A DNA stretch of 64,000 nt, from the IMG/VR virus record IMGVR_UViG_3300021425_000005; one strand, 5' to 3'. The stretch comes from a virus. The number at the start of each line of letters is the position of its first letter. The first letter of the stretch is position 1. Of the stretch, positions 1-64,000 are shown piece after piece. The translations under genes and the position numbers were made by a program. The notes beneath the pieces were generated by a model. That model was not told the origin of the DNA and did no database searches. It saw only the letters and a program-made list of their open reading frames with translations.

Positions 1-1473
1 AGATTTTTTAGCAAAGGTCTTCCAATATGGTATATACCAATTCGATACACCCTGATGTGGTATGAATTCATTATTGAACCTCTGAGACCATTCTAATAGA
101 TCAAAGAAGTTCATACCGATCCTATCGTTTTTCCAAAAGAATGGGCGACTGGCTCTAAAATTGACATCTTTCATTCTATTAATAGCTTCGATGTTTTCAG
201 GTGTCCTCGGTAAGTGAGAAGGAAACCATTCTTCTAGCGACACGTCAGACTCTATATATCCAAGTTCTTCATAATTGTAAGATAGCGGCGGTAATTTCGA
301 CATGCTATCTGATGTATGTCCCTTTGGTTGAATTAGCAATGGATTAATATAAACCGATTGCCCTCTCCAATGATTGAATAACCAATCTTTAGTCTCATTC
401 AGAGACTCCCATGTGTCGTAAGGAAGCCCTGATATGAGTGACATCGTTGTCTTATATATAGGTGCGTTTTTGTTGAAATATTCTCGCATCTCTAATAGAC
501 CTTCGCGTAGTCTATTTTTAGCCATACCTTTATGAACCCATTTAGCGGATTTTTCATTGAAGGATTCAATACCGTAATGGTGAGATGTAAACCCCATGGC
601 AATCATATGTTCCCACTGTTCAGGTTTAGCAACAGCGATATCACCGCGAGCGAAACCTGTTATGAATGGCTTGAATGGCAACTTCTTAGTTACATCTGCA
701 TACTTACGCAACTTCTCAGTATAATCGTTTGTAGTCTCATCTCCAGATATGTAATTGGTGACACCGAAATTATCATAGTTATATCTCAACTCGTCTTCCC
801 AGCATTGAGCAGTTCGAGTATAATCTTTTGTCACACCCAATGCAGGGGCAGCACAAAACTTACACTTAAAAACACAACCCCTAGAAAATTCTGCATTCAA
901 AAATTCATCAGGTTGTATGAAGTCTCGCTCTTGATATCTTGTAGGTAATTCTTCTTTTGGATATGCCTTGTAAAAGTGAAGAGCATCGATGACTTTTAAT
1001 TCCTCACCATGTAAATTGACATGTTTACTAATAATTGGTTTCTTACCAGAGCCATGTAACCAATTCAGTAGTTCAACGATTGCATACTCACCCCAACCTT
1101 GGATATAATAATCTGCCTTAAATTCTTCGACAGTTGTTACGATTGGACCACCTGCGATAATTGTGATGTCAGGGTATTTTTCTTTGACCCACTCGAGAAA
1201 TGGGTTCATGTGTTGTGCCCATAATGCTTGAAACAAAGAACTCACACCCAGAAATTTTGTCCCCTTATTATACCTCATCGTCCAGAGTAGTTTTAATTCC
1301 TCAACGGTAAAGTGTGGGACAAAGTCTATAACCTCTACGTCCCACCCAATAGCACGTAAATGTGTAGCGATCTTATGTCCACCATAAGATCTTTTTGGAT
1401 CTGCTAGGATCGATTCGGGGGTGTAGCCAGTATGTTCATACAACTGACCACTAAAAATCATACCGTGATCCAT
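1..1473 (-). CDS. B12-binding radical SAM enzyme (3' end runs off the window; absent from the ORF track)
   Basis: Manual translation from ATG 1473 gives MDHGMIFSGQ...RSYGGHKIATHLRAIGWDVEVIDF...EFSRGCVFKCKFC (CxxxCxxC at ~850-875), then GDET and YGIESF. The frame appears open to position 1. Paralog of the adjacent gene. Confidence 0.9.
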   Translation of the reverse strand, partial: MDHGMIFSGQLYEHTGYTPESILADPKRSYGGHKIATHLRAIGWDVEVIDFVPHFTVEELKLLWTMRYNKGTKFLGVSSLFQALWAQHMNPFLEWVKEKYPDITIIAGGPIVTTVEEFKADYYIQGWGEYAIVELLNWLHGSGKKPIISKHVNLHGEELKVIDALHFYKAYPKEELPTRYQERDFIQPDEFLNAEFSRGCVFKCKFCAAPALGVTKDYTRTAQCWEDELRYNYDNFGVTNYISGDETTNDYTEKLRKYADVTKKLPFKPFITGFARGDIAVAKPEQWEHMIAMGFTSHHYGIESFNEKSAKWVHKGMAKNRLREGLLEMREYFNKNAPIYKTTMSLISGLPYDTWESLNETKDWLFNHWRGQSVYINPLLIQPKGHTSDSMSKLPPLSYNYEELGYIESDVSLEEWFPSHLPRTPENIEAINRMKDVNFRASRPFFWKNDRIGMNFFDLLEWSQRFNNEFIPHQGVSNWYIPYWKTFAKKS

Positions 1474-3077
1474 GACAGCTTCTTCAGTTTGTATTGTTCA
1501 ATAAAGGCATTTCTTTTCTCGTCATTTTCCTTATAACGAGGGTCGTTCGTCAACTCGTAACCTGTCATATTGATGACATCATCTAAATCATATACACCGA
1601 AAGTCGTCCACCTGTGGAAGTTCCAAGACAAACATTTTTGTGAGTGAACAAATCCATTTCTGGTGATATCTGCATAATATTTAGCTTGTATCTTAGTTGC
1701 TTCCCAAAAATTCATGATGTCTGTTTCCCAAGCCATCGGAACAGCATGTTTCTTTTTATATTCTTCGGGGAATCGACCTACATGTTGGAAGTGAGTTTTG
1801 ACTTGTTCTCTGATCAGTTCAGGGATTTCATTGTAATCAATATTCCAATCATCTACATTACCTTCTCTATATAATCCCGAAGATACTGCTGTTCTATCAA
1901 ACTCGGAACTATTTTCAGCATAGACCGAGTCGTGTGATGTAGAAATAAACAATGGGGTGATTGCTATAGACTCATTAGGCATATTTTTCTGTAGCCAATT
2001 GATACCATCATCGAAAGATTCTTCAGTCTCGTTAGGTAATCCAACGATGAGGCTAGATGTTGACCGATACTTGTTATTATATTTGAGAAATGATTCTCTG
2101 CAATCTACTAATCCCTGCTTCAGACGATCTACATTTAATCCTTTACCGATAGATTTAGCAGCATCTTGATGAAATGACTCAATACCATAGAAGTGACCCC
2201 AAAGACCCATACGTTGCATATTCTCCCAGTCGTTCTGTCTTGTAACAACCAGATCTGCACGAGTGTATCCTGTCATATTCAAGTCATACCCCAGATTATC
2301 AACTACATTCGCAATGCCGAGTAGTTTCTCGGAACTGTCGTTGACGGTCTCATCAGCAATAGTATAACTGACTGTCCCCCACTGCTCATAATTTCGTTTT
2401 AGTTCATCATGTATATTGAGCATGTCGCGCTCAAAATTACCCTTCATACCGATCAAATTGTATTGACAGAATTTACATTTAAACTTACAACCTCGAGCGA
2501 ATTCTAAGTTCAACCATTCTGTTGGTTGTATGAAATCTCTTTCTTGATATCTTACCTGCAAATCTTTACACGGATACGCTGGATGATGTGTGTCCGAGCG
2601 TATGAGTTTTTTCATTCCAAGGTCAGTCTCTACTTCTTGGATGACAGGATTACCATTGTTGTTCGTTAGCTTTTTGAGTAATTCTAGCAAACCATACTCA
2701 CCATAACCTGTAATATAATAATCAAGGTCAATCGGCATCATGGTGCTGAGGTTCTTTGAACCACCCAATAGTGCTATGTCAGGATAGTTATCTCGTAGCC
2801 ATTGTATTTTTTTAGAAAGTTTTGCAGCATTCTTTGGAGTATATGAAAACATAAAACTGACACCGATGAATACAGTATCAGATGTCACCCTAGATTCTAT
2901 GAATTCTTCAAACTCATCGTCTTGCCATTCATTGATGAAGTCACAAACCTCGATATCCCAACCTTCTTCACGCAAAAAAGATGCAATACGATACGCACCT
3001 GCAGCCCTCTTCATTGAAGTCCGTTCAGGCTCTAGTAGAGTCAGCTCCTCATATCCACCTAGTAATATTCCGTGCAT
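1458..3077 (-). CDS. B12-binding radical SAM enzyme
   Basis: N-terminal cobalamin-binding-like domain (GAYRIASFLREEGWDIEVCDF, LLGG, GYGE), EFARGCKFKCKFC, ADET, YGIESF, IVGLPNET. Confidence 0.92.
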   Translation of the reverse strand: MHGILLGGYEELTLLEPERTSMKRAAGAYRIASFLREEGWDIEVCDFINEWQDDEFEEFIESRVTSDTVFIGVSFMFSYTPKNAAKLSKKIQWLRDNYPDIALLGGSKNLSTMMPIDLDYYITGYGEYGLLELLKKLTNNNGNPVIQEVETDLGMKKLIRSDTHHPAYPCKDLQVRYQERDFIQPTEWLNLEFARGCKFKCKFCQYNLIGMKGNFERDMLNIHDELKRNYEQWGTVSYTIADETVNDSSEKLLGIANVVDNLGYDLNMTGYTRADLVVTRQNDWENMQRMGLWGHFYGIESFHQDAAKSIGKGLNVDRLKQGLVDCRESFLKYNNKYRSTSSLIVGLPNETEESFDDGINWLQKNMPNESIAITPLFISTSHDSVYAENSSEFDRTAVSSGLYREGNVDDWNIDYNEIPELIREQVKTHFQHVGRFPEEYKKKHAVPMAWETDIMNFWEATKIQAKYYADITRNGFVHSQKCLSWNFHRWTTFGVYDLDDVINMTGYELTNDPRYKENDEKRNAFIEQYKLKKLSWITV

Positions 3078-3856
3078 TAAATCAAGTCTCTTAGTGTATC
3101 CCTCACTTTTGGATAATATTCATCAAACAGTTGTTTGACTTCTACAGCATTCTCGATATGCTCATATGGGTCATCGGGCAACACCTTAACATTTTTACCT
3201 GCACCATCTTTAGGAATATCATCATAATCCATTTTCATATATTCGAATTGTGGTAATTGACTTTCGTAATCTAGTTCAGTATGGACTGTCTGGAAAATAT
3301 ATCTCCTCATACGACTAATGTCAACAAACAATTTGGTTTCGTTTTTACTGTAACGCCAGTTATCATTTGTCTTTGCGAAGTAATAACTGATCAGCCTCTT
3401 TTCAAAGTCTCTATCTAAGCGAATAAACTTGAAATTGTGTTCTTGTAGGATAGATATTGTTTTTTCTAACCCTAAGAAGATGTATTGTTCACCATAAAAG
3501 AATCGACATGACAGTGGTTGGAAGTTGTCAGCTTGTGATAGTAAACCTATCTTACGATAAACCTCTTCCCAAAAATTTACTGACTGAAACTCACCAGCAC
3601 CATAATCTCTATCTTTAGAAATTATAGTGTCGCCTTCTAAATAGACTTCAGTATCTCTGATTGAAAATGGATGAAACAACTCTCCCAATTTGGCAGAGTC
3701 GCCATAGACTTCGTTGAGGTGTTTGTGTATTTGGTATTCTAAGAGGTGACTACCAGTCCTCGGCATACCGAACACACACCATCGATGGTGTTTCAAATTG
3801 TCAATCATAATATAGTTATTTAGGTCTAGTTTTCGACCTTTGCTCCACCACGCCAT
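3077..3856 (-). CDS. Sulfotransferase-fold protein (start may be an internal Met)
   Basis: N-terminal VFGMPRTGSHLL PAPS-binding-like loop, GELF, and an RLDR...RLISY motif as in Stf0-like sulfotransferases. Confidence 0.65.
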   Translation of the reverse strand: MAWWSKGRKLDLNNYIMIDNLKHHRWCVFGMPRTGSHLLEYQIHKHLNEVYGDSAKLGELFHPFSIRDTEVYLEGDTIISKDRDYGAGEFQSVNFWEEVYRKIGLLSQADNFQPLSCRFFYGEQYIFLGLEKTISILQEHNFKFIRLDRDFEKRLISYYFAKTNDNWRYSKNETKLFVDISRMRRYIFQTVHTELDYESQLPQFEYMKMDYDDIPKDGAGKNVKVLPDDPYEHIENAVEVKQLFDEYYPKVRDTLRDLI

Positions 3857-4440
3857 TGTTTACACGACCAATAACGAGCTTTGGTTTTTGGTCCAGGATT
3901 GTCGCAATTATGGCGAGCACGGAAATTCTTGCGGCGTTCTGGATCGTCTCGCTTAATTTCCATATTTGGATCACCGAAACGAACTACTTTAATTTTCTTC
4001 GTTGATGGATCACGAACATATACTTTAAATTTTTTATTAGGATTCTCAGAGGTGCGGATGATGTTATTCAGCTTCACACCTTTCTTTTCCCCATCTTCCA
4101 TGATGGTTACTTCTTCCTGAATCTCGTCCTCGGCACAATTGCCGCAGCAAGCATCAGTGCCACAATTAGGATGCTCTAGATCCTCTAGAAACTTCTCATC
4201 ATCGTGTTCGGTGTGAGCAAGGTCAGTGTCGTGGTTTAAACCACCCTTTTTCTTCTTGGCGATAAAGGCATTAACACGAGCATGTCCCCATTGTTGAGGC
4301 GTAGTTCCTGGACGGTGACCAGTTTTCCAAGCAGCGACGCCACGATTATAAACTTTGCGTAATGTTCCTACAGAGATGCCTGATTTCTTAGCTTTATCAG
4401 CCATTGCACCTTCGATGATGTGGTCATTAAACGTCTTCAT
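3826..4440 (-). CDS. Putative internal head protein, two basic modules
   Basis: N-terminus MKTFNDHIIE resembles the T4 capsid-targeting sequence. Modules KVYNRGVAAWKTGHRPG-WGHARVN and KKFKVYV-RFGD-RARHNC-ARYWSC recur in large phage/NCLDV proteins (recalled). Confidence 0.7.
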   Translation of the reverse strand: MKTFNDHIIEGAMADKAKKSGISVGTLRKVYNRGVAAWKTGHRPGTTPQQWGHARVNAFIAKKKKGGLNHDTDLAHTEHDDEKFLEDLEHPNCGTDACCGNCAEDEIQEEVTIMEDGEKKGVKLNNIIRTSENPNKKFKVYVRDPSTKKIKVVRFGDPNMEIKRDDPERRKNFRARHNCDNPGPKTKARYWSCKQWRGGAKVEN

Positions 4441-4543
4441 TTTTCTTACCCTTTGAACCGATCTTGTTATTATCTTTCCAGAGCCGTTCCAATGCTTCAG
4501 ACTTGGGAACTTTCTTTAGTTTTGGCTTTGGTATTTTCTTCAT
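4427..4543 (-). CDS. 38-aa Lys-rich microprotein MKKIPKPKLKKVPKSEALERLWKDNNKIGSKGKKNEDV
   Basis: Its ATG overlaps the TGA of the upstream gene (ATGA coupling) and it fills the gap to the next gene. Confidence 0.55.
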   Translation of the reverse strand: MKKIPKPKLKKVPKSEALERLWKDNNKIGSKGKKNEDV

Positions 4544-7101
4544 TTCTTTTTAATCTTGAATTTTTTCGCTTTATACTTAGAAGCACTGCCGCCCTTCTTG
4601 ACAACAAACTTCTTAGCTTTTTGTGATGTCATCGCACCACGCTTCTTCAGTCGATTCAACTCAGCTTTGCGCATTTGAGGAACCATACGAACAGCGATAC
4701 GAGCAATCAACGGTTGAAAGCGTTGAATCATTTTTTCAAGGCGAGACTTTTCAGCTGGTGGAAGCGAACTTTTATCGCGACCACGAAGCAATCTCTTATA
4801 CATCATACCACGTGCACCACGAGTAGCACGCATTTTAATTTTATCTGGTGTAGCAGACTTACGCATCGCACGAGCGCGAGCAACTTTCAGCTTCTGTTTA
4901 TTGCGGCGAGCAGCTTGGCGGCGTTTAATACGACCCAATGGCGTGAGTGCTTCAGTAACCTCGACATCAGAGTGAACATCATCTGGATCGATTTCGAATG
5001 TTTCGATCTCATCTGGGCTATACATGCCCAACTCAATCATATCATCAATCGTGAGATTATCAGCCTGATTCATCATATCTTGGATATCTTCGTCAGTCAG
5101 AGTGAAATCCATCGGTTCACCAATCTCAGGTTTACTGTGATCAGCCAGTTCCCAAAACTTTTTAATATCTTCAACAACATCTAATACATTTTCGCGAACG
5201 ATAAACCCATCGCCGCGATCTTTGTAACCATCGGGAATAGGGGTGCATGCCTTGCGTTGACGACACCAGTAGTATCCTTCTTCACACTTATGACCATCTT
5301 CTTCGTTTACTTGTTCTTGTTTCTTCGCTGCAGTATTTCTTTCAGCTGATTTTTTCCAGTAGTCACTTTGCGCTTTCTTTTTATCCAAGAACTTCTGGAG
5401 CCTCTTGTGAGCAGGAGACTTATATATGCCATAATCAGTTTTCTTACCGTAGAGATTAGATCCCTCATTTACTTCCTCCTCCATTTTTACTGCTTTGTAA
5501 TGATGTTTAGAAGTAGTTTTATTTTTCTTTGTGGTTTTTCCTGGCTCTCCTGGAGTTACAGCTTTCATGTATTCAGTCCCTTCAGGTGTTCCCCATTCGT
5601 ATTTGTATTCTTCAGCAGCATACTTCTTAGGGAGTTTACCTTTCTTGATTAAGTCATTCACCAAATCTGAAAGTTGTTTTGGATGTTCAGCACCCATACT
5701 TTTACGAAAGAAATCCCAAGATTTTGCTCTTGGATTCTGTTCTTTATGTTTGATCCATTGCTTCACAGCATGCTTATAGCGTTTACGATTATAGAGAACA
5801 CGGTCTAGATATTTGTCGAGGGCAGGAAACAACATCGCGCCTGTCGACTTATCACCCCAAGCACCTGCCTTTCCAAAAACTCTTTCATAGAGATCTTGCT
5901 CTTCATCTATTTTGATTTTATCAAATGTCTTTGTATCTTTAACACGCTGTTTAGAAACACGCTTCTTAACATTGCGAAGTTTGCCGATCTTTGGTAGCGT
6001 CATTGAATCGCGCTCTTCGGATTCTTCTTTATTCAAGAGATTATCGACATACTTGGTATATTTTGATGGTTTAGTTTTAGCAGTCTTGTCTCCAGGAGCT
6101 GGCTTGTATGCCTTTGGATCGCTATCTGACATCTTAGCTTGGCGTTTGAATTGAGCATCACGAGCCTTTTTAGTTGATTTGCTCAAACCTTTATGATACT
6201 TAGCAGGTTGTGAACCCTTGCGCTTGGCGATATCTTTATCTTGCGGGACTTCTGTTTTTTCTTCCATGGCATCTAACTTAGCAGCGATTGCCATTTGGCG
6301 GCGTTTTGCCTTTGACTTGCCTTTGAACTGTGGAGCATCTGACTTATAAAAATCATCAATCCAATCACCCATCGAGTCAGACGCTTTTAATTTCTCAATC
6401 AGCTCAAGCTGCTCTACAGCTTCTTCGCGCATCTTTTGTTTTTGAGCGTTCGTTATCCACTCACGTGCCTTATGATTTCTAACAGGGGCACGGACAAACT
6501 GCTGAATTTGCCGATAAGCTGATAATGTGTTAGATTCTACGTTACTGTCAGAACTATTGTCAACAATAATCATTTCATTTCTGAACATACGCTGAAACGC
6601 ACCGATGTTATTTTGAACATCATTCCACATTTTCTTTACTACATTATCAGGAAGTGTTCTTGCTCTTGCTCTATTTCTTTCAAGAGCAGTTTCAATATCA
6701 GTATTGACAAAAATCATAGCTACATCATAACCGATGTTTTTCAAAGTAATCATTTGACGCTGAATTTTCGCAACATCTTTACCAGTGCCATCGATAACGA
6801 GACCAAGACGACCGATAACTGAGAGACTCAGCTTCTTTTGCGTGAGATATTTAGCTTGTTTTCTGATAGATTGACCCTTTTCTGAGTAAATATTCTCAGG
6901 AGTCGGAGCCATTTCTGCTTTACGAAGAGCAGCTTCAAACACATCGTCAGAGTTAATAGGTCTAAGACCAAAAGTTGACAAAGCAGTTTTACCTACCATG
7001 AAGGATTTACCACTTCCTGGACCACCTGCAAGGAATACTGCCTTGAAGATTCCAGGGTCGTTCACACCCTCTGAGATAAATTCTTTAAAACTTTCGGTCA
7101 T
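4540..7101 (-). CDS. Large modular internal head protein with N-terminal P-loop kinase (zeta-toxin/PNK-like) domain
   Basis: MTESFKEFISE capsid-targeting-like start; FLAGGPGSGKS Walker A, VIDGTG, ALERNRARAR lid; followed by basic modules separated by acidic (L/I/V/M)-x-E linkers; late promoter upstream. Confidence 0.75.
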   Translation of the reverse strand: MTESFKEFISEGVNDPGIFKAVFLAGGPGSGKSFMVGKTALSTFGLRPINSDDVFEAALRKAEMAPTPENIYSEKGQSIRKQAKYLTQKKLSLSVIGRLGLVIDGTGKDVAKIQRQMITLKNIGYDVAMIFVNTDIETALERNRARARTLPDNVVKKMWNDVQNNIGAFQRMFRNEMIIVDNSSDSNVESNTLSAYRQIQQFVRAPVRNHKAREWITNAQKQKMREEAVEQLELIEKLKASDSMGDWIDDFYKSDAPQFKGKSKAKRRQMAIAAKLDAMEEKTEVPQDKDIAKRKGSQPAKYHKGLSKSTKKARDAQFKRQAKMSDSDPKAYKPAPGDKTAKTKPSKYTKYVDNLLNKEESEERDSMTLPKIGKLRNVKKRVSKQRVKDTKTFDKIKIDEEQDLYERVFGKAGAWGDKSTGAMLFPALDKYLDRVLYNRKRYKHAVKQWIKHKEQNPRAKSWDFFRKSMGAEHPKQLSDLVNDLIKKGKLPKKYAAEEYKYEWGTPEGTEYMKAVTPGEPGKTTKKNKTTSKHHYKAVKMEEEVNEGSNLYGKKTDYGIYKSPAHKRLQKFLDKKKAQSDYWKKSAERNTAAKKQEQVNEEDGHKCEEGYYWCRQRKACTPIPDGYKDRGDGFIVRENVLDVVEDIKKFWELADHSKPEIGEPMDFTLTDEDIQDMMNQADNLTIDDMIELGMYSPDEIETFEIDPDDVHSDVEVTEALTPLGRIKRRQAARRNKQKLKVARARAMRKSATPDKIKMRATRGARGMMYKRLLRGRDKSSLPPAEKSRLEKMIQRFQPLIARIAVRMVPQMRKAELNRLKKRGAMTSQKAKKFVVKKGGSASKYKAKKFKIKKK

Positions 7102-7177
7102 TTTTTCTCTAACAGCTCGTAAATAACACTTGAGACTGCTGGGCTGTGATTACTCAGCAGTTTATATAATCCTACAC

Positions 7178-7185
7178 TATTTATA
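7178..7185 (-). promoter_or_regulatory. T4-type late promoter TATAAATA
   Basis: Exact consensus ~77 nt upstream of the 853-aa gene. Confidence 0.7.
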
Positions 7186-7257
7186 AGATTTGTGCGTTCT
7201 TCGGCTGTTAGAGGGGTTGGTCTTCGTTTTAATCTACTCAAACGATTAAATAATCTT

Positions 7258-7533
7258 CTAGATATTCGATCCACCGTCAATTAACTCCATGGTTTTCTCA
7301 TTAAAAATTTTACATTCAGGTTCATTTGTAAGTTCAAACCCAGAAAAATCTGTATTATTAGTTACCTGTTCATAAAAAGATTGCATCCATTCCGTTCTTC
7401 TTTGGATTGAATATAACTCGCAATCTGATCTTTTTTCAAATTTTGGTTCAAACATAACCATTTGATATTCAGAGGTAGATATTTCGCCTGAAGGATACAT
7501 TCCCACAATCCAAAAGACGATAACCCACCTCAT
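7258..7533 (-). CDS. Hypothetical secreted/membrane protein
   Basis: Hydrophobic N-terminus, two Cys, ATGA-coupled to the peptidase gene. Confidence 0.6.
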   Translation of the reverse strand: MRWVIVFWIVGMYPSGEISTSEYQMVMFEPKFEKRSDCELYSIQRRTEWMQSFYEQVTNNTDFSGFELTNEPECKIFNEKTMELIDGGSNI

Positions 7534-7994
7534 TCTATCAAACCTTGCTTATATACAGTTTTGCCATCCTCTTTCATAGCAGTGAGAGTTGACTTACGAT
7601 TGGGTGCGACACGATTAAATGATACATGCACCCAACCGCTATCAGGTATTCCTGGAGTATAAAACTCTAGAATTAGCTGATCATAGTCAAGATTTTGTTC
7701 AATCCATCGCGCAACATCGTAATTGCTATGACCAGGACATTCAATGTCAACTGCTTCGCCTTTACAATGCTGGCTTTTGCTAGATCCACCAACTTTTGCA
7801 TTGAGTTCTTCTCCTCTATATCCAGAGTTAATGACAGTCAAACCAAAGTTGTCGCGAACAGGCTGGACTACATGTTCGAATAATGCTTTGGCTGACTCTA
7901 AATGCTCATCGGTCGGTGTATTGTCCAACCCATGACGCAATGCTGTTTGGCTCTTCGTGAACTCGGCGAGCGTAAAATTCTTAGATAGTCGCAT
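7530..7994 (-). CDS. Peptidase M15A (Zn D-Ala-D-Ala peptidase fold; endolysin-like)
   Basis: LSKNFTLAEF, INSGYR, SQHCKGEAVD, WVHVS motifs. Confidence 0.88.
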   Translation of the reverse strand: MRLSKNFTLAEFTKSQTALRHGLDNTPTDEHLESAKALFEHVVQPVRDNFGLTVINSGYRGEELNAKVGGSSKSQHCKGEAVDIECPGHSNYDVARWIEQNLDYDQLILEFYTPGIPDSGWVHVSFNRVAPNRKSTLTAMKEDGKTVYKQGLIE

Positions 7995-7996
7995 AA

Positions 7997-8584
7997 TTAA
8001 TCCTTAATAAATTCTGAAAAGGAAACATAAGTTTCTTTTAGTTGCATTCCTTCGCGCACATCATTGAATAGCTGTTTAGCACCTCGATAGCCAGCTGGTA
8101 ATCCACGCTTAAAATTAGTAAAATCGTTATTCTTCGCATATAATCGCATTTTGCTGGCACTAATACCAGTCACACCCTCAGCATCTGGGTCTCGGTCGCC
8201 AGAAGATACAACCTTAATCGACTTGAAGTTGAAATCTTTGCCGTTGTATTGTTTCAACAAACGCTCAAACTCTGGGACACGGTCAGAGCCAGCAACGAAA
8301 ATAAGATTGTCATATTTACCAGTCAGTAAAGCAAGCTGCTTAATAAATGATGGATGTGTTTTATCCGAAGATTTTATATTGCTATTCGGAAACATCGCTT
8401 TCAGATGTTTGACTTTTGTTTTAGTGTCTAGCGGATTTTTATTTTTGTCTTGGCTATGACTCGCCACAATTAGATGATCTGCTCGACTTGTTTGTGCGAG
8501 GCGTTTTACCTTCGCAATCAACTTACCGTGACCATTAGTTGGTGGGTTCATACGACCAAATGCGAATACTACTGTTTTACTCAT
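7997..8584 (-). CDS. Cytidyltransferase-like (HxGH) nucleotidyltransferase
   Basis: FGRMNPPTNGH, KNPL, VAGSDRV, ISASKMR. Confidence 0.85.
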   Translation of the reverse strand: MSKTVVFAFGRMNPPTNGHGKLIAKVKRLAQTSRADHLIVASHSQDKNKNPLDTKTKVKHLKAMFPNSNIKSSDKTHPSFIKQLALLTGKYDNLIFVAGSDRVPEFERLLKQYNGKDFNFKSIKVVSSGDRDPDAEGVTGISASKMRLYAKNNDFTNFKRGLPAGYRGAKQLFNDVREGMQLKETYVSFSEFIKD

Positions 8585-9825
8585 TTATCCCATGCCTTGA
8601 TAGCGGTGAAGTTATTAAAACTAAATTCCATTCTATCAACGAGTTTAACAGCATTGCCAGCCACTCGATCAATCGCAACATAACCTTCAGGTGTTGTAAC
8701 CTTAAATCCGTTGCTTGTTCTAATAAATGTTCCGATACTCTTTACTCTATTTAGTTTGCCAATAATCATATCCTTCGCTTCAACGATCCCTGACATAAAA
8801 GCAAAGATATTGCCGAGAAGTTCTTGGTGTGATTTCAATAGAGTTAGTGTTTCTTTTTTTCTTTGTTCTAATGCTTTCTGAGATTTTTCAGTTTTAAGTT
8901 TTGCGATCTCAGAATCAAATTTATCAGAAACATGCTGTAGATAACCAGCAGCATGTGACTTGTTTATTTTAGTTTGCGCTCTCACTTTTGTATTGATGTA
9001 AGTTTTAACATTAGCACCAACCATTTTGCCAGTGAGAGAATTCTGTAGATTGAGAAATGCACTTAACTTATTGCTGTCAATCTTTCTGAATGTCAAACCG
9101 ACGCCAGATAAGACACGAGTAATCTGATCAGTCTCAGTCTTCGTGAATGTTGCCATACCAGATGTATCTTTGTAAGTAGCATCATCCATCCAAACAGATG
9201 AAATCTTACGCAGACCGCTGATGTTAGCACCAAAAGATGCTTTCATTTCAGGCAACGATCGTCCAGTATATGACGTATGCCAAACCACACCAATCTTTGC
9301 TTTTTTAAACTTTGCGTCCAGTGGCGTTCCCTGAGGAACAGCATAGACAATAGTATTAGGTTGGAAAGTTGTGTGTCTTTGACCATCAATCATAGTGGAC
9401 TCAAGGTCTTCCGATGTAAACATCAGATCGCCTTGAATTACATTTGTAATGCCCAGTTTAGAAAACTCTGAAAGGGCAATACTAAATTTCTTTTTAAGCG
9501 AAGGTTGCAACTTGGTATCATTATTGATGTCAGATTGCGACTTATAGAGGAGGGGAGTTTTATTAAAAACTGATTTCTTTGCGACGAAAAACTTTCCGTC
9601 GGCAGGATCGATACCTGCAAAAATGGCTGGTGCGCCATCCCACTTAACAGTCATGTTAATAGAGGAACGACTGCTACCAGCCAACATATCTCTCAGAGAG
9701 CGTAGAAAATTGATAGAGCCTCTCGCTCCACCAATACCAAAGTTTAGGATTTCGTCTTCGATGTGCTCAAGGTGCAAGTTCTTACCTTGTGCATCTTCAT
9801 TCAGAAATGTCCTTAGACTTTGCAT
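8581..9825 (-). CDS. Conserved phage protein with ATP-dependent ligase-like motifs; probable internal head protein
   Basis: MQSLRTFLNE start; HLEHIED; KWDG (motif I), QGDLMF (III), EGYVA (IV), VKLVDR (V). Confidence 0.7.
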   Translation of the reverse strand: MQSLRTFLNEDAQGKNLHLEHIEDEILNFGIGGARGSINFLRSLRDMLAGSSRSSINMTVKWDGAPAIFAGIDPADGKFFVAKKSVFNKTPLLYKSQSDINNDTKLQPSLKKKFSIALSEFSKLGITNVIQGDLMFTSEDLESTMIDGQRHTTFQPNTIVYAVPQGTPLDAKFKKAKIGVVWHTSYTGRSLPEMKASFGANISGLRKISSVWMDDATYKDTSGMATFTKTETDQITRVLSGVGLTFRKIDSNKLSAFLNLQNSLTGKMVGANVKTYINTKVRAQTKINKSHAAGYLQHVSDKFDSEIAKLKTEKSQKALEQRKKETLTLLKSHQELLGNIFAFMSGIVEAKDMIIGKLNRVKSIGTFIRTSNGFKVTTPEGYVAIDRVAGNAVKLVDRMEFSFNNFTAIKAWDK

Positions 9826-10060
9826 TAGTTTTCTTTCGCTTCAATCTTTCAAGTTCTTTACCAGTATGGCTAAGTTGTTCTTGGGTTTTAAGTAGTTGAA
9901 TATTTAATTCATTGTTGAGTTTCAACACTTCATTATACTTTTGAGCAATTACCTTACCCTGTGCCAATGCTCGAACACGGTCTTTATAGAGGCTGGTAAT
10001 CAATTCACTCAGCATCTTATCATATTCTTTGTTTACAGCACCATCAATCTCTTCTGCCAT
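9797..10060 (-). CDS. Hypothetical coiled-coil protein
   Basis: ORF directly downstream of a TATAAATA late promoter. Confidence 0.7.
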   Translation of the reverse strand: MAEEIDGAVNKEYDKMLSELITSLYKDRVRALAQGKVIAQKYNEVLKLNNELNIQLLKTQEQLSHTGKELERLKRKKTNAKSKDISE

Positions 10061-10070
10061 CTTTATACCT

Positions 10071-10078
10071 TATTTATA
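10071..10078 (-). promoter_or_regulatory. Late promoter TATAAATA
   Basis: Exact consensus 10 nt upstream of ATG 10060. Confidence 0.75.
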
Positions 10079-10079
10079 A

Positions 10080-10205
10080 TTATTGCTTCTCGATATTCTG
10101 CGCAAGTTTAGATGCAACTTCAAGCCAGTATTCTTGTGCCCACTCGCTCTGTGCATTTTCATACGCTTTCATGGCATTATTTAGAAGGCGAACATAATCA
10201 AACAT
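10080..10205 (-). CDS. 41-aa hypothetical (MFDYVRLLNNAMKAYENAQSEWAQEYWLEVASKLAQNIEKQ)
   Basis: Manual translation; strong SD AAGGAG upstream. Confidence 0.7.
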   Translation of the reverse strand: MFDYVRLLNNAMKAYENAQSEWAQEYWLEVASKLAQNIEKQ

Positions 10206-10329
10206 CTTGTCTCTCCTTCTGAACTTCGCGCATTGCTTCGGGCATTTTCATTTTTCGTGAACTGGTGTTCTGCATTTTAATCGCTTTTTTGCGAAGTTTA
10301 CGCAATTCAGCCTTTTTCTCTTTATCCAT
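10198..10329 (-). CDS. 43-aa basic hypothetical (MDKEKKAELRKLRKKAIKMQN...)
   Basis: Manual translation; AGGAGG upstream and TAATG coupling. Confidence 0.65.
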   Translation of the reverse strand: MDKEKKAELRKLRKKAIKMQNTSSRKMKMPEAMREVQKERQDV

Positions 10330-10484
10330 TAGTAATCGAGCCTCCTAGCTTCTACAATTTGACGGCATTGTTCTAACCATTCAAAATACCCCTTATTACC
10401 TTTATAGAATTCCTGCTTCTCAGGAGTCCCAAAAGTGTTTAGCACCCATTGTGCTTGTTCTGGGTCTTTACCGTGATACGACAT
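10329..10484 (-). CDS. 51-aa hypothetical (MSYHGKDPEQAQWVLNTFGTPEK...)
   Basis: Manual translation; GAGG SD; overlaps the end of the TauD-like gene. Confidence 0.65.
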   Translation of the reverse strand: MSYHGKDPEQAQWVLNTFGTPEKQEFYKGNKGYFEWLEQCRQIVEARRLDY

Positions 10485-11352
10485 TACGTTCCTCTATAAA
10501 TTTTACTTTACCAACATTACTGATTGGGAAAGTATATCGATGAAGTAATCTGTTTTCAAACACTTCATCACTTCTAACAGGTCTTCGATGTAAAGTCAAC
10601 AACTGATCAGACAAAACTATGTCGCCGACTTCCCATTCGTGGTGATACATAAACTTTTCTTGAAAGAGATATTCTTTAAGTTCAAAATATAACTCTACAT
10701 CTTTTTCAATAATACGCAAATCATTGTTGTCGTAAAAATATAAACCCTTTGTCCCAGCAATATTTTCTTGTTCAATGAACATCGAATAATCGTGGCGGTT
10801 TTTACGCATAAATTCTAATTGGTCAACATTGTCAATGTCTGCCCAATTTTCCATATTATATGTATACGAGCAACGGACGCCTGAGATCTTTTCTTTTAAT
10901 TGCTCAGGCATTTGTTCATATGCAACAGCTGTGTTAAGCCAAGATGTAACTGTTCCCTCTACGCCGCGAATACCTTGAAGAGCCACACCATCTGCACGGT
11001 CTGGACCATTTAAATTCGCATGCCAATCAAGTTTACCTCTAGGAAATATTCCTGAATAATGACCATTCTTCTTCTCGGCTGTCACACGCTGGACAGGATA
11101 TACATTGCAATCCCATGGATCGATATAGGTTTTCCACTGGTCAGCGACGTATTCCCCATTTTCATTCCACACACATTGACCAAAATTAGAAATGGTGTTA
11201 TTCATGCCGTGAATAAGGCGAGCGAATTTATAAGAATCTGTAGGCTGGTTTTTAATAACAACAACCAATTCTTTTTTCAGAGTTTCTAAAACATTATCGC
11301 AATCAACTCTTGTCAAATTATCAAGGTCAATATCTACAATCTTATGTGTCAT
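10468..11352 (-). CDS. TauD/TfdA-family 2OG-Fe(II) dioxygenase-like (H-x-N variant)
   Basis: LVVVIKNQ, WHAN, T-W-N...AYEQMP, YHHEWEVGDIVLSDQLLTLHRR, RLLHR. Confidence 0.85.
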   Translation of the reverse strand: MTHKIVDIDLDNLTRVDCDNVLETLKKELVVVIKNQPTDSYKFARLIHGMNNTISNFGQCVWNENGEYVADQWKTYIDPWDCNVYPVQRVTAEKKNGHYSGIFPRGKLDWHANLNGPDRADGVALQGIRGVEGTVTSWLNTAVAYEQMPEQLKEKISGVRCSYTYNMENWADIDNVDQLEFMRKNRHDYSMFIEQENIAGTKGLYFYDNNDLRIIEKDVELYFELKEYLFQEKFMYHHEWEVGDIVLSDQLLTLHRRPVRSDEVFENRLLHRYTFPISNVGKVKFIEERNVVSR

Positions 11353-11843
11353 GATACTGTTACCGTATGTAGAAAGAAGTTAGGGTTATCGAGGACAAAA
11401 TTTATGATCTTACTTATAGCGGTCAATTCTTGCCCCTTGTATTCTGTAATCCGAGTCTTTAGTTGATTGGGTTTTATGTTACAAATGCGTTTGTTGCGGC
11501 AAAATAAATCTAATTGCTTTTTATCTTCTTCGTATGTAAGTTCCAGTTCGCCCTTATCATAATCAACCTCTGTAATCATCGATGAGATATTGATTATGAG
11601 TTTATTTTCCCAGTCTAGCATCTTCAACATTTCAAGTTGTGAGCCGTTGCCCATCGAGAAATAATCATATGCATTGTTTATGAAGACATCATAGTCGTGA
11701 TTGGCTATACGAATTCTATCTTTAGGATCGGATATATCATAATCATTAGAAGTAGAAAATCCAGTTACATCATGTTCTGATGATAACACATCATATAGAT
11801 GCTTACCAACGCCATTTGTATGTCCTGTAATAGATATCTTCAT
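11349..11843 (-). CDS. Short SDR-family oxidoreductase
   Basis: ITGHTNGVG (TGxxxGxG), FINNA, NISS, YEEDK (YxxxK). Confidence 0.75.
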   Translation of the reverse strand: MKISITGHTNGVGKHLYDVLSSEHDVTGFSTSNDYDISDPKDRIRIANHDYDVFINNAYDYFSMGNGSQLEMLKMLDWENKLIINISSMITEVDYDKGELELTYEEDKKQLDLFCRNKRICNIKPNQLKTRITEYKGQELTAISKIINFVLDNPNFFLHTVTVS

Positions 11844-11851
11844 AATTTAAT

Positions 11852-11928
<77 letters not shown>

Positions 11929-11936
11929 ATAAAAAA

Positions 11937-12010
11937 TGGCAGAGGACCAAGGAATTGAACCCTGTCTTGCTGGGTTGGAGCCAGCCGTGCTACCGTAACA
12001 CTTGTCCCCT
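11937..12010 (-). tRNA. tRNA-Trp(CCA)
   Basis: Anticodon arm GCTGG-CT CCA AC-CCAGC; TTCAATT; encoded CCA. Confidence 0.95.
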
Positions 12011-12012
12011 AG

Positions 12013-12858
<846 letters not shown>

Positions 12859-12867
12859 AAACTATTT

Positions 12868-12958
<91 letters not shown>

Positions 12959-12964
12959 TGACAA

Positions 12965-13192
12965 TTACCGCTTTGTGTTTTTAATAGCGGTCTTTGTCTT
13001 CTCGATTTTGTCCACAACACGCTCATCTTCCCAAGCGAGGAAGTTGTGAATCTTGCGCAATATCCACAATTGTGTCATGCGTAGACTGTTACCACGAGGA
13101 AGTGCCCATCCTGCCATAAAAGCAATAATGACGGCATAACCGTGAACAATGGTTTGAACAAGAATTTCAATAGGATCCATAATTTTCTCCAT
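12965..13192 (-). CDS. Small membrane protein (start possibly 13180)
   Basis: One hydrophobic segment; GGAG SD precedes the second Met. Confidence 0.6.
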
Positions 13193-13200
13193 AATTAAAC

Positions 13201-13283
13201 AAGTTGTGGGCTAACCGTTGACCCACGCGAGACTATTTATGGCGTCTAACCCACAGAGTGTAGTGCTACTGCACCATTCCGAC
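13201..13283 (-). ncRNA. Candidate structured RNA / regulatory leader
   Basis: Hairpins TGGTGC-AGTA-GCACTA and AGAC-GCCATAAATA-GTCT, and two GTGGG segments that can each pair with CCCAC, in a GC-richer intergenic gap. Confidence 0.4.
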
Positions 13284-13299
13284 CAAGTCAATTTTTACA

Positions 13300-13614
13300 T
13301 CATTCTGAGATGGAACCGAGTTTTTTCTTAACTCGCTTCATACTATCGCGAACCGCGACAGATTTCTTATCTTTCTTGCCATAATCATCAGCAAGTTTAG
13401 ATGTTGGATTTGCTTCAGCAATTTTTGAAAGAACTTCCTTGAAACCATCATCGGGCTTAGTTCTATCACCAGTGCCACCAACGATAGAAGGTGCTTTACT
13501 AATGAATCGTTCTATGTGAGGATTTTCTTCAAGATATTGTTCAGACGCCGAGAACGACATCATCTCTTCAAACTCTTCACCAGTGATGTTATTTCTGAAT
13601 GAATAAATCGGCAT
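13300..13614 (-). CDS. Conserved T4-like small protein (FmdB-like, Cys-less)
   Basis: MPIYSFRN..TGEEFE...YLEENP...GFKEVLSKI pattern common in T4-like phages. Confidence 0.75.
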   Translation of the reverse strand: MPIYSFRNNITGEEFEEMMSFSASEQYLEENPHIERFISKAPSIVGGTGDRTKPDDGFKEVLSKIAEANPTSKLADDYGKKDKKSVAVRDSMKRVKKKLGSISE

Positions 13615-13748
13615 TATTTCTTCCTTCGTTGCTTTCTTAACCTACTATATAGGCGAGATGTCCGATCAAAAATAATGTCTTTTAAATAACGCCGACGCTG
13701 ACGAGCAGTTTCAGATTTATGAAGACGCTCACTTCTAGATTGAGTCAT
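13614..13748 (-). CDS. 44-aa Arg-rich microprotein (MTQSRSERLHKSETARQRRR...)
   Basis: GGAG SD upstream of ATG 13748; the longer ORF-track start would overlap the tRNA. Confidence 0.65.
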   Translation of the reverse strand: MTQSRSERLHKSETARQRRRYLKDIIFDRTSRLYSRLRKQRRKK

Positions 13749-13763
13749 TATATACTCCATTAA

Positions 13764-13840
13764 TGGTGATCTCGGGAAGACTTGAACTTCCAACACCCAG
13801 TTTAGAAGACTGGTGCTCTATCCAGTTGAGCTACGAGACC
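13764..13840 (-). tRNA. tRNA-Arg(UCU)
   Basis: Anticodon arm CCAGT-CT TCT AA-ACTGG; TTCAAGT; encoded CCA. Confidence 0.96.
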
Positions 13841-13929
13841 TATTTTTTCTTGTTCCGCCGAGCCTTACGCTTCCCAGAACCGATCTTCCGACGACCTTTT
13901 GGTGGTCGGTTTTTATGTGGCCAAGGCAT
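13840..13929 (-). CDS. 29-aa basic microprotein MPWPHKNRPPKGRRKIGSGKRKARRNKKK
   Basis: Manual translation; GGTGAG SD-like upstream; TAG overlaps the first base of tRNA-Arg. Confidence 0.65.
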   Translation of the reverse strand: MPWPHKNRPPKGRRKIGSGKRKARRNKKK

Positions 13930-14098
13930 GTGTGCTCACCCAGTTACCAGACTGATCGAAAACTGCGACAGGCACATCAGCTGCAACATCAAACTTGTTG
14001 CGAATGTAAGCCAAGTCACCGTCAGAAGGGAAGTTGGTCACATCGCGTGACAGCTTCACTGCAAAGATCTCTTTCAGACCTTCTTCATTTTTTGCCAT
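13913..14098 (-). CDS. Hypothetical protein
   Basis: TAATG coupling, GGAG upstream. Confidence 0.65.
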   Translation of the reverse strand: MAKNEEGLKEIFAVKLSRDVTNFPSDGDLAYIRNKFDVAADVPVAVFDQSGNWVSTHALAT

Positions 14099-14361
14099 TA
14101 CAAATCTCCGTCAAATAGCTGTTGTTCATTGAGATCCTCAATCATTGTTTCGAGTTCCTCAATAGTAAAGTGGTCTAACGAACCACGTGGTCGGACGCCG
14201 TAGCAACCTTTCCATGCTTCTGAGAAAGCGCACTCAACAGTATAGCGTTCAAACTGCTCAACAGTTTCGATGCCATACTGCTTCCAGTGTTCTGGATCCT
14301 CTGTTATTTTCCAGACTTCACCTTCATTCAATGTTTGAATATGTTGGATAAGTGCTTCCAT
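14098..14361 (-). CDS. Conserved phage hypothetical early protein
   Basis: DPEHW..YGI.TVEQF...K..YGVRPR pattern; coupled to its neighbours. Confidence 0.7.
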   Translation of the reverse strand: MEALIQHIQTLNEGEVWKITEDPEHWKQYGIETVEQFERYTVECAFSEAWKGCYGVRPRGSLDHFTIEELETMIEDLNEQQLFDGDL

Positions 14362-14582
14362 TATGCAGCCTCCAACAGACGAGCCTGTTTCAAGAAGTTC
14401 TCGAGAGGCATATCAACCTCCCAGTCATAGAAACCCTCGACCGTGCAATAGTCGCGGCGATCTCCTCCTGGACCATCGAGAATGTCTGTGAGTGTTACAA
14501 TTTTCTCAACATTCTTACGAGTTTTCAGATCAAGACCTTCCATAACAAACTGTTTTCCAATCATTTCATAAATTTTATTCAT
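14361..14582 (-). CDS. Hypothetical early protein
   Basis: Start re-set to ATG 14582 after a GAGG SD and early promoter. Confidence 0.7.
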   Translation of the reverse strand: MNKIYEMIGKQFVMEGLDLKTRKNVEKIVTLTDILDGPGGDRRDYCTVEGFYDWEVDMPLENFLKQARLLEAA

Positions 14583-14590
14583 AACAAATT

Positions 14591-14640
14591 CCTCTCTCAA
14601 GTTATATAACCATTATACGCTATAAAATTTCAAAAGTCAA
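14591..14640 (-). promoter_or_regulatory. Sigma70-type early promoter with TATAACTTGAGAG leader
   Basis: TTGACT(14640-14635)-17 nt-TATAAT(14617-14612). Confidence 0.85.
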
Positions 14641-14849
14641 GCGGCTTTTTTACCGCTATCAATTTTTTTCACGAGGTCATCAATATTTTCAGCCCAGAAA
14701 CTACTTTTAGCATCAGCACCAGACTCAAGCCCACCATTCACAAAAAATATAATTTCACCGCGATATTCACCGCTAATAAAAGTATTCAGGTTATAGGGGT
14801 CAGAACCTTCATAAACGCCGTTTTCAAATTCAATAGTTACATTAGACAT
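14637..14849 (-). CDS. Hypothetical early protein
   Basis: Start re-set to ATG 14849 after GAGGAG and its own promoter. Confidence 0.7.
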   Translation of the reverse strand: MSNVTIEFENGVYEGSDPYNLNTFISGEYRGEIIFFVNGGLESGADAKSSFWAENIDDLVKKIDSGKKAA

Positions 14850-14854
14850 ACAAA

Positions 14855-14903
14855 CTCCTCTCAAGTTATACCTTATATTAGCATAACTGTGCAGAAAAGT
14901 CAA
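14855..14903 (-). promoter_or_regulatory. Sigma70-type early promoter with TATAACTTGAGAG leader
   Basis: TTGACT-17 nt-TAATAT. Confidence 0.8.
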
Positions 14904-14919
14904 GCGTTTTTTTGAAAAA

Positions 14920-15666
14920 TTAGTAGCCTGAAGACCACTCAGAGTAGGAGTTCTCTTTGATCAAGATACCTTCAGCGAAAACAGAACCAAAGGTAGAACC
15001 AGAAAGAGAGCGTAATTGCATCTTGATATCTGTTTTCTCACCATAAGCAAATGGTGCTTGTCTGAGGATTTGCATATTCTCAAAGAATGTAGTGTCGGCA
15101 ACCCTCAATTGTCTGCCAGTTTCAGATTCTAAAAAGTTTCTGAACCTTGCCGCTTTACCACCATTGGCGTCAGTGCAAAAAGCATCAATTCTTGTTAGAT
15201 AGAAGGTGTGTCCATTAGGAACAGTGTAAACTGCTTTCTGGTCTCTACCAGTTCCAATTTCAATCACAGAATAATTAGTCGCTCCAACGGATAGGGTAAT
15301 TTTACCAACAGCATTACCTGATGTGATAATCATATCATTAATTCTGTAATATGAATTATCAGTAGTGATACCAGTGGTTCCAGTGAGAGTTTGAGTTTCA
15401 CTGATTGGATCGCAATTACTATCCAACCCCTGTATCAATACAGTCACGGCTGTATCTGAGGTGCTGGTGCTAACGAGAGTCATTGTGGAAGCGGCACTAG
15501 GAAACGCATAATCAGCTGCATTTTCCCATGGTGTTCTAAACTCAGTGGTGACGATATCATCATCTGCACCTGTTGTTCCGAAGATGTTTCGGACAGATGC
15601 ATGTCTAACTTTGCCTCTAGCAATATCTAAAAGCGGTAAGTCGCCACCTCTAAGAAAAGTGCTCAT
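14920..15666 (-). CDS. Probable virion/late protein
   Basis: Thr/Ser/Gly-rich beta-type sequence; TATAAATA 4 nt upstream of the ATG. Confidence 0.7.
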   Translation of the reverse strand: MSTFLRGGDLPLLDIARGKVRHASVRNIFGTTGADDDIVTTEFRTPWENAADYAFPSAASTMTLVSTSTSDTAVTVLIQGLDSNCDPISETQTLTGTTGITTDNSYYRINDMIITSGNAVGKITLSVGATNYSVIEIGTGRDQKAVYTVPNGHTFYLTRIDAFCTDANGGKAARFRNFLESETGRQLRVADTTFFENMQILRQAPFAYGEKTDIKMQLRSLSGSTFGSVFAEGILIKENSYSEWSSGY

Positions 15667-15670
15667 ATAT

Positions 15671-15678
15671 TATTTATA
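15671..15678 (-). promoter_or_regulatory. Late promoter TATAAATA
   Basis: Exact consensus, 4 nt before the ATG. Confidence 0.75.
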
Positions 15679-15682
15679 TGAT

Positions 15683-16006
15683 TTACTTTTTACCCATTGC
15701 TTGTGAGCCAAAGAATGCTGCCACAATAGCCGCAACTGAAACAAAGTAAACTGATGCCATATCGCCGAGAATCTTAGCAGCTTGTTCAAGTCCGAGCAGT
15801 TGCGCTAAGACAACCGCAAAAGGATACAATAACATACCTGCAAGAGAGAACCACGCCATATTACGCTGGGCATCTCTCATGGCATCGGCATCTTCGAGTT
15901 CCTTGCGTTTGAACTCAAGATACATTTGTTCTTCTTCTTTTGTTACCTTGCCATCGCCGTTGGTGTCAGCGGGATGGTATCCTTTGTTTTTAAGTTCTTC
16001 TTCCAT
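15683..16006 (-). CDS. Two-TM membrane protein with EF-hand-like loop (holin-like)
   Basis: DTNGDGKVTKEE plus two hydrophobic helices. Confidence 0.65.
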   Translation of the reverse strand: MEEELKNKGYHPADTNGDGKVTKEEEQMYLEFKRKELEDADAMRDAQRNMAWFSLAGMLLYPFAVVLAQLLGLEQAAKILGDMASVYFVSVAAIVAAFFGSQAMGKK

Positions 16007-16671
16007 TAGAATTTATACCCCAGTGAAATGTATGTTACGCTATATTCTTTTTCTGCTTCATCACTAATATAAAGGTCATTTAGAGAGAACATCAGATTCT
16101 TACTAACATTATAATCAATGCTGAACTGATTTTTATTCAATTCATGATATTTGCCATTCTCGAACAAATACTTATTCGTAATACTTATTGGAGAATCAGG
16201 ATGTTTGTAACGAATCCAAATAGAGTTACGCCAAACAAGTTCTGAATAATCCTCAGTCCCCATTTGAGTTATAGTAAACTCATTTGACATTTTCCATCTA
16301 TCATTACGGAAGAACTTGTATCCCCACCCAATACCAGTGTGGGGACGGAAGTCACCAATAAACCTATCAGCATTATAGTTGAAACCGAAGTTTGCGATAC
16401 CATAGTGTTTTGGTGTAAAGTTAAGAATGAACTCATACTCACCATCAGAACGGTCAGTGACTTCTTCGCCTTCAACCTCAGAGTAATAGACATTGGTCTC
16501 AGTCTCTAACTGAAAGTCTTTACCTTCAGGCTCCCAGTTCCATTTTTGATTGAGGCGGTAATCTTTACTTACGCTATCTTCAATTTTTGCGCTGAACTTT
16601 ATATAATTATCACCTACTGCTGGCGAGGCGACCAAGCACCCGACCATTAGTAAACCGAATAAACGAATCAC
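16006..16671 (-). CDS. Putative outer-membrane beta-barrel protein (DUF481/YdiY-like)
   Basis: Signal peptide, aromatic amphipathic strands (GIGWGYKFF), C-terminal beta-signal YISLGYKF. Confidence 0.7.
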   Translation of the reverse strand: MIRLFGLLMVGCLVASPAVGDNYIKFSAKIEDSVSKDYRLNQKWNWEPEGKDFQLETETNVYYSEVEGEEVTDRSDGEYEFILNFTPKHYGIANFGFNYNADRFIGDFRPHTGIGWGYKFFRNDRWKMSNEFTITQMGTEDYSELVWRNSIWIRYKHPDSPISITNKYLFENGKYHELNKNQFSIDYNVSKNLMFSLNDLYISDEAEKEYSVTYISLGYKF

Positions 16672-17129
16672 TTCTTGCGACCTTTATCAATAGCGCGAGA
16701 ACCAAACCAGAATGAAATGATTGCAGCAAAGATTGCCTTGGTATCGTCATCCCAAAGAATATTGATTGCTTCAGAGAAGTCTGTTCCCTTCTCCATTGCT
16801 TCCATCAAAAGGGTAATTTCAATAACAGCGAACAGCCCGAAGAAACAGTATGTAATAACTGGTCGAACTGATTTCTGCAAACTGGCGACAAATCCAGTCC
16901 CCTGATTGATACTAATATCGTGTTGAACCAATCTAGCATGTTCGCTGTCGTCTGCCTTTGTTTCATACATTCGATACTCTTGATCAAATCCAGCGGCTCT
17001 CAGTTCCGCCATCTTTTCCATTTTAGCGAGTTCGAATTTCTGTTCGTTCTTTTGTTTGAAATGGTCTGTGATTGCGGGAACGACTGAACCGCCAAATCCT
17101 AAGACACTACCTAATAATCCACTTAACAT
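16668..17129 (-). CDS. Holin-like membrane protein (GTA 3TM-holin type)
   Basis: SVRPVITY...AAIISFWFGSR motif; late promoter at 17152-17159. Confidence 0.65.
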   Translation of the reverse strand: MLSGLLGSVLGFGGSVVPAITDHFKQKNEQKFELAKMEKMAELRAAGFDQEYRMYETKADDSEHARLVQHDISINQGTGFVASLQKSVRPVITYCFFGLFAVIEITLLMEAMEKGTDFSEAINILWDDDTKAIFAAIISFWFGSRAIDKGRKK

Positions 17130-17151
17130 AATAATCTCCTATTATATTTTT

Positions 17152-17159
17152 TATTTATA
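17152..17159 (-). promoter_or_regulatory. Late promoter TATAAATA
   Basis: Exact consensus upstream of the AGGAG SD of the 153-aa gene. Confidence 0.75.
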
Positions 17160-18546
17160 CTTTAATAGATCCGTAATCACCAGTCATCTTACTACTGAAT
17201 GTTGTGTTGTCGAAAACAGCAGCACTATCATTCTGACCACTGTCGCTAATAGTTTTCTGAACCTCGTCAGTCAAATCAAATAATCGCATCTTAGATCGAT
17301 CAACGCCAACCATAAACCTTTTATTGGAGGTTGGATCAGAATAACGATTCTTCAACTGCTTTACCATAATTTGCTGTTGCGCTTCAAGTTCTTCCGTGCT
17401 GATCAGAGCAAACATCAGGTCAGCAGTTGCAGGCAGACCAAACGATTCAGAAGTATCAGTGAGATCGACATCGCTATTAGCATAGCCAGACCGAGTCGTT
17501 TGTGTAGCGGAGACGATCGGCAGGTCATACTCAACAGCAAGACCTCGAAGTTCCTCGGCGATACTTTTGATAATCGTATAAGAGTTTACTTGTGAACCAG
17601 CACGGAAGCGACTACTTGTGCAGATGTTTAAGTAGTCGATAAAGATAATGTCGGGAGCGAAGGAGCGTTTCAGCTTCAACTCTTCCAACAATGCCTTGAA
17701 GTGTCCTGCATGCGCAGAGGCAGTAGGATATTCTTTGATGATAAGTTTACCGTCAATCTTATCATTAATTTTTTTGACGCGATCGTCAAACATTTTCTTG
17801 GGCAGATCTTTTAGATCTTGAATCGGAACATTCATCATGTTAGCATCTATACGCTCGGCGATTCGTTCTTCAGACATCTCAAGAGTAATATACAAAACAT
17901 TTTTGCCTTGAGAAATGCAAGCAGCAGCGACATGACACATGAATAGTGACTTACCAACACCAGTGCCAGCAAGAGCAATATTCAATGTTTTGTTGGGAAG
18001 ACCGCCATCAGTAATCTTGTTAAAAAACTCCAAGTCGAACGGAATCTTTTCCTCTACTCGGTTATAGAAATCAAATCGTTCAGAAGCATTTTCGATATAA
18101 TCATGACCGATATTATTATCGAACCCAACTGATAGTGCATCAGATAGAAGAGATGGAAGTGCGTCCTTAGAACGTGTAGTGTCTGACCCATCGATAATCT
18201 GAATGCTATCCATGATAGCATTATAAAGTGCTTTATCTTTACAAAACTTTTCAGTTTCATCAACAAGCCAGTTCTGTTCAGGGGCAGTTTCGTTAAGAGA
18301 ATTGATTAGAGTTTCACACTGGACATAAAGATCTTCACTGATTTTTCTGTCATCTTGGAGAGCAATAAGTAATGCACTTTTGCTCGGTGGATTATTATAT
18401 TTTGCAACATAAGAAAATATTTTCTCAAATACAATCCTGTCATCAGTTTCAGTGAAATAATCAGTTTTCAGGAAGGGAATGACCTTTCGGACATACTCTT
18501 CATTAGTCACTAGATTCGATAATATTTGTGTCTCGATTCTCATCAA
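17155..18546 (-). CDS. gp41: Replicative DNA helicase gp41
   Basis: AGTGVGKS, YITLEM, IKEYPT, FIDYLN, SATQTTR, SESFGLPATAD. Confidence 0.97.
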   Translation of the reverse strand: MMRIETQILSNLVTNEEYVRKVIPFLKTDYFTETDDRIVFEKIFSYVAKYNNPPSKSALLIALQDDRKISEDLYVQCETLINSLNETAPEQNWLVDETEKFCKDKALYNAIMDSIQIIDGSDTTRSKDALPSLLSDALSVGFDNNIGHDYIENASERFDFYNRVEEKIPFDLEFFNKITDGGLPNKTLNIALAGTGVGKSLFMCHVAAACISQGKNVLYITLEMSEERIAERIDANMMNVPIQDLKDLPKKMFDDRVKKINDKIDGKLIIKEYPTASAHAGHFKALLEELKLKRSFAPDIIFIDYLNICTSSRFRAGSQVNSYTIIKSIAEELRGLAVEYDLPIVSATQTTRSGYANSDVDLTDTSESFGLPATADLMFALISTEELEAQQQIMVKQLKNRYSDPTSNKRFMVGVDRSKMRLFDLTDEVQKTISDSGQNDSAAVFDNTTFSSKMTGDYGSIKV

Positions 18547-18667
18547 TAAACTCCGCTTTTATTTCTTCTACACAATCTTCACACAACCCCAGATCTCCTT
18601 CTGGGCGTTGAAAAACCATAGCTGGTTCATCATCCATAATCTTGCGACTGCAACGATCGCAAGTCAT
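18503..18667 (-). CDS. Small Zn-finger-like protein
   Basis: CDRC...CEDC. Confidence 0.55.
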   Translation of the reverse strand: MTCDRCSRKIMDDEPAMVFQRPEGDLGLCEDCVEEIKAEFIDENRDTNIIESSD

Positions 18668-18683
18668 TCGTAATGACCACCCA

Positions 18684-19748
18684 CTACTCATCGTCACCAT
18701 ATGCCTCGGCGATATCGTCTTCAGATACTTCGTCTTGCATAATGCTTCCGCTTGAAATCAAATATCTTTTACTTATCCAATCAGAAAAAGATTCATCACT
18801 CAAGATAGGTAGCCAGAAATCTTTTGAATGAGTTTCTTTTGTTCGATATTTTTTACTATCGACTCCATCTTTTGCAACCTGATACCAACCATTGCTTGGC
18901 TTTACCACATGACCTGACTCAAGTGCCATATCGAGAAGACCAGACCATTTACTGATACCACCCTCAAATGAAACTTCTACTGGAATTTTAGACTTCTCAC
19001 GAACATAACGAGATTTCTCGACATTAATAATGAAGTTGTAACCAGTAATATCTGAACCAGTTTTTTCTTGCTGACGACCAATAATATAAATGTTGTCAGC
19101 CGAATAGTAAATGCCTGTTCCGCCAGAGACGATTGCTTTCGGGAACATACCAATTTCCATATAAGTGTGGTTTACAACGATACAAGGAATATCTTTGATG
19201 GTCAAATGAGGAGTAATCATACGGAATAACGACTTCATTTGTTTAGCGCGAGTCATATCAGCAACTGATTTACCATCAAGTGCATCCTCAACTTCTTTCT
19301 TAGAAGCCAAGTTACCCACCGAGTCAACGACTACGATAACGTGATCACCACGCTCAATGTTATTAAGCTGAGACATCACATCATGCTTTAGCTGCTCAAT
19401 GTCAGTGATAGGAGTATGCATAATACGGCTTGTGTCAATACCGAAACTGTCGAAGTAACCTTGTGGCGCACCAAACTCTGAGTCATAGAACAACACAACA
19501 GCATCTTCATACTTGTCGAGATATGCTTTGATCATTAACATAGCAAATGCTGTCTTGAAGTGCTTACTTGGACCAGCAAATACTGTCAATCCAGGAGTAA
19601 GACCACCATCAAGGCGACCGCTCAATGCCACATTCAATGCGGGAACTGATGTTTGAATAAGATCCTTCGTGCTGAAGAACTTAGATTCAGATAAAATATT
19701 TGAATCCTTGATAGTAGAATTCTTTTGTAGCTTGTCAAGTAAACTCAT
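18684..19748 (-). CDS. uvsX: RecA-like recombinase UvsX
   Basis: AGPSKHFKT, FYDSEFG, DSVGNLASKKE, SGGTG. Confidence 0.97.
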   Translation of the reverse strand: MSLLDKLQKNSTIKDSNILSESKFFSTKDLIQTSVPALNVALSGRLDGGLTPGLTVFAGPSKHFKTAFAMLMIKAYLDKYEDAVVLFYDSEFGAPQGYFDSFGIDTSRIMHTPITDIEQLKHDVMSQLNNIERGDHVIVVVDSVGNLASKKEVEDALDGKSVADMTRAKQMKSLFRMITPHLTIKDIPCIVVNHTYMEIGMFPKAIVSGGTGIYYSADNIYIIGRQQEKTGSDITGYNFIINVEKSRYVREKSKIPVEVSFEGGISKWSGLLDMALESGHVVKPSNGWYQVAKDGVDSKKYRTKETHSKDFWLPILSDESFSDWISKRYLISSGSIMQDEVSEDDIAEAYGDDE

Positions 19749-20116
19749 TATTCGTGCACTCCATAAACAATTTTTTTCAAGTCAGGTTTAAAATATGTAT
19801 CAGGTTTCATGACCTTACCAAATTTGTTCTTAATAACTTTGCCGTCTACACATTTACTCATATTTGACGCTCTGACCTCGCGCCATACATCTTCAAAAGG
19901 AATGCCAATTGTATTGGCCAATCCCATAATGACCCAAACCATATCAGCCAACCCATCGGCGACTTCAACAAGGTCTTGGTTGGCATATGCTTCTTTTGTT
20001 TCTTCCCATTCTTCGCGAATGAGTTCCATATAAAGATACGCTTGTCCTGAATCTAGACCCTGATTAGAAGGCTGATCACAAGCGTCCATAAATCTTTTAA
20101 CATCAATTTGATACAT
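19748..20116 (-). CDS. MazG-like/PRA-PH NTP pyrophosphohydrolase
   Basis: EEWEE..EVADGLAD..EVRASNMSK..GKVMKP; start coupled TAATG to the gp43 stop. Confidence 0.85.
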   Translation of the reverse strand: MYQIDVKRFMDACDQPSNQGLDSGQAYLYMELIREEWEETKEAYANQDLVEVADGLADMVWVIMGLANTIGIPFEDVWREVRASNMSKCVDGKVIKNKFGKVMKPDTYFKPDLKKIVYGVHE

Positions 20117-22632
20117 TACGAAAATAAATCCTCTAGTGTGGCAACTGGTTTTGTTTTCCAACCAATGCTCGTTGCAATTGTATTTAGCGGTTCAATAAAT
20201 GCCTTCTCAAACATTAATTCATAGTCGATATATTTGTGAAGGTCAAATTCTTTTGGAATCTTAGAGGAAAATGCAATTACATTCTCACCAAGAGTGTTTG
20301 GTTCTTTCAAGTAAACGAACTTAATCTTATCACCTTCATTGATTATAGGATATTTCATTTCAAGTTTAGCTTTCTTCAGTTCGTTATTATACAAAAGTGC
20401 ACCACGAACCTGAATCGGCGTTCCCTTTTGATAGATGTCAGCTGTTGAAGAATACTTAATTAAATTGTTACAACCGCGAGGGAAGGCAATTTCTTCAGCT
20501 GGTCTTGATTGGAAATCTTGCCAGTTGTTTTCAACAAACTTTTGCAATGCTGCCTCGTCTTGTGTGAGGCATAGCTTCACCGCTTCTCGAAGACTTTCTC
20601 GGACAGGTGCTGGAGTCGATGAACGAACAATCTCAAGACCCATAACCTTCAGCTTTGGTTCGGAATATCGAACACCCTCATTATCATAAACATTCAAAGC
20701 ATACCGCTTCTTGGCGACCCATATTCCTTTATCAGCGATTGCCTCTCGTTTGAAGAAGATCTTTTCTTCATAGGCATTTGTGTATTCAGCCAGCTTTGTC
20801 ATGGCTTTAGCAATCGCTGGTTCAATCTTTTCTTCAGCAATCTTGTCAAGAACATCAACAATCTTTTCTTTACTTAACCCACTATAAAACTTTTTGACCA
20901 ATTTGTCAAGGGTAATATAGCAAGAATCTGTATCTGAATAGAAAGAATAAACTTCACCTTCAGTGCCACAGACTTCGTTAAGATATTCATCAAGTGCCTT
21001 GGCAGTCTCACGGATGATAAACTGACCAGATAATGTAATACCCTCAGCAATCTTATCATCATAATATCGGAAATACTGATTAGCGAGCGCACCATAAAGA
21101 CTGTTCAACTGAATCTTACGAGCCATCTGGAAGTTATTGTATTTGGCAATTTTACTTTTTAGGGATGGGTCTTTTGTCTTCTCAAACTCTCGCTCAGTTT
21201 CTTTCATCAGCTTCTTGTATTTTTGGCGATCATCAAAGAATGTCTGAGTAATCTCAGCGAACACACCTTGCTTATCTCGTGAAAACTTAGCACCATTAGC
21301 AGACATCGCGTGATCAGTATCGATATTTGTTTCTCGATTCAGGAGATGATCGACTGTAGTATCGATCTGTGCCTCATCAACCAAAGTCTCGGGTGACATA
21401 TTGTATTGCATAATAATAGAAGGATACAAAGATGTCGCATCGAAACTCAGAACCCAATCATATTCACCGATCTCAGGTTGCTGAACATATGCACCCTCAA
21501 TAGTTCTATCCTCGTTTACACGCTTCTGTGGAATCATAATATTCTTTTTAAGAAGATGATTATACAGAAGACAATCCCATGTCCGAACAGAAGAATAAAT
21601 GTCAGTGAGATTACACTTGGCATCATAAGCCATAGTTGCAATCAACTCGATAAGTTTCATCTTGTCTTCAAGTTCATCGACAAGTTGAGTATCGATGATG
21701 TTGTAGTCAATAAACCGATTCCAATCTTTCTCATAGAACTCGCGGAATGTGTCGTAGTTATTTTCAAGTTTTTTGTGACCGAGTTCTACTTCAGCGATGT
21801 AATCAAGTTTATATGATTCACGAACAGTATAAGTGAACTTTTTATACAGGTCGAGATAATCGAGTTGAGCAACACCTTTAATATCATAAAGGGTGTGTTC
21901 TTTACCCATAATAGTAACAGACTTCCGACGAGTCATGTCGAATGGGCTGAATCCATTTCTCACCTTGTTTTCTTTTAGTTCATCTTGTTTACCAAACTTT
22001 CTGGCAAACCGAGACAAGAGATAAGGAATATCAAAAAACTCGATGTTCCAGCCAGTTACAATATCAGGAGTATTTTGAACCCACCAGTTACCAAACTTAC
22101 CAAGAAGTTCTATCTCATCAGAACAAGGCTCATATGTAACATTAAGATTTTTTATCTCATCTGATACTGGCGTCCACTCACCAACACCCCATGTCAAAAC
22201 CTCTTTGGTGTTATTGTTCATCACTGTGATGAGGATAATTTCTTCAAGGGGATTTTCTGGATCTGGGAATCCAAATTCAGTCGTTGTCTCAATATCAAGA
22301 GACCAAATACCCATTTGAGACATATCAAATGGAACCTCATCAGGATATTTCTGAGAAAGATATTGATATGTAAAATCAGTCTGACCGTAGATCGGATAGT
22401 TCCCAATACCCTCATATGTCTTCAGAAATTCTTTACATTCAGAAGCGTTTGGAAACTCAATAGGTTTTAAGTTTTCACCATACAAACCTTTGATGTCCGA
22501 TTCCTCTTTGGAACGAACATAAAGTTTAGGTTTAAAGGAAGGGTCTCGTTCCGTGAAGGGCTTGCCATCACGATAACCTCTGGTCAATACGTTTTTACCA
22601 TATTGCCAGCAATAAGTATAGAATTCAGCCAT
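20116..22632 (-). CDS. gp43: Family B DNA polymerase gp43
   Basis: DIET exo I, GWNIEFFD, FDATSLYPSII, KIQLNSLYG, YSDTDS, KKRY; start re-set to MAEFY (22632). Confidence 0.98.
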   Translation of the reverse strand: MAEFYTYCWQYGKNVLTRGYRDGKPFTERDPSFKPKLYVRSKEESDIKGLYGENLKPIEFPNASECKEFLKTYEGIGNYPIYGQTDFTYQYLSQKYPDEVPFDMSQMGIWSLDIETTTEFGFPDPENPLEEIILITVMNNNTKEVLTWGVGEWTPVSDEIKNLNVTYEPCSDEIELLGKFGNWWVQNTPDIVTGWNIEFFDIPYLLSRFARKFGKQDELKENKVRNGFSPFDMTRRKSVTIMGKEHTLYDIKGVAQLDYLDLYKKFTYTVRESYKLDYIAEVELGHKKLENNYDTFREFYEKDWNRFIDYNIIDTQLVDELEDKMKLIELIATMAYDAKCNLTDIYSSVRTWDCLLYNHLLKKNIMIPQKRVNEDRTIEGAYVQQPEIGEYDWVLSFDATSLYPSIIMQYNMSPETLVDEAQIDTTVDHLLNRETNIDTDHAMSANGAKFSRDKQGVFAEITQTFFDDRQKYKKLMKETEREFEKTKDPSLKSKIAKYNNFQMARKIQLNSLYGALANQYFRYYDDKIAEGITLSGQFIIRETAKALDEYLNEVCGTEGEVYSFYSDTDSCYITLDKLVKKFYSGLSKEKIVDVLDKIAEEKIEPAIAKAMTKLAEYTNAYEEKIFFKREAIADKGIWVAKKRYALNVYDNEGVRYSEPKLKVMGLEIVRSSTPAPVRESLREAVKLCLTQDEAALQKFVENNWQDFQSRPAEEIAFPRGCNNLIKYSSTADIYQKGTPIQVRGALLYNNELKKAKLEMKYPIINEGDKIKFVYLKEPNTLGENVIAFSSKIPKEFDLHKYIDYELMFEKAFIEPLNTIATSIGWKTKPVATLEDLFS

Positions 22633-22667
22633 GTTCTCAGTATGCCTCAAATGGGCAAAAATGTCAA
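22633..22667 (-). promoter_or_regulatory. Sigma70-type promoter, leaderless geometry
   Basis: TTGACA-17 nt-CATACT-6 nt-ATG. Confidence 0.7.
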
Positions 22668-22670
22668 GTA

Positions 22671-23309
22671 TTAATCTTTGGTTTTCCAAAAATATTCATC
22701 AGTATCACCGAGTCGATAATCATAACCGTTCTCAACTTGATACTCAACAGTCGACACTTTGAAGTCTGGCATCTTAGGCTCTTGTGGCGTCAAAGAGTTA
22801 TCGTAAACACGCATACGGTTGTTAGGGTATGCGGCATATTGTCCATTCTCTAATTCGAGAACATTAAAAGACTTGTGTTCATCTGGCGTCTCGGCAGTGC
22901 TATAATCAATCGTATCGACCTGAGCATGATAGTTATCCAGAGTGAAGCAATAAGTCCCTTTGAGGATTTGATGGCTTCGAGTGAAGACCTCGTAGTCCAT
23001 ACTGCCGATAAATTGCTTACAAACAGCAGTCACACCATAGTCCATTGCGTTCCAAAACTGTAAGTCTTGAAGAGGTAAATCTGGATCTGGTGTCTTTGGT
23101 TCAGAAACAAATGCCGAGATGGGCAACTTATCATAAAGTGCACCATACTCAGGCAAAAATGTTTCGAAGTAGAAAGCACGTCCAGGAATAGACTTACATG
23201 CCACCCAATGACCTTCTACAAACTCACCATGACCTGACTGGTGATCCATCAAATATTCTTTACGAACATAGACCTTCTGGCTTGGTAGGTTGCAAATGAG
23301 TGTTGACAT
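22671..23309 (-). CDS. Conserved T4-like hypothetical protein
   Basis: CNLP..KVYVRKEYL..GHGEF..KSIPGRAFYFET..YDKLPISAF; recalled in marine myoviruses. Confidence 0.85.
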   Translation of the reverse strand: MSTLICNLPSQKVYVRKEYLMDHQSGHGEFVEGHWVACKSIPGRAFYFETFLPEYGALYDKLPISAFVSEPKTPDPDLPLQDLQFWNAMDYGVTAVCKQFIGSMDYEVFTRSHQILKGTYCFTLDNYHAQVDTIDYSTAETPDEHKSFNVLELENGQYAAYPNNRMRVYDNSLTPQEPKMPDFKVSTVEYQVENGYDYRLGDTDEYFWKTKD

Positions 23310-23620
23310 TATACTTTCAACTTAGGTTTTTCAGGGACAATAACCCCAGAACCATAGTGAGTGTTATATTCATTTTTTAGATTATCAGTCGGTTGCATGA
23401 TAGCAATGACATGAGTCGGCATAATATTCAAAGAATTATTTTCAGCATAAGGTGCATATGGAGCAAGACCGATACCAAACTTTTCTGGTTGACCTTCGAT
23501 CGGCTGCATAATAATGACAGCTGGTTTATCCATTTTGATTACTTGGCGACCTTCGACTTCAAAGTCAGATACAACACCGATTAGTTCTTCACCTGAAGAA
23601 AGTTTTAGAATTTGAATCAT
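23309..23620 (-). CDS. Small Sm-like-fold hypothetical protein
   Basis: LKLSSGEELIG...Y...GSG pattern; start re-set after AGGA SD. Confidence 0.75.
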   Translation of the reverse strand: MIQILKLSSGEELIGVVSDFEVEGRQVIKMDKPAVIIMQPIEGQPEKFGIGLAPYAPYAENNSLNIMPTHVIAIMQPTDNLKNEYNTHYGSGVIVPEKPKLKV

Positions 23621-23632
23621 AATATATCCTAT

Positions 23633-23670
23633 AAGTTGGGGGAGCAACCACTGCTCCCCCTTATTTATTA
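23633..23670 (-). repeat. ATAAATA + GGGGGAG/CTCCCCC hairpin + AACTT element (copy 1)
   Basis: Same architecture as 62366-62401. Confidence 0.65.
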
Positions 23671-24135
23671 GTCTTGCAAGAACTGCTTTTCGTCAATGCC
23701 AATTTTAATTTCTTTTGGCTTGCGTTCTTCTGGGACTATATGTTCAAGAAAGATCTTTAGAATGCCTCTCATGAACGCCGCACCTGTCACTTGAACATCT
23801 TGATTAAGGGCGAAAGTCTTTGTGAAGTTACGAGCACCGATTCCTTTGTGAACAAAGTTACGGTCATCAGCTTCAGATTGAACACCTTGAACAACAAGTT
23901 TATTTCCTTCTGGAACTTGTGTGATTGATAGTTCCTCTTCGTTGAATCCAGCTGCAGCAAATTCAATAGTATATTTGCCTTCGCCATCTTCGACAATGTT
24001 GTAAGGTGGATAATTGTTTGAAAGTTCAGCTACTGTGTTTAGATTATCGAACACTCGATCAAAACCAATAGTGAATGGGGAAATTGAGTTTGCGATCTCA
24101 TGAAGATCACGTGCGTTAAATTTACGAACAACCAT
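23668..24135 (-). CDS. hsp20: Small heat-shock protein Hsp20 (IbpA-like)
   Basis: NYPPYNI, AAGF, HKGIGARNF, GILKIFL..IVPEERKP. Confidence 0.95.
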   Translation of the reverse strand: MVVRKFNARDLHEIANSISPFTIGFDRVFDNLNTVAELSNNYPPYNIVEDGEGKYTIEFAAAGFNEEELSITQVPEGNKLVVQGVQSEADDRNFVHKGIGARNFTKTFALNQDVQVTGAAFMRGILKIFLEHIVPEERKPKEIKIGIDEKQFLQD

Positions 24136-24141
24136 GTTCAT

Positions 24142-24189
24142 CTCCTTATAAAGCGAGTTTAATTTAGTCGACCCTTAAAGGCATCGACT
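24142..24189 (-). promoter_or_regulatory. ROSE-like RNA thermometer in the hsp20 5'UTR
   Basis: Upstream hairpin AGTCGA...TCGACT, then CTCGCT-TTATA-AGGAG pairing the SD with a bulged G; promoter TTGACT-17-TATATA at 24195-24223. Confidence 0.6.
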
Positions 24190-24223
24190 CTCTATATATA
24201 AGGACTATGTGCTAAAAAGTCAA

Positions 24224-24637
24224 CTATTTTTTACCAATATTATATTTGGTAATTAATTCCCATTCGCCTTTTTCTTTGTAAGGCAGAACTTTAATTTGAC
24301 TCAGCGGTGCTTGATTTTCATGTAACTCAGGACTGATGATGTCCATCAATCCCCAATCTGATAGCAGTTTCGCGATAGTATTGCGGCGTTCGAGATCTCC
24401 TTCACCGAAATCTGCATCCTTGCCATCAAGCGCAAATAATTCTTTAAAGTGTGTGATGAAATAGCGACCCTTCTTGTGCAGGATGTGACAAGACTGGTAT
24501 AAAACTTTTTCTTTCCTAGAAGCAACACCGATACGAGAGAGGGTCTCGCGGATTTTCAAGAAGTCATCGTCCTTCTTGAGTTTGATTTCTAACGGCGCAT
24601 AACTAGGGTAATCAATGTCGAAGAAATCTTCACTCAT
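24224..24637 (-). CDS. regA: Translational repressor RegA
   Basis: DDFLKIRETLSRIGVAS, LYQSCHILHK, HFKELFALDG, RRNTIA. Confidence 0.97.
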   Translation of the reverse strand: MSEDFFDIDYPSYAPLEIKLKKDDDFLKIRETLSRIGVASRKEKVLYQSCHILHKKGRYFITHFKELFALDGKDADFGEGDLERRNTIAKLLSDWGLMDIISPELHENQAPLSQIKVLPYKEKGEWELITKYNIGKK

Positions 24638-24661
24638 TATAGAACCTTATTATTGTTTTTT

Positions 24662-24673
24662 TATTTATAAATA
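24662..24673. promoter_or_regulatory. Bidirectional late promoter (palindrome TATTTATAAATA)
   Basis: TATAAATA on both strands between divergent regA and the + strand gene. Confidence 0.7.
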
Positions 24674-24678
24674 TCAGT

Positions 24679-25374
24679 ATGGCTAGATCGACCGACTACT
24701 TTCACCCAGTGAAAAATCTACTTAGTATTGATGAGACACAGCACATAGTAAATACTTGGAATGATAAAAACCTTGTGCAGTTTTGGTGTAACTTCATGGC
24801 AAGAGCGTTTAGGGATGGTATAGATACTGGCGATAGTTCATATTTAAATTACCTGAAAAACTTTGGTATTGATATGAAGGATGATCAACTTATTGAGGCG
24901 TGGAAAGCATATAATGGAGAGACAGAAACTTCCCCGTTTGTTTTTTACAATACAATGAATTCGCCTGAAGTATTCGAAGCGATTGGGAATGATTTAATAG
25001 AAAAAATAATTGAACGATATGGTGCTGATGAAGTTTGTTTTATATATGGGAGAGACGTATCACAACCATATCACATACACAAAGATCCAGATTATGTGAG
25101 GTCTTGTAATATCAACATACCGTTATTCCCCAATTATGATCAATATAGATCGACTTATTTCTACAAGAGCAAAGAAAAGTCATCGAAGGTGTATGAAGTT
25201 GATTATAATAAAATACAAACACCAGTCTTATTGAATAATAAAAAATGGCATAATTGTGGTGGCAGTCCAAACTATAAAGGAAATAGTTTGGCTTTGCAGT
25301 TAGGTTATTATAGAAGATATCCAGAAGTTCGCGCGGAACTTAGTCAGAAAGGATTACTTTCCACCCCTGTCTAA
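24679..25374 (+). CDS. 2OG-Fe(II) oxygenase-like protein (only convincing + strand gene)
   Basis: HIHKD...SCNINIPL...PVLLN..KWH (HxD...H); has its own late promoter. Confidence 0.65.
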   Translation: MARSTDYFHPVKNLLSIDETQHIVNTWNDKNLVQFWCNFMARAFRDGIDTGDSSYLNYLKNFGIDMKDDQLIEAWKAYNGETETSPFVFYNTMNSPEVFEAIGNDLIEKIIERYGADEVCFIYGRDVSQPYHIHKDPDYVRSCNINIPLFPNYDQYRSTYFYKSKEKSSKVYEVDYNKIQTPVLLNNKKWHNCGGSPNYKGNSLALQLGYYRRYPEVRAELSQKGLLSTPV

Positions 25375-25797
25375 TTTTTTCTTGATAATTTCAATCTGAT
25401 CAGGAGTCAAGATACGGAGAGCCGAAGCTGCCTTTGTGTTATTATATCCGTAATACTCTTTGACCAGTTCTAATTGTTCTTCTTTCTCAGCCTTCAACCA
25501 TTTATTGAACCGCTTCTTGGGTCGCACAATACCGCGAAGGAAATCAAACTGTGCCTTCTTATCAATATGTGGGCGACTGTTCATTTCATTAGCAGCGATA
25601 ACTGTATCAGCACCATAGCTGAGTGCTTTGTTGACGATGAATGCATTATATTGTTTTTCTGACCAGTCATCGACAATTAAATTTTCTTTTGTATAGTTGA
25701 TGCTATTAGCGAAGTCAAATGGACTGATCGCTTTCTTCTTAACTTTAAATTGTTCCTCGTCAACCTTTACAACGGGATCGCCCATTCCCTCAAGCAT
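25354..25797 (-). CDS. gp62: Clamp loader small subunit gp62
   Basis: SPFDFANSIN, YNAFIVNKALS, NEMN, KRFNKW, VKEYYGY; start re-set to MLEGMG. Confidence 0.93.
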   Translation of the reverse strand: MLEGMGDPVVKVDEEQFKVKKKAISPFDFANSINYTKENLIVDDWSEKQYNAFIVNKALSYGADTVIAANEMNSRPHIDKKAQFDFLRGIVRPKKRFNKWLKAEKEEQLELVKEYYGYNNTKAASALRILTPDQIEIIKKKLDRGGK

Positions 25798-26593
25798 TAT
25801 TGTCACCATAATACAAAGCAATTCTATGCATTTCTCTTTCCTTGATATTCTCAAATGCCTCACGTTGATGTAATGTTAGCCACTGATCAGAAATGACAAC
25901 ATCACCATCGACCCAATCGTGATGATACATATGATATGGATCTAGTGCATGCTCAACGATAATTTCGTGCAATTCTTCAAATTTATCTTCATGTGTTGGT
26001 GAATGAGATATTTGTAGGAATGGGTAATACAATCCTTTTTGACCCTCAGAGTTTTCGCGGACAACATCAAACGCTGTCTCTGAAACTACATCATTGAAGA
26101 AAGATTTTTCAGAACCACCATTAACTTCAGCGACATGCTTAGTGTGGATCTTCATTGTTTCAAGTTCGGTTTGTATCTCTGCTGGCAGGGATTCATATAC
26201 CTTTACCATATTAATCCAGCTAGTCCTTGACCCCATCGAACCCTTGTTCGCATAAATCCAAACAATCGAATGTCGGTCAGGTTTTGTGACAGAATTAGCA
26301 TGCCACTCAAGCGTCTCTGGTTTGTGAAATAATCCTGGACGACCATCGTGACCAATCGCACCCGTGACACGAGTTACACCATCGGCAATCGATAGACTGC
26401 CCATGCGTTCTCGTTTCCAGTCATTATCCCAATGTGATTCGACTTCACCAATCATCTTACAGAATGTTAATTGTTCTTCTGGTGTAATATGTTGGTTTCT
26501 TATAACAACGATTAAATGTTCAGCAAGTGCCTCTGATACAATATCAGCTGTGTCTTGTGTTGGATTTTTTAGATCAACCCCTAAATTCAACAT
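25790..26593 (-). CDS. TauD/TfdA-family dioxygenase-like (H-x-N variant)
   Basis: LIVVIRNQ, WHAN, TSWIN..VYESLP, YHHDWVDGDVVISDQWLTLHQR, REMHR. Confidence 0.85.
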   Translation of the reverse strand: MLNLGVDLKNPTQDTADIVSEALAEHLIVVIRNQHITPEEQLTFCKMIGEVESHWDNDWKRERMGSLSIADGVTRVTGAIGHDGRPGLFHKPETLEWHANSVTKPDRHSIVWIYANKGSMGSRTSWINMVKVYESLPAEIQTELETMKIHTKHVAEVNGGSEKSFFNDVVSETAFDVVRENSEGQKGLYYPFLQISHSPTHEDKFEELHEIIVEHALDPYHMYHHDWVDGDVVISDQWLTLHQREAFENIKEREMHRIALYYGDNNA

Positions 26594-27515
26594 TAGCCAT
26601 AATCTCAGTCAAACATGCAGTCAGATTAATTTCTTGGTCGGCGACGAATGCCGCCTTATATTGATAGTCTGCGATCAAAAGAACCAGTTGAGGAACTTGC
26701 GCCACTTTGTCTAAAAGGGTGTCATAGATTTTACGATACACACCTTGTGGGTCTGCATCAACATTATTGGCGACCCACTGACGCATCTTCTTCCAGTCTT
26801 TATCACGCAGACTATCAATAAGTGCTTTGGTATTTACTTCAGCAAGGTTAGAGAGAATCCCCTCGTCGATCTTACCAGAAACACTGTAGCGTTGCAGTTC
26901 ATTGAGGACACGGCGATAGTCAGGGAAGTGTTTCATCAAAAGTTCAGCAAGGACTTTTTCAGAATACTCAACACTCTCCCCATCTAGGATATTTGACATT
27001 CGCTTCATAAAGCGAGCCGCCATCTGTTGCCGTTCAGCCTTACCGAGTTTGAAATCAATCACAGTAGTTCGGCTGTGTAGTGGTTCAATAATCCTATTAC
27101 GGAAGTTACAGGTAAAGATGAACCGACAGTTCGAGGAGAACTCCTCAATGAATGCACGCAAGGCAGGTTGTGTCGAGTTAGGATTCAAATAATCTGCTTC
27201 GTCAAGGATAACTACTTTTGGCTTGCCCTCAAAGGACACAGTGCTGGCGAAGTCTTTAATCTTTGTCCGAAGAACATCGATACCAGACTCCTCAGAGCCG
27301 TTGATAATAATATAGTCACACCCTAATTCATTACACAACGCACGAGCGACCGTCGTCTTTCCCGTGCCAGCAGTGCCACAAAGAAGCAAGTTAGAAATCT
27401 CTCCACGATCCACGAACTGTTGGAATGTATCCAAGAGAGAGGAGGGTAAGATACACTCACTCAGTTTTTGTGGGCGGTATTTTTCAACCCAGAGAAATTC
27501 ATCTTGCTTATTCAT
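26574..27515 (-). CDS. gp44: Clamp loader large subunit gp44
   Basis: WVEKYRP, GTAGTGKTT, LDEAD, PLHSR. Confidence 0.97.
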   Translation of the reverse strand: MNKQDEFLWVEKYRPQKLSECILPSSLLDTFQQFVDRGEISNLLLCGTAGTGKTTVARALCNELGCDYIIINGSEESGIDVLRTKIKDFASTVSFEGKPKVVILDEADYLNPNSTQPALRAFIEEFSSNCRFIFTCNFRNRIIEPLHSRTTVIDFKLGKAERQQMAARFMKRMSNILDGESVEYSEKVLAELLMKHFPDYRRVLNELQRYSVSGKIDEGILSNLAEVNTKALIDSLRDKDWKKMRQWVANNVDADPQGVYRKIYDTLLDKVAQVPQLVLLIADYQYKAAFVADQEINLTACLTEIMANVEFRG

Positions 27516-27523
27516 AGTCACTC

Positions 27524-28129
27524 CTAACCAATTTTATCTTCAGAACCAACGCCATCAGAAAGTTCAAGCGTTAAGTCTTCACCACCTGTATCATACTCTT
27601 CACCCTTCAAAAAGGCAAGAATATTCTGCGGCGATGATACACCATAAGGGTCATCATCAGCATTGTTGCGGAAACCACGCTCAATGAATGAATTGACAAT
27701 CTCATAGTTTTCTACGACAATAGCGTATCGCCATGACCTGATACCAAAACCAAGATTGTCTTTAGCAACATCCATACCCATAGCTGATGTGAACAGATTT
27801 GATCCATCAGGAATAACCTGCACATGATTCAAACCTTGGTCTTTTGCCCAGCAATTCATTACGAAGGCATCGTTTACTGAAATACAAAAGATGTTTTCAA
27901 CACCCAGTTCTTGAAACTCTGGAAAAAGTTTCTCAAAGTCTGGTAGTTGATATGTAGAGCAAGTTGGTGTAAATGCTCCAGGAAGTGAAAAGATAATGTT
28001 CTTTCCACGCCCAACGATTTCGTGTGTTGTTTTTTGTTCCCAGCGATATGGATTATCGCCCCCAATGCTTTCATCGCGCACACGAAGCTGATGAACAACA
28101 TTAGGAATACGGCGTGGCCATGGTGGCAT
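27524..28129 (-). CDS. Peroxiredoxin (Prx5/redoxin type)
   Basis: LPGAFTPTCS, SVNDAFVM, PDG, RSWRY. Confidence 0.92.
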   Translation of the reverse strand: MPPWPRRIPNVVHQLRVRDESIGGDNPYRWEQKTTHEIVGRGKNIIFSLPGAFTPTCSTYQLPDFEKLFPEFQELGVENIFCISVNDAFVMNCWAKDQGLNHVQVIPDGSNLFTSAMGMDVAKDNLGFGIRSWRYAIVVENYEIVNSFIERGFRNNADDDPYGVSSPQNILAFLKGEEYDTGGEDLTLELSDGVGSEDKIG

Positions 28130-28139
28130 GATGCCCTCC

Positions 28140-28796
28140 TTAGATTGTTGAGTTAGGTTCGAGAGCCAACCAGTATTTCAGTTCGGCGGCTTTATTGTCA
28201 AGGAACATAAACTTCTTCTGTGACAGAACGACACGATAGTCGCCAGCAATTACTTTGAAGTTCTCAACAGCGAGGCGACAATCAAACTCTTTGTCAGTCT
28301 CACCGATTACTTGACGGAAAGTATTGCTACGAGGGGTTGACGGATCGCCAACAGACAGAGTTACTTTACCATCGCGACCAACGACACTCAATACAGGTGC
28401 ATTGATAACAGATGCAGCACGTGTAATATTCACGATCTCATCTTTGGTCAACTCAAACTCATAGAAGTTGTCAACCTCGATAGTGCGGTCAGGAGCAGCC
28501 ACGATAATTGATGGATCGGCATAGAAGTATTCAAACTCTGCACCACCGCTATTAATCTTCAGGCTCTCGTCACCCAAGTCGAGGTCAGGATTTTCGGTAA
28601 AGGTAAGCAGACCCAACAAACTGTTCAAGTCATAGATCGCAAATTCTTTATCGAAAGTTTCTCCCACAGTTGCGCGAGAGAAAATATTCTTACCATTACT
28701 AATAGTGGCAAGGGTGCTACCTTCACGAACTAGGATGTTCGTGTTGATAGTTGCGAAGTTCTTTAGAACCTCAAGGGTTGGTTTTGAAATATTCAT
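28140..28796 (-). CDS. gp45: Sliding clamp gp45
   Basis: LKNFATIN, FAIYDLNSLL, YFYADPS, YWLALE. Confidence 0.95.
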   Translation of the reverse strand: MNISKPTLEVLKNFATINTNILVREGSTLATISNGKNIFSRATVGETFDKEFAIYDLNSLLGLLTFTENPDLDLGDESLKINSGGAEFEYFYADPSIIVAAPDRTIEVDNFYEFELTKDEIVNITRAASVINAPVLSVVGRDGKVTLSVGDPSTPRSNTFRQVIGETDKEFDCRLAVENFKVIAGDYRVVLSQKKFMFLDNKAAELKYWLALEPNSTI

Positions 28797-28827
28797 AATA
28801 TAGTCCTCTTTCTTTCACCAATAATCA

Positions 28828-28856
28828 TTTATACATCATAAGTTAGAAAATGTCAA
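28828..28856 (-). promoter_or_regulatory. Sigma70-type promoter for the gp45 operon
   Basis: TTGACA-17 nt-TATAAA. Confidence 0.7.
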
Positions 28857-29185
28857 GCAGTATAGCCAATTATTTTAGTTTCCCACTCAATATTATTTTC
28901 TTCACACCAGAGACGGTATTCATCGTTATTAATTTGAAATGAAGTTTTTCCTTCAAGGATTTCTTTATATTTTTTATTGAAGGATTCTTCGTCTTTAAAC
29001 ATAAACCAAGTTGTGATTTCTAAACCATCAACTGAAAAATCAAAACCATAATCTAAGAGAATACCAATCTCTTTTGCTTCATTAAATTCATCAGTTAGAT
29101 CGGGCAATTTACTTGATTCTGAATTTGGATAAAACAAATCTCGGAGAGAAGATCTTTTTAATATGAATTCAACACGATATGCCAT
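28853..29185 (-). CDS. Hypothetical protein (AT-rich insert)
   Basis: ORF coupled to its neighbours. Confidence 0.6.
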   Translation of the reverse strand: MAYRVEFILKRSSLRDLFYPNSESSKLPDLTDEFNEAKEIGILLDYGFDFSVDGLEITTWFMFKDEESFNKKYKEILEGKTSFQINNDEYRLWCEENNIEWETKIIGYTA

Positions 29186-29768
29186 TCAAATATTCCAATA
29201 CTTTATTATCATTTCCATTAATTATATGATATGAAACAAATTGTTTCGTAAATTTATATGTAACAGGATTTTCATAATTAACAAACTCTATTACTTTATC
29301 TTCACGTTTATATCGTTCAGGAGTTTTGTTTAAGTTTGTTATAACATTTCTTCCTGACAAATTATATGTATTAAAGAAGTTTATCCAGCTATCATATTTC
29401 TCAAAAATTACAGAATCATATAATTGATGAAAAAATTTAGTGTAATTTCTCACTCTTGTAAATTTATTAACCGTGTGATCAGCATACGCTCTTGACAACA
29501 CACATGCATTAATTTCTGGTATGTGTATTAAACCAGCACAACAGATTATTTCATCATCTTTCTCATAGATGTAGAATCCATTTTTGTCACCATCATAAAT
29601 TTTCTGTATGTATAATTGATGATACAATGTCTCAGGTCTTGTTTGCCAGTCAACTAATTCGACATTCCTTGCTGCAGGATGTGGATCGTTCTGCGCAGAT
29701 TGGCAGAACTTCATTAACTTATCACTTGTATAAGAACTGTCGACCCTAAAGAGCATCAAATTTTCCAT
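29169..29768 (-). CDS. GNAT-like acyltransferase (tentative)
   Basis: FYIYEKDDEIICCAGL...VLSRAY beta-strand pattern. Confidence 0.5.
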   Translation of the reverse strand: MENLMLFRVDSSYTSDKLMKFCQSAQNDPHPAARNVELVDWQTRPETLYHQLYIQKIYDGDKNGFYIYEKDDEIICCAGLIHIPEINACVLSRAYADHTVNKFTRVRNYTKFFHQLYDSVIFEKYDSWINFFNTYNLSGRNVITNLNKTPERYKREDKVIEFVNYENPVTYKFTKQFVSYHIINGNDNKVLEYLNGISC

Positions 29769-30537
29769 AAAGTTTATCGCAAAAATCTTTTGCCCCCAAA
29801 CGAAGGGCGTTATGAAATTGTCCTAACTCTGTGTTGTCATAAACATAGATCGGCATATTTTCAACTACAACATATTCGAGTTCTTCGCGCTTTCTACAAA
29901 CAGCATTATGTAATGAATCTTCGGCTGCGAGCAACTCTTCATCAAATCTTATCGTAGCACCTTTCTTTGAGAACATAAATGGTCTATTCATTGGAACACC
30001 GCCAACTGTAAAGGCTTTTAAGTAATCAAATAACTTCATAATATCAGCTAGTTCATTGCGAGGAACTGACTTCCATATCTGTCGTAAAAAATGTCTAGAT
30101 TGCAACCATTCAGATGTTGTGATTTCACCTTCTGGGATTAAGACATTAGTTTCACCTAATGCTAAGACGTCAAACTCATGCGTCCCTATAAATTGGTCAA
30201 TTTCTTCTCTGGCATCAGGTGTTAGATAGTCATCACCATCAATAAGAACAAGATAGTCATGTTCAGTTTTTTGAAAATAATCTAACACAGAGTTTTTACC
30301 GCGCCCTGGAGTGCCATTAGATTCACTGATGTGGACAGGAAATTCATACTCGGTTGAAATAGTTTGAGCCAGAGAGGCAAAGTCGTTGTCTGTTGTATTA
30401 ATAACGACAATCCGCTCTTGAGGAGAGGAGTTAGAGTTCACGGATCGCAGACACCGCTTTAACTTCTCTGGCTTATCGCTGGTTAAAACAGCGAATAGGA
30501 TATTATTCTTCGAAACCGATTTCATCAATAAACTCAA
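29746..30537 (-). CDS. Glycosyltransferase (GT-A/GT2-like)
   Basis: LKRCLRSV, SNGTPGRGKN, LIDGDD, AEDS. Confidence 0.8.
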   Translation of the reverse strand: MSLLMKSVSKNNILFAVLTSDKPEKLKRCLRSVNSNSSPQERIVVINTTDNDFASLAQTISTEYEFPVHISESNGTPGRGKNSVLDYFQKTEHDYLVLIDGDDYLTPDAREEIDQFIGTHEFDVLALGETNVLIPEGEITTSEWLQSRHFLRQIWKSVPRNELADIMKLFDYLKAFTVGGVPMNRPFMFSKKGATIRFDEELLAAEDSLHNAVCRKREELEYVVVENMPIYVYDNTELGQFHNALRLGAKDFCDKLYGKFDAL

Positions 30538-30790
30538 TAATTTCTTTCATCTGTGAATATGATAAATGTATCGTATGTTCTTTCCAAACAGCATCGGAAG
30601 GATAATTTTCAGGGTCGTCATGACACCAGCGAGCCTGATCAATAAAGATGGTCGCTCGATCTTTATGCCATTTCAAAACTTCAACAAATACTTCTTCATG
30701 CTCATGAACCGCATGGCTCAAATGATCGACTGTCGGGGTGGCTGGTGGTCCAAGTGCCTTGCAGCCATCTATTTTCTTTGTGTATTTCAT
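30503..30790 (-). CDS. Hypothetical protein
   Basis: ORF with coupled start and stop. Confidence 0.6.
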   Translation of the reverse strand: MKYTKKIDGCKALGPPATPTVDHLSHAVHEHEEVFVEVLKWHKDRATIFIDQARWCHDDPENYPSDAVWKEHTIHLSYSQMKEIIEFIDEIGFEE

Positions 30791-31158
30791 TCGCCATGCT
30801 CTAGGTCGTGCACATGTAGTGCGATCAACCCATAATGCAAAACTTTCATCAAGTCTTTGCGATTGTAACCATCCTTCTTACCATAGCGTTGAGCATACTT
30901 CATGATATTCCCGATACAGAAACCTTCACCATGCCCACCATCGATGATAAACTCAGTGGCTTGAAACTGATTCGTCGAATAATGCTCACCATATGTAGCA
31001 TCGACATATTTTTGAAGGTCAGCCAGAAGCTGACCCTCATTGTATTTGTAATTGATTTGATTATCATAGGACGTGGGTGTCCCATCAAACCCAGCAGGTA
31101 ATTTAGAAATCTTCTTTGACTTCATCATCTTCCTCATTATTAAGTTCAACACCAGCAT
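30787..31158 (-). CDS. DUF3310-like conserved phage protein (start uncertain)
   Basis: YKYNEG..TYGEHY..GFCIGNIMKYAQRYGKK..DLMKVLHY. Confidence 0.8.
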   Translation of the reverse strand: MLVLNLIMRKMMKSKKISKLPAGFDGTPTSYDNQINYKYNEGQLLADLQKYVDATYGEHYSTNQFQATEFIIDGGHGEGFCIGNIMKYAQRYGKKDGYNRKDLMKVLHYGLIALHVHDLEHGE

Positions 31159-32227
31159 CGACCTTAGTATATAGGTCTAAGAATGCTTGCCTTGTATCTT
31201 CATCAAAACGGTTTACACACAACTCGATTGCTTTCAACCGATCTTCAAACATAGCATACGCATTTACAATATGCTCGATCCGACGAGTGGAGACGAGATC
31301 CTCGATCGCACCCTCTTTGAAAGTCTTACGAATCACATCTGCCCAGCGGACAAGTTTCTCAGCGAAGTCTTCATCGACTTTACCAACTTTGTTCATCTTC
31401 CCGAGAACGATCTTCAACTCTTGAGCCTCAGTCGGATATTGCTGCTCAACAGTCACAGCGAAACGCTCGAGGAATGCCTCGTCGAGGATCTGGGCAGAGA
31501 TGAATTTACCATCATCCGAGCCACGACCTTTAGTGTTAGCAGTCGCGATTACATTAAAGCCAGCAGCAGGTGTGATCACCTCACCAGTCTTCTTGTTGAA
31601 GTATGGCTTGCCTTCGAGGATAGCCTGAAGACACATCAATTTATTAGAGCCACGATCCAACTCATCGAGAATCAGAACAGCACCACGCTTCATAGCGGTA
31701 AGGACTGGACCTTCACGATAGACCACATTGCCATCGACCAGTGTATTACCGCCGATCAAATCATCTTCGTCAGTCTCTACAGAGATATTGACACGGATAG
31801 CTTCGCGCTTCAGTTTAGCGCAAACCTGTTCAACCATCGTGGTCTTACCGTTACCTGATAAACCAGAGATGAAAGTCGGATAGAAAATACCAGACTTGAC
31901 AATCTTGACAAGGTCACGGTGGAAACCAAACGCGACATATGTCGCATCGACCACAGGGACAAGGTTATCAACTTCGACAGCCAACTTAGCTTGTGTCACG
32001 ATCTTAGCATCCTCAACAGGAGTGGGTGCAGGATTGGAGGCAACAACCCTCAAACCAGCAGCTTCAACTGAATATTTATTGTGACCAACTTTGTGCTCAC
32101 GGAAAAACCAATGCGGATACGAAACACCGATACGCTCGGCGAGACTTGCAATCTCAGGACGAGTAAAGATGGCTTGACTTTCACCAGCCAAGGCATCCAA
32201 CAATTTTTGACGATTCAATTTAGACAT
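31103..32227 (-). CDS. CobS-like/MoxR AAA+ ATPase
   Basis: GLSGNGKTT, ETDEDDLIGG, LDELD, ATANTKG, AFLERF. Confidence 0.92.
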   Translation of the reverse strand: MSKLNRQKLLDALAGESQAIFTRPEIASLAERIGVSYPHWFFREHKVGHNKYSVEAAGLRVVASNPAPTPVEDAKIVTQAKLAVEVDNLVPVVDATYVAFGFHRDLVKIVKSGIFYPTFISGLSGNGKTTMVEQVCAKLKREAIRVNISVETDEDDLIGGNTLVDGNVVYREGPVLTAMKRGAVLILDELDRGSNKLMCLQAILEGKPYFNKKTGEVITPAAGFNVIATANTKGRGSDDGKFISAQILDEAFLERFAVTVEQQYPTEAQELKIVLGKMNKVGKVDEDFAEKLVRWADVIRKTFKEGAIEDLVSTRRIEHIVNAYAMFEDRLKAIELCVNRFDEDTRQAFLDLYTKVDAGVELNNEEDDEVKEDF

Positions 32228-32235
32228 AATAAAAA

Positions 32236-32286
32236 CCTCTCTCTCAAGTTATACTCTATTCTCTCTTATCCTCAGACAAATGTCAA
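32236..32286 (-). promoter_or_regulatory. Sigma70-type early promoter with TATAACTTGAGAG leader
   Basis: TTGACA-17 nt-GAGAAT then TATAACTTGAGAGAGAGG. Confidence 0.75.
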
Positions 32287-34472
32287 GCAATTTTTTCAAT
32301 AAATTTGGTAAGAAATTTGCGGGATGTCGTCTTAGATTTCTGGAATTTACGGAAGCCTTTGACGAGATCACCTTTCTTATCGCTGGCGACTTCCAGATCC
32401 TCGACATTACCTAGATCTTTAGCACGAAGGACATAAGCATTGGCAAACCCATTCATACCATCCATCTGCATAAATCCATCTTTCAACCACTCATCTTTGT
32501 ATTGTTTCTCAAATTCGTGTTCATTGTAACCATGCATATCCATCCAGCTATATTTCAGGTCACGCTTTTGCGGATTTGCCAAGAAGTAATTAATGGTGCG
32601 CGAGCCAGTCGTCTTGTCAAAATGTTTCAGGACAGCCTCACAGACAACATCGCTCCAGCGTTTACTGTAAATTTTACCTTTCGCATTTGCGATAGTCGTG
32701 ATTCCACCTTCAGTGATTACACAATGGTCACCGCAAAGACCGCCACGATAAGTTGGTAAATCACCAACAAGCAACTGACCAGTGTTGCCACCATCAGTCA
32801 GGAACAAAGTGTTTAGAACTTCGATGTTATATTGATTACGGAAATCAATAGCACGGTCACGCAACAACAGGATAGTCTCAGCCAACGGAGTTCCGCCGAG
32901 TTCCAGATGCATTGGAAGAGTCGTGCGCTTCACGTGAGGTTTGCCACTGTAACGATTAGAGTATGCTGATGCGAGAAGTAATAAATTAGCAAATGCTTTT
33001 TTGTATCCAGCAGAACTCATATCAGAACTGATCAGTTTATTGATACATAGACCAGCATCAGCAATTCGGATGTCAGACTCTTTCTGATTCTGCACGAGAT
33101 GTTTTTGATGGTCGCCCCAGTGACGATCTGTGAATGAGTAAACCTCAAATGGGATATTTACTTTTTTGCAGAACGATACTTGAACAAGCATCTGCTCGAT
33201 AGTCTCAGACATCTTATCATACATAGAACCAGAGAAGTCGATGACCATCAGCATACCGTGATTCTTACCATCGGGAACAACAGTGTTTGACAAGAAGACA
33301 TCTTCGGTCAGCTTCGTCGCCCATAGTTTATCAGCGTTCAATACACCAGTCTTGTTTTCGCGGGACTTGGCGAACTGAGCAGCTTTACGCTTGGCTTCGA
33401 ACTGCTGAACCATGAAGTTGATATACGCATTATTTTTAGCGCGGAAGTCTTTGGTGAATTGTTCAATCGCAACAGCACGATCAACCTTTTCTTCTTTATA
33501 TGACCAAGCATCTTCTTTTATATTGCGAATAATCTCAAGATGCTCTGAATTCTCAAACTCTTTCCAAGGATCCATCTTAACCCACTTCTTGTAATCAAGT
33601 TTAGGGAAGTTACCATAGAAGAAATTACCAGCACCATTATTGATCAACTGGTCTTCATTGTTACGGAAAGCATTGTCAGTAGCAGAGGCAGGGTCAAACT
33701 CAGACTCTTCAGTTGTCTCGTCAGAGGCAACAGTTTCTTCAGTAGTTTCATCAGACTCATCCTGACCTTCATCATTGTCGTCTGACTTATCACCTTTGTC
33801 ATCTTCTTTTTCTTCTTCACCAGAATCAGAGTTTTGCTCAGTGGTATCATTCTCTTCAAAGATCTCACCTTCGCCATCATCATCCATCATCAGATCGTCA
33901 GCCATATCAATCATGGCTTGTTCGTTTTTTGACAACTCATAGATCTCAGTGGCGACAGCGACAACATCTTCCCAAGTTTCACAGGCAGCGACTTTATCAA
34001 CATAGACCAGTTCAGCGTCTGTAAACTCGACAGCAGCAAACATGCCAACTTTGAAGTGGATATTGATGCGGTCAATCAAAGGATAATCATTGATGTTGCG
34101 ATCCTCCAGACCGAAGAAGTCGCGCTCATATAATTCTTTGTAACCTTTGAAGAAATTTTTGACAAGTCCAGGATAGCGGCGTTTGATGTCAGACTCAATC
34201 CGAGCATCCTCAACGACATTTAAGAAAGACTTGAATCCTTTGCCCTTGACACTAGCAGCATCGTGCCAGCCTTCAAGCGGCGTGTTCAATGCATGACTGA
34301 CCTCATGACCAATCAACAGGTCATAAAGGTCAGATGACATTTCATTAAAAATGGGGAGAACGACTTTTCGCTCTTTCAAATCAAAGTAAGCAGTCTTGAC
34401 TTTTTGATGCTCGACGCTGACATTCTCAGTAGCGAGCAACTTAGCTAATGTGCTTTTTTGGGTGATTTCCAT
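32283..34472 (-). CDS. CobT-like metallopeptidase-vWA protein
   Basis: GHEVSH, NVVEDARIE, acidic linker, vWA DFSGSM/GGTPL/TDG. Confidence 0.9.
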   Translation of the reverse strand: MEITQKSTLAKLLATENVSVEHQKVKTAYFDLKERKVVLPIFNEMSSDLYDLLIGHEVSHALNTPLEGWHDAASVKGKGFKSFLNVVEDARIESDIKRRYPGLVKNFFKGYKELYERDFFGLEDRNINDYPLIDRINIHFKVGMFAAVEFTDAELVYVDKVAACETWEDVVAVATEIYELSKNEQAMIDMADDLMMDDDGEGEIFEENDTTEQNSDSGEEEKEDDKGDKSDDNDEGQDESDETTEETVASDETTEESEFDPASATDNAFRNNEDQLINNGAGNFFYGNFPKLDYKKWVKMDPWKEFENSEHLEIIRNIKEDAWSYKEEKVDRAVAIEQFTKDFRAKNNAYINFMVQQFEAKRKAAQFAKSRENKTGVLNADKLWATKLTEDVFLSNTVVPDGKNHGMLMVIDFSGSMYDKMSETIEQMLVQVSFCKKVNIPFEVYSFTDRHWGDHQKHLVQNQKESDIRIADAGLCINKLISSDMSSAGYKKAFANLLLLASAYSNRYSGKPHVKRTTLPMHLELGGTPLAETILLLRDRAIDFRNQYNIEVLNTLFLTDGGNTGQLLVGDLPTYRGGLCGDHCVITEGGITTIANAKGKIYSKRWSDVVCEAVLKHFDKTTGSRTINYFLANPQKRDLKYSWMDMHGYNEHEFEKQYKDEWLKDGFMQMDGMNGFANAYVLRAKDLGNVEDLEVASDKKGDLVKGFRKFQKSKTTSRKFLTKFIEKIA

Positions 34473-34497
34473 AACATACTCCTCAACTCTTAGTCTT

Positions 34498-34526
34498 AGA
34501 ATATCGCATTTTTACCCAAATGTCAA
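34498..34526 (-). promoter_or_regulatory. Sigma70-type early promoter
   Basis: TTGACA-17 nt-TATTCT, leader with TTGAGGAG. Confidence 0.75.
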
Positions 34527-34535
34527 CACCTAATA

Positions 34536-34907
34536 TTACATTTTATCAAAATATCTTGTAATTGCTTTGATTTTTTCAATCTGTCTATCAATAATAGCTG
34601 TTCTATTTGGCCATTTAATGATGTCTTTTTCAGGATTCTTTTTCAGATTGAGTAGGAGAGGCAGGATAAGATCCTCAACATCTCGGAGTTTAGTCGCCAC
34701 ATCTTGCTCCACCAATGCTCTATGGTCGTTAATCATATCGGAGTTATCAGCTGTGATGATACGAGCCTCAAGCTGTTCAAGTTTGTCCATAATAGTTTCA
34801 ATCTGATCAGAAGGAATCTCAGCCTGAACAAGTTGCGTTGATACAGGACTTACCTCAAGTTCGTCCTCGTCTACCATAGTGAAACCAAAATCGAAATCGT
34901 CAGACAT
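34536..34907 (-). CDS. Conserved T4-like hypothetical protein
   Basis: DFDFGFT.VDEDEL...PLLLNLKKNPEK..IKWPNR. Confidence 0.8.
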   Translation of the reverse strand: MSDDFDFGFTMVDEDELEVSPVSTQLVQAEIPSDQIETIMDKLEQLEARIITADNSDMINDHRALVEQDVATKLRDVEDLILPLLLNLKKNPEKDIIKWPNRTAIIDRQIEKIKAITRYFDKM

Positions 34908-35436
34908 TATTTGCCTCCAGTTGTTTGCGCACATCAGACCGAACTTTCTTAGTGACCTTCTTTTTCATCGCTTTGATGGCTCGGTCTAGTTTCAGCTTTG
35001 ACACACGCTGTGTAAAGTTTTGCCCAATCATATGGTCATACTCATGCAGAACAACTCTTGCGGCAAGATCTTTGAACTGCTCAACAACTTCATTACCTTC
35101 TGTATCTTGGTATTTTAATGTCACCTCAGTTGGTCTTTTGACCATAAGGAATACTCCAGGAAGTGACAAACAACCTTCTTTCATAGATACAGATTCATCG
35201 CCAATAGCAATAATAATAGGGTTGATAATATATCTCGTGAGTGCCTCACCATCACCGAACACAAAAACCTTCATGTCTAATCCAACTTGGTTTGCTGATA
35301 ATCCAATACCACCAAGTTCTTTCATGCGCTCAAAAAGTTTATCACAAACTTCTTTTGCGTTTTCGTTTTCAAATTCAAACTCTTTTGGCTCACGCTTCAA
35401 AAGTTCATCACTAAAATCCAAGAGTTCTAATTCCAT
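34900..35436 (-). CDS. def: Peptide deformylase
   Basis: GIGLSANQVG, EGCLS, HEYDH. Confidence 0.95.
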   Translation of the reverse strand: MELELLDFSDELLKREPKEFEFENENAKEVCDKLFERMKELGGIGLSANQVGLDMKVFVFGDGEALTRYIINPIIIAIGDESVSMKEGCLSLPGVFLMVKRPTEVTLKYQDTEGNEVVEQFKDLAARVVLHEYDHMIGQNFTQRVSKLKLDRAIKAMKKKVTKKVRSDVRKQLEANNV

Positions 35437-37106
35437 TATACCATCACCGAGTAGTTTTGCTTTTTCTCAAACTTAATCACAGATCTAAACTTGTCGAACA
35501 GCTGGTCGCCTTTATGAGAAATAACAAAAACATTTGTGTCCTCACCGATTGTGTTCAACAAAGTCATTACATAATCTGTGCCGTTATTATCTAGGGAACT
35601 ATCAAACACCTCATCGAGAATAAGAAGATTGGTGCTTGCACTATTCTTCATCTTGGCGATAGTTCTCCATGTAAACAACAGAGCCAAATCAATACGCTGT
35701 TTCTCACCTTCACTGAAACTTGCATAAGAAAACTTATCACGCCCACGAGATTTAATTGTCTCATTGAACTTCTCATCAAGGTTAAAGTTGACAAAGAAGT
35801 CCATAGCTGCTAAGTATTTATTCGCCAAAGAATTAATAGCTGGGAGATACTGCTTAATGATTCGGGTTTTGATGCCTGAATCTTTTAGCAATGCAGCTGC
35901 TGCATTCATATAATGCATCTCTTGATTCTTCTCAGAACGCAAACTATTTTTAGTCGTTACTTCTTTGGCGAGTTCTTTGAGTTTAGATTGTTCGGACTCA
36001 ATATCAGCCACACGCCCCCGAGCATCGCCCAACTCTGCATGTAAGCGTTGAAGATATCTTTGATTCGAGGTAATCTCATTATTTGTCTCTATAATTTCTG
36101 ATTGTATTTTTTTGTAATCTTCAATCAAGCTATCCAACTCTGAGAACTCAGAGTCCATCTGTTGATTTGCTTGTTCGATTTCTTTGATTTTATCCAAGCG
36201 TTCCTGTTGTATCTCTTCTTTAAATTCGTGTGGGATACCTTGTTTACAGGTTGGACAATCATCGTGCTCTTCATAAAATGAAAGTTCCTTGTTCAGCTTA
36301 TTTATCTGTGACTGAAATTTGTCTTGATATTTTTCAAGTTTTCTTCTTTTATCTTCGGGGTTGCCAAGTGTCTCCGCCTGTTCTGATTTTTTCTTAGCTT
36401 GTTCTTGTAAGTCTTCGATCGCTTTGTCCAACTCATTAATCTTCCCCTCAATTTCTGTGATTTTCTCAGCCTTGTTATTTTCTAATGTTTCAATATATCC
36501 TTTTTGAATCTCAGCTTTTTGTTTAGCAACCTCAACCTGTGCTTCGATTTCTCTAACTTCTCCTTGGATTCCAGTCAATTGTTCCTTTAACAATCCATTC
36601 ATGGTTGTGAAGATCTGGATATCCAAAATGTCTTCAATAACCTCGCGGCGAATATGAGCAGGAAGCTGCATAAATGGTGTGAATGATGCACTACCAAGAA
36701 TAACAATCTGTGTGAATGACTTATAATTTAGATTTAAGATAGACTCTTCAAGATACTTCTGTGTATCCCTCAGAGCAGCATCCTGATCAATCATTTCATC
36801 ATTGCGATAGATCTCAAAGAAGTTTGGCTTCACACCACGACGAACTTTGTATTGATGTTTGCCAGATCGAAACTCAACCTCTACTTCTAGATTTTTACCA
36901 TTGATAGAATTTACAAGTTGTGGTTTATTAATATTACGAAATGGTTTATTAAATAGCCCGAAACACAATGCATCTAAAAATGTAGACTTACCTGCACCAT
37001 TATCCCCAATAATAAGTGTGCTTGGTGAACGAGTAAAGTCAACTTCTGAGAAAGAATTACCAGTAGAAAGAAAGTTTTTCCACCTAAGTTTTTCAAAATA
37101 AATCAT
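35436..37106 (-). CDS. gp46: Recombination nuclease ATPase subunit gp46
   Basis: GDNGAGKST, CPTC zinc hook, FSEGEK, LDEVFDSSLD, ISH. Confidence 0.97.
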   Translation of the reverse strand: MIYFEKLRWKNFLSTGNSFSEVDFTRSPSTLIIGDNGAGKSTFLDALCFGLFNKPFRNINKPQLVNSINGKNLEVEVEFRSGKHQYKVRRGVKPNFFEIYRNDEMIDQDAALRDTQKYLEESILNLNYKSFTQIVILGSASFTPFMQLPAHIRREVIEDILDIQIFTTMNGLLKEQLTGIQGEVREIEAQVEVAKQKAEIQKGYIETLENNKAEKITEIEGKINELDKAIEDLQEQAKKKSEQAETLGNPEDKRRKLEKYQDKFQSQINKLNKELSFYEEHDDCPTCKQGIPHEFKEEIQQERLDKIKEIEQANQQMDSEFSELDSLIEDYKKIQSEIIETNNEITSNQRYLQRLHAELGDARGRVADIESEQSKLKELAKEVTTKNSLRSEKNQEMHYMNAAAALLKDSGIKTRIIKQYLPAINSLANKYLAAMDFFVNFNLDEKFNETIKSRGRDKFSYASFSEGEKQRIDLALLFTWRTIAKMKNSASTNLLILDEVFDSSLDNNGTDYVMTLLNTIGEDTNVFVISHKGDQLFDKFRSVIKFEKKQNYSVMV

Positions 37107-38167
37107 GCTAAGTTTCTTGCTTCTACATAAAGAGTTTTCATCACAGTCTTCAGCTTCTCTCTATCTAGGTCAGTCTGAATGTTATCAATATAATCATCTA
37201 GTAAAGTTATTGTGTCTTCTAAATTGAGATTATCAGCATCAATTGCGTCATCTTCAAACTCAGAAAAGTCTTCAATAATTTTAAGTTCAATTAAATTGCA
37301 GCTTTCAAGTTTGTCAATAAAATTATCGAACCTTGAGAAATCAGATTTATTTACAACAACAACCTTTACAGATCCGCCCTTAACACGATCAAAATCAATA
37401 GCATCGAGACTTGCTCGAGAAGCATCATCTGAGTCGTTGTAATAAAATTTGTGAAAGATGTTAAAGGGGTTTTGAACAAACTCAAGTTCATCTGTTTCTG
37501 TATCATAGATGTGAAAGCCTCTAGGGTCATCATAATCGCTCCAAGTAATTTCATAAGGATTACCAAGATAAGTAATGTTGCCATTGCTACTACGGTGGTG
37601 AAAATGACCAGAGCAAACAAGGGAAAACTTATCAAATATAGATGGATCCATTCCATGGTCATTCGCATGCCCTTTATACATCTGGAACCCAGCGAGTTCA
37701 TAGTGTCCAAAACATACTGTAGCGTCTGTTTCATTGATTGCCTCCATAGTCTGTTTGTAGTTGTCAGAGCAGATCCATGGTGTAAATAGAATGTTCTTTT
37801 TACCAAAAGACAACTCAGTTACTTCAGGATATATCTGAATATTATCATAATCTTTGAGCAACAATTCTGGAGAGTTTACCTCATTGGTGTTCTTAAAATA
37901 AGTATCATGATTTCCTGGAATCATATGCATATCAATCTGCATCTGTTCAGTTTTATCAAAGAAATACTCACGACATTTTTTATATGTGTTGAAGTTGATA
38001 AACTTACGTCGATCGAAAATATCACCCAAGTGAATGATAGTTTTGATTTGCCGTTTTTCAAGTTCTGGAAAAAATGTTTGAGAATAAAACTTTTCAAAAA
38101 AGTTATCAAATGGGATTGAGTCTGACCTCGCACCGAAGTGCGTATCAGTTATCAGTGCTATTTTCAT
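37103..38167 (-). CDS. gp47: Recombination nuclease subunit gp47
   Basis: TDTHFG, LGDIFD, GNHD, GHFH. Confidence 0.97.
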   Translation of the reverse strand: MKIALITDTHFGARSDSIPFDNFFEKFYSQTFFPELEKRQIKTIIHLGDIFDRRKFINFNTYKKCREYFFDKTEQMQIDMHMIPGNHDTYFKNTNEVNSPELLLKDYDNIQIYPEVTELSFGKKNILFTPWICSDNYKQTMEAINETDATVCFGHYELAGFQMYKGHANDHGMDPSIFDKFSLVCSGHFHHRSSNGNITYLGNPYEITWSDYDDPRGFHIYDTETDELEFVQNPFNIFHKFYYNDSDDASRASLDAIDFDRVKGGSVKVVVVNKSDFSRFDNFIDKLESCNLIELKIIEDFSEFEDDAIDADNLNLEDTITLLDDYIDNIQTDLDREKLKTVMKTLYVEARNLA

Positions 38168-38507
38168 TACGAATATCCGTTGCGGAGATTGATTCAATCT
38201 CCTCTCCTAAATGCTCTTGTTCAATTATATATCCAACATCCCGACCATAAGTTATATGTGTGATGTTTGCTGAGCGCGATAATTCAAAATCTACACCATA
38301 AATATACCCTTCTGCCTCCAAAGAGTCAACAATATTTTTTGAGACAGTTTTCCAGTCGTATGGATTGTTTTCGTCTTTTGGCATGCGCCTCACTGTGATG
38401 AGGACTTGACCAGTTTTTTGAAGGGCTTTTTTAAATAGTTCTGTATGCCCTCGATGCCATGGCTGGTATCTTCCAAGGAGGAGCGTAGTTGGTTTAGTCC
38501 AATCCAT
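38145..38507 (-). CDS. HxGH nucleotidyltransferase (cytidyltransferase/ATP-sulfurylase-like)
   Basis: GRYQPWHRGH, NPY, YGRDVGY, ISATDIR; own AGGA SD. Confidence 0.8.
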   Translation of the reverse strand: MDWTKPTTLLLGRYQPWHRGHTELFKKALQKTGQVLITVRRMPKDENNPYDWKTVSKNIVDSLEAEGYIYGVDFELSRSANITHITYGRDVGYIIEQEHLGEEIESISATDIRNENSTDN

Positions 38508-38842
38508 TTTGTAATCCTAACATCATATTCGTTACGCTTTGGTCTTTCAAAAAGTTTATTTGTATCTTCGAATCTACCTTCTTTGATGGTGTCCATCCAT
38601 ATCACAAAGTGTGGGTCACAGATACTTCTTATTTGTTTAGTTGGAGCGATAAAATCTAAAATACCCCACTGATCGCGCATATACAATGCTTGCTCTATTC
38701 TTCCACCGCGACTAAAATCCCAATTGTCAGTATATTCTCGAACAACATCTGCATTATGGTATGGAACACGAAAATGAAATGCTAGTTCGCTGGCAAGAGT
38801 AGTCTTACCAGATCCTGGAAGTCCCATTATCAAAATTTTCAT
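38390..38842 (-). CDS. Adenylylsulfate (APS) kinase-like P-loop protein
   Basis: MGLPGSGKTT, NADVVR, WDFS..GR, DFIAP, FERP. Confidence 0.75.
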   Translation of the reverse strand: MKILIMGLPGSGKTTLASELAFHFRVPYHNADVVREYTDNWDFSRGGRIEQALYMRDQWGILDFIAPTKQIRSICDPHFVIWMDTIKEGRFEDTNKLFERPKRNEYDVRITKWIGLNQLRSSLEDTSHGIEGIQNYLKKPFKKLVKSSSQ

Positions 38843-39378
38843 TAAGCAACCATAAATTCAGGGACATCACGTTTTGTATAACGAGCCATATCCATTTTGT
38901 AAGTGCGATAGTAATTACGATAAGCGTCAATAGAACTTTCCATCTTGACATCGTCGGGCATCGCTTGAGGCATTTTTGTCATTGGACCATCTTTAATATT
39001 ATGTGGTGGCATTGACAAAATATCTTCTAGTTTTTCCTGAGTCAAATGTTTTTTACCGTAACGATGAGTGTATTCCTTACAAAGTTCTAACCATAATGAA
39101 TACAACCAGAGATAATTGGTAAATGTTTCGCGTGTCCATACAGCTGACGGATGATTGATATGTGATGCTTTGTAAAGAACACCATCCATATTATCATTCG
39201 GATGACGCCAGCGTTTGATGCGACGCCCAGAGGAGTCATCGATATATTGATCACCATCGAGCATACGATGAGCAGTTGACATAAGTTGGGCATACTCGAT
39301 AATCATTTTGACCACATGTTTGTCAAGATGCATTTGGGCAGCTGTTTCAAAGTTTTCGTCAAGGTAAAAAATATTCAT
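38842..39378 (-). CDS. Pyrimidine-dimer glycosylase (DenV-related) family protein
   Basis: MNIFYLD, DKHVVKMIIEYAQLMSTAH, HINHPS..W, EY..RYGK.H. Confidence 0.8.
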   Translation of the reverse strand: MNIFYLDENFETAAQMHLDKHVVKMIIEYAQLMSTAHRMLDGDQYIDDSSGRRIKRWRHPNDNMDGVLYKASHINHPSAVWTRETFTNYLWLYSLWLELCKEYTHRYGKKHLTQEKLEDILSMPPHNIKDGPMTKMPQAMPDDVKMESSIDAYRNYYRTYKMDMARYTKRDVPEFMVA

Positions 39379-39617
39379 CTCATTCTCCTAAAGACTTCAA
39401 TATAATGAATATACAATACTTCTCGAGCAATGTCAAGATCTTTTTTTACATCAGGATACGCAATAATCCCATTGTTATAATCTTTTTCATATTTTGTCAC
39501 TATCTCAATAGCGACCTTCAAGGGCATCTTTGATTTTTTGTCTGGCATCTCTTTTACCCATGTCATAAACTTCTTGGATAAAATTATATAGGTCTGTTCC
39601 ATTGAAGTCAAGAACAT
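39375..39617 (-). CDS. Hypothetical protein (true start probably downstream, ~39548)
   Basis: Stop coupled to the next ATG. Confidence 0.45.
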   Translation of the reverse strand: MFLTSMEQTYIILSKKFMTWVKEMPDKKSKMPLKVAIEIVTKYEKDYNNGIIAYPDVKKDLDIAREVLYIHYIEVFRRMR

Positions 39618-39777
39618 TAATTATCTCTGGGTTTCCTCGCATATCTTTAATATGTATTTCAATTTTTTCTGGAGAACCTGGATCCCACTCAGCAAGGTTT
39701 AGTTGCATGGGAGGAGTTCCAGGAATATATCTGATATCAGTAATATGTCGTAAAAGTTTAGAATATGGATATGTCAT
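39505..39777 (-). CDS. Hypothetical protein
   Basis: TAATG coupling with the exonuclease gene. Confidence 0.65.
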   Translation of the reverse strand: MTYPYSKLLRHITDIRYIPGTPPMQLNLAEWDPGSPEKIEIHIKDMRGNPEIINVLDFNGTDLYNFIQEVYDMGKRDARQKIKDALEGRY

Positions 39778-40343
39778 TATTGTGTTCCTCTGAGAATTTT
39801 AACAAGCGTGTTAGTTTGACTTATAGCATCGTCCAAGGCATTATGCCATTTACCGCCTTGATCGTTCTCAACCTGACGAATATGAGCGTTATTAACACCA
39901 AACAAATGTGTTACTGTCTTGTAACAATAACAATGCCAATACTTCCAAGGAACTGGAAGATTCAATTCATGGCAAGCTGACTCAATAATCCCGAGGTCAA
40001 ATTGTGCACTATTTCCCCACGTAGGTGTTGAAACACCATACCACCTTATAAAATCAGTAATGACTTTATCGAACTGCTCAACATCAACCATAAGAGACTT
40101 CAATGCCGCTGGGTCTTTTTTAGACCACCAATCAAGAGTTCCTTTATCAATATGCCGATTAAATTTCTTTGCTGTTGATGCATCTATATTTTGATAATAA
40201 GTATCGATAACACCGCTCTCAATATTAAATTTTACAGCACCAATTGACAAGATCGCAGCATTACTGCGATTACTGAGGGTCTCAATGTCAATCATCACTT
40301 GATATTTTTTAGGGTCTTCATAATCAAACTTATACATTACCAC
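39777..40343 (-). CDS. DEDDh 3'-5' exonuclease (DexA-like)
   Basis: MIDIETL, SIGAV, WGNSAQFD, HNALDDA. Confidence 0.88.
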   Translation of the reverse strand: MVMYKFDYEDPKKYQVMIDIETLSNRSNAAILSIGAVKFNIESGVIDTYYQNIDASTAKKFNRHIDKGTLDWWSKKDPAALKSLMVDVEQFDKVITDFIRWYGVSTPTWGNSAQFDLGIIESACHELNLPVPWKYWHCYCYKTVTHLFGVNNAHIRQVENDQGGKWHNALDDAISQTNTLVKILRGTQ

Positions 40344-42358
40344 TTACCATTTTGTTTCCAAGTATGTTCAAAGGAGAAATCCTCTGTCATATTGAGTAAC
40401 TGTGCTTCTTGCTCACCATCGAGCATGTCCTGATCAGAGCGGGGGTCATCAGCCTTTGCCAATCTCTTTGCTCGGTCAACGACTCGACCAGTTTGCCTAC
40501 TGAAATCAAAGAACTTCCAAGGATCTTCAACAGATTTATATGAGGCATCAAAGTCTGCTTCCCAATTACCATCGGCGTCAATCTCAAACTTATAAGTCGC
40601 TCTGTATTCACCATTACCAAACGAAATCCACTCACCTGTCCCAAACTCTTCAAAGTCAAGTTCTGGGCTGAAACGGTGCTCGAATTTGAACCCACCTCTA
40701 GTTCTCCAGAAAAATCTAAGAATTGGCCAAACTTCATTCATTAGGCTTTCGGCAAAAGGATTATCAGGAATTTTGATAATGTTCGTATCAAAATTTTCCC
40801 ACTCGATCTCTTTTATACATGATTCATCATGAAAAGTCAAGGAGTAATGTTTACTTTCTAATGCATCTCGTTTACTAACAGGAGTTCCCTTTGCATTCAT
40901 AGCAGGATTATAGACAGGATTTTGAACAATGAGTTTATCAACCATCATATAGATATTTTTAATTCTGGTTAGGACATGTGGTCCAGCAACTCTATAATCT
41001 TCAGTAATCCAATGACCATTATATGTATGTGGTAGGATATTGAACCTAGATAAATCTTGTCCCATGATTGAGTCAGGGCGAGGCATCAATCCATAACCGA
41101 GGCTGATACTATTTAAATTGTTCTCTCTGTTTCTCCACAAAAACTGCATTGTTTGATAGTGGTCATTCGGTTCTTCTGTTGGCCACCCAGAAATCCAGTT
41201 TGTCAACGCTACGATTCCAACTTCCTTGATGTCTCGAAAGTTTTGTTCCATGGCTTCAACTGTAACTTTCTTATCGATACTATCGAGGACTTTTTGACTT
41301 GCTGATTCGCAACCGAAGTTCATGGCAATGCATTTACCTGCAGCCAATTGTCTCAGATATTCTAAATCCATCCTGCCGTCATGACGAGCATATCCCAACC
41401 ACATAACGTCCAATTTATTTTCTTCAATAAGATTTGCAAACTCTTTTAATTCTTTTAGGTTTCCATTTACCAGACTATCTAAGAAGTAGAATACCTGTGA
41501 CCCCCTAGTTTCGTTGAAGTGTTTTACTTCAGAAAATGCATCTGTAAATTCTCTTTGTCTATATTTGTTAAAGTGAGTCTCGGAACAAAAGGTGCACTTA
41601 GCAACACAGCCCCTAGAAAACTCAGAGGATATTGCATTTGGAATAATATATTGATTAAAATCTAGACTGCAATAATCTGGTAAAGGCAAATTACTAATAT
41701 TCAATCTCTGATCAGAAACCTGACTTATAATAACAGGTTTTGGTTCCTCAATCCCCGCTTCGATTTTATTGAGGACACTTAGGATTGCATTTTCACCTTC
41801 ACCAGAAACAATATAATCATAAATTGTTTTCCCTGAATAATCATCTTGAATAGATTGAATGTTAGAACCTCCCACAATAAACTTTGTGTCTGGTAATTGC
41901 GAACGAATCCTATCAACAAACCAATGGGTGACACGTTCACTAAACACATACTCAGTAAATCCTATCACGTCAGGATTGTAATCGATTAAGACTTTAGCTT
42001 GGTCTTCCCAAAAACTTTCAAACCATGGTAATATAACATCATGAAAGTCTGCATCTTGCCAACGCCAACTACCAGTCGTCCATAGGTCGTCATCTATTTC
42101 ATTTTCTAATTGAGAGTAGTTATAAGAGGTTACATTAAAATCAAAAATATCAGTTTCATACCCAGCGGTTTTAGTCACCCCCGCAAGGCGAGCAAGGTTG
42201 TATGGTGGGAATTGAACCGACCACATAGGCATAACGACGAGCGCAAGTTTAGTATTTCTTGTAGCATAATCGATAACTACATCTGATGTTTTTTGTCTCA
42301 CCTTCTTACGATTGGGAGAAATAACATCAAGCATCGCTTGATCGCGTTCAACTGACAT
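40337..42358 (-). CDS. B12-binding radical SAM enzyme
   Basis: MPMWSVQFPPYNLARL, PDVIGF, IVGG, GEGE, EFSRGCVAKCTFC, FLDSLVNG, FGCES; start re-set to the TAATG-coupled ATG. Confidence 0.93.
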   Translation of the reverse strand: MSVERDQAMLDVISPNRKKVRQKTSDVVIDYATRNTKLALVVMPMWSVQFPPYNLARLAGVTKTAGYETDIFDFNVTSYNYSQLENEIDDDLWTTGSWRWQDADFHDVILPWFESFWEDQAKVLIDYNPDVIGFTEYVFSERVTHWFVDRIRSQLPDTKFIVGGSNIQSIQDDYSGKTIYDYIVSGEGENAILSVLNKIEAGIEEPKPVIISQVSDQRLNISNLPLPDYCSLDFNQYIIPNAISSEFSRGCVAKCTFCSETHFNKYRQREFTDAFSEVKHFNETRGSQVFYFLDSLVNGNLKELKEFANLIEENKLDVMWLGYARHDGRMDLEYLRQLAAGKCIAMNFGCESASQKVLDSIDKKVTVEAMEQNFRDIKEVGIVALTNWISGWPTEEPNDHYQTMQFLWRNRENNLNSISLGYGLMPRPDSIMGQDLSRFNILPHTYNGHWITEDYRVAGPHVLTRIKNIYMMVDKLIVQNPVYNPAMNAKGTPVSKRDALESKHYSLTFHDESCIKEIEWENFDTNIIKIPDNPFAESLMNEVWPILRFFWRTRGGFKFEHRFSPELDFEEFGTGEWISFGNGEYRATYKFEIDADGNWEADFDASYKSVEDPWKFFDFSRQTGRVVDRAKRLAKADDPRSDQDMLDGEQEAQLLNMTEDFSFEHTWKQNGKW

Positions 42359-44337
42359 TATTTGCGCCATTGACCAGCACCTTCCCAATCTAATTTAAAA
42401 CTTAGATCTATCTCTTTATTATACCTATCCGCACGACTCTTCACTTCTGATATTTCATCTTCTGTCTGTTGACCCTTTGAGTGTATAGAAATTGCTTCAG
42501 TGATGTGACTTGGATTCAGGTCTAAATCGATGAATGAAAATGGCTCGTCTATTTGCTTGAAATCAAAATTTAATTTCATATCCCAATAACCCTCATCGTC
42601 TATATCAAATTTTATATTATAGGATAACTCGTTCTTACCGAAAGAGTCACCCAAAAACCCCTCATCAATCTTGGGGTCTGCTGTTATTTCTATGTTGAAT
42701 GCACCCTTCATTTTCCATAATATTCTAAGCAACGACCAGACTTCGTTTACCATAGTCTTAGCATACGGATTTAAATCCTCTTTGACCAGATGAAAATCCT
42801 CGAAATCATCAAACTCCTCAAACTCATTATCTAGATTTTTAAAGAATTTAAAGTTGTAGTGGTCTAATGGATTAGCCATAGATGAATTATTTTCAATCAT
42901 CATCCCTTCTGTATTTCTCAATTCCCGTATGAAGATGTTTGCCATCTTAGCACGAACCTTATTTGTATCTCCACCCTGAGAAAAATCATCTAAGATCCAG
43001 TGACCACCATAGGCTAAATTTGAATACTTTTTATAAAATTGTGAAGGGTTCAATCCAACCATGGCAGATGACATAACCCAATAATCTGGTGCAATAGCGA
43101 TTGATTTTAAATTTCTACAAGCTGATCTCCACAGCATCTCATATGTCTTATAGACTTCTGAGATTTGTTCTTCGGGGGATCCAAAAATAATCTGACTTTG
43201 TGCCCAGAGTTTAACCCTAGCAAATGAATCCATGTTGTCGTGAATAGTCTGGACATTCACCTTCTTGTTCATCTTATTCAGTGCACCTTGCGCACCAGTC
43301 TCGGTTCCAAAGTTCATACCCCACAATCCACCATCTTTTAGGATTTGCAGATACTCATCGGTCATCCTTTTGTCATGTCGAGCATAACCAAACCACCAGA
43401 TAGGAAGTTCCCTTTCTTTTACTTCTATGGCAAACTCCTTCAACTTTTTAAGGTCGCCATTGATGAGGCTGTCCGTAAACCAAAACATTTGGACGCCATG
43501 GGTTTCATATAATTCTTGCAATTCATCAACAAGAGTGGTTGATTCTTTTTGACGATATTTCCAGAAATGAGTTTCAGAACAGAAAGAACACTTAGCTACA
43601 CAACCACGTGAAAATTCAGTCAACATACAATTTGGCATATCATAGAGATTCAAATCCAAATCTGTGTAATCTGGTGTTGGAAGTTCATCTAGACTCAACC
43701 TTTGCCTTGATGATTCAAAAATTTTCACTTCATCATTTTTAATACCCATTTCAATTTCATTCAGTATAGGTAGGAATGTTTCCTCACCTTCACCAACTGA
43801 TACATAATCAATATCAAATTTATTTTGAGAATCTGCAGAGTCTGTAAGTGTATTTGGTCCACCGAGTATGATTTTAATATTCGGATTATGCTTCTTCATC
43901 ATATCAGTATATCTGTGAGTTGCGAACCTGTTATAAAAATAACAAGAGACACCAACGATATCTGGATTATAATTTTCTAACATTTCCTTCACAAGTCGAT
44001 CGACTGTGGGATAGAGAAGTTCTTCCATTGAAGATTCGTCATACCAACCACTCAGTAATGAATTGTTGTATTCACCTTTTGGTTTACCCAACGCATCATA
44101 TGCATGTTTAGCAGCAATATTAAAATCAAAAATTTTAGATTGATACCCTGCTCGTTTTGCCATTGCATTCAAGCGAGCAAGATTATATGGTGGGAATGTA
44201 GCCGCCCACACAGGTAATGTCAGTAGCGCAACCTTCGATTTACGCTGAATACTATATTCTTTTTTTACAGGTTGCGAATTGACTTTTTGTGAATGACCCT
44301 CAATCTGTTTGAGGATCTGCATATCACGATTAGACAT
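42358..44337 (-). CDS. B12-binding radical SAM enzyme
   Basis: LPVWAATFPPYNLARL, PDIVGVS, LGGP, GEGE, EFSRGCVAKCSFC, FTDSLING; TGATG-coupled to gp55. Confidence 0.93.
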   Translation of the reverse strand: MSNRDMQILKQIEGHSQKVNSQPVKKEYSIQRKSKVALLTLPVWAATFPPYNLARLNAMAKRAGYQSKIFDFNIAAKHAYDALGKPKGEYNNSLLSGWYDESSMEELLYPTVDRLVKEMLENYNPDIVGVSCYFYNRFATHRYTDMMKKHNPNIKIILGGPNTLTDSADSQNKFDIDYVSVGEGEETFLPILNEIEMGIKNDEVKIFESSRQRLSLDELPTPDYTDLDLNLYDMPNCMLTEFSRGCVAKCSFCSETHFWKYRQKESTTLVDELQELYETHGVQMFWFTDSLINGDLKKLKEFAIEVKERELPIWWFGYARHDKRMTDEYLQILKDGGLWGMNFGTETGAQGALNKMNKKVNVQTIHDNMDSFARVKLWAQSQIIFGSPEEQISEVYKTYEMLWRSACRNLKSIAIAPDYWVMSSAMVGLNPSQFYKKYSNLAYGGHWILDDFSQGGDTNKVRAKMANIFIRELRNTEGMMIENNSSMANPLDHYNFKFFKNLDNEFEEFDDFEDFHLVKEDLNPYAKTMVNEVWSLLRILWKMKGAFNIEITADPKIDEGFLGDSFGKNELSYNIKFDIDDEGYWDMKLNFDFKQIDEPFSFIDLDLNPSHITEAISIHSKGQQTEDEISEVKSRADRYNKEIDLSFKLDWEGAGQWRK

Positions 44338-44936
44338 CAATCACCTTTCAAGGCAGGGATCTTCTTCTTCGCCATCTCCATGGCTTCTTTGTCATCTAGA
44401 TATTTAGGTCTACGCTTCTTAACATTAGCTTTCTGATCAGCATGTTTTTCTTCTAAGGTTGCTGCTTCATCTACTGCCTTGCGGATATAATCGAGATACT
44501 CAGCATTACCTTCATGACCATCAGCATCAGCAGACAATAACTCTTGCATATCTAAACTACCGATATACTTCTTTTTCGTATCCATCTGCTTTTTCTCTTT
44601 TTGAATACGACGGATAAACGCATAGTAAGTAATTTGAGTAAAATATGCAAAAGGATTCTTAGATTTCTCAGGATCGAAGTTATCAATATATGTAATGCAG
44701 TTTTCGATACCGTCAAGAATCATCTCATCGCGAAATGTATAGTTCACAAAGTTCGATTTATATGCCAAATGGTTTGCAATCTTCACCATACATTCACCGA
44801 GATACTCGGTAACTCGAGGCTTCTCTTCGCCAGCTTCTTTGGCTGCAATAACTCGCTCGCGATACTCGGAGATCGCTACTAAAAATTCTTTGTTGTCGAC
44901 ATAGTGCCGACTGTTGGGGTCTCTTCTTTTAGCCAT
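44337..44936 (-). CDS. gp55: Late-transcription sigma factor gp55
   Basis: HYVDNKEF, YLGEC..KIA, NFVNYT.RDEMILDGIENC, NPFAYFTQI..AFIRRIQKEK. Confidence 0.97.
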   Translation of the reverse strand: MAKRRDPNSRHYVDNKEFLVAISEYRERVIAAKEAGEEKPRVTEYLGECMVKIANHLAYKSNFVNYTFRDEMILDGIENCITYIDNFDPEKSKNPFAYFTQITYYAFIRRIQKEKKQMDTKKKYIGSLDMQELLSADADGHEGNAEYLDYIRKAVDEAATLEEKHADQKANVKKRRPKYLDDKEAMEMAKKKIPALKGD

Positions 44937-44945
44937 AATAAATCC

Positions 44946-44974
44946 ATATTATCTCATATTTTTTTGAATGTCAA
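44946..44974 (-). promoter_or_regulatory. Sigma70-type promoter for the gp55-radical SAM operon
   Basis: TTGACA-17 nt-TAATAT-9 nt-ATG. Confidence 0.75.
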
Positions 44975-44987
44975 TCATTTTTTTTGC

Positions 44988-45017
44988 TTGACTATTTACC
45001 AATTTTAGCCATATAAT
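44988..45017 (+). promoter_or_regulatory. Divergent antisense sigma70-type promoter
   Basis: TTGACT-18 nt-TATAAT with no + strand gene downstream. Confidence 0.5.
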
Positions 45018-45040
45018 CAGCATGTGCTGGGGTGATAAGA

Positions 45041-45442
45041 TTAGTTTAATTTACCTTCGTCTTTAAGTTGTAAATATTCGAGTAAGTCTTCAGGAGTTAA
45101 TTCTTCCTCTTCTGGAGGATCCTGGAACTCGTCAGATCTGAAGAAAAGACGATTCACTACATTTTCATATCCAGCGACATACTCTTCTCTCAATACAGCA
45201 ATAGTCGTAATGTCACTTGTATTTAGGGTGAACATAACATCATCCGAGAGACCCATCCACGCTTTCAACATATACTGTTCTAGCATATGACTTCCGCCAT
45301 TTTCTTCCAAACCTTTAGAAACGATTTCAATTGGATATAAAATATTAATGAAATTTTGTTTTTGAAGATCGTCCAAACTTTCCACCATACACACAATCAT
45401 TGTCCCATCAGAGAAACGGATTATTCTTGTGTTATTTTCCAT
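45041..45442 (-). CDS. Conserved T4-like hypothetical between uvsW and gp55
   Basis: Position and Sm-like N-terminal pattern. Confidence 0.75.
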   Translation of the reverse strand: MENNTRIIRFSDGTMIVCMVESLDDLQKQNFINILYPIEIVSKGLEENGGSHMLEQYMLKAWMGLSDDVMFTLNTSDITTIAVLREEYVAGYENVVNRLFFRSDEFQDPPEEEELTPEDLLEYLQLKDEGKLN

Positions 45443-46922
45443 CCTTGTTCACCTTAACAGTTTTATATTTGAAACCCTCTTCGTTGTATAATTTAATTCG
45501 CCCAATCAAATGTTCAAGGGTATAGTTTTTTCGAGACTTCCAAGAGAGATCGTCACCAATATCATAAAGATTACAGGCAACTTTATTTTCTCCGAGCCGC
45601 AAGCCTCGCCCAATAGATTGGAGGTTGCGTATTCTGCTCTTTGATGGCGAGGCGAACACTACATTATGTAGGTTCTTGATATTTATACCTGTGGAGAATG
45701 TGCCATACGAGGCAATGATAATCGCATTATTTGACTTCTCTGTAAGAGCGCGGATATTCTCACGCTGCTCTGTGTCTGTTCCGCCATATACAAAATACAC
45801 AGGACGGTTTGGTCCAGCTTTCCCTTTAATCATCTCAAATAAAACACTACCGTGTTTTTCTACAAACTGAAATAAGACGAGACTATTACCTTCACATCTC
45901 ATTGTAAGGTTACTGATGAAGTTATTTCGCCAATGGTCGCGAACAAGCCAGTCAACCTCGTCCTGATACTTCATCTTCTTCATTGCTTGTTTATCTTCAT
46001 CAGTGTGATTGAGAAGCAAACATGTAATATCAAGTTCAGCGACGCTACCCTTTTCCATCAGTTCTTTTGTAGTGATAACCTTAGTGACTGGACCAAAGCA
46101 ACCTTCTAATACGAGACGATGAGTCTTTGTTCCATCTAATGTTCCTGTCGTTCCAAACCGCCAATGAGCGTTTTGACATTTATTCATGATTGTGGAAAGG
46201 GACTTCGCTTTGAAAAGGTGTGCCTCATCTCCATACACCACATCAAACTTCTCGAACCATTTTTTAGGAAACTTATATATTGATTGCCATGTCGAGATTG
46301 TAACTGGATATTCATTCGATTTTTCTTTGCCGCCATAGATACGATGGCAGTTTTCACTTGCTTGCCAATCAACAGCACTAGCATAGTCTTGGAAGTCACC
46401 ATACATCTGCTCAACGAGTGATGTGGTCGGAACAATGATGAGTTGACGCTTATTTCTTTTCTGGAAATAACGCATGAGTGTGTAAATTATTAATGACTTA
46501 CCAGAGGCAGTGGGCGACAACAATAGAGACCTAGCACCCTGAATACCTTTACGGACTGCTTGAATTTGATAATCCCGAATCTCAATTGGTTTATCGTTGG
46601 AGTGTAGATTTAGTTCTTCAGCAAACTTCTTAACATACTCCGACGAGACAATATCTCCAAGAGATTCGATCTGATTATCAATAGTATATTCAAGCTGTTT
46701 GGCGAAGTCCTCGAGATACTTAATAAGACCAACTGGAAGTTCTTTGTTGAACATATTGAAAAGTCTAGCTTTACCATCCCACATACGAGATCGATAAGCA
46801 GGCATGAACCTTGCTCCTGGAACTTCGAAGGTGAAGAAATCATTTAATTCTTGTAGGATGCCAGTGTCACATTCAACGCTAAGATTGACAGCATCTTTAT
46901 ATGTGACAGTAATATCAGCCAT
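45432..46922 (-). CDS. uvsW: UvsW helicase
   Basis: WDGK.RLF, RDYQ, SPTASGKS, DEAH, GTTGT, QSIGRGLR. Confidence 0.97.
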   Translation of the reverse strand: MADITVTYKDAVNLSVECDTGILQELNDFFTFEVPGARFMPAYRSRMWDGKARLFNMFNKELPVGLIKYLEDFAKQLEYTIDNQIESLGDIVSSEYVKKFAEELNLHSNDKPIEIRDYQIQAVRKGIQGARSLLLSPTASGKSLIIYTLMRYFQKRNKRQLIIVPTTSLVEQMYGDFQDYASAVDWQASENCHRIYGGKEKSNEYPVTISTWQSIYKFPKKWFEKFDVVYGDEAHLFKAKSLSTIMNKCQNAHWRFGTTGTLDGTKTHRLVLEGCFGPVTKVITTKELMEKGSVAELDITCLLLNHTDEDKQAMKKMKYQDEVDWLVRDHWRNNFISNLTMRCEGNSLVLFQFVEKHGSVLFEMIKGKAGPNRPVYFVYGGTDTEQRENIRALTEKSNNAIIIASYGTFSTGINIKNLHNVVFASPSKSRIRNLQSIGRGLRLGENKVACNLYDIGDDLSWKSRKNYTLEHLIGRIKLYNEEGFKYKTVKVNKDGK

Positions 46923-47365
46923 TACATGAGACCGTTTGTAAATTTAGTCCATTCGATACCATTTTTGATATCCCAAGTGCGACTGTGTAAAGAACGCATA
47001 ACTCGGTCGAGGAAATCAACAACAGTGCGAATATATTCGACCTTATTCATTTGTTCTTGTAAATCATCATCGGATTCAATCATCTCTGACATGTCATTTT
47101 TCAGAGGTTTATTTCCGAGCCATTGATCCCAGCCAAGAGCATCAAGTTCTTGTTTTGAAAGTTCACCTCTCCAATATTGTTGTTTTACGCGGCGAAGTTT
47201 GTAGAATGCAGCTTCGGATTTACGCAACTGTAGTTTGAAGTTAGAAAGATGATTGAGATATTTTGAATGTAGTTCAGCTGTTTTGATTGTCGCTTTGCCG
47301 AGTTCTAACTCGTCAATTTTACAGTCTACAGCCCATTCGTCTTGGAGTTCTTTTAGAGTAATCAT
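46922..47365 (-). CDS. uvsY: Recombination mediator UvsY
   Basis: W..DCKID, LHSKYL, RTWDIKNGIEW.KF; position. Confidence 0.92.
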   Translation of the reverse strand: MITLKELQDEWAVDCKIDELELGKATIKTAELHSKYLNHLSNFKLQLRKSEAAFYKLRRVKQQYWRGELSKQELDALGWDQWLGNKPLKNDMSEMIESDDDLQEQMNKVEYIRTVVDFLDRVMRSLHSRTWDIKNGIEWTKFTNGLM

Positions 47366-47400
47366 GTATCAATAATAAAGTAGTTTCAAGAAAAAGTCAA
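47366..47400 (-). promoter_or_regulatory. Sigma70-type promoter, leaderless geometry
   Basis: TTGACT-17 nt-TATTAT-6 nt-ATG. Confidence 0.75.
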
Positions 47401-47402
47401 GA

Positions 47403-47993
47403 TTAACTTACGGTTTCAATCTTGAACGTGCGGTATCTAAACCCAGCGATACCAACGAAATAATCGCCAGCACCCTGAGAAATGTCAAAGTCTAGACCTT
47501 CTAAACTGGTAGGGAAGGCATCAATAAATGTAATTTTAACATTAGGATTATTGTTTGAATCTAATACAAAAAGAGTTGCATCACTTACTTGTGCAATAGC
47601 CTCTTTTTTATTCTTAGAAGCAGTTGCTGTTCTATATTCCTGAGTCTTAATGAAGTCCGTGAATTGCGCATGGCTTTCTGGAAACCCTAAACCTGTGAGC
47701 CAGTTATACAACTCTACATAGTTAGCCATATCCTCTTGAATGAGGAATCTGATCATAAGTTCACCGAACTGAACCTTATCTCCTGGAAAGGGTATATTAG
47801 CCAGAGGTGTGCTTACTTCAGGTTGTCCAATAGACATCTGTGGTATATTAGCCGCCTGACAAAAGAAAGAAACATTAGGAATGTTTGCAATCTGAAATCG
47901 AAACCCATTTGGGCGCAGAAAGTCTAGTTCAGTAGGATTACTTCCTCCATCGAACTGTGCTTCTGATACATTTGTGATAGGATTATATGCCAT
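47403..47993 (-). CDS. gp3: Tail completion/terminator protein gp3
   Basis: FL.PNGFRF, FFCQAANIP, PGDK, SDATL..LDSNNN, FPTSL. Confidence 0.9.
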   Translation of the reverse strand: MAYNPITNVSEAQFDGGSNPTELDFLRPNGFRFQIANIPNVSFFCQAANIPQMSIGQPEVSTPLANIPFPGDKVQFGELMIRFLIQEDMANYVELYNWLTGLGFPESHAQFTDFIKTQEYRTATASKNKKEAIAQVSDATLFVLDSNNNPNVKITFIDAFPTSLEGLDFDISQGAGDYFVGIAGFRYRTFKIETVS

Positions 47994-47998
47994 AACAC

Positions 47999-48006
47999 TA
48001 TTTATA
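47999..48006 (-). promoter_or_regulatory. Late promoter TATAAATA
   Basis: Exact consensus, 5 nt before the gp3 ATG. Confidence 0.8.
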
Positions 48007-48019
48007 AGAGTTGCAATAT

Positions 48020-48053
48020 AAAAAAAGAGGCGACTCTTTTCGGAGCCGCCTCT
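48020..48053 (-). terminator. Rho-independent terminator after gp23
   Basis: AGAGGCGGCTC-loop-GAGTCGCCTCT followed by a T-run. Confidence 0.88.
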
Positions 48054-48087
48054 CTAATAAGTGGTGAGTTAGCCTCACTCTTATTGT

Positions 48088-49341
48088 TTACATCAGGTTT
48101 GAAACTTTTACTGAACGATAGTATTGGTTTCTGTCAGCTGTAAAGGTGTCAGCATCGGTTGTGCCGTCTGACTGTGTTACGAATGGGTTAGCGATCATGC
48201 CGTAACGAGTCTTAAAGCCGATTTTTGGCTGGAAGGTCGTTGGATCGATTGCGCGAACCTGCTGCAGCGGAACATATGGGCAGTAGAACAAGCCAGCGTC
48301 ATAAGCAGACGAGCCTTTGTAACCTACTACATAGAACTGAGAAGCAGCACCAGTGTTAGCTGAATATGGGTCGATGTATACACGATAGCGACCGTTCAGA
48401 ACACCAGCAAAAGTGTTACCTGTGTCATCGACGTTCAGGTCAGTGTTAAGAGCTGGAGCATAATCCAGAACACCAGCCATTGACAGAGCAGAAGCTACGT
48501 CAGATGAACATACGATGAAGTTACCTTTACCGCGACGGGTGTCTTGAGCGATTACGTTGGCATCACGTTCGATGTTGAACAGGAGACCTTTGAAACGCTC
48601 AACTGACCAGCGACCGTTTGAGTCAACGTCAAGGTCAAATGTGCCAGCAGTAGCAGTAGAAGCAGAACCAGTTTTAGCAACTTTGTAGATAGTTCTGATA
48701 ACTTCACGGTTGATTTCAGCCAGAATTTCCTGAGACAGGATGTTGCTCAATTCAGACTCGGCGTCCAGACCGTGAATTGCTTTCAGGTCTTGAGCCAGTT
48801 CGATTGAGTATTCGGCTTTCAGCGCACGAGTTTTAGCAGTAACAGTGGTTTTCTCGATTGAGAAAGCCATTTCAGCTGGGTCAACACCTTCACCAGTAGC
48901 AGTGGCCATGCCTGTGCCTGTGGTGTAAGAGCCATCAACTGGGTTAGAGCCAGCGTGAGTGCCTGTGCCAGCGAAGTCGGTGTCGGCTTCGTTGAACAGA
49001 GCTTCTGTGCCTGTTTGTGAAGTGTAGTGTGATTTCATCGCGAAGATGAGACCAGTTGGACCAGTCATTGGCTGAACGCCGCAGACATCATAAGCCATCA
49101 GGTTTGGAAGAGCACGACGAACCAGTGAAATCAATACTGGGTCATAGTTGTCAACCGAAGCACCTGTTGCGTTGGCTGGAGCAGCTTCGAAAAGAGCTTG
49201 TTTCTCTTCACGGATTGCTTTCTCTTGGTTTTCCAGAACGACAGCCGTAACATTACGACGGTGAGCGTCCTTGATTTCTGGAAGTTCTGGGTGATCCAAT
49301 ACTGGAGCCCATTTTTCCATTTGTGATTCTGAAAGATACAT
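48088..49341 (-). CDS. gp23: Major capsid protein gp23
   Basis: KWAPVL, LENQE, GVQPMTGPTGLIFAM, RALKAEYS.ELAQDLKAIHGLDAE, YCPYVPL, FQPKIGFKTRYG. Confidence 0.99.
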   Translation of the reverse strand: MYLSESQMEKWAPVLDHPELPEIKDAHRRNVTAVVLENQEKAIREEKQALFEAAPANATGASVDNYDPVLISLVRRALPNLMAYDVCGVQPMTGPTGLIFAMKSHYTSQTGTEALFNEADTDFAGTGTHAGSNPVDGSYTTGTGMATATGEGVDPAEMAFSIEKTTVTAKTRALKAEYSIELAQDLKAIHGLDAESELSNILSQEILAEINREVIRTIYKVAKTGSASTATAGTFDLDVDSNGRWSVERFKGLLFNIERDANVIAQDTRRGKGNFIVCSSDVASALSMAGVLDYAPALNTDLNVDDTGNTFAGVLNGRYRVYIDPYSANTGAASQFYVVGYKGSSAYDAGLFYCPYVPLQQVRAIDPTTFQPKIGFKTRYGMIANPFVTQSDGTTDADTFTADRNQYYRSVKVSNLM

Positions 49342-49376
49342 CTTTCGTCTCCTTGCTTAGTTGTTTTAACTGTTAT

Positions 49377-49384
49377 TATTTATA
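49377..49384 (-). promoter_or_regulatory. Late promoter TATAAATA (gp23)
   Basis: Exact consensus upstream of the AAGGAG SD. Confidence 0.85.
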
Positions 49385-49389
49385 AAAAA

Positions 49390-50562
49390 TTATCTTTTTA
49401 CCGATTTCGAAATCGCTTGAGCGTAAATGCTCACAGGACTTGCTGAGTCGTCAGAAACAGAAATTGTTTCGTCATCAATCAGTTTGTCTTCATCAGATGC
49501 TTTTTGAGCAGGGAAATAGTTTTCCTTGATTACTGACAACTTTTCAGAGAAGTCACTATCAAACTCAACATCTTCAACGAGTTTCTCGAACTTTTCAGCT
49601 TCAGTTACTGTCAAGTCAGCAGTTGCTTCTTTGATAGCAGCAGTTTTTTCAAGTTCGATCTTTTTAGCAGCCAGAGAAATCTTCTCTTCAGTAGATTCGT
49701 CTAACTTGGCTTTGAGTGATTCAATTTCACTCTGCATTTCGCCCAGAACATCGTATTTCTCTTCAGGAACTTCGATGTAATGCTCGGCAAAAACTTCTTT
49801 CAAGGAACCGATGAATGATTCAGTAATCTCGTTGCGGAGACCACGCTCGATAGCGAGTTCGTTTTCTTTCATCCAGTTTTCGGCTACATAGTTCAAATAA
49901 CCATCGATTTTCTGAACCATTTCTTCCATGAATGTTTCTTGAGCTACTTGTGCCTCTTCAGTCAGCTCTTTTTGAATTTCTTCGATTTCAGCTGAAACAC
50001 GAGCTGTAACAACAGCTTCAAACAAGCCAGCAGCTTTTGTTTTAAATTCTTCTGACAAATGCTCTTCGTCAGCGAAAAGATTGTTAATGTCGTCTTCGAA
50101 AAGAGTTTCTTCTTCGATTTCTTCGACTTCTTCTTCTGATTCTTCGTCAAGCTCAACTTCAGCTTCAACTTCTTCATCAGTTACATCGTCAACAATTTCT
50201 TCTTCAGTTGTTTCTTCAAGAACTTCTTCGTCAGCTTCAGTATCTTCAGCTTTCATGCCAGTTTTTGATGAACCTTGAGTTGGTGCAGTTTGGTCACCAG
50301 ACTCAGATGAAGTAGCAGACTTGCTGCTGTCTTTTGATGCTTTAGCAGAAGCAGCTGATCCAGGATTGCCTTCAACATTATCGGTATTCAGAACTTCAAC
50401 GCTTGGGTTGGCTTCCGAAGAACCTTGAGCTGGGGCAGAAGAATCACCTTCTGATTTATCTGCAGGACGAGATGCAGCACCTTCGTCCAGTTCATTAACT
50501 TCTTCAGTAACCACTTCTGGCTTACCTTTAAGAAGCTCTCTGATTTTGCTTTCTACAGCCAT
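49390..50562 (-). CDS. gp22: Prohead core scaffold gp22
   Basis: Highly acidic; LSEEFK.KA..LFEA, YL.YV.ENWM.EN.LAIE.GLR.EI.ESF, IKENYF. Confidence 0.95.
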   Translation of the reverse strand: MAVESKIRELLKGKPEVVTEEVNELDEGAASRPADKSEGDSSAPAQGSSEANPSVEVLNTDNVEGNPGSAASAKASKDSSKSATSSESGDQTAPTQGSSKTGMKAEDTEADEEVLEETTEEEIVDDVTDEEVEAEVELDEESEEEVEEIEEETLFEDDINNLFADEEHLSEEFKTKAAGLFEAVVTARVSAEIEEIQKELTEEAQVAQETFMEEMVQKIDGYLNYVAENWMKENELAIERGLRNEITESFIGSLKEVFAEHYIEVPEEKYDVLGEMQSEIESLKAKLDESTEEKISLAAKKIELEKTAAIKEATADLTVTEAEKFEKLVEDVEFDSDFSEKLSVIKENYFPAQKASDEDKLIDDETISVSDDSASPVSIYAQAISKSVKR

Positions 50563-50597
50563 TGTTTTCTCCTTGTAGAGTCTTATTTTGCTAGTTT

Positions 50598-50605
50598 TAT
50601 TTATA
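50598..50605 (-). promoter_or_regulatory. Late promoter TATAAATA (gp22)
   Basis: Exact consensus. Confidence 0.8.
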
Positions 50606-50610
50606 AAAAA

Positions 50611-51264
50611 TTAAATCTTTGACAGCTTATCCATGAATGAACTAAACACATTAAGTTTAGCTTCTTCTAGTTCATGCTTGGAAGAAGTTTTAATAACTTG
50701 TTGCGCTTCCTCAATTTCACGACCTTGCCATACGCCATCGACCATTACCCATTCGCGGCTCTCCATGATACCTTCAACGAAAGCATCTGGGGCAGATGGG
50801 TCAGATACGATATCAGCAGCTGTAGCAAGCATGAAATCATCTTGGACTTCACTAATACCTGAACGCTCTTTGATAGAGCCTAGTCCTCTAGAGCTAACTC
50901 CTAGTTGCGCACCTGCTTCGATTAGGTTTGCTGCAATTTTGCCCATCGGCGTTTCAAGGATTTTAGCTTTACCAATCCAGTTGTTACCATCTTCTTTTAG
51001 GGAAACAATCATGTGAGATACACGATCTAGATTTACTGTTGGACCATCAGGGTGTCCGAGTTCACCCAAGGCTCTGTTCTTGTCGATTTGCTCGGTTGTA
51101 TAGCGAGCAACTTCTTTAGCCATGACTTCTTTAGGATAGACACGACCATTGCGATTTTTTAAATTAGACTGCAGAAAAACACCCTCGATATACAGGTTCT
51201 TTTTGCCGTCTTTTTCTTCTTGGATGTATTGAACATCCTCAGTGATTTCTTTGATCAGTTTCAT
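50611..51264 (-). CDS. gp21: Prohead protease gp21
   Basis: IEGVFLQ, NRNGRVY, GELGHP, GVSSRGLGS, DIVSDPSAPDA; start re-set. Confidence 0.97.
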   Translation of the reverse strand: MKLIKEITEDVQYIQEEKDGKKNLYIEGVFLQSNLKNRNGRVYPKEVMAKEVARYTTEQIDKNRALGELGHPDGPTVNLDRVSHMIVSLKEDGNNWIGKAKILETPMGKIAANLIEAGAQLGVSSRGLGSIKERSGISEVQDDFMLATAADIVSDPSAPDAFVEGIMESREWVMVDGVWQGREIEEAQQVIKTSSKHELEEAKLNVFSSFMDKLSKI

Positions 51265-51653
51265 TAGCCTAGATCTCCATCTGCACCTTGGTGTTGTTGA
51301 GAACCATAACCAGAAACTTTGGCGCACTCAACAACAACTGTGCCGCCATTACCACCAGCGATAACGATTGCGATATCTTGGTCATTTTCATCGTCATCAG
51401 TAAACCCATAAAAATCCATACGACCTGTAACTTGAAGTTCGTATAAAACTTTAGAGTTCCTAACAACCTGTGCGCTTGCACCACTAGAAAGTGCCCACTG
51501 AATACCCTTGATATTAACAACTGGTGATGATTGTGTTTCGGTTGATTTCTTTAGCGTTGTAGCTAACGCGATTGTTCCAGTAGCGGCAGTCCCTCGGACA
51601 GCAACTACACCATGAGTTTGTGTCAATTTTAATGTGTCGACCGTGACTGCCAT
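51264..51653 (-). CDS. Head-region structural hypothetical protein
   Basis: Located between the prohead core genes and gp21. Confidence 0.75.
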   Translation of the reverse strand: MAVTVDTLKLTQTHGVVAVRGTAATGTIALATTLKKSTETQSSPVVNIKGIQWALSSGASAQVVRNSKVLYELQVTGRMDFYGFTDDDENDQDIAIVIAGGNGGTVVVECAKVSGYGSQQHQGADGDLG

Positions 51654-51657
51654 TTAC

Positions 51658-52065
51658 TTATTCCTCTACTTTTTCGAGTTCCCAAACACTTACGCGCTTG
51701 AGTGATTCCTTGAACATAACCTCAGCAACAGCTTCAACGCCTTCGCCCATAGTGGCAAGAACATTACCTTCACCGAAAGCTGGATGAGATACTTTTTGAT
51801 TTAGTTCCATTTTGAAACCTTCAGTGTTCGAGCTACCCTGAGTTGGCGGAGTAATATCTCCTGGATTCCCTTTCTCAGCAGCACCGTGAAACGCTGTTGG
51901 TTCTTCAGCAGAAGGTTTATTAACATCATCAGAAGATACTTCTGGTGCTTCACCCTCTACTTTAGGATTTGCTTCTGCTGATGGTGATGCAGGAGGCGTT
52001 TGATCGCCATTACCTTCAGTCAATACTTTACGAATAGTTTCTTGAAGTTCTTTATACTGCTTCAT
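51658..52065 (-). CDS. Prohead core/internal protein with C-terminal UvrD/PcrA-like Tudor domain
   Basis: MKQYKEL..VLTE start; LNQKVSHPAFGEGNVL..MGEG...AEVMF...LKRV...LEKV. Confidence 0.65.
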   Translation of the reverse strand: MKQYKELQETIRKVLTEGNGDQTPPASPSAEANPKVEGEAPEVSSDDVNKPSAEEPTAFHGAAEKGNPGDITPPTQGSSNTEGFKMELNQKVSHPAFGEGNVLATMGEGVEAVAEVMFKESLKRVSVWELEKVEE

Positions 52066-52363
52066 CTTCTGTTTCCGTTTCTACTTCTGCTTCAGGCTCT
52101 TCAGCCTCTGCAGTTTCTGGGACTTCAGGTGTTTCGAATTCTACTTCGCCTGCAGTCGGTTCTGGTAAGTCGATTTGACTGAACATATTTGTAGCAACTT
52201 CTTGTTTACGGTTCGCCACAAGTTCATCAGCTCGTTGATTCATCATATCATTAAATGTATCCTGAGCATCAGTCAGTTTACCATCACGCCATTGGTTCAT
52301 CATATCACGAACAGCGTCTGCACGCTCATTTTCGATTTCTCTTACTTCTGTATCATCACTCAT
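52052..52363 (-). CDS. Small acidic prohead core protein (gp67-like)
   Basis: Position after the portal gene; acidic tail. Confidence 0.75.
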   Translation of the reverse strand: MSDDTEVREIENERADAVRDMMNQWRDGKLTDAQDTFNDMMNQRADELVANRKQEVATNMFSQIDLPEPTAGEVEFETPEVPETAEAEEPEAEVETETEDEAV

Positions 52364-53877
52364 TGTTGTTCACCTTCTTCATATGGTTGCGGCTCGACTT
52401 CTTGCGCCTCACCTTCGATTTGTTGGTTGATGAGATCGATTTCATCATCTCCCATCTTAAGAATTTCTTTTTGGACATACTCCTTACTGAAATATTGTCC
52501 GACATAACCTGCCATACCATTAAGAACTTCGATTCTGCTTCTTAGAATCTCTTGTTCTTTTGATTCAGTATAGTAAGCATCAGAAGCAAACTTATATTGA
52601 ATCTGATCACGAATCATTGGCCAGTCATCCTCAGTAATGATACCTTTGAGGATAAGCTGAGTCTTCAGCAGGTCATCAAACATAGCTGAGAAACGACGAC
52701 GAAGTTTAGCAATAAACTTTGTAAACTTCAATTCATCACGACTAATCTCAGCACTACGCCCAAAGTTGATACCACTTTGTTGCGCTTCAAGACGAGACAT
52801 AGGAACATTCAGTGCTTGGTAGAGTTTCCGTTGGAAATACTCTACATCGCCAGTCTCACCAAGATTTTGACCTCCTGGAAGAGTCTGAATTTCTGTGCCC
52901 CTGCCACCTTCACGGCGTGGCATCCAGAAATCTTCAAGCATCGACATAAACTTCTTGTCGTCTCGAATCTCACCATTAGTGCCATCATAAACAAGTTTGT
53001 TACGATAGCGATTCATAACATCTTTGAGATACTGTTCAGCCTTCATTGTAGGCAGATTACCAGTATCTACATAGAATACTCTACGCTCTGGTGCACGAGT
53101 AATACGATAGATAACTACCGCATTTTCCATCATTCTCAGCTGGTTAGCTGGACGGATGGCTTTGTGCAAATATGAAAGGGGAATATTTTTGTCTTGATCG
53201 AGAAGACCTGATGATACATAAGTAACAGCATCTTTCGAAATCTTAAGAGCTTTATCGTTTGCGTTACCAGCTTTATACTGTCCTGGTTTACTGGCAATCC
53301 CCTTATCATCATAAACGAAGTATTCTTTAACTTCTTTAATCATATTGACGCCAGTTTTAGGATCTTTTTCCTTCTTGATATCACGCACTTTTTTGATTTT
53401 GCGTGGGTCAATATATCTGACATCATATAGACCTTTTTTCGGGTTGGCTTTATCTACAAGTTTATGAAAGTAGATTCGACCATCAATATACCAGCGTCTA
53501 TAATAATCTTGTGCTCGATTGTTAAAATCTAACAACGCCAATACATTAGTAAACTCGTCAGCAATAGCTTTCTTCACAGTAGCTGATACCTGAATACTAT
53601 CGGTGTCAACCTCAACTGGCTTTTCATCCTCGAGGTTAGAGATACTATCATTAACGATATCTTCAATGGCTGCATCAACATCAGCAAACATTGAGATATC
53701 TCTATATCTCTTAATGAGTTGCTCTTCAGTATTAGCAACTCCCTCGACATCAAAGTATGTGCCATAGTATCCACCACCTCGGATAGATTCAATGGCTCCA
53801 TCCTCGTCAGGAGCCACGAACGATTGTGCTGTTCGAGGCTCCCTCTTACGAGTAATTTCAAAACCAAATAATTCCAT
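52360..53877 (-). CDS. gp20: Portal protein gp20
   Basis: LFGFEI, WYIDGR, IDPRKI, YRITRAPERRVFYVD, EDFWMPRREGGRGTEI. Confidence 0.99.
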   Translation of the reverse strand: MELFGFEITRKREPRTAQSFVAPDEDGAIESIRGGGYYGTYFDVEGVANTEEQLIKRYRDISMFADVDAAIEDIVNDSISNLEDEKPVEVDTDSIQVSATVKKAIADEFTNVLALLDFNNRAQDYYRRWYIDGRIYFHKLVDKANPKKGLYDVRYIDPRKIKKVRDIKKEKDPKTGVNMIKEVKEYFVYDDKGIASKPGQYKAGNANDKALKISKDAVTYVSSGLLDQDKNIPLSYLHKAIRPANQLRMMENAVVIYRITRAPERRVFYVDTGNLPTMKAEQYLKDVMNRYRNKLVYDGTNGEIRDDKKFMSMLEDFWMPRREGGRGTEIQTLPGGQNLGETGDVEYFQRKLYQALNVPMSRLEAQQSGINFGRSAEISRDELKFTKFIAKLRRRFSAMFDDLLKTQLILKGIITEDDWPMIRDQIQYKFASDAYYTESKEQEILRSRIEVLNGMAGYVGQYFSKEYVQKEILKMGDDEIDLINQQIEGEAQEVEPQPYEEGEQQ

Positions 53878-53908
53878 TATATTTTCCCTATACTAGATGT
53901 AAGACTAT

Positions 53909-54424
53909 TTATGCTACATCATAATGTGTATATTGGAAAGTCACCGTAAATTCTTCAAAGATATCGTTCTGTGCGTATTGCAGGGCAATTTCTGACATAT
54001 TGATTGGGAAGGCGTTACGAAGCGTATATTGCCCACCAGCCAATACTTCATCGTTGCGGTCAAGATGCTCAACAACAATATCAGCTTGATAATCACTTGG
54101 TGTGAGAACGCCTGTGTTATCTTCGCGATTATTAAGACCATTCATCCACTGTTCAAACGGTGTGCGGAGAGAGAAGTCAGAGTCATTCACGATTGTGATT
54201 GTGAATGGGTCAAAGATTCTTTCACCAGCAAGTTTAATCTCACGACCGCGATACTGGATAATGGCAGGGTTAACATTTGATGCTGGTAAAGCTGCACCTG
54301 TAACCAACAGGCTGTAGCTTGTGTCAACATTTGGCACATAACTTGGGAAGGCGAGACTCACTCTAAACTGGTTAGGGCGAGCACCACCTGCGCCTAGTCT
54401 AGCCTTAAATTCTTCAATATTCAT
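53909..54424 (-). CDS. gp19: Tail tube protein gp19
   Basis: GGARPNQF, RGREIKLAGER.F, NDSDF..R..FE.W, FEEFTVTF.Y. Confidence 0.96.
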   Translation of the reverse strand: MNIEEFKARLGAGGARPNQFRVSLAFPSYVPNVDTSYSLLVTGAALPASNVNPAIIQYRGREIKLAGERIFDPFTITIVNDSDFSLRTPFEQWMNGLNNREDNTGVLTPSDYQADIVVEHLDRNDEVLAGGQYTLRNAFPINMSEIALQYAQNDIFEEFTVTFQYTHYDVA

Positions 54425-54448
54425 TGCGTTTTCTCCTTAAATACTAGA

Positions 54449-56401
54449 TTAGGCTCCAAGCTCTTCGAACGAGATACCTGTTCGCGTCGCTACGAATGTC
54501 AGTGTGATGAAGTTAATTGATTTCGCTGGCTTGATGAAAATATCAGCACGGAACTCATTAGAGTCAATCACTTGACCAGTGTTATTTGTTTCGTCGCATA
54601 CAACGCGGAAGTCATATACACCACGACGACCTTGGACATCGCGCAAGAATGGCTCAACCAATGAGCGGAACTGGGCGCGAGTAAAGGCGTCGTTGAATTC
54701 AAACAACTGGAACTTAGCAGCCGTTGCGATTGCCTTTTCAATCACAATAAACAGACGACGAACATTGATGCGATTAAAAGCACTTGATTTATTCAACAAT
54801 GTTTTATCACCGAACAATACAACACCTTGTGCTGCAGACTGAACGATTGGGTTTACACCAGCCGAGTAGAGCGTGTCGCGGTCAGATTTCTTAGGATTGA
54901 AAGCCAACTTAACGGCGTTCTTGATTTGACCACGATTTACACCAGCGGGTGAGAACCATGGATCTGCTTCAAGGTCTGTCGTTACGCAAGTGCCAGCTGT
55001 GTCACCATTACATGGAACCCAAGCATACACATCATTGTAGCGGTCATACATATACTTCCAGCCACTATCCATGACAGCGAATGAAGAGCGAGTATAAGAG
55101 GCTAACTCAGCTACGATGTCAGTTACCTCTGAGCCAGAATTGTTAACAACGCTTGCTCTTTGTGGTGACACGAATACTAAGCAGTCTTTACGGATATCAG
55201 CAACATTATCGATGATATAATCACCAACAGTTGCGCTATGTTGACCAGCAACAATCAGACTTACATCAGTTTCTTCATCGTTTGCGAAGAGGATGTAAGA
55301 GTTTTGAAGGTCAGCATCAGCTGGAGATGCGTCAACACCACCAGTAAGCGACCAAGCATCAGTGTCAACACCATCGATGATAACCTTGTATACGCTATTA
55401 GCCGCAGCTTGAACTGTTGCCAAGGCTGTTCCCCAATCTTGACCAATTGTAGATGAGGTAGTATCGACTTGATCCATGAACCAGATATATTGTGATTGAT
55501 TATTGATTACATCTTTGTAATAGTTTGATTCATTTTGATCGTTTTTTGAGCCTGGAATTTTAGATACGCCTGAGAATTTCTCAAGGATAGTCCCAGCAAC
55601 ACCAGTAAATGCGCCATCTTCATCGATAACAATAACATGGACTTCATCATAGTTTATGTTATTATTAGCAGCATAAGTAGTTGTCGTTGGTGTAAAGTCA
55701 AAGTTTGAAGCGTATGTCCAAGCTGTTGACAATGTGGCTGTCGCGGTAGCACCTGAGCCACCGCCACCTGAGATAGTGACTGTTGGGGCTGATGTGTAAC
55801 CGATTCCTGGGAAGGTTATTGTAATCGAATCAACAGCAGAACCGCCCGCAAGGTCAGCTGTTCCCGTCGCACTAACACCGCCAGCAGGGGCAGCTGCAAA
55901 TGTTACTGTAGGGGCTGAAGTATAACCAGAGCCACCGTCAGTCACTGTGACCGATGCAACTGAAGAAGCAGTAAAGTTACCCAAGTCAGCAACTGAAACT
56001 TTAATTGAATTGCCTAATGAGCCTGCCCATTTAGCAGCAAATGGACCAACAGAACCTTCACCAGCAGAATATGATGATTCATACTCGTCTTCGTTTCTGA
56101 TCAGAACAGCTGTTCCTGATGATACAGCGTTTCTAGCAGCCGAACCAACTTCTCGTGAAACGAGCAGGCTGGAACCATATGCTAAGAACGAAGCAGCAGT
56201 CAGGAAGTCAACATTAGTGCTTGAGGCAGGTTTGCCGAAGCGAGCAACGAGTTCATTTTCGCTGCTGATTGATGTGAGTTCACGCGCTGGACCCCATGCG
56301 AAGTCACCAACGAAACCGCCAGTTGTAGTGCCAACTCCTGGAACTACACTTGATGCGTCCTGTTCGCGAACGAGAACTCCTGGACTTAGTTGAAATGCCA
56401 T
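54449..56401 (-). CDS. gp18: Tail sheath protein gp18
   Basis: LSPGV..RE, F.WGP, DSGWKYMYD, WFSPAG..RG, FGDKT, RINVRRLF. Confidence 0.98.
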   Translation of the reverse strand: MAFQLSPGVLVREQDASSVVPGVGTTTGGFVGDFAWGPARELTSISSENELVARFGKPASSTNVDFLTAASFLAYGSSLLVSREVGSAARNAVSSGTAVLIRNEDEYESSYSAGEGSVGPFAAKWAGSLGNSIKVSVADLGNFTASSVASVTVTDGGSGYTSAPTVTFAAAPAGGVSATGTADLAGGSAVDSITITFPGIGYTSAPTVTISGGGGSGATATATLSTAWTYASNFDFTPTTTTYAANNNINYDEVHVIVIDEDGAFTGVAGTILEKFSGVSKIPGSKNDQNESNYYKDVINNQSQYIWFMDQVDTTSSTIGQDWGTALATVQAAANSVYKVIIDGVDTDAWSLTGGVDASPADADLQNSYILFANDEETDVSLIVAGQHSATVGDYIIDNVADIRKDCLVFVSPQRASVVNNSGSEVTDIVAELASYTRSSFAVMDSGWKYMYDRYNDVYAWVPCNGDTAGTCVTTDLEADPWFSPAGVNRGQIKNAVKLAFNPKKSDRDTLYSAGVNPIVQSAAQGVVLFGDKTLLNKSSAFNRINVRRLFIVIEKAIATAAKFQLFEFNDAFTRAQFRSLVEPFLRDVQGRRGVYDFRVVCDETNNTGQVIDSNEFRADIFIKPAKSINFITLTFVATRTGISFEELGA

Positions 56402-56453
56402 GTTTTATCTCCTCGATATTATGGATTATCGTTTATTGTTTTATCACTGAAAT

Positions 56454-56461
56454 TATTTATA
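56454..56461 (-). promoter_or_regulatory. Late promoter TATAAATA (gp18)
   Basis: Exact consensus overlapping the gp17 stop. Confidence 0.8.
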
Positions 56462-58097
56462 AAAAAGGAGTTTTCTCTTTACCATCCAACGAAAACCACA
56501 AATCTCCGCCCATTACTTCAGCTTCAGGCTCCGAACCATCAACAATTTCACCAAAAGGTGTTAGATCGTTCTCAATCATACGCATTTCAGCGTTAAAAAG
56601 ACCCTCTCTGACATTCACATTTGTTAAGTCTGTGAAGAAAGAATTGGTTGTAACCCACCCAAATAACACTAAACTCATGGCGAGGTCATCATTATAACCT
56701 TCATCGGCTTGAAATGTTTGACCCTTTTCCGTAAAAACAGACAATTCACCGATAACATCAGAGTCGTGGATGAGTAATTTTTTATCTTCAATCAAAGATT
56801 TTATAGCAAAACAACCCTGTCGTTTTACTGCCTTCGATGTTGTAACACCCAATTTAGCAGATCTACCAAATCCTGGAGTTAAATATTGTTTCCCATTTTC
56901 TGTGAGAGAGGTAAATACATTCTCATATTCTTCCTCTTGATGAAGAATATCAAGGACTTGTTGCCCAATATCATTAGACTCAACAAGAACATAAGCATTA
57001 TTGAAGTCCCTCGCAACCTTTGAAATAACACTAGGGTAAAGCATTGGGGATATCTTATTGTGTTTATATTTACCAACTAGACGATATGGCATTTCTGTAA
57101 CATCAATAAGAGTGAAGGCAGAGTAGTCGCCACCAACACCCCTCGCTACATCTGCTGTGATAACATAATAGTGTTCTGGTTGTGGGTCTTCATATAGATC
57201 CAAACCATCTTTTGAATATTCTGGATGTTTCGCACTCATAACAGATAAAGTTTTGCCATTAATAAGTGTATTTGTTGACCCAAGGAACTCACAAAGCACC
57301 TCTTGATTGAATTTCAATTCACCAAGAAGTTTAAGTTGTTCGTCTGCCCAAGCCTCATCTCTTCCAGGAATCTCGCTGTAATGAATAAACATTCGTTTAA
57401 ATCCATTTGCACCCGTTTCAGCTTCATTCCAGAACTTCCAGAAATGATTGTAGCCAAGTGGAGTTGATGTGAGTAGGATCTTAGTCGTTTCACCAGCAGA
57501 AATGGTAGGATACACAGCTGTAAAAAACTCTTCAGCAATATTATTCGGGATGATCGCCGCCTCGTCAATATAGAGCCAGTTCACTGATTTACCACGAATA
57601 CCAGAAGATGTTGTTGCTGAAGTAAATACGACCGACCCATTTTCGAGGTCGACGTTACCTTTGTTCCAAGTTTTCACACCTTGCTGCATCCAGATAGGCA
57701 ACCCTTCATACATAATTTGATAACGAGCCAGAACTTCGCGAGCTGCTGTAGTTTTGTTAGCGAGAATAGCAACAGTCTTGTTTTCATTAAAGATTGTGTA
57801 ATGAAGGATACAAGCTGCAGCTGTAACAGTCTTACCTTGCTGACGACCTTCCATCAAAATCGTTTGTCGATTGTTCATAATAAAATCGACTTTACGCTTT
57901 TGACACTCATATAATAAGAAAGGTTGTAAGCCTTTGTCAAGAGTAACAATCTGACAATAGTTTTCAATAAAATATATTGGATCTTCTTTACACTTGATCA
58001 ACTCACGGATTTGTTCTTTAGTAAAATCGTGTTGATAAGCAATAGGTTTTAAATTAGGATTGCCGTGATAGCTAGTTTCTTCAGTCGGAACTGCCAT
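56457..58097 (-). CDS. gp17: Terminase large subunit gp17
   Basis: Y.GNPNLK, RQQGKT, YIDEAA, STPLG.NHF, DVARG.GGDYSA, DDL.M. Confidence 0.98.
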   Translation of the reverse strand: MAVPTEETSYHGNPNLKPIAYQHDFTKEQIRELIKCKEDPIYFIENYCQIVTLDKGLQPFLLYECQKRKVDFIMNNRQTILMEGRQQGKTVTAAACILHYTIFNENKTVAILANKTTAAREVLARYQIMYEGLPIWMQQGVKTWNKGNVDLENGSVVFTSATTSSGIRGKSVNWLYIDEAAIIPNNIAEEFFTAVYPTISAGETTKILLTSTPLGYNHFWKFWNEAETGANGFKRMFIHYSEIPGRDEAWADEQLKLLGELKFNQEVLCEFLGSTNTLINGKTLSVMSAKHPEYSKDGLDLYEDPQPEHYYVITADVARGVGGDYSAFTLIDVTEMPYRLVGKYKHNKISPMLYPSVISKVARDFNNAYVLVESNDIGQQVLDILHQEEEYENVFTSLTENGKQYLTPGFGRSAKLGVTTSKAVKRQGCFAIKSLIEDKKLLIHDSDVIGELSVFTEKGQTFQADEGYNDDLAMSLVLFGWVTTNSFFTDLTNVNVREGLFNAEMRMIENDLTPFGEIVDGSEPEAEVMGGDLWFSLDGKEKTPFL

Positions 58098-58530
58098 TTA
58101 TGTCACCTTCGATGATAGGAGCATCATCTTCTTTCAACGCTTTCATCAAGTCTGATGTGCTTCCATTAAATAAAACATTGGTCTGATGACCAATCTTGGC
58201 TACAGACGGTTTACCATCCGTCTCGTCTATTTTCTTTTTCTTAGCTTGGATATCCATCATATCCTTTGCTTGGTCGCCAAGAGCTTTGATGAGCTGACCA
58301 GCAACCTCATATGCTCGTGGATTGTCGCTATTCGTGGCGACATTCATAATACCTTGGATTGCTTCTTCGCCATAAACCATAGCTCGCTTCAGTGCATCGC
58401 GAGCTTCTTGAAAATCAGAATCTAAACCATCATTGATTGCTTTTTCGATAACAGGTTTAGCGGTTTCAAGTTCTTTGGTTGTAGTCTCAAATGTTTTATC
58501 TAATGCATCAAAAACTTTATTCTTAGTCAT
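58081..58530 (-). CDS. gp16: Terminase small subunit gp16
   Basis: DF..AR, SDNPRAYEVAGQLIK, F.GSTSDL.K. Confidence 0.93.
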   Translation of the reverse strand: MTKNKVFDALDKTFETTTKELETAKPVIEKAINDGLDSDFQEARDALKRAMVYGEEAIQGIMNVATNSDNPRAYEVAGQLIKALGDQAKDMMDIQAKKKKIDETDGKPSVAKIGHQTNVLFNGSTSDLMKALKEDDAPIIEGDINGSSD

Positions 58531-59533
58531 AACTCTGATCAAACTCCTCAAGGAATCGATATGTGTCATCTACTCCCTGATTTCCATCATCTGGTGCTTC
58601 AAATGTAACAGTCGGTGCTTCTACATACCCACTGCCAGCGTCATCAATAACAACGCTTGCGACCCTATACTTACCACTATTTAGCGGATCTACTTCCATA
58701 ACTGCATGCGCTCTACCATTCCCTGACAGAGTAATATTTGGTCCAGCTTCAGAATATCCTTCACCTTTATATGTTACAGCGATAGAATCAATAGCATCAC
58801 CACTTAAAGTAGCGACAGCCGTTGCAGTTGCTGCTGTAACTGTATATTTTTGTTCTGTGTATTCACCAACAAGATTAGGATTCTGATAAGTTTGAACGAT
58901 TGCTTTACGGATAATATCTTGATTGCCAACATAACCATAAAAGTTTAGCTTCATTGTAAATGTTAAAGTCCAAACAATACTTTGCCTCTCAGCAAACGAG
59001 CCTTGTGTATTATCCTCATACCCAATACTTTCGAGAAGGATTTTAATATCGCGTTTAATGCCAAGTTCAGGTAAATCATTTACTGTTATATTGAAGTCAG
59101 GATTAAAGTATGGTAAAATCTGCTCAATGATACGCAATCCATCTTCCTGATTTTTAGCAAAAAGATATAAGTTTAATGTCAAATCATATGGCGTCGAAAC
59201 AAAGGTCTTCGCCACTGATGTCGCCACATTTGTTGCTTTTTTGTGGACTTGAATAGGAGAGATTTTTCTTTGAGCATCATATTGTAATGCTGAAATTTCA
59301 AACCCCATGCGAGGAAGAACGATAGCTGTTTCTCCACGAGACTCTACTGTAGGAATCTGCTCAATACGCGACAAAAACTTTTGCTTTGTTGAATATGCAA
59401 GTGGAACTCTCAATGTTTGAACAATATCACCATCAGCATTTTTTCGTTCAATGTTGATATTATTGAAGACTGTTCCGAAAGCAATAATTGCTTTACGAAT
59501 ATGCTCGTTATAAAATGTCTTACCTTTAAACAT
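58523..59533 (-). CDS. gp15: Tail sheath stabiliser/terminator gp15 with C-terminal extra domain
   Basis: FGTVFNNI, VPLAY..KQKF, LPRMGFE, EQILPYFNP. Confidence 0.95.
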   Translation of the reverse strand: MFKGKTFYNEHIRKAIIAFGTVFNNINIERKNADGDIVQTLRVPLAYSTKQKFLSRIEQIPTVESRGETAIVLPRMGFEISALQYDAQRKISPIQVHKKATNVATSVAKTFVSTPYDLTLNLYLFAKNQEDGLRIIEQILPYFNPDFNITVNDLPELGIKRDIKILLESIGYEDNTQGSFAERQSIVWTLTFTMKLNFYGYVGNQDIIRKAIVQTYQNPNLVGEYTEQKYTVTAATATAVATLSGDAIDSIAVTYKGEGYSEAGPNITLSGNGRAHAVMEVDPLNSGKYRVASVVIDDAGSGYVEAPTVTFEAPDDGNQGVDDTYRFLEEFDQSYD

Positions 59534-60276
59534 TATAACTCTCCAAACGGATTAGATTCAGTAAAATCAAGAATATTACTTGCAACTTCTTCTGTATCGA
59601 AATCAGAGTTATCACCCTGAACAGAAGGTTTGATAGAGTAATCTTCTTTGATTAATGAACCGCCATCTTCAAGTTTAAGCATACCTGAACCATCTTCAAG
59701 GATAAGTTCGAACAACAACTGATCAACAGTGTTATCATCTTCGAGTTGGTCAATATCACTATAACCAGTTTCGATTTCTTCAGAGCTGTATTCAAACAGC
59801 TCACACTGCATACGGAAAACATAGATTTGACCGAGTTGATAGAATGGATCCTGAAACTCAACAAACTTTATTTCAAACAACGAGCGTGTTTTGGGGAAAT
59901 AAAGTAAGTCACCCTCAGAAGGTCTGTCATCTAATGTGAATGTTCCACCGCTCGTATCAACAAGTTGTTGCCAGCGTCTGCGAGAAAGAACGAAAGTTGC
60001 TTGGTCACGAACTTCTAAACCGAATCTTTGAAATAACTCACCATCTCCACCGAAACCGTCAACATTTTCCATATACATTTCGAGCGGATATGCTTGTTCA
60101 AACTTTGACAATTCATCTTCATCGAAAATAGTATCTCTGTTTACAAGAGTTCTTGGCATGTAATAAATGTCATGCCCATAAATTTTCAACGATTCAATGA
60201 TGAGATCCTCTACTAGACGCTGTTCGCTAGTAGTTCCAGATGTATCTCCGCTTTGAAAATAGAAATTAGTTGCCAT
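59533..60276 (-). CDS. gp14: Neck protein gp14
   Basis: EQRLVEDLIIESLKIYG, RPSEGDLLYFP, FYQLG, CELFEYS, NPFGE. Confidence 0.96.
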   Translation of the reverse strand: MATNFYFQSGDTSGTTSEQRLVEDLIIESLKIYGHDIYYMPRTLVNRDTIFDEDELSKFEQAYPLEMYMENVDGFGGDGELFQRFGLEVRDQATFVLSRRRWQQLVDTSGGTFTLDDRPSEGDLLYFPKTRSLFEIKFVEFQDPFYQLGQIYVFRMQCELFEYSSEEIETGYSDIDQLEDDNTVDQLLFELILEDGSGMLKLEDGGSLIKEDYSIKPSVQGDNSDFDTEEVASNILDFTESNPFGEL

Positions 60277-60278
60277 GA

Positions 60279-61241
60279 TTACCCTGTCATAAAGGTTGGT
60301 GGTAATTCATATCTAATTTGCATTTCCTCTTCGATTGTTGCGATTTCTTGAACAGCCTCACCATAAATTTGATCGCCATTGAGTGTAACACCTCCAGGAA
60401 GTTGGATGCCACCAAACTTCTTCATGTTCTCACCCCATTGGCGTTTGATCAAAGCTGTAGCATATTTCTTCAGCCACATATCATCATAAACTTCAGTGTA
60501 ATCAGTTCCGCTGACAAGAGCATAACCCTCAGCAATTACATAATCTCCGACATCAAATGTTTTATCCATGTCTGTGTCGATATATAATCTGTTGGTCTTA
60601 CGATTGAACCGAACTTGACGATCGGTGACAAACAAACTTTCTAAGACATTCATATGAGTTTTAACCATAGAAAAATATGTCACATCTGCACTTAGAAGAT
60701 TATACATATCATTCAAAGAGAATTGATAATCAACATCAAACAGACCATCTGATTTTGCACCAGCTGTTGCGCCAAATTTGAACATCTTTGTAATACCAAG
60801 AATATTGTCACCAATAGGAACATATCCGTTTTCAAGATCTCCAGGAGTAAAGGCATCAACAGCAGAAGAAGAAGCACTATAACCTGATTCTGCGCCAGTT
60901 AAAGTTTCTGATTCTTGAAAAGTTCCTTTTACATCATCAACAGTAAGAACTGAACCTGATGCTGCTTGTATTTTAGCAGTAGCACCAGATGTCCCACCTG
61001 TAACCTTTTCCCCAACTGTAAAGTTTGAAGCAAAGTTTGCTGAAAGATTCAATGACGAACCTGTGAGTTGGCGTTTAATGTAAACCCTTTCGACACCATC
61101 AAAGTGATACTCTTGCCACATTTGTAATGCGTCATCGATACGATCGCTTATCTGGTCATCGTCTACATTGATTTCGATTACAGGAAATCCCAATCTTCTT
61201 AGGCAGTAATCTATCAAATCTTGTCTAGAGGCTAATGCCAT
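60279..61241 (-). CDS. gp13: Neck protein gp13 with inserted domain
   Basis: YCLRRLGFPVIEINV, WLKKYATALIKRQWG.N..KF..LPGGVTLNG. Confidence 0.96.
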   Translation of the reverse strand: MALASRQDLIDYCLRRLGFPVIEINVDDDQISDRIDDALQMWQEYHFDGVERVYIKRQLTGSSLNLSANFASNFTVGEKVTGGTSGATAKIQAASGSVLTVDDVKGTFQESETLTGAESGYSASSSAVDAFTPGDLENGYVPIGDNILGITKMFKFGATAGAKSDGLFDVDYQFSLNDMYNLLSADVTYFSMVKTHMNVLESLFVTDRQVRFNRKTNRLYIDTDMDKTFDVGDYVIAEGYALVSGTDYTEVYDDMWLKKYATALIKRQWGENMKKFGGIQLPGGVTLNGDQIYGEAVQEIATIEEEMQIRYELPPTFMTG

Positions 61242-61250
61242 AGTTTACTC

Positions 61251-61859
61251 CTATGATTGGTCATAAGCATACAACAGAGCTTTCAGTGCAGTAATTTCTT
61301 GTTGAACAAAAGCTGTTGTTGCGATTTGTGTTGTATTTGTTCCTGTTGAAGCTGTAGGTGCGGTTGGCGTTCCTGTTAATGATGCGCTTGCGAGTGGAGC
61401 TTTCGTTGCAAGGCTATTTGTAATTGTTGTCGAAAAGTTTGCATCATCGCCCAAAGCAGCTGCCAACTCATTGAGAGTATTAAGCGCATCTGGAGCGGAA
61501 TCAATTGTCAATGCAATTTGATCGTTAACATAAGTTCTGGTAGCAATAACAGAGGTATCAACGGCAATAGAACCACTTCCTGCCAATGTAATACCAGTTC
61601 CTGCTGATAAGTAGGAGTCTATTTCTGCATCAACCCTTGCGTTTGTATAATAAAGGTTGGTAGAGCCTTCAGTTACTTGATCAGTGTCACCTGTAGCATT
61701 ACTTAGGTCAGCCTTTGCTTGTTCGTGACCACCAGCGGTTGTGCCGTCGTGAATTCGGAGAGTATAATCAGTTGTGCTAATAGTAAGTTCACCAGCAGCA
61801 CCAGTGAAATTATCGTTTTGAGTCTCCGTTCCTCTTCTAAATTGAACCTGTGTTGGCAT
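61251..61859 (-). CDS. Fibre/adaptor protein with Mtd-N-like N-terminus
   Basis: QVQFRRGT..FTGAAGEL..LRIHDG; EGSTNLYYT repeat; APDALNTLNELAAALGDD, ATTAFV fibre motifs. Confidence 0.8.
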   Translation of the reverse strand: MPTQVQFRRGTETQNDNFTGAAGELTISTTDYTLRIHDGTTAGGHEQAKADLSNATGDTDQVTEGSTNLYYTNARVDAEIDSYLSAGTGITLAGSGSIAVDTSVIATRTYVNDQIALTIDSAPDALNTLNELAAALGDDANFSTTITNSLATKAPLASASLTGTPTAPTASTGTNTTQIATTAFVQQEITALKALLYAYDQS

Positions 61860-61874
61860 CTTTTTATCCTATTT

Positions 61875-62195
61875 TTACGTCAATACGCCTAAATCTGTAG
61901 AAGAAACTGAACCTTGTGGTGTAGTTGAGCAATCAAATGACTGTGATGTAGGGACACCGAAAGCATCCTGAGTCGCACCTGTCAAATCACCGTAATCTCC
62001 TGTAGGAAAAGTTGTATTACTTTGTCCCTCAGATGGTTCTAGATAATTAGCAAGAGTTGTAATATTACCGTTTGAATCGCGCACATAAATGACTTTATCA
62101 GGAACATTGATAGCGATTTCACCAATCGCCAAGTCTGATGTGGATGGCGCAGATAGGGCAGTATTACTTCGTTTTGGCTTTATTACCGTTGCCAT
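61875..62195 (-). CDS. Small virion fibre-adaptor-like protein
   Basis: IKPKRS....AP..DL..GEIAIN..DK.IY. Confidence 0.7.
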   Translation of the reverse strand: MATVIKPKRSNTALSAPSTSDLAIGEIAINVPDKVIYVRDSNGNITTLANYLEPSEGQSNTTFPTGDYGDLTGATQDAFGVPTSQSFDCSTTPQGSVSSTDLGVLT

Positions 62196-62349
62196 AATTA
62201 TCTTCTAAATCCTCTTGCTCCACATTTAGAGCATTAATCTTATCTTGTGCCACAGCTAACTTTGCTTTGAGTAGGATATTCTCCTGATTCAGTTCATTCA
62301 CTTTACTGGCAAGCACATTTATATATTTATTTATCAGTTCTTCATCCAT
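62164..62349 (-). CDS. Small coiled-coil hypothetical protein
   Basis: GGAG SD before MDEELINKY. Confidence 0.7.
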   Translation of the reverse strand: MDEELINKYINVLASKVNELNQENILLKAKLAVAQDKINALNVEQEDLEDNYGNGNKAKTK

Positions 62350-62365
62350 AATATTCTCCATCATA

Positions 62366-62401
62366 AAGTTGGGGGGAGAGTTACTCCCCCCTTATTTATT
62401 A
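62366..62401 (-). repeat. ATAAATA + GGGGGGAG/CTCCCCCC hairpin + AACTT element (copy 2)
   Basis: Same architecture as 23633-23670. Confidence 0.65.
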
Positions 62402-64000
62402 GTATGTTCCACCATCAATCGTAGCAGCTGCCAGACGAGTGTCAAATGCTGAGTTGAAACGAGAGTCAGTGTAGTAGAGGTTTGTTGAACCTTCAGACAA
62501 ATCATCAGTGTCATGGTTTGACAATGATGAAACTGTGCCAGTTACGTTACCAGTGACATTACCTTCAATATTGGCGACCAAAGTAGCAACAGAATAACCT
62601 GTAGCACCTGTGTCAACTGTTGTAGTTGGAACTGTTTGTGAATCTTTAAAGAGTTTCCATTTACCGCTATCTGAAGCATCGCGGAAGAAACCAGAATAAA
62701 GATCCTGAGAACCAGTCGTATCATACAAGCCATAGAAACCAATATCAACTGAGTCAGCTGCACCGTTTCCAGAAGCAAGTGAGAACAATGGGTCAGTAAC
62801 TTCCAAGTTTGTTGTGGCAACAGTAGTAGTTGTGCCGTTAACAGTCAAGTTACCAGCGATTGTAACATCGTCTGGAAGACCAACTGTTACAGTGTTACCA
62901 GAAACTGCTGTAGTTACTTCGTTTGCTGTTCCAGAGATTGTAAGCGTTTCACCACCAGCAACAGCATTTGTTGTGCCACTATCAGCAGCAATATCAAAAG
63001 ATGTTGAGATAGAGTTTGTTGAAACAGCAGTTACACGACCCTTTGAATCGACTGTGATAGAAGGAACAGCAGAAGATGAACCATAAGAACCAGCGGTTAC
63101 GCCAGAATCAGCAAGAGTAGCTGAGATAGTTGCGTTAGCCGAACCATCAAAGTTTGCTGAACCAGTCGCGTCACCTGAAAGTGCGATACTACGAGCAGTC
63201 TCGAGAGAAGTAGCAGTTGCGGCATTACCAGATGTATCCTGATTACCAGCAGCGTTCACACCTGGAAGATTAATATTCGCTGAACCATCAAACGATACGC
63301 CGCCGATTGTGCGAGCAGTTTCAAGAGCAGTAGCTGTGTCAGCATTACCAGTTACATCACCAGTCAAGTCTGCAGTAACAGAAGCGAATGTTACATTAGC
63401 ATTTGTTGCGACATCCTGACCGATCGCGATATCGTCAGCATTTACTGTAACACCAGTGCCAGCACCGATATTCAATGTTACATCACCTGAAGTTCCGCCA
63501 CCTGTAAGACCGTTACCAGCCGTTACAGACTCAATATCGCCAGCTTCTGCAGCAATATCAAACTCACCAGTTGAAGAATTATATGTGAGGCGTGAACCAT
63601 CGGCAACACCAACAGCACCGCGAGCGCGAGTATTAGTGAAGTATTGGTTGGTTGAACCTTCGCTTACTGAATCAGTATCGAATGAGATATTTGCTGTGCC
63701 GTCAAAGCTAACACCGTTGATTGTGCGAGCAGTTTCAAGGGCAGTGGCAGATGATGCAGTTCCTGTCAAATCAGCAGTAATAGTTCCTGCTGTGAAGTTA
63801 CCTGAACCATCGCGCTTTACGATAGCAGATGCAGTATTTGCATTTGTAGCAGCATCTACAAGGTCTGTATAGTATTTACCACCGATCGCGTGAATAGCAG
63901 CAGAACCGCCTTCAGTAGATTCGATATAAAGTTTAGCGGATGCACCATTATTAGAGTCATCCATTGCATAAGCAAGTTCAGCAAGCGCAAGATCCGAAGT
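62399..64000 (-). CDS. Tail fibre-like protein (5' part outside the window)
   Basis: Frame is open to the right edge (TSDLALAELAYAMDD...); three ATxLETARxI repeats, two EGSTNxYxT repeats, C-terminal IDGGTY. Confidence 0.88.
   Translation of the reverse strand, partial: TSDLALAELAYAMDDSNNGASAKLYIESTEGGSAAIHAIGGKYYTDLVDAATNANTASAIVKRDGSGNFTAGTITADLTGTASSATALETARTINGVSFDGTANISFDTDSVSEGSTNQYFTNTRARGAVGVADGSRLTYNSSTGEFDIAAEAGDIESVTAGNGLTGGGTSGDVTLNIGAGTGVTVNADDIAIGQDVATNANVTFASVTADLTGDVTGNADTATALETARTIGGVSFDGSANINLPGVNAAGNQDTSGNAATATSLETARSIALSGDATGSANFDGSANATISATLADSGVTAGSYGSSSAVPSITVDSKGRVTAVSTNSISTSFDIAADSGTTNAVAGGETLTISGTANEVTTAVSGNTVTVGLPDDVTIAGNLTVNGTTTTVATTNLEVTDPLFSLASGNGAADSVDIGFYGLYDTTGSQDLYSGFFRDASDSGKWKLFKDSQTVPTTTVDTGATGYSVATLVANIEGNVTGNVTGTVSSLSNHDTDDLSEGSTNLYYTDSRFNSAFDTRLAAATIDGGTY

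Follow-up and report, generated by a model that had tools for sequence, protein, structure and literature searches.

The window analysed here, the whole 64,000-nucleotide stretch of IMG/VR record IMGVR_UViG_3300021425_000005, comes from an uncultured T4-like phage, kin of the marine cyanophages and pelagiphages. It carries the core of a T4-like myovirus (gp41, UvsX, gp43, RegA, gp62/44/45, gp46/47, a gp55-like gene, UvsW/Y and the genes from gp23 to gp13). The earlier note had listed 14 tailoring enzymes among these genes and every one of them could be located within positions 1-44340 (Table 1), although support is uneven. The better backed, with strong or moderate support, are the four cobalamin-type radical SAM proteins (rSAMs), two TauD-family proteins, a third protein with an oxygenase-like fold, the family-2 glycosyltransferase (GT2), the GNAT fold, the sulfotransferase-like protein and the APS-kinase-like kinase. 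The nucleotidyltransferase (NTase), taken as an ATP sulfurylase, and the short SDR-like protein are indicated weakly, by motifs only, and the desaturase-like protein is borderline. The enzymes are spread among the replication genes; the B12 rSAMs form two tandem pairs (A and B) and no singles. As had been noted, no scaffold-building enzyme is visible within the window. Complete relatives have up to nine radical SAM genes per genome, so that such a wealth of enzymes is nothing exceptional among these phages.

Table 1. Tailoring-type genes and associated features of the window, with the main evidence for each.
Feature	Position	Strand	Evidence or context
A-type cobalamin-type rSAM, copy A2	1..1473	-	Radical_SAM 47.9 bits, B12-binding 29.3 bits, CVFKCKFC at residue 200
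A-type cobalamin-type rSAM, copy A1	1458..3077	-	Radical_SAM 45.1 bits, CKFKCKFC at 197
Sulfotransferase-like protein	3077..3856	-	PRTGS 5'-PSB and RLDR..S 3'-PB motifs; PDB sulfotransferase profile matches
T4-type late-promoter motif TATAAATA	7178..7185	-	Heads the operon ending in the sulfotransferase and rSAM pair A
TauD-family protein 1	10468..11352	-	PF02668 71.8 bits; DWHAN motif
Short SDR-like Rossmann protein, 164 aa	11349..11843	-	TGHTNGVG, NNAY, YEEDK motifs
Membrane di-iron desaturase/hydroxylase-like protein	12079..12858	-	PF00487 29.2 bits (cut-off 29.7)
o104, small conserved phage protein	13300..13614	-	Flanks the clustered toolkit in other phages
Double-stranded beta-helix, 2OG oxygenase-like protein	24679..25374	+	AF2 pLDDT 78; Foldseek
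TauD-family protein 2	25790..26593	-	PF02668 110.8 bits; gp44-gp62 slot; EWHAN motif
GNAT-fold acyltransferase (o199)	29169..29768	-	AF2 pLDDT 79, pTM 0.78; Foldseek
Family-2 glycosyltransferase, soluble	29746..30537	-	PF00535 28.9 bits (cut-off 23.3), DGDD at residues 100-103
HxGH/ISATDIR NTase, second ORF of kinase/transferase unit	38145..38507	-	CTP_transf_like 24.7 bits
APS-kinase-like P-loop kinase	38390..38842	-	PDB APS kinase matches of fused homologue; PF01583-rich clusters
B-type cobalamin-type rSAM, copy B2	40337..42388	-	Radical_SAM 49.9 bits, B12-binding 34.9 bits
B-type cobalamin-type rSAM, copy B1	42358..44340	-	B12-binding 46.6 bits, Radical_SAM 43.6 bits

All four rSAMs match PF04055 (43.6-49.9 bits, Pfam cut-off 29.5) and have a CxxxCxxC motif, at residues 197, 200, 247 and 261, while the cut-off of the B12-binding domain (32.1 bits) is passed by pair B and missed by pair A (22.3 bits in A1). 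They resemble the class B (cobalamin-dependent) radical SAM enzymes, in which an N-terminal B12-binding domain precedes the CxxxCxxC radical SAM core (PMC9204698), but unlike those with a named subfamily (BchE, HpnR, PhpK, RiPP C-methyltransferase and others) they reach no NCBIfam equivalog cut-off. Their best scores range from 50 to 120 bits, where the cut-offs lie at 250-750; the highest is 120 versus 360 (TIGR04072) and all others are further below. Pair B also carries a C-terminal extension of ~250 aa, common to the whole B-type family. A2, interrupted by the window start and 523-524 aa long in near-identical contigs, is 34% identical to A1, and the B1 gene overlaps the gp55-like gene by 4 nt. 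The A-type family is found at more than 100 viral loci, in at least four genome slots and as one copy per genome outside this phage; the B-type family (at least 360 proteins, more than 400 viral loci) occurs mainly within nucleotide-sugar/SPASM-rSAM arrays. The close relatives L230/L231 have a single B-type rSAM in the same slot between gp55 and the exonuclease, and L083/L084 keep pair B and miss the kinase/NTase. As part of the explanation favoured below, we are inclined to regard pair B as a lineage-specific duplicate and an independent resident of its own slot.

The sulfotransferase-like gene, which overlaps rSAM A1 by 1 nt, is borne out as such: a 33-sequence profile (A2) of the family hit NodH (3.7e-4), SULT1B1 (0.014), Stf0 and CurM-ST in the PDB, with sulfotransferases making up six of the seven hits, and the sole invariant residues of the family (R33, G35, R149 and S157) are those of the two PAPS-binding motifs. 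It shares with NodH/Stf0-type enzymes the invariant PRxGS 5'-PSB and RN..S 3'-PB, but differs from them in that no sulfotransferase Pfam scored over its cut-off (Sulfotransfer_3 13.6 bits, Sulfotransfer_1 12.3 bits, E about 0.1). At about 22 loci it stands by itself in the slot between HSP20 and o112. Of the claimed PAPS-supply pair, one half holds. The kinase is APS-kinase-like, as the best four PDB matches of its fused homologue in G012 are all APS kinases (2yvu 6e-4, 2gks 1.5e-3, then 0.26 and 0.42) and the atlas clusters nearest to it have PF01583 in 93-100% of their members; the window kinase itself gave no PF01583 match at E<=0.01. The NTase, however, fails as an ATP sulfurylase (17.9 bits against a cut-off of 24.3, with the HxGH region alone covered, in ~120 aa), and its ISATDIR motif and weak PDB matches point to the NMNAT type. 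The two ORFs correspond to the two halves of phrog_10255 and are one fused protein in G012, G006, G010 and G024 and separate in G004, G007 and G020. Bifunctional PAPS synthases (SAT/APS kinase, Aquifex 2gks) have a similar arrangement of kinase and HxGH transferase as a fused or adjacent unit, and the kinase half aligns with them through the P-loop, D.D.VR, FS.E.R and (I/V)(S/A)P. Unlike them, this unit has a transferase of ~120 aa with the ISxTxIR motif of NMNAT/cytidylyltransferases and goes without a co-occurring sulfotransferase. Sulfotransferase and kinase/NTase share no cluster, and among complete genomes their occurrence is anti-correlated (G004 has only the kinase/NTase and G035 only the sulfotransferase), which speaks against a PAPS supply serving the sulfotransferase.

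Three 2OG-Fe oxygenases had been proposed. Two are TauD-family proteins, both above the PF02668 cut-off of 27 bits, with TfdA as a PDB match (3.8e-10), but both carry H-x-N instead of H-x-D, EWHAN/WHAN aligning to WHSD of TfdA. Asn replaces the Asp in seven of eight phage homologues, the distal His being retained; the 2-His-1-carboxylate triad (H-x-D...H) is thus not found intact in the two window proteins. TauD-family protein 2 is a long-term resident of the gp44-gp62 slot, where it is also found in G003, G012, L368, L388 and L393. The third protein, encoded by the only plus-strand gene, is placed here by predicted fold and by the invariant H134, D136 and H191 (H-x-D...H) of its family; it has no Pfam match, and the top Foldseek matches of its model are nearly all Fe/2OG dioxygenases at a low TM of 0.3-0.4. 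Its family co-occurs with GT2 and GNAT in G014, G023, G012, L368, L388 and L393. The SDR claim finds the TGxxxGxG, NNAY and YxxxK motifs in its favour, but the protein is short against the ~250 aa of a full SDR and Pfam gives just 17 bits (RmlD_sub_bind); homologues of 183-187 aa directly follow the A-type rSAM or a PP-loop gene in L356, L359, L362, L364, L365 and L397. The desaturase-like protein has three His boxes (HRIFSH, HIQHH, HADHH) and hydrophobic segments, but falls just below the PF00487 cut-off, which its relatives pass. The glycosyltransferase stands on PF00535 together with DGDD, and its neighbour, whose gene overlaps it by 23 nt, is a GNAT at the level of the predicted fold: the top Foldseek matches of the model are all GNATs (prob 1.0, E about 1e-6, TM up to 0.72).

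Exact matches to the late-promoter motif TATAAATA, the only form scanned for, number 11 in the window against 3.4 expected, a count reached in 0 of 100 shuffles. One precedes the sulfotransferase and pair A and none lies directly upstream of the GT2/GNAT, kinase/NTase or pair B genes, which suggests that pair A and the sulfotransferase are timed differently from these others.

Co-occurrence was profiled across six relatives with complete or near-complete genomes. There the accessory families are patchy and independent, and no two share a profile apart from the A-type rSAM and the desaturase-like gene, a pairing that comes from phylogenetically non-independent genomes. The whole enzyme set is in none of the complete relatives, and the A-type rSAM, the sulfotransferase and the kinase/transferase each also occur alone, in different slots. 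Such independent, patchy distributions across whole genomes speak against the jointly acting system of the earlier note, by its own terms.

Gene neighbourhoods in other phages give a different picture. Seven of the families (GT2, GNAT, A-type rSAM, sulfotransferase, short SDR, desaturase-like and kinase/transferase) are found together there, in varying subsets, in compact co-oriented clusters. One type (G031, L354-L365, L397) has the order o104, GT2, Coq4-like, GNAT, A-type B12-rSAM and a variable tail of PP-loop, short SDR, 2OG hydroxylase and sulfotransferase. In G031 (4701-10699) it is a block of overlapping ORFs: o104, GT2, Coq4-like, GNAT, A-type rSAM, PP-loop, 2OG-like and sulfotransferase. 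The six-gene order GT2, Coq4-like, GNAT, B12 rSAM, QueC-like, AspH-like is common to G031 and L354-L365; L354, L356-L365 and L397 add a short SDR-like gene, and the block recurs at 11 loci of one lineage. Homologues of o104 (38-48% identical) border GT2-Coq4-GNAT-rSAM clusters in G031, L354, L356-L365, L385-L386 and L395. Compared with these contiguous islands, the parts are dispersed in our phage, the Coq4-like gene is absent and the PP-loop gene lies outside the window. A second type, in the slot between DUF3310 and gp45 (G012, L393), combines GT2, kinase/NTase, KAS-like, desaturase-like and GNAT genes, and G004 has the desaturase-like gene, SPASM rSAMs, kinase and NTase in a single array. 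In G035/L295 a B-type rSAM, DUF6071 and a sulfotransferase-like gene lie inside an array of SPASM rSAM, epimerase, UDP-Glc dehydrogenase and carbamoyltransferase; the sulfotransferase-like gene is the only window family with which the B-type rSAM clusters. TauD-like proteins were never found in the tailoring clusters of these neighbourhoods. After dereplication, the GNAT has at least one window family less than 6 kb away in 18 of 23 independent GNAT lineages (GT2 in 12, the desaturase-like gene in 10, one or both of these in most lineages), the links of A-type rSAM, sulfotransferase, SDR-like and kinase/NTase coming from one or two independent lineages each.

On balance, and by a modest degree of belief, we favour the view that the 14 enzymes make up six or more accessory cassettes, each inherited on its own, in part a modular, recombining tailoring toolkit, and not one obligate system. 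The cassettes would occupy the variable slots that separate the conserved T4-type core genes. Accessory genes gather in such slots, and part of the adjacency could therefore be neutral. Roughly half of the enzymes would belong to the toolkit, recombining among uncultured T4-like and larger phages in modules that may comprise GT2 with GNAT, one or two A-type B12 rSAMs with the sulfotransferase, the short SDR-like with the desaturase-like protein, and the APS-kinase-like/NTase unit; here it is split over four sites (1-3856, 11349-13614, 29169-30537 and 38145-38842). No member is obligatory for another, because the complete genomes G002-G005 have the A-type rSAM and desaturase-like gene without GT2, GNAT or sulfotransferase. 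The TauD-like proteins and the B-type duplicates would be residents of their own slots, apart from the toolkit, the B-type family itself being linked with nucleotide-sugar enzymes in other viruses. Because the toolkit families adjoin in compact clusters in other uncultured phages, about half of the enzymes probably cooperate on a sugar- or lipid-type product. The GT2 would transfer a sugar, the GNAT would N-acylate it, the membrane di-iron enzyme may alter the acyl or lipid part, the B12 rSAM may carry out a methylation-type radical reaction, the sulfotransferase would add sulfate, and the kinase/transferase may provide an activated nucleotide-linked donor. Together they would yield a decorated glycoconjugate, carried by the host envelope or by the virion. 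Joint decoration of one substrate is in this way plausible for the subset clustered elsewhere, but finds no support in the case of pair B or the TauD-like proteins. Whether GT2, GNAT, A-type rSAMs, sulfotransferase, SDR-like, desaturase-like and kinase/transferase jointly make one methylated, N-acylated and sulfated glycolipid or glycan of the envelope or virion is a stricter proposition, which we consider conceivable but rather unlikely.

The patchy, non-matching profiles of the complete relatives, the solitary A-type rSAM, sulfotransferase, TauD-like and kinase/NTase genes between core genes, and the lack of all these enzymes in deposited phage genomes would also fit fully independent auxiliary genes acting on different metabolites, with the clusters elsewhere as neutral accumulation in accessory slots. 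We find this conceivable but doubtful, as no lineage within the clade of the window has lost the GT2-GNAT pair, which is also present in the 12 lineages counted above, the G031-type block has overlapping ORFs and recurs at 11 loci, and the families re-associate in varied orders in unrelated contexts. The full version of the earlier note, in which all 14 enzymes form one dispersed pathway that decorates a common substrate, can point to their presence in one genome, to the seven families clustered elsewhere and to the B-type family in nucleotide-sugar arrays. It is very improbable given that the TauD-like proteins stay outside the clusters, in the gp44-gp62 slot, that pair B is a lineage-specific duplicate with its own slot, that sulfotransferase and kinase/NTase do not co-localise and are anti-correlated as described, and that no relative has the whole set.

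A role in modifying phage DNA or nucleotides, instead of a glycan or lipid, might be suspected from the embedding of most genes in the replication module and from the PP-loop ATPase of the G031-type cluster, by motif QueC-like, whose family serves in the 7-deazaguanine modification of DNA. This too is very improbable: the partners elsewhere are membrane desaturase-like, KAS-like, UDP-Glc dehydrogenase, epimerase/dehydratase and carbamoyltransferase genes, and neither a DNA transferase nor a glycosylase or DpdA-type gene was seen in the clusters examined. We give least credit to the clusters producing, in place of a surface decoration, an antibiotic- or RiPP-like product such as a modified peptide or a small molecule that diffuses, since neither a precursor peptide nor an NRPS/PKS or exporter was seen, the rSAM scores are far under every subfamily cut-off and the partner arrays are dominated by sugar-nucleotide enzymes. 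On its side are the rSAMs' weak matches in NCBIfam to PhpK-type enzymes and RiPP C-methyltransferases, the Coq4-like gene and oxygenases of the cluster, and the naming of similar genes as antibiotic-synthesis genes in a cyanophage paper (PMC12801897).

The favoured arrangement of recombining cassettes is reminiscent of T4-like pelagimyophages and cyanomyophages, with variable regions between conserved T4 core modules (Zaragoza-Solas et al., 2020, PMC7029224). As in the pelagimyophages, rSAM cassettes vary between similar genomes and cobS/cobT and peptide deformylase are present; their patchwork is similar, as it combines rSAM cassettes with LPS-type genes that are scattered by twos and threes (PMC7029224). 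Unlike the hypervariable regions of that work, the enzymes here are in the replication module and not in a tail-fibre island, and that work mentions neither a GT2-GNAT-B12 rSAM-sulfotransferase cluster nor an APS-kinase-like unit, nor does it connect scattered with clustered versions.

Many kilobases of marine T4-like phages go to radical SAM and other tailoring enzymes, and the clustered and scattered layouts taken together provide a neighbourhood map of those that probably act together, with GT2 and GNAT as the core and radical SAM, sulfotransferase, SDR-like, desaturase-like and kinase/transferase as add-ons. The compact operon of the G031 type makes the single-product proposition directly testable, and its seven to eight genes suit heterologous expression. 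If that proposition is true, phages would encode a glycoconjugate pathway of an undescribed kind. A product that is a surface glycoconjugate would have a bearing on phage host range, on superinfection exclusion and on the evasion of defences, in bacteria that abound in the ocean.

The genes of the window lie nearly all on the minus strand, five tRNA genes are present, and Pfam matches outline a T4-type core (gp41 helicase, UvsX, MazG, gp43 polymerase, RegA, gp62/gp44/gp45, gp46/gp47, a gp55-like protein, UvsW, UvsY, and gp23 through the neck proteins). The only DNA matches to deposited phages were short stretches, of cyanomyovirus gp41 and of a Methylophilales phage, and the viral contigs G013, G014 and G022 represent the window's phage at 97-100% protein identity. 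All 14 enzymes of the dispersed tailoring system proposed in the earlier note could be placed, with graded support; the identities of the GNAT, third oxygenase, SDR-like, Coq4-like, QueC-like and KAS-like proteins are at the fold or motif level.

Coordinates of the features discussed, with the place of each in our reading of the window
Feature	Coordinates	Place
Radical SAM A2	1-1473	Toolkit, site 1-3856
Radical SAM A1	1458-3077	Toolkit, site 1-3856
Sulfotransferase-like	3077-3856	Toolkit, site 1-3856
Late operon	4540-9825	
TauD_1	10468-11352	Independent resident
SDR-like	11349-11843	Toolkit, site 11349-13614
tRNA genes (Pro, Trp, Thr, Ser, Arg)	11852-13840	
Desaturase-like	12079-12858	Toolkit, site 11349-13614
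o104	13300-13614	Flanks toolkit genes, site 11349-13614
DUF481 protein	16006-16671	
phrog_3704 protein	22671-23309	
Two TATAAATA motifs	24662-24673	
o231 (third oxygenase)	24679-25374 (+)	
TauD_2	25790-26593	Independent resident
GNAT	29169-29768	Toolkit, site 29169-30537
GT2	29746-30537	Toolkit, site 29169-30537
CobS and CobT-like	31103-34472	
Kinase/NTase unit, two ORFs	38145-38507, 38390-38842	Toolkit, site 38145-38842
Radical SAM B2	40337-42388	Independent resident
Radical SAM B1	42358-44340	Independent resident

Against 50,697 deposited phage genomes, tblastn gave no match for radical SAM A1, TauD_2 or the desaturase-like protein, and only remote matches in unrelated phages for radical SAM B2 and GT2; a cultured representative is absent from this collection. 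As no enzyme has a meaningful relative there, profiling was moved to uncultured contigs. Scanning viral contigs with one protein at a time (TauD_2, GT2, desaturase) yielded nothing beyond near-identical contigs. We retrieved the full sequences of 12 related records, together with two complete genomes selected through gp23 alone, and scored them with the window proteins and family HMMs, a comparison that ignores genome kinship. Record G002 has the A-type radical SAM and the desaturase-like protein without the window's GT2, GNAT, sulfotransferase, TauD or kinase/NTase; G005 has the same set, G003 adds one TauD and G004 the kinase/NTase. None of the window's families is present in G025 and G026, and G035 (361 kb) has the sulfotransferase family without the kinase/NTase. 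The co-occurrence expected of one system was thus not seen: profiles in complete or near-complete genomes are patchy and independent, the very pattern that the earlier note had set against its idea. The slots occupied by the A-type radical SAM, sulfotransferase, pair B, kinase/NTase and TauD_2 agree with this. This patchwork has also been described for pelagimyophages, with radical SAM cassettes as part of it (PMC7029224).

The four predicted cobalamin-type radical SAMs are present, as two tandem pairs, A and B, with 34% identity between the copies of each pair and 22-27% across pairs; none reached an NCBIfam cut-off for subfamily assignment. Outside the window's phage the A-type is single-copy and found in at least four different slots (between gp32 and the baseplate, between DUF3310 and gp45, between RegA and HSP20, and, as in the window, after DUF5824). 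Some relatives hold a single B-type gene, between gp55 and an exonuclease, so pair B is a local duplication. The B-type family has >400 viral loci, mostly in arrays with SPASM radical SAMs, epimerase/dehydratase, UDP-Glc/GDP-Man dehydrogenase and carbamoyltransferase; the array in G035 additionally includes a sulfotransferase-like gene, and similar arrays are present in G003-G005. For the 1,100-1,650-aa protein downstream of B-type arrays, the PDB yielded no relative. This phage group has greatly expanded its radical SAM genes (G002, G003, G004, G005 and G025; three complete genomes have nine Pfam matches apiece), and many of them lie in tight SPASM-type paralogue arrays beside carbamoyltransferase, UDP-Glc dehydrogenase and epimerase (e.g., G003:C1:137227-147702). 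In the window's own population one more cobalamin-type radical SAM, the fifth (515 aa; G013:C1:10505-12049, G022:C1:24382-25926), is 38-40% identical to A2 and lies ca. 21 kb beyond pair A, outside the window start, where it adjoins a fragment resembling UDP-Glc dehydrogenase and the region of a QueC-like PP-loop gene. CobS (AAA_5/CbbQ_C) and its 729-aa CobT-like partner (phrog_459) were considered as a cobalamin supply and rejected, since all relatives keep both, even G025 and G026, where no B12-binding radical SAM is present; the two thus do not track the B12 enzymes.

Two of the three claimed 2OG-Fe oxygenases clearly belong to the TauD family. In both, the iron-binding H-x-D of TauD/TfdA enzymes is replaced by H-x-N, which across the phage proteins reads WHAN or WHVN. 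The Asn is found in seven of eight phage homologues (window, G003, G009, G012, G013, G023), with Asp kept in one G012 paralogue, and the distal His is retained. These phage proteins therefore need not have classical Fe/2OG activity. TauD_2 has long occupied the slot between gp44 and gp62. The third oxygenase could be assigned to a gene, o231, the sole one on the plus strand, which matches no Pfam family. The top matches of its structural model were nearly all Fe/2OG dioxygenases, at TM-scores so low (0.3-0.4) that they speak for the fold class only, and H-x-D...H does not vary across four homologues. The two TATAAATA motifs between RegA and o231 overlap on opposite strands, and the plus-strand copy ends 5 nt upstream of the o231 ATG, a spacing that would imply a leaderless mRNA or a true start further downstream. 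The 212-aa phrog_3704 protein (labelled ferredoxin, 1.8e-109; no Pfam family) is confined to the window's own lineage and L387.

The sulfotransferase candidate was a near-orphan in a word search, and an exhaustive HMMER search retrieved 37 remote relatives, the profile of which matches solved sulfotransferases, with the two PAPS-binding motifs as the only invariant residues. In ca. 22 loci it stands alone between HSP20 and o112. Upstream of the window's copy, the late operon codes for an 853-aa AAA_33/zeta-toxin-like kinase, an M15 peptidase, DUF6267 and a second HxGH nucleotidyltransferase (195 aa), a block kept in G012 and, in part, in G003-G005. The operon closing with the sulfotransferase and pair A is headed by an exact late-promoter motif, and the other loci have no such motif immediately upstream.

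What the earlier note took for a PAPS-supply pair is one unit, its two ORFs corresponding to two halves of one PHROG family. A frameshifted pseudogene was rejected, as the split form is found again in G004, G007 and G020, and a fusion in G012, G006, G010 and G024. NAD salvage, suggested by AAA_28 and NMNAT-like matches, was downgraded once APS-kinase matches appeared. The kinase half is APS-kinase-like, as had been guessed from sequence. The transferase half failed as ATP sulfurylase and is of the small NMNAT/cytidylyltransferase type, which speaks against a supply role for the sulfotransferase. Moreover, the unit never adjoins the sulfotransferase and the two are anti-correlated in complete genomes, so neither co-occurrence nor adjacency backs a dedicated supply. 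We thus consider it rather unlikely that the unit supplies PAPS; activation of another donor, for its GT2, KAS or desaturase neighbours, is at least as likely. Close relatives without the kinase/NTase still keep pair B.

Physical clustering in other phages speaks, against the patchy distributions, for a link between the families. In G031, located by a profile scan for the sulfotransferase, genes with overlapping starts and stops follow in the order o104-like, GT2, Coq4-like, GNAT, A-type B12 radical SAM, PP-loop (QueC-like), 2OG-like and sulfotransferase (the Coq4-like, QueC-like and 2OG-like labels being motif readings). The closest distinct relative, G012, has GT2, fused kinase/NTase, KAS-like (N-terminal motif only), desaturase-like and GNAT genes between DUF3310 and gp45, and G004 has a single array of desaturase-like, SPASM radical SAM, kinase and NTase genes. 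The GNAT, by its predicted fold, is the 199-aa ORF adjoining GT2 in the window, and a metagenome scan with its alignment gave 52 loci, reducing to 23 independent lineages apart from the window's own. Eighteen of these lineages have one or more of the window's families within 6 kb of the GNAT. Gene by gene, that distance holds GT2 in 12, desaturase-like in 10, Coq4-like in nine, SPASM radical SAM in six, 2OG-like in four, A-type radical SAM and sulfotransferase in two each, and SDR-like and kinase/NTase in one each. These counts are lower bounds, many contigs being just 1-5 kb, and the links of the last four families depend on one or two lineages each. The gene o104, which flanks clusters elsewhere, also flanks the window's desaturase/SDR locus, with which the tRNA genes are interspersed. 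Three His boxes and hydrophobic segments mark the desaturase-like protein, whose Pfam score falls just short of the cut-off; the SDR-like protein (164 aa; homologues of 183-187 aa in other phages) is recognized by motifs only. DUF481 homologues, 28-31% identical to the window's protein, lie directly upstream of GT2, Coq4-like and GNAT genes in two other lineages (L366, L367, L372, L376-L378).

Neither a fixed pathway of 14 enzymes nor a set of wholly unrelated genes accounts for the data. GT2 and GNAT form a stable pair that gathers variable partners from the pool to which the window's other enzymes belong, and we therefore read the window as holding a modular tailoring toolkit in scattered form, divided among four sites, with the TauD-like proteins and the B-type duplicates as independent residents beside it. 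From the clustered partner enzymes, the membrane character of the desaturase-like protein and the DUF481 gene beside GT2, Coq4-like and GNAT in two lineages, we infer a sugar- or lipid-type candidate substrate, and the predicted toolkit may act on the host envelope or on the virion.

Follow-up and report, generated by a model that had tools for sequence, protein, structure and literature searches.

Does a marine phage carry a PAPS synthase of its own, and does that enzyme serve a sulfotransferase encoded in the same genome? The question is raised by IMG/VR virus record IMGVR_UViG_3300021425_000005, a 64,000-nucleotide stretch of DNA from a marine T4-type phage (hereafter the window, at its full length). 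The original prediction proposed that an APS-kinase-like gene and an overlapping HxGH nucleotidyltransferase (NTase), the latter taken for a Sat-type ATP sulfurylase, form a minimal PAPS synthase that feeds a sulfotransferase-fold protein. All three ORFs are real and lie on the minus strand, with an overlap of 118 nt between kinase and NTase; the sulfotransferase gene is 35 kb from the kinase-NTase module, and the three genes are not clustered. The features are these:

38504..38842, minus strand: P-loop kinase domain, trimmed and APS-kinase-like, covering residues 1-113 of ORF 38390-38842 (150 aa)
38390..38503, minus strand: residues 114-150 of the kinase ORF, a tail read out of frame through the start of the NTase gene
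38505..38518, minus strand: junction, with AGGA at 38518-38515, a 7-nt spacer and the NTase ATG at 38507-38505
38145..38507, minus strand: HxGH/ISxTxxR nucleotidyltransferase of minimal size (120 aa), a candidate ATP sulfurylase of a new type (phrog_10255, PF01467)
3077..3856, minus strand: divergent sulfotransferase-family protein, 259 aa, presumed PAPS consumer (motifs, profile, fold)

We put at about 55% the probability that in the ORF pair 38145-38842 a widespread "mini PAPS synthase" module, serving sulfotransferases, is present as two genes. The observations that bear on this are domain identities, gene architectures, neighbourhoods and the lack of a canonical ATP sulfurylase in carrier genomes; what the two enzymes do, which way the flux runs and what the acceptor is are what we infer. 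The 120-aa NTase would transfer an adenylyl group to sulfate (ATP + sulfate -> APS + PPi), the trimmed relative of the APS kinases would add a phosphate at the 3'-OH of APS, yielding PAPS, and the PAPS would feed phage sulfotransferases, in the window the divergent 3077-3856 protein. The sulfate acceptor may be a product of adjacent radical-SAM enzymes. Such a module would let a phage sulfate its target in hosts that have neither Sat nor CysDN, e.g. SAR11 and SAR86. We found no published description of the kinase-NTase module as a PAPS synthase.

The window kinase matches phrog_10255 at positions 2-113 (E 9e-21) and the NTase matches it at positions 125-228 (E 1e-20), which makes them two halves of one phage protein family rather than chance ORFs. 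They are the halves of a fusion protein of about 260 aa, which many aquatic phages and SAR11/SAR86 bacteria carry. The window kinase is 45-53% identical to its counterparts in fused phage proteins and to SAR86 kinases that stand alone. Fusions of the two domains number about 1,900 proteins; separate adjacent ORFs occur in the window, in the assembly G001, in L010 and L013 and in 38 mostly SAR86-type cellular loci; and L161 has the domains in reverse order. Being found fused, adjacent and reversed, the two domains show Rosetta-stone behavior. The NTase of the window is in frame -1 relative to the kinase, its ATG sitting inside ACA-AAA-TGG of the kinase frame, a layout that allows translation of the NTase to start on its own; a -1 slip at A-AAA is also conceivable. 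G001, assembled independently, shows the same split, with about 97% identity along this stretch and an identical junction sequence, so the split is not a sequencing error.

By sequence profile and by fold, the kinase half of the family is closest to true APS kinases, as the original prediction had it. A PDB search with a profile of 90 fused homologs returns APS kinases first (2yvu, E 5e-11), followed by some 15 further APSK entries. For the fold, a fused homolog (P0004, with 47% identity to the kinase of the window) stood in for the window protein itself. The five best VIA matches to its AF2 model (pLDDT 89.8) are APS kinases (Z 15.4-16.6, rmsd 2.1-2.4 A), with gluconate kinases below them (Z 14.1-14.7), and Foldseek likewise finds APS kinases as the best matches and as most of the top 30. 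Relatives that consist of the kinase alone exceed the Pfam cut-off of 21.1 bits for PF01583 (L103, 60.5 bits), as does L161 (32.9 bits), and no relative reaches the NCBIfam APS-kinase equivalog cut-off (59 vs 138.7 bits). The matches cover only positions of about 4-92 of 152 in the Pfam model and 21-108 of 184 in TIGR00455, so that the C-terminal lid region is trimmed and the complete lid of an APS kinase is missing.

The window kinase itself is further from the canonical enzyme. PF01583 gives no match at E<=0.1, the highest-scoring APS-kinase model of NCBIfam reaches 23.5 bits where 127 are required, short of membership in the CysC family, and the best Pfam match is AAA_28 (29.4 bits). The N-terminal APS-kinase motifs are nevertheless in place, with GLPGSGKT (an intact P-loop), NADVVR, WDFSRGGRIEQ and DFIAP aligned by HMMER to the corresponding APS-kinase segments; we looked for a P-loop with D-x-x-R, for F-S-x-x-x-R-x-x-N/Q and for (I/V)-x-P, and the window kinase has them all. 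In APSK structures the three motifs after the P-loop bind APS. Homology to relatives is confined to residues 1-113. The remaining 37 residues are out-of-frame read-through into the next gene and are not homologous to the linker or C-terminal helix present in all relatives after the ITxW motif; in the other frame, the DNA beneath them codes for the part of the NTase around its conserved HxGH motif.

Could the pair be a decaying remnant, its kinase inactive after loss of the linker and C-terminal helix and PAPS no longer supplied? The window kinase is an eroded copy. It departs from 90 relatives at D44N, R54E and R58Y (R54 is found in 89 of the 90, the residues at 44 and 58 in all 90), lacks about 10 residues of the helix that follows these substitutions as well as the whole terminal helix, and carries the 37-residue tail; its failure to match the Pfam APS_kinase model fits the same picture. 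Against decay, the P-loop, D32/R35, WDFS, GR, DF..P and GRFEDTN are all intact, the NTase has kept 24 of 24 invariant residues together with its own Shine-Dalgarno sequence and ATG, and the arrangement is kept in G001 (at 97% identity, too close to measure selection). We regard decay as improbable, and the two-gene PAPS synthase remains our preferred account of the pair.

The NTase carries the motifs GRYQPWHRGH and ISATDIR, scores 24.7 bits against PF01467, and agrees with a 29-sequence domain alignment at every invariant position, these including G12, R13, Q15, P16, H18, G20, H21, R40, Y87, G88, R89, S108, T110 and R113. Its nearest solved structures in a domain-only profile search of the PDB are the NMNATs MJ0541 (E 1e-7) and NadM. 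By descent the NTase is a shortened relative of the archaeal/NadM-type NMNATs. The alignment to NMNATs covers only the first 60 or so residues, about 25 residues are absent opposite MJ0541 residues 68-108 (a region which in NMNAT structures holds the nicotinamide-binding residues), and the family has two additional invariant arginines, R40 and the R89 of YGRDVGY. For these reasons the NTase is unlikely to act as an NMNAT.

A role of the pair in NAD salvage, in which the kinase would phosphorylate nicotinamide riboside, like the C-terminal domain of NadR, and the NTase would adenylylate NMN, would account for AAA_28 as the best Pfam match of the window kinase, for NMNATs as the best NCBIfam and PDB matches of the NTase, and for its GRxQPxHxGH and ISxTxxR motifs, which are those of archaeal NMNATs. 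We consider it very improbable. The NMNAT models score far under their cut-offs (25.4 bits vs 127 for TIGR01527, 23.2 vs 181 for PRK01153), which leaves the NTase outside the archaeal/NadM family, and they match the first half of the domain only, the deletion falling in the second; the family kinase half is nearer to APS kinases than to NadR (E 5e-11 vs 1e-5); and the recurrent neighbors of the module are sulfotransferase and cysQ, with no NAD genes among them.

The original prediction went too far in likening the NTase to Sat, for nothing of that likeness extends beyond HxxH. It does not belong to the Sat-type ATP sulfurylases by sequence: PF01747 scores 17.9 bits against a cut-off of 24.3, in a match limited to 38 residues at HxxH, and a PDB search with the domain-only profile yields no ATP sulfurylase up to E 10. 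Sat has HxxH together with QxRN and GRD loops; the NTase has HRGH, with GRYQP where Sat has QxRNP, and its invariant YGR(D/G)VGY loop may or may not correspond to the GRD loop. Since the NTase is NMNAT-derived by descent, an ATP-sulfurylase activity would be a new invention.

The 259-aa product of 3077-3856 is a divergent member of the sulfotransferase family with both PAPS-binding motifs, in agreement with the fold first proposed for it. The ORF has a 96%-identical copy in another sample, and 37 representative relatives were found. Among 35 aligned relatives the 5'-PSB loop P32 R33 x G35 is conserved in at least 90%, and R149 and S157 of the 3'-PB motif are invariant; PF13469 is found in 14 of the 35 (best E 6e-7) and PF00685 in 7, the window protein alone falling under the Pfam cut-off (13.6 vs 27 bits). 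Sulfotransferases lead the PDB profile search, the best being 9vki, a NodH-type LPS sulfotransferase (E 2e-4). The top VIA match to the AF2 model (pLDDT 85) is Stf0 (Z 10.4 over 176 aligned residues); after it come many entries of the SULT, NST and TPST kinds (Z 7.7-9.0) spanning residues 23-259, and all of the top 12 Foldseek matches are sulfotransferases, at weak E values of about 1e-3. P-loop kinases come close to these scores, over shorter spans. The clade is rare, its neighbors being radical-SAM/SPASM and FA-desaturase-like genes, and its HMM (A2) cross-matches canonical phage and SAR86 sulfotransferases.

Co-occurrence in other phages, the check that had been suggested for the three genes, bears out a link between module and sulfotransferase. 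PF13469 scores above cut-off in 13 of 50 phage contigs with the module, always upstream and on the same strand, and within 4 kb in 11 of the 13. With custom HMMs, a sulfotransferase lies directly beside the module in 30 of 82 phage loci, or 11 of 31 lineage groups, and is absent from about two thirds of the 82 within the sequence fetched. Unbiased clustering of neighbors makes the sulfotransferase cluster the second most frequent, an A2-family sulfotransferase directly follows the fused gene in L040 (E 6e-8) and L018 (E 1e-5), and the reverse test from phage sulfotransferases finds a kinase or fusion immediately downstream in 52 of 80 loci. Comparative genomics thus largely supports a PAPS synthase that feeds a sulfotransferase; what needs correcting is that the NTase would be a new kind of ATP sulfurylase, that in the window the genes are far apart and the kinase has lost three conserved residues and two segments, and that the TauD idea is unsupported. 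The window has two TauD-family genes, and no evidence ties either to the module.

Another possibility is that the kinase alone serves sulfation by converting host APS (from Sat, CysDN or AprAB) to PAPS, the NTase having some other adenylyl-transfer or regulatory role. In 26 of the 52 sulfotransferase-linked phage loci the kinase has no NTase ORF nearby, so the NTase is dispensable in many phages, which also counts against the two-step module; these NTase-free kinases are the most canonical, as in L103; the NTase has NMNATs, not sulfurylases, as its sequence relatives; and aprA lies 2.5-3 kb from the module in two SAR11-type assemblies. One point against it is that the NTase accompanies the kinase, by fusion or as a neighbor, in three different arrangements; another is the content of the cellular genomes that carry the module. 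Among 50 carriers, Sat was found in 2, CysD in 4-6, AprA in 5, IF-2 in 47 and Sulfotransfer_3 in 36. A canonical ATP sulfurylase (Sat or CysD) is present in 6-8, a point against the two-step module, and neither is found in 42-44, and 45 have no AprA, yet 36 have sulfotransferases; in such genomes the kinase would be without a known APS source. These counts point to a missing-enzyme gap in the carrier genomes. The complete SAR86 chromosome G087 encodes two sulfotransferases and none of Sat, CysD and AprA. Eight cellular loci have a Sulfotransfer_3 gene (132 bits) at a distance of 16 nt upstream of the module, and eight have CysQ (TIGR01331, 295 bits vs 228.8) adjacent to it. The genomic context thus ties the module to sulfotransferases, to cysQ and, in at least two assemblies of SAR11 type, to aprA, which speaks for a role in sulfation. 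We think a kinase acting alone unlikely, though less so than decay, and continue to favor the two-step module.

A broader proposal, which we hold at even odds, is that the 110-130-aa NMNAT-derived domain represents an unrecognized minimal ATP sulfurylase family. With a lid-less APS kinase it would make up the smallest known PAPS synthase, spread in T4-like aquatic phages and filling the sulfate-activation step missing from SAR11 and SAR86, which have sulfotransferases and CysQ without Sat or CysDN. Should the NTase make APS, it would add a third, very compact route of sulfate activation to Sat and CysDN. SAR11 and SAR86 rank with the most abundant bacteria of the ocean, and SAR11 is generally described as lacking assimilatory sulfate activation; both could then still make PAPS for sulfation. 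Many phages of aquatic habitats would be self-sufficient in sulfation, the possible targets being glycans of the virion or host surface, lipids or small molecules, and "cysC" auxiliary-gene calls in viromes would mark sulfation genes rather than genes of sulfur assimilation. A PAPS synthase of about 250 aa would also be useful in biocatalysis for PAPS regeneration.

Among known systems, the module most resembles the bifunctional PAPS synthases, metazoan PAPSS1/2 (1x6v) and the Aquifex Sat-APS kinase fusion (2gks), which also join an APS-kinase-type domain to an HxxH nucleotidylyl-transferase domain, whose kinase structures are matched by the phage kinase half, and of which PAPSS has the kinase-first order of the phage fusion. 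Unlike their Sat domain of about 350-400 aa, the second domain of the module has 110-120 aa and is NMNAT-like, not PF01747; the module kinase covers roughly the first 90 positions of the APS-kinase model, its lid trimmed; and in the window the halves are separate overlapping genes. The closest relatives of the NTase by sequence, the archaeal/NadM NMNATs (MJ0541, 1f9a; Francisella NadM, 2qjt), share with it GRxQPxHxGH, an NPF motif and ISxTxxR, but the NTase is some 50 residues shorter, has the invariant R40 and YGR(D/G)VGY loop added, and lies in a genomic context of sulfation, not of NAD metabolism. The 3077-3856 protein has the 5'-PSB and 3'-PB motifs and overall fold of Stf0, NodH and the cytosolic SULTs (PF13469/PF00685), from which it differs in being very divergent and a member of a rare clade. 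Rhizobial NodP/NodQ and NodH follow the same logic of a private sulfate-activation module encoded beside a sulfotransferase. NodPQ are paralogs of CysD/CysN-CysC and give NodH a dedicated supply of PAPS, whereas in the phage module the first step would fall to an unrelated mini NTase.

The original prediction of a phage sulfation pathway was built on three open reading frames (ORFs), and direct reading of the window confirms all three, each on the minus strand:

38842-38390, minus strand: APS-kinase-like ORF, 150 aa, P-loop intact
38507-38145, minus strand: nucleotidyltransferase (NTase) ORF, 120 aa, with the motifs GRYQPWHRGH and ISATDIR
3077-3856, minus strand: sulfotransferase-like gene

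The first two, here called the module, are halves of one protein family, since PHROG 10255 (230 positions) matches the kinase over positions 2-113 and the NTase over 125-228. Phages such as Xylella phage Sano (gp35) and Stenotrophomonas phage DLP6 encode the fused form as a single gene, labelled "kinase", with a product of about 245 aa; a large protein collection contains some 1,900 fusions, 250-280 aa in length. Relative to the kinase, the window's NTase is shifted into the -1 frame, and the two ORFs share 118 nt; the NTase ATG at 38507 lies inside the kinase-frame codons ACA-AAA-TGG and has AGGA seven bases upstream. The split is not a sequencing error, because an independent assembly (G001, about 97% identical over the stretch) has the same arrangement. 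A putative programmed -1 frameshift at A-AAA-T is not favoured, because the NTase is equipped with start signals of its own (a Shine-Dalgarno sequence and an ATG), and because in SAR86 the two proteins come from separate genes. Two adjacent ORFs also form the module in two phage loci (L010, L013), and in 38 cellular loci, mostly SAR86-type, the gene for a kinase of some 136 aa runs at its end a few bases into that of a 130-aa NTase. The window proteins resemble the two-gene form of SAR86 (48-53% identity) no less than the phage fusions; the split therefore represents a naturally occurring architecture rather than just a fusion that has broken. A permuted module occurs in a 355-kb viral contig (L161, 13170-14152), with the NTase first, then the kinase fused to a DUF2061 membrane domain, and a sulfotransferase 2.4 kb upstream. 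A 317-aa protein from an ENA metagenome (P0003) joins the mini NTase domain to a C-terminal Fic/DOC domain (PF02661) and has no kinase.

The window itself is T4-like, with almost every gene on the minus strand and homologs of T4-type gp46/gp47, UvsX, gp41, gp44 and gp45; megablast of 20 kb of it against deposited phages gave no match. Its other genes include:

38842-39378, minus strand: phrog_624 / Pyr_excise-like protein, directly upstream of the kinase
39777-40343, minus strand: Rv2179c-like 3'-5' exoribonuclease
31103-32227, minus strand: CbbQ/NorQ-like AAA ATPase
29746-30537, minus strand: GT2 glycosyltransferase
27524-28129, minus strand: peroxiredoxin
7997-8584, minus strand: another nucleotidyltransferase, this one of ordinary length (195 aa; CTP_transf_like, 33 bits), adjoining a DUF6267 gene (8581-9825)

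The kinase half is a trimmed relative of APS kinase, as had been predicted. A profile of 90 fused homologs searched against the PDB finds APS kinases first (2yvu, E 5e-11, then 2gks, 3cr7, 1d6j, PAPSS1/2 and others), in alignments that span the P-loop, D-x-x-R, F-S...R...Q and (I/V)-x-P segments. APS kinases are likewise the best Foldseek matches of the AlphaFold model (pLDDT 89.8) of P0004, a fused homolog 47% identical to the window kinase. They take the top five places in its all-against-representatives structural search (Z 15.4-16.6, rmsd 2.1-2.4 Å over 126-140 residues), followed by gluconate kinases (Z 14.1-14.7); the model has two domains, and the kinase domain fills these match lists. 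Relatives that consist of the kinase alone score above the Pfam threshold for APS_kinase (60.5 bits in L103). No member reaches the NCBIfam equivalog cut-off for APS kinase, because the match covers only the first half of those models.

The window kinase is the most eroded member among those compared. It lacks the terminal helix that all relatives have after the conserved ITKW motif, and reads on into the NTase gene instead, for 37 out-of-frame codons; about ten residues are missing from the helix that follows RQxxRM; and D44N, R54E and R58Y replace residues invariant or nearly so among 90 aligned relatives (Arg at position 54 is kept in 89 of them). The NTase, in contrast, keeps all 24 of the 24 invariant positions of its domain alignment. 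That this particular copy of the module is in decay we consider quite unlikely.

Co-occurrence of the module with a sulfotransferase in other phages is found from both directions. Sulfotransfer_3 scores above the Pfam cut-off in 13 of 50 fusion-bearing IMG/VR contigs (mostly small fragments); all 13 genes lie upstream of the fusion on the same strand, 11 of them within 4 kb. With custom HMMs, a sulfotransferase-like gene appears in the fetched flank of 30 of 82 loci, in 11 of 31 lineage groups (80% identity grouping), and 34 of 35 such genes are co-oriented with the fusion. Unbiased clustering of neighbour ORFs ranks the sulfotransferase cluster second: only RCC1-repeat proteins are more frequent, and T4 core genes come behind. 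An hhalign profile-profile screen of the 106 most widespread neighbour clusters of 150-700 aa found no cryptic sulfotransferase beyond that cluster. Methyltransferase, epimerase and HldE-like genes also recur. Conversely, among 80 viral loci centred on this sulfotransferase type (gathered with an alignment, A5, narrower than the window-clade alignment A2), the module lies downstream in 52, as the full fusion in 26 and as a kinase-only gene in 26, in a sample dominated by one lineage (6 of 28 more diverse loci have the module). In the L066-like lineage the sulfotransferase stop overlaps the start codon of the downstream module. The many kinase-only phages favour an alternative in which the kinase alone matters and uses host-derived APS, which we hold to be unlikely.

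RCC1-repeat (WD40_RLD) proteins, the commonest neighbours of the fusion (29 loci: L003, L005, L055 and 26 more; 11 lineage groups), are often multi-copy next to the sulfotransferase, and are conceivable fibre or decoration proteins.

The gene at 3077-3856 belongs to a more divergent clade. Alone, its protein gives a marginal Pfam match (E 0.08) and has only two close homologs; exhaustive search yields 37 representatives. What the family alignment conserves is precisely the pair of PAPS-binding signatures, P-R-x-G-S/T and R...S; 14 of 35 members match Sulfotransfer_3 and 7 of 35 Sulfotransfer_1, and the family profile places sulfotransferases on top in the PDB (7 of 9 among the matches listed). 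Stf0 (Z 10.4) is the best match of the structural model (pLDDT 85), which also finds many SULT, NST and TPST structures. Members of this clade directly follow the fusion in two loci (L040, L018). The 33-kb fragment G001 has no sulfotransferase, and the contigs (5-15 kb) of four relatives of the window's sulfotransferase (P0121, P0123, P0125, P0127) have no kinase-NTase gene; the latter absence is uninformative, since the window's own genes lie 35 kb apart. Window genes relevant to its context are:

1-1473 and 1458-3077, minus strand: tandem pair of B12-binding radical-SAM genes, abutting the sulfotransferase-like gene
40337-42388 and 42358-44340, minus strand: second such pair
3826-4440, minus strand: DUF5824/DUF5754 protein, its last 31 nt shared with the 5' end of the sulfotransferase-like gene
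4540-7101, minus strand: 853-aa protein, P-loop at the N terminus, with a long and strongly basic C-terminal part rich in Lys/Arg
12079-12858, minus strand: FA_desaturase-like gene, just under the Pfam cut-off

The clade recurs beside radical-SAM/SPASM and FA-desaturase-like genes (the window, L006, L089, L092), and the sulfotransferase acceptor may, as a guess, be a product of these neighbouring enzymes. Up to five radical-SAM/SPASM genes stand in tandem beside the relative in L092, and FA-desaturase genes flank P0123 in L089. L006 keeps the order of DUF5824/DUF5754 gene, then sulfotransferase-like gene, and its homolog of the 853-aa protein has Zeta_toxin/AAA_33 matches.

Cellular carriers bear on the source of APS. 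At least 572 genome contigs carry the module, mainly from Pelagibacteraceae, SAR86, SAR116 and other Alphaproteobacteria. Among the genes that recur beside it there are a Sulfotransfer_3 gene (132 bits) 16 nt upstream and a genuine cysQ, which scores 295 bits on TIGR01331 (cut-off 228.8). Among 50 carrier genomes, Sulfotransfer_3 (PF13469) is present in 36 and the completeness control IF-2 (TIGR00487) in 47, Sat (PF01747) in two and CysD (TIGR02039) in four to six; AprA (TIGR02061) is found in five, the named control genomes having given the expected matches for Sat, CysD and IF-2 and none for AprA. A complete SAR86 chromosome (G087) has the module and two sulfotransferases, with Sat, CysD and AprA all absent. 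In two SAR11-type single-cell genomes (L184, L185) aprA (about 1000 bits), which encodes the alpha subunit of APS reductase, is found at a distance of 2.5-3 kb from the module, and a search of both assemblies found no Sat gene. To have an APS-kinase relative and PAPS-using enzymes but no known source of APS is a classic sign that an enzyme is missing from the picture; the NTase, fused to the kinase or next to it, is the obvious candidate for that role.

We therefore read the module, at somewhat better than even odds (about 0.55), as a two-gene mini PAPS synthase serving phage sulfotransferases, its NTase a new, NMNAT-derived ATP sulfurylase. The NTase would make APS, the kinase would convert it to PAPS, and PAPS would supply the phage sulfotransferases. 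Of the minimal PAPS synthase first proposed, the kinase identity and the sulfotransferase context stand; the Sat-type NTase and the TauD link do not. Two TauD/TfdA-family dioxygenase genes exist:

10468-11352, minus strand: TauD/TfdA-family dioxygenase, 72 bits
25790-26593, minus strand: TauD/TfdA-family dioxygenase, 111 bits

In the phage and cellular neighbourhood analyses such genes do not recur beside the module, and TauD is rejected as its sulfate source. Among the papers searched, none was found to describe a PAPS synthase of phages or a sulfotransferase module encoded by one; PMC10434257 names PAPS reductase alone.

Judged from its sequence, the NTase is by descent not a Sat-type ATP sulfurylase: its PF01747 match is sub-threshold and confined to the surroundings of HxxH, and a PDB search with the domain-only profile brings up no ATP sulfurylase at E<=10. 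Protein atlas matches are only viral "cytidylyltransferase-like" clusters, with no structure. The nearest relatives are archaeal/NadM NMN adenylyltransferases (MJ0541, E 1e-7; 2qjt; 2qjo); a role for the module in NAD salvage is nevertheless highly improbable in our estimate. The alignment with MJ0541 is limited to the first 60 or so residues, and the NTase has sixteen residues opposite the 41 of MJ0541 residues 68-108, a segment that we take to hold the nicotinamide-binding residues in NMNAT structures. The phage/SAR family has two extra invariant arginines, R40 and R89, the second within an invariant YGR(D/G)VGY loop that in sequence recalls the GRD loop of ATP sulfurylase.
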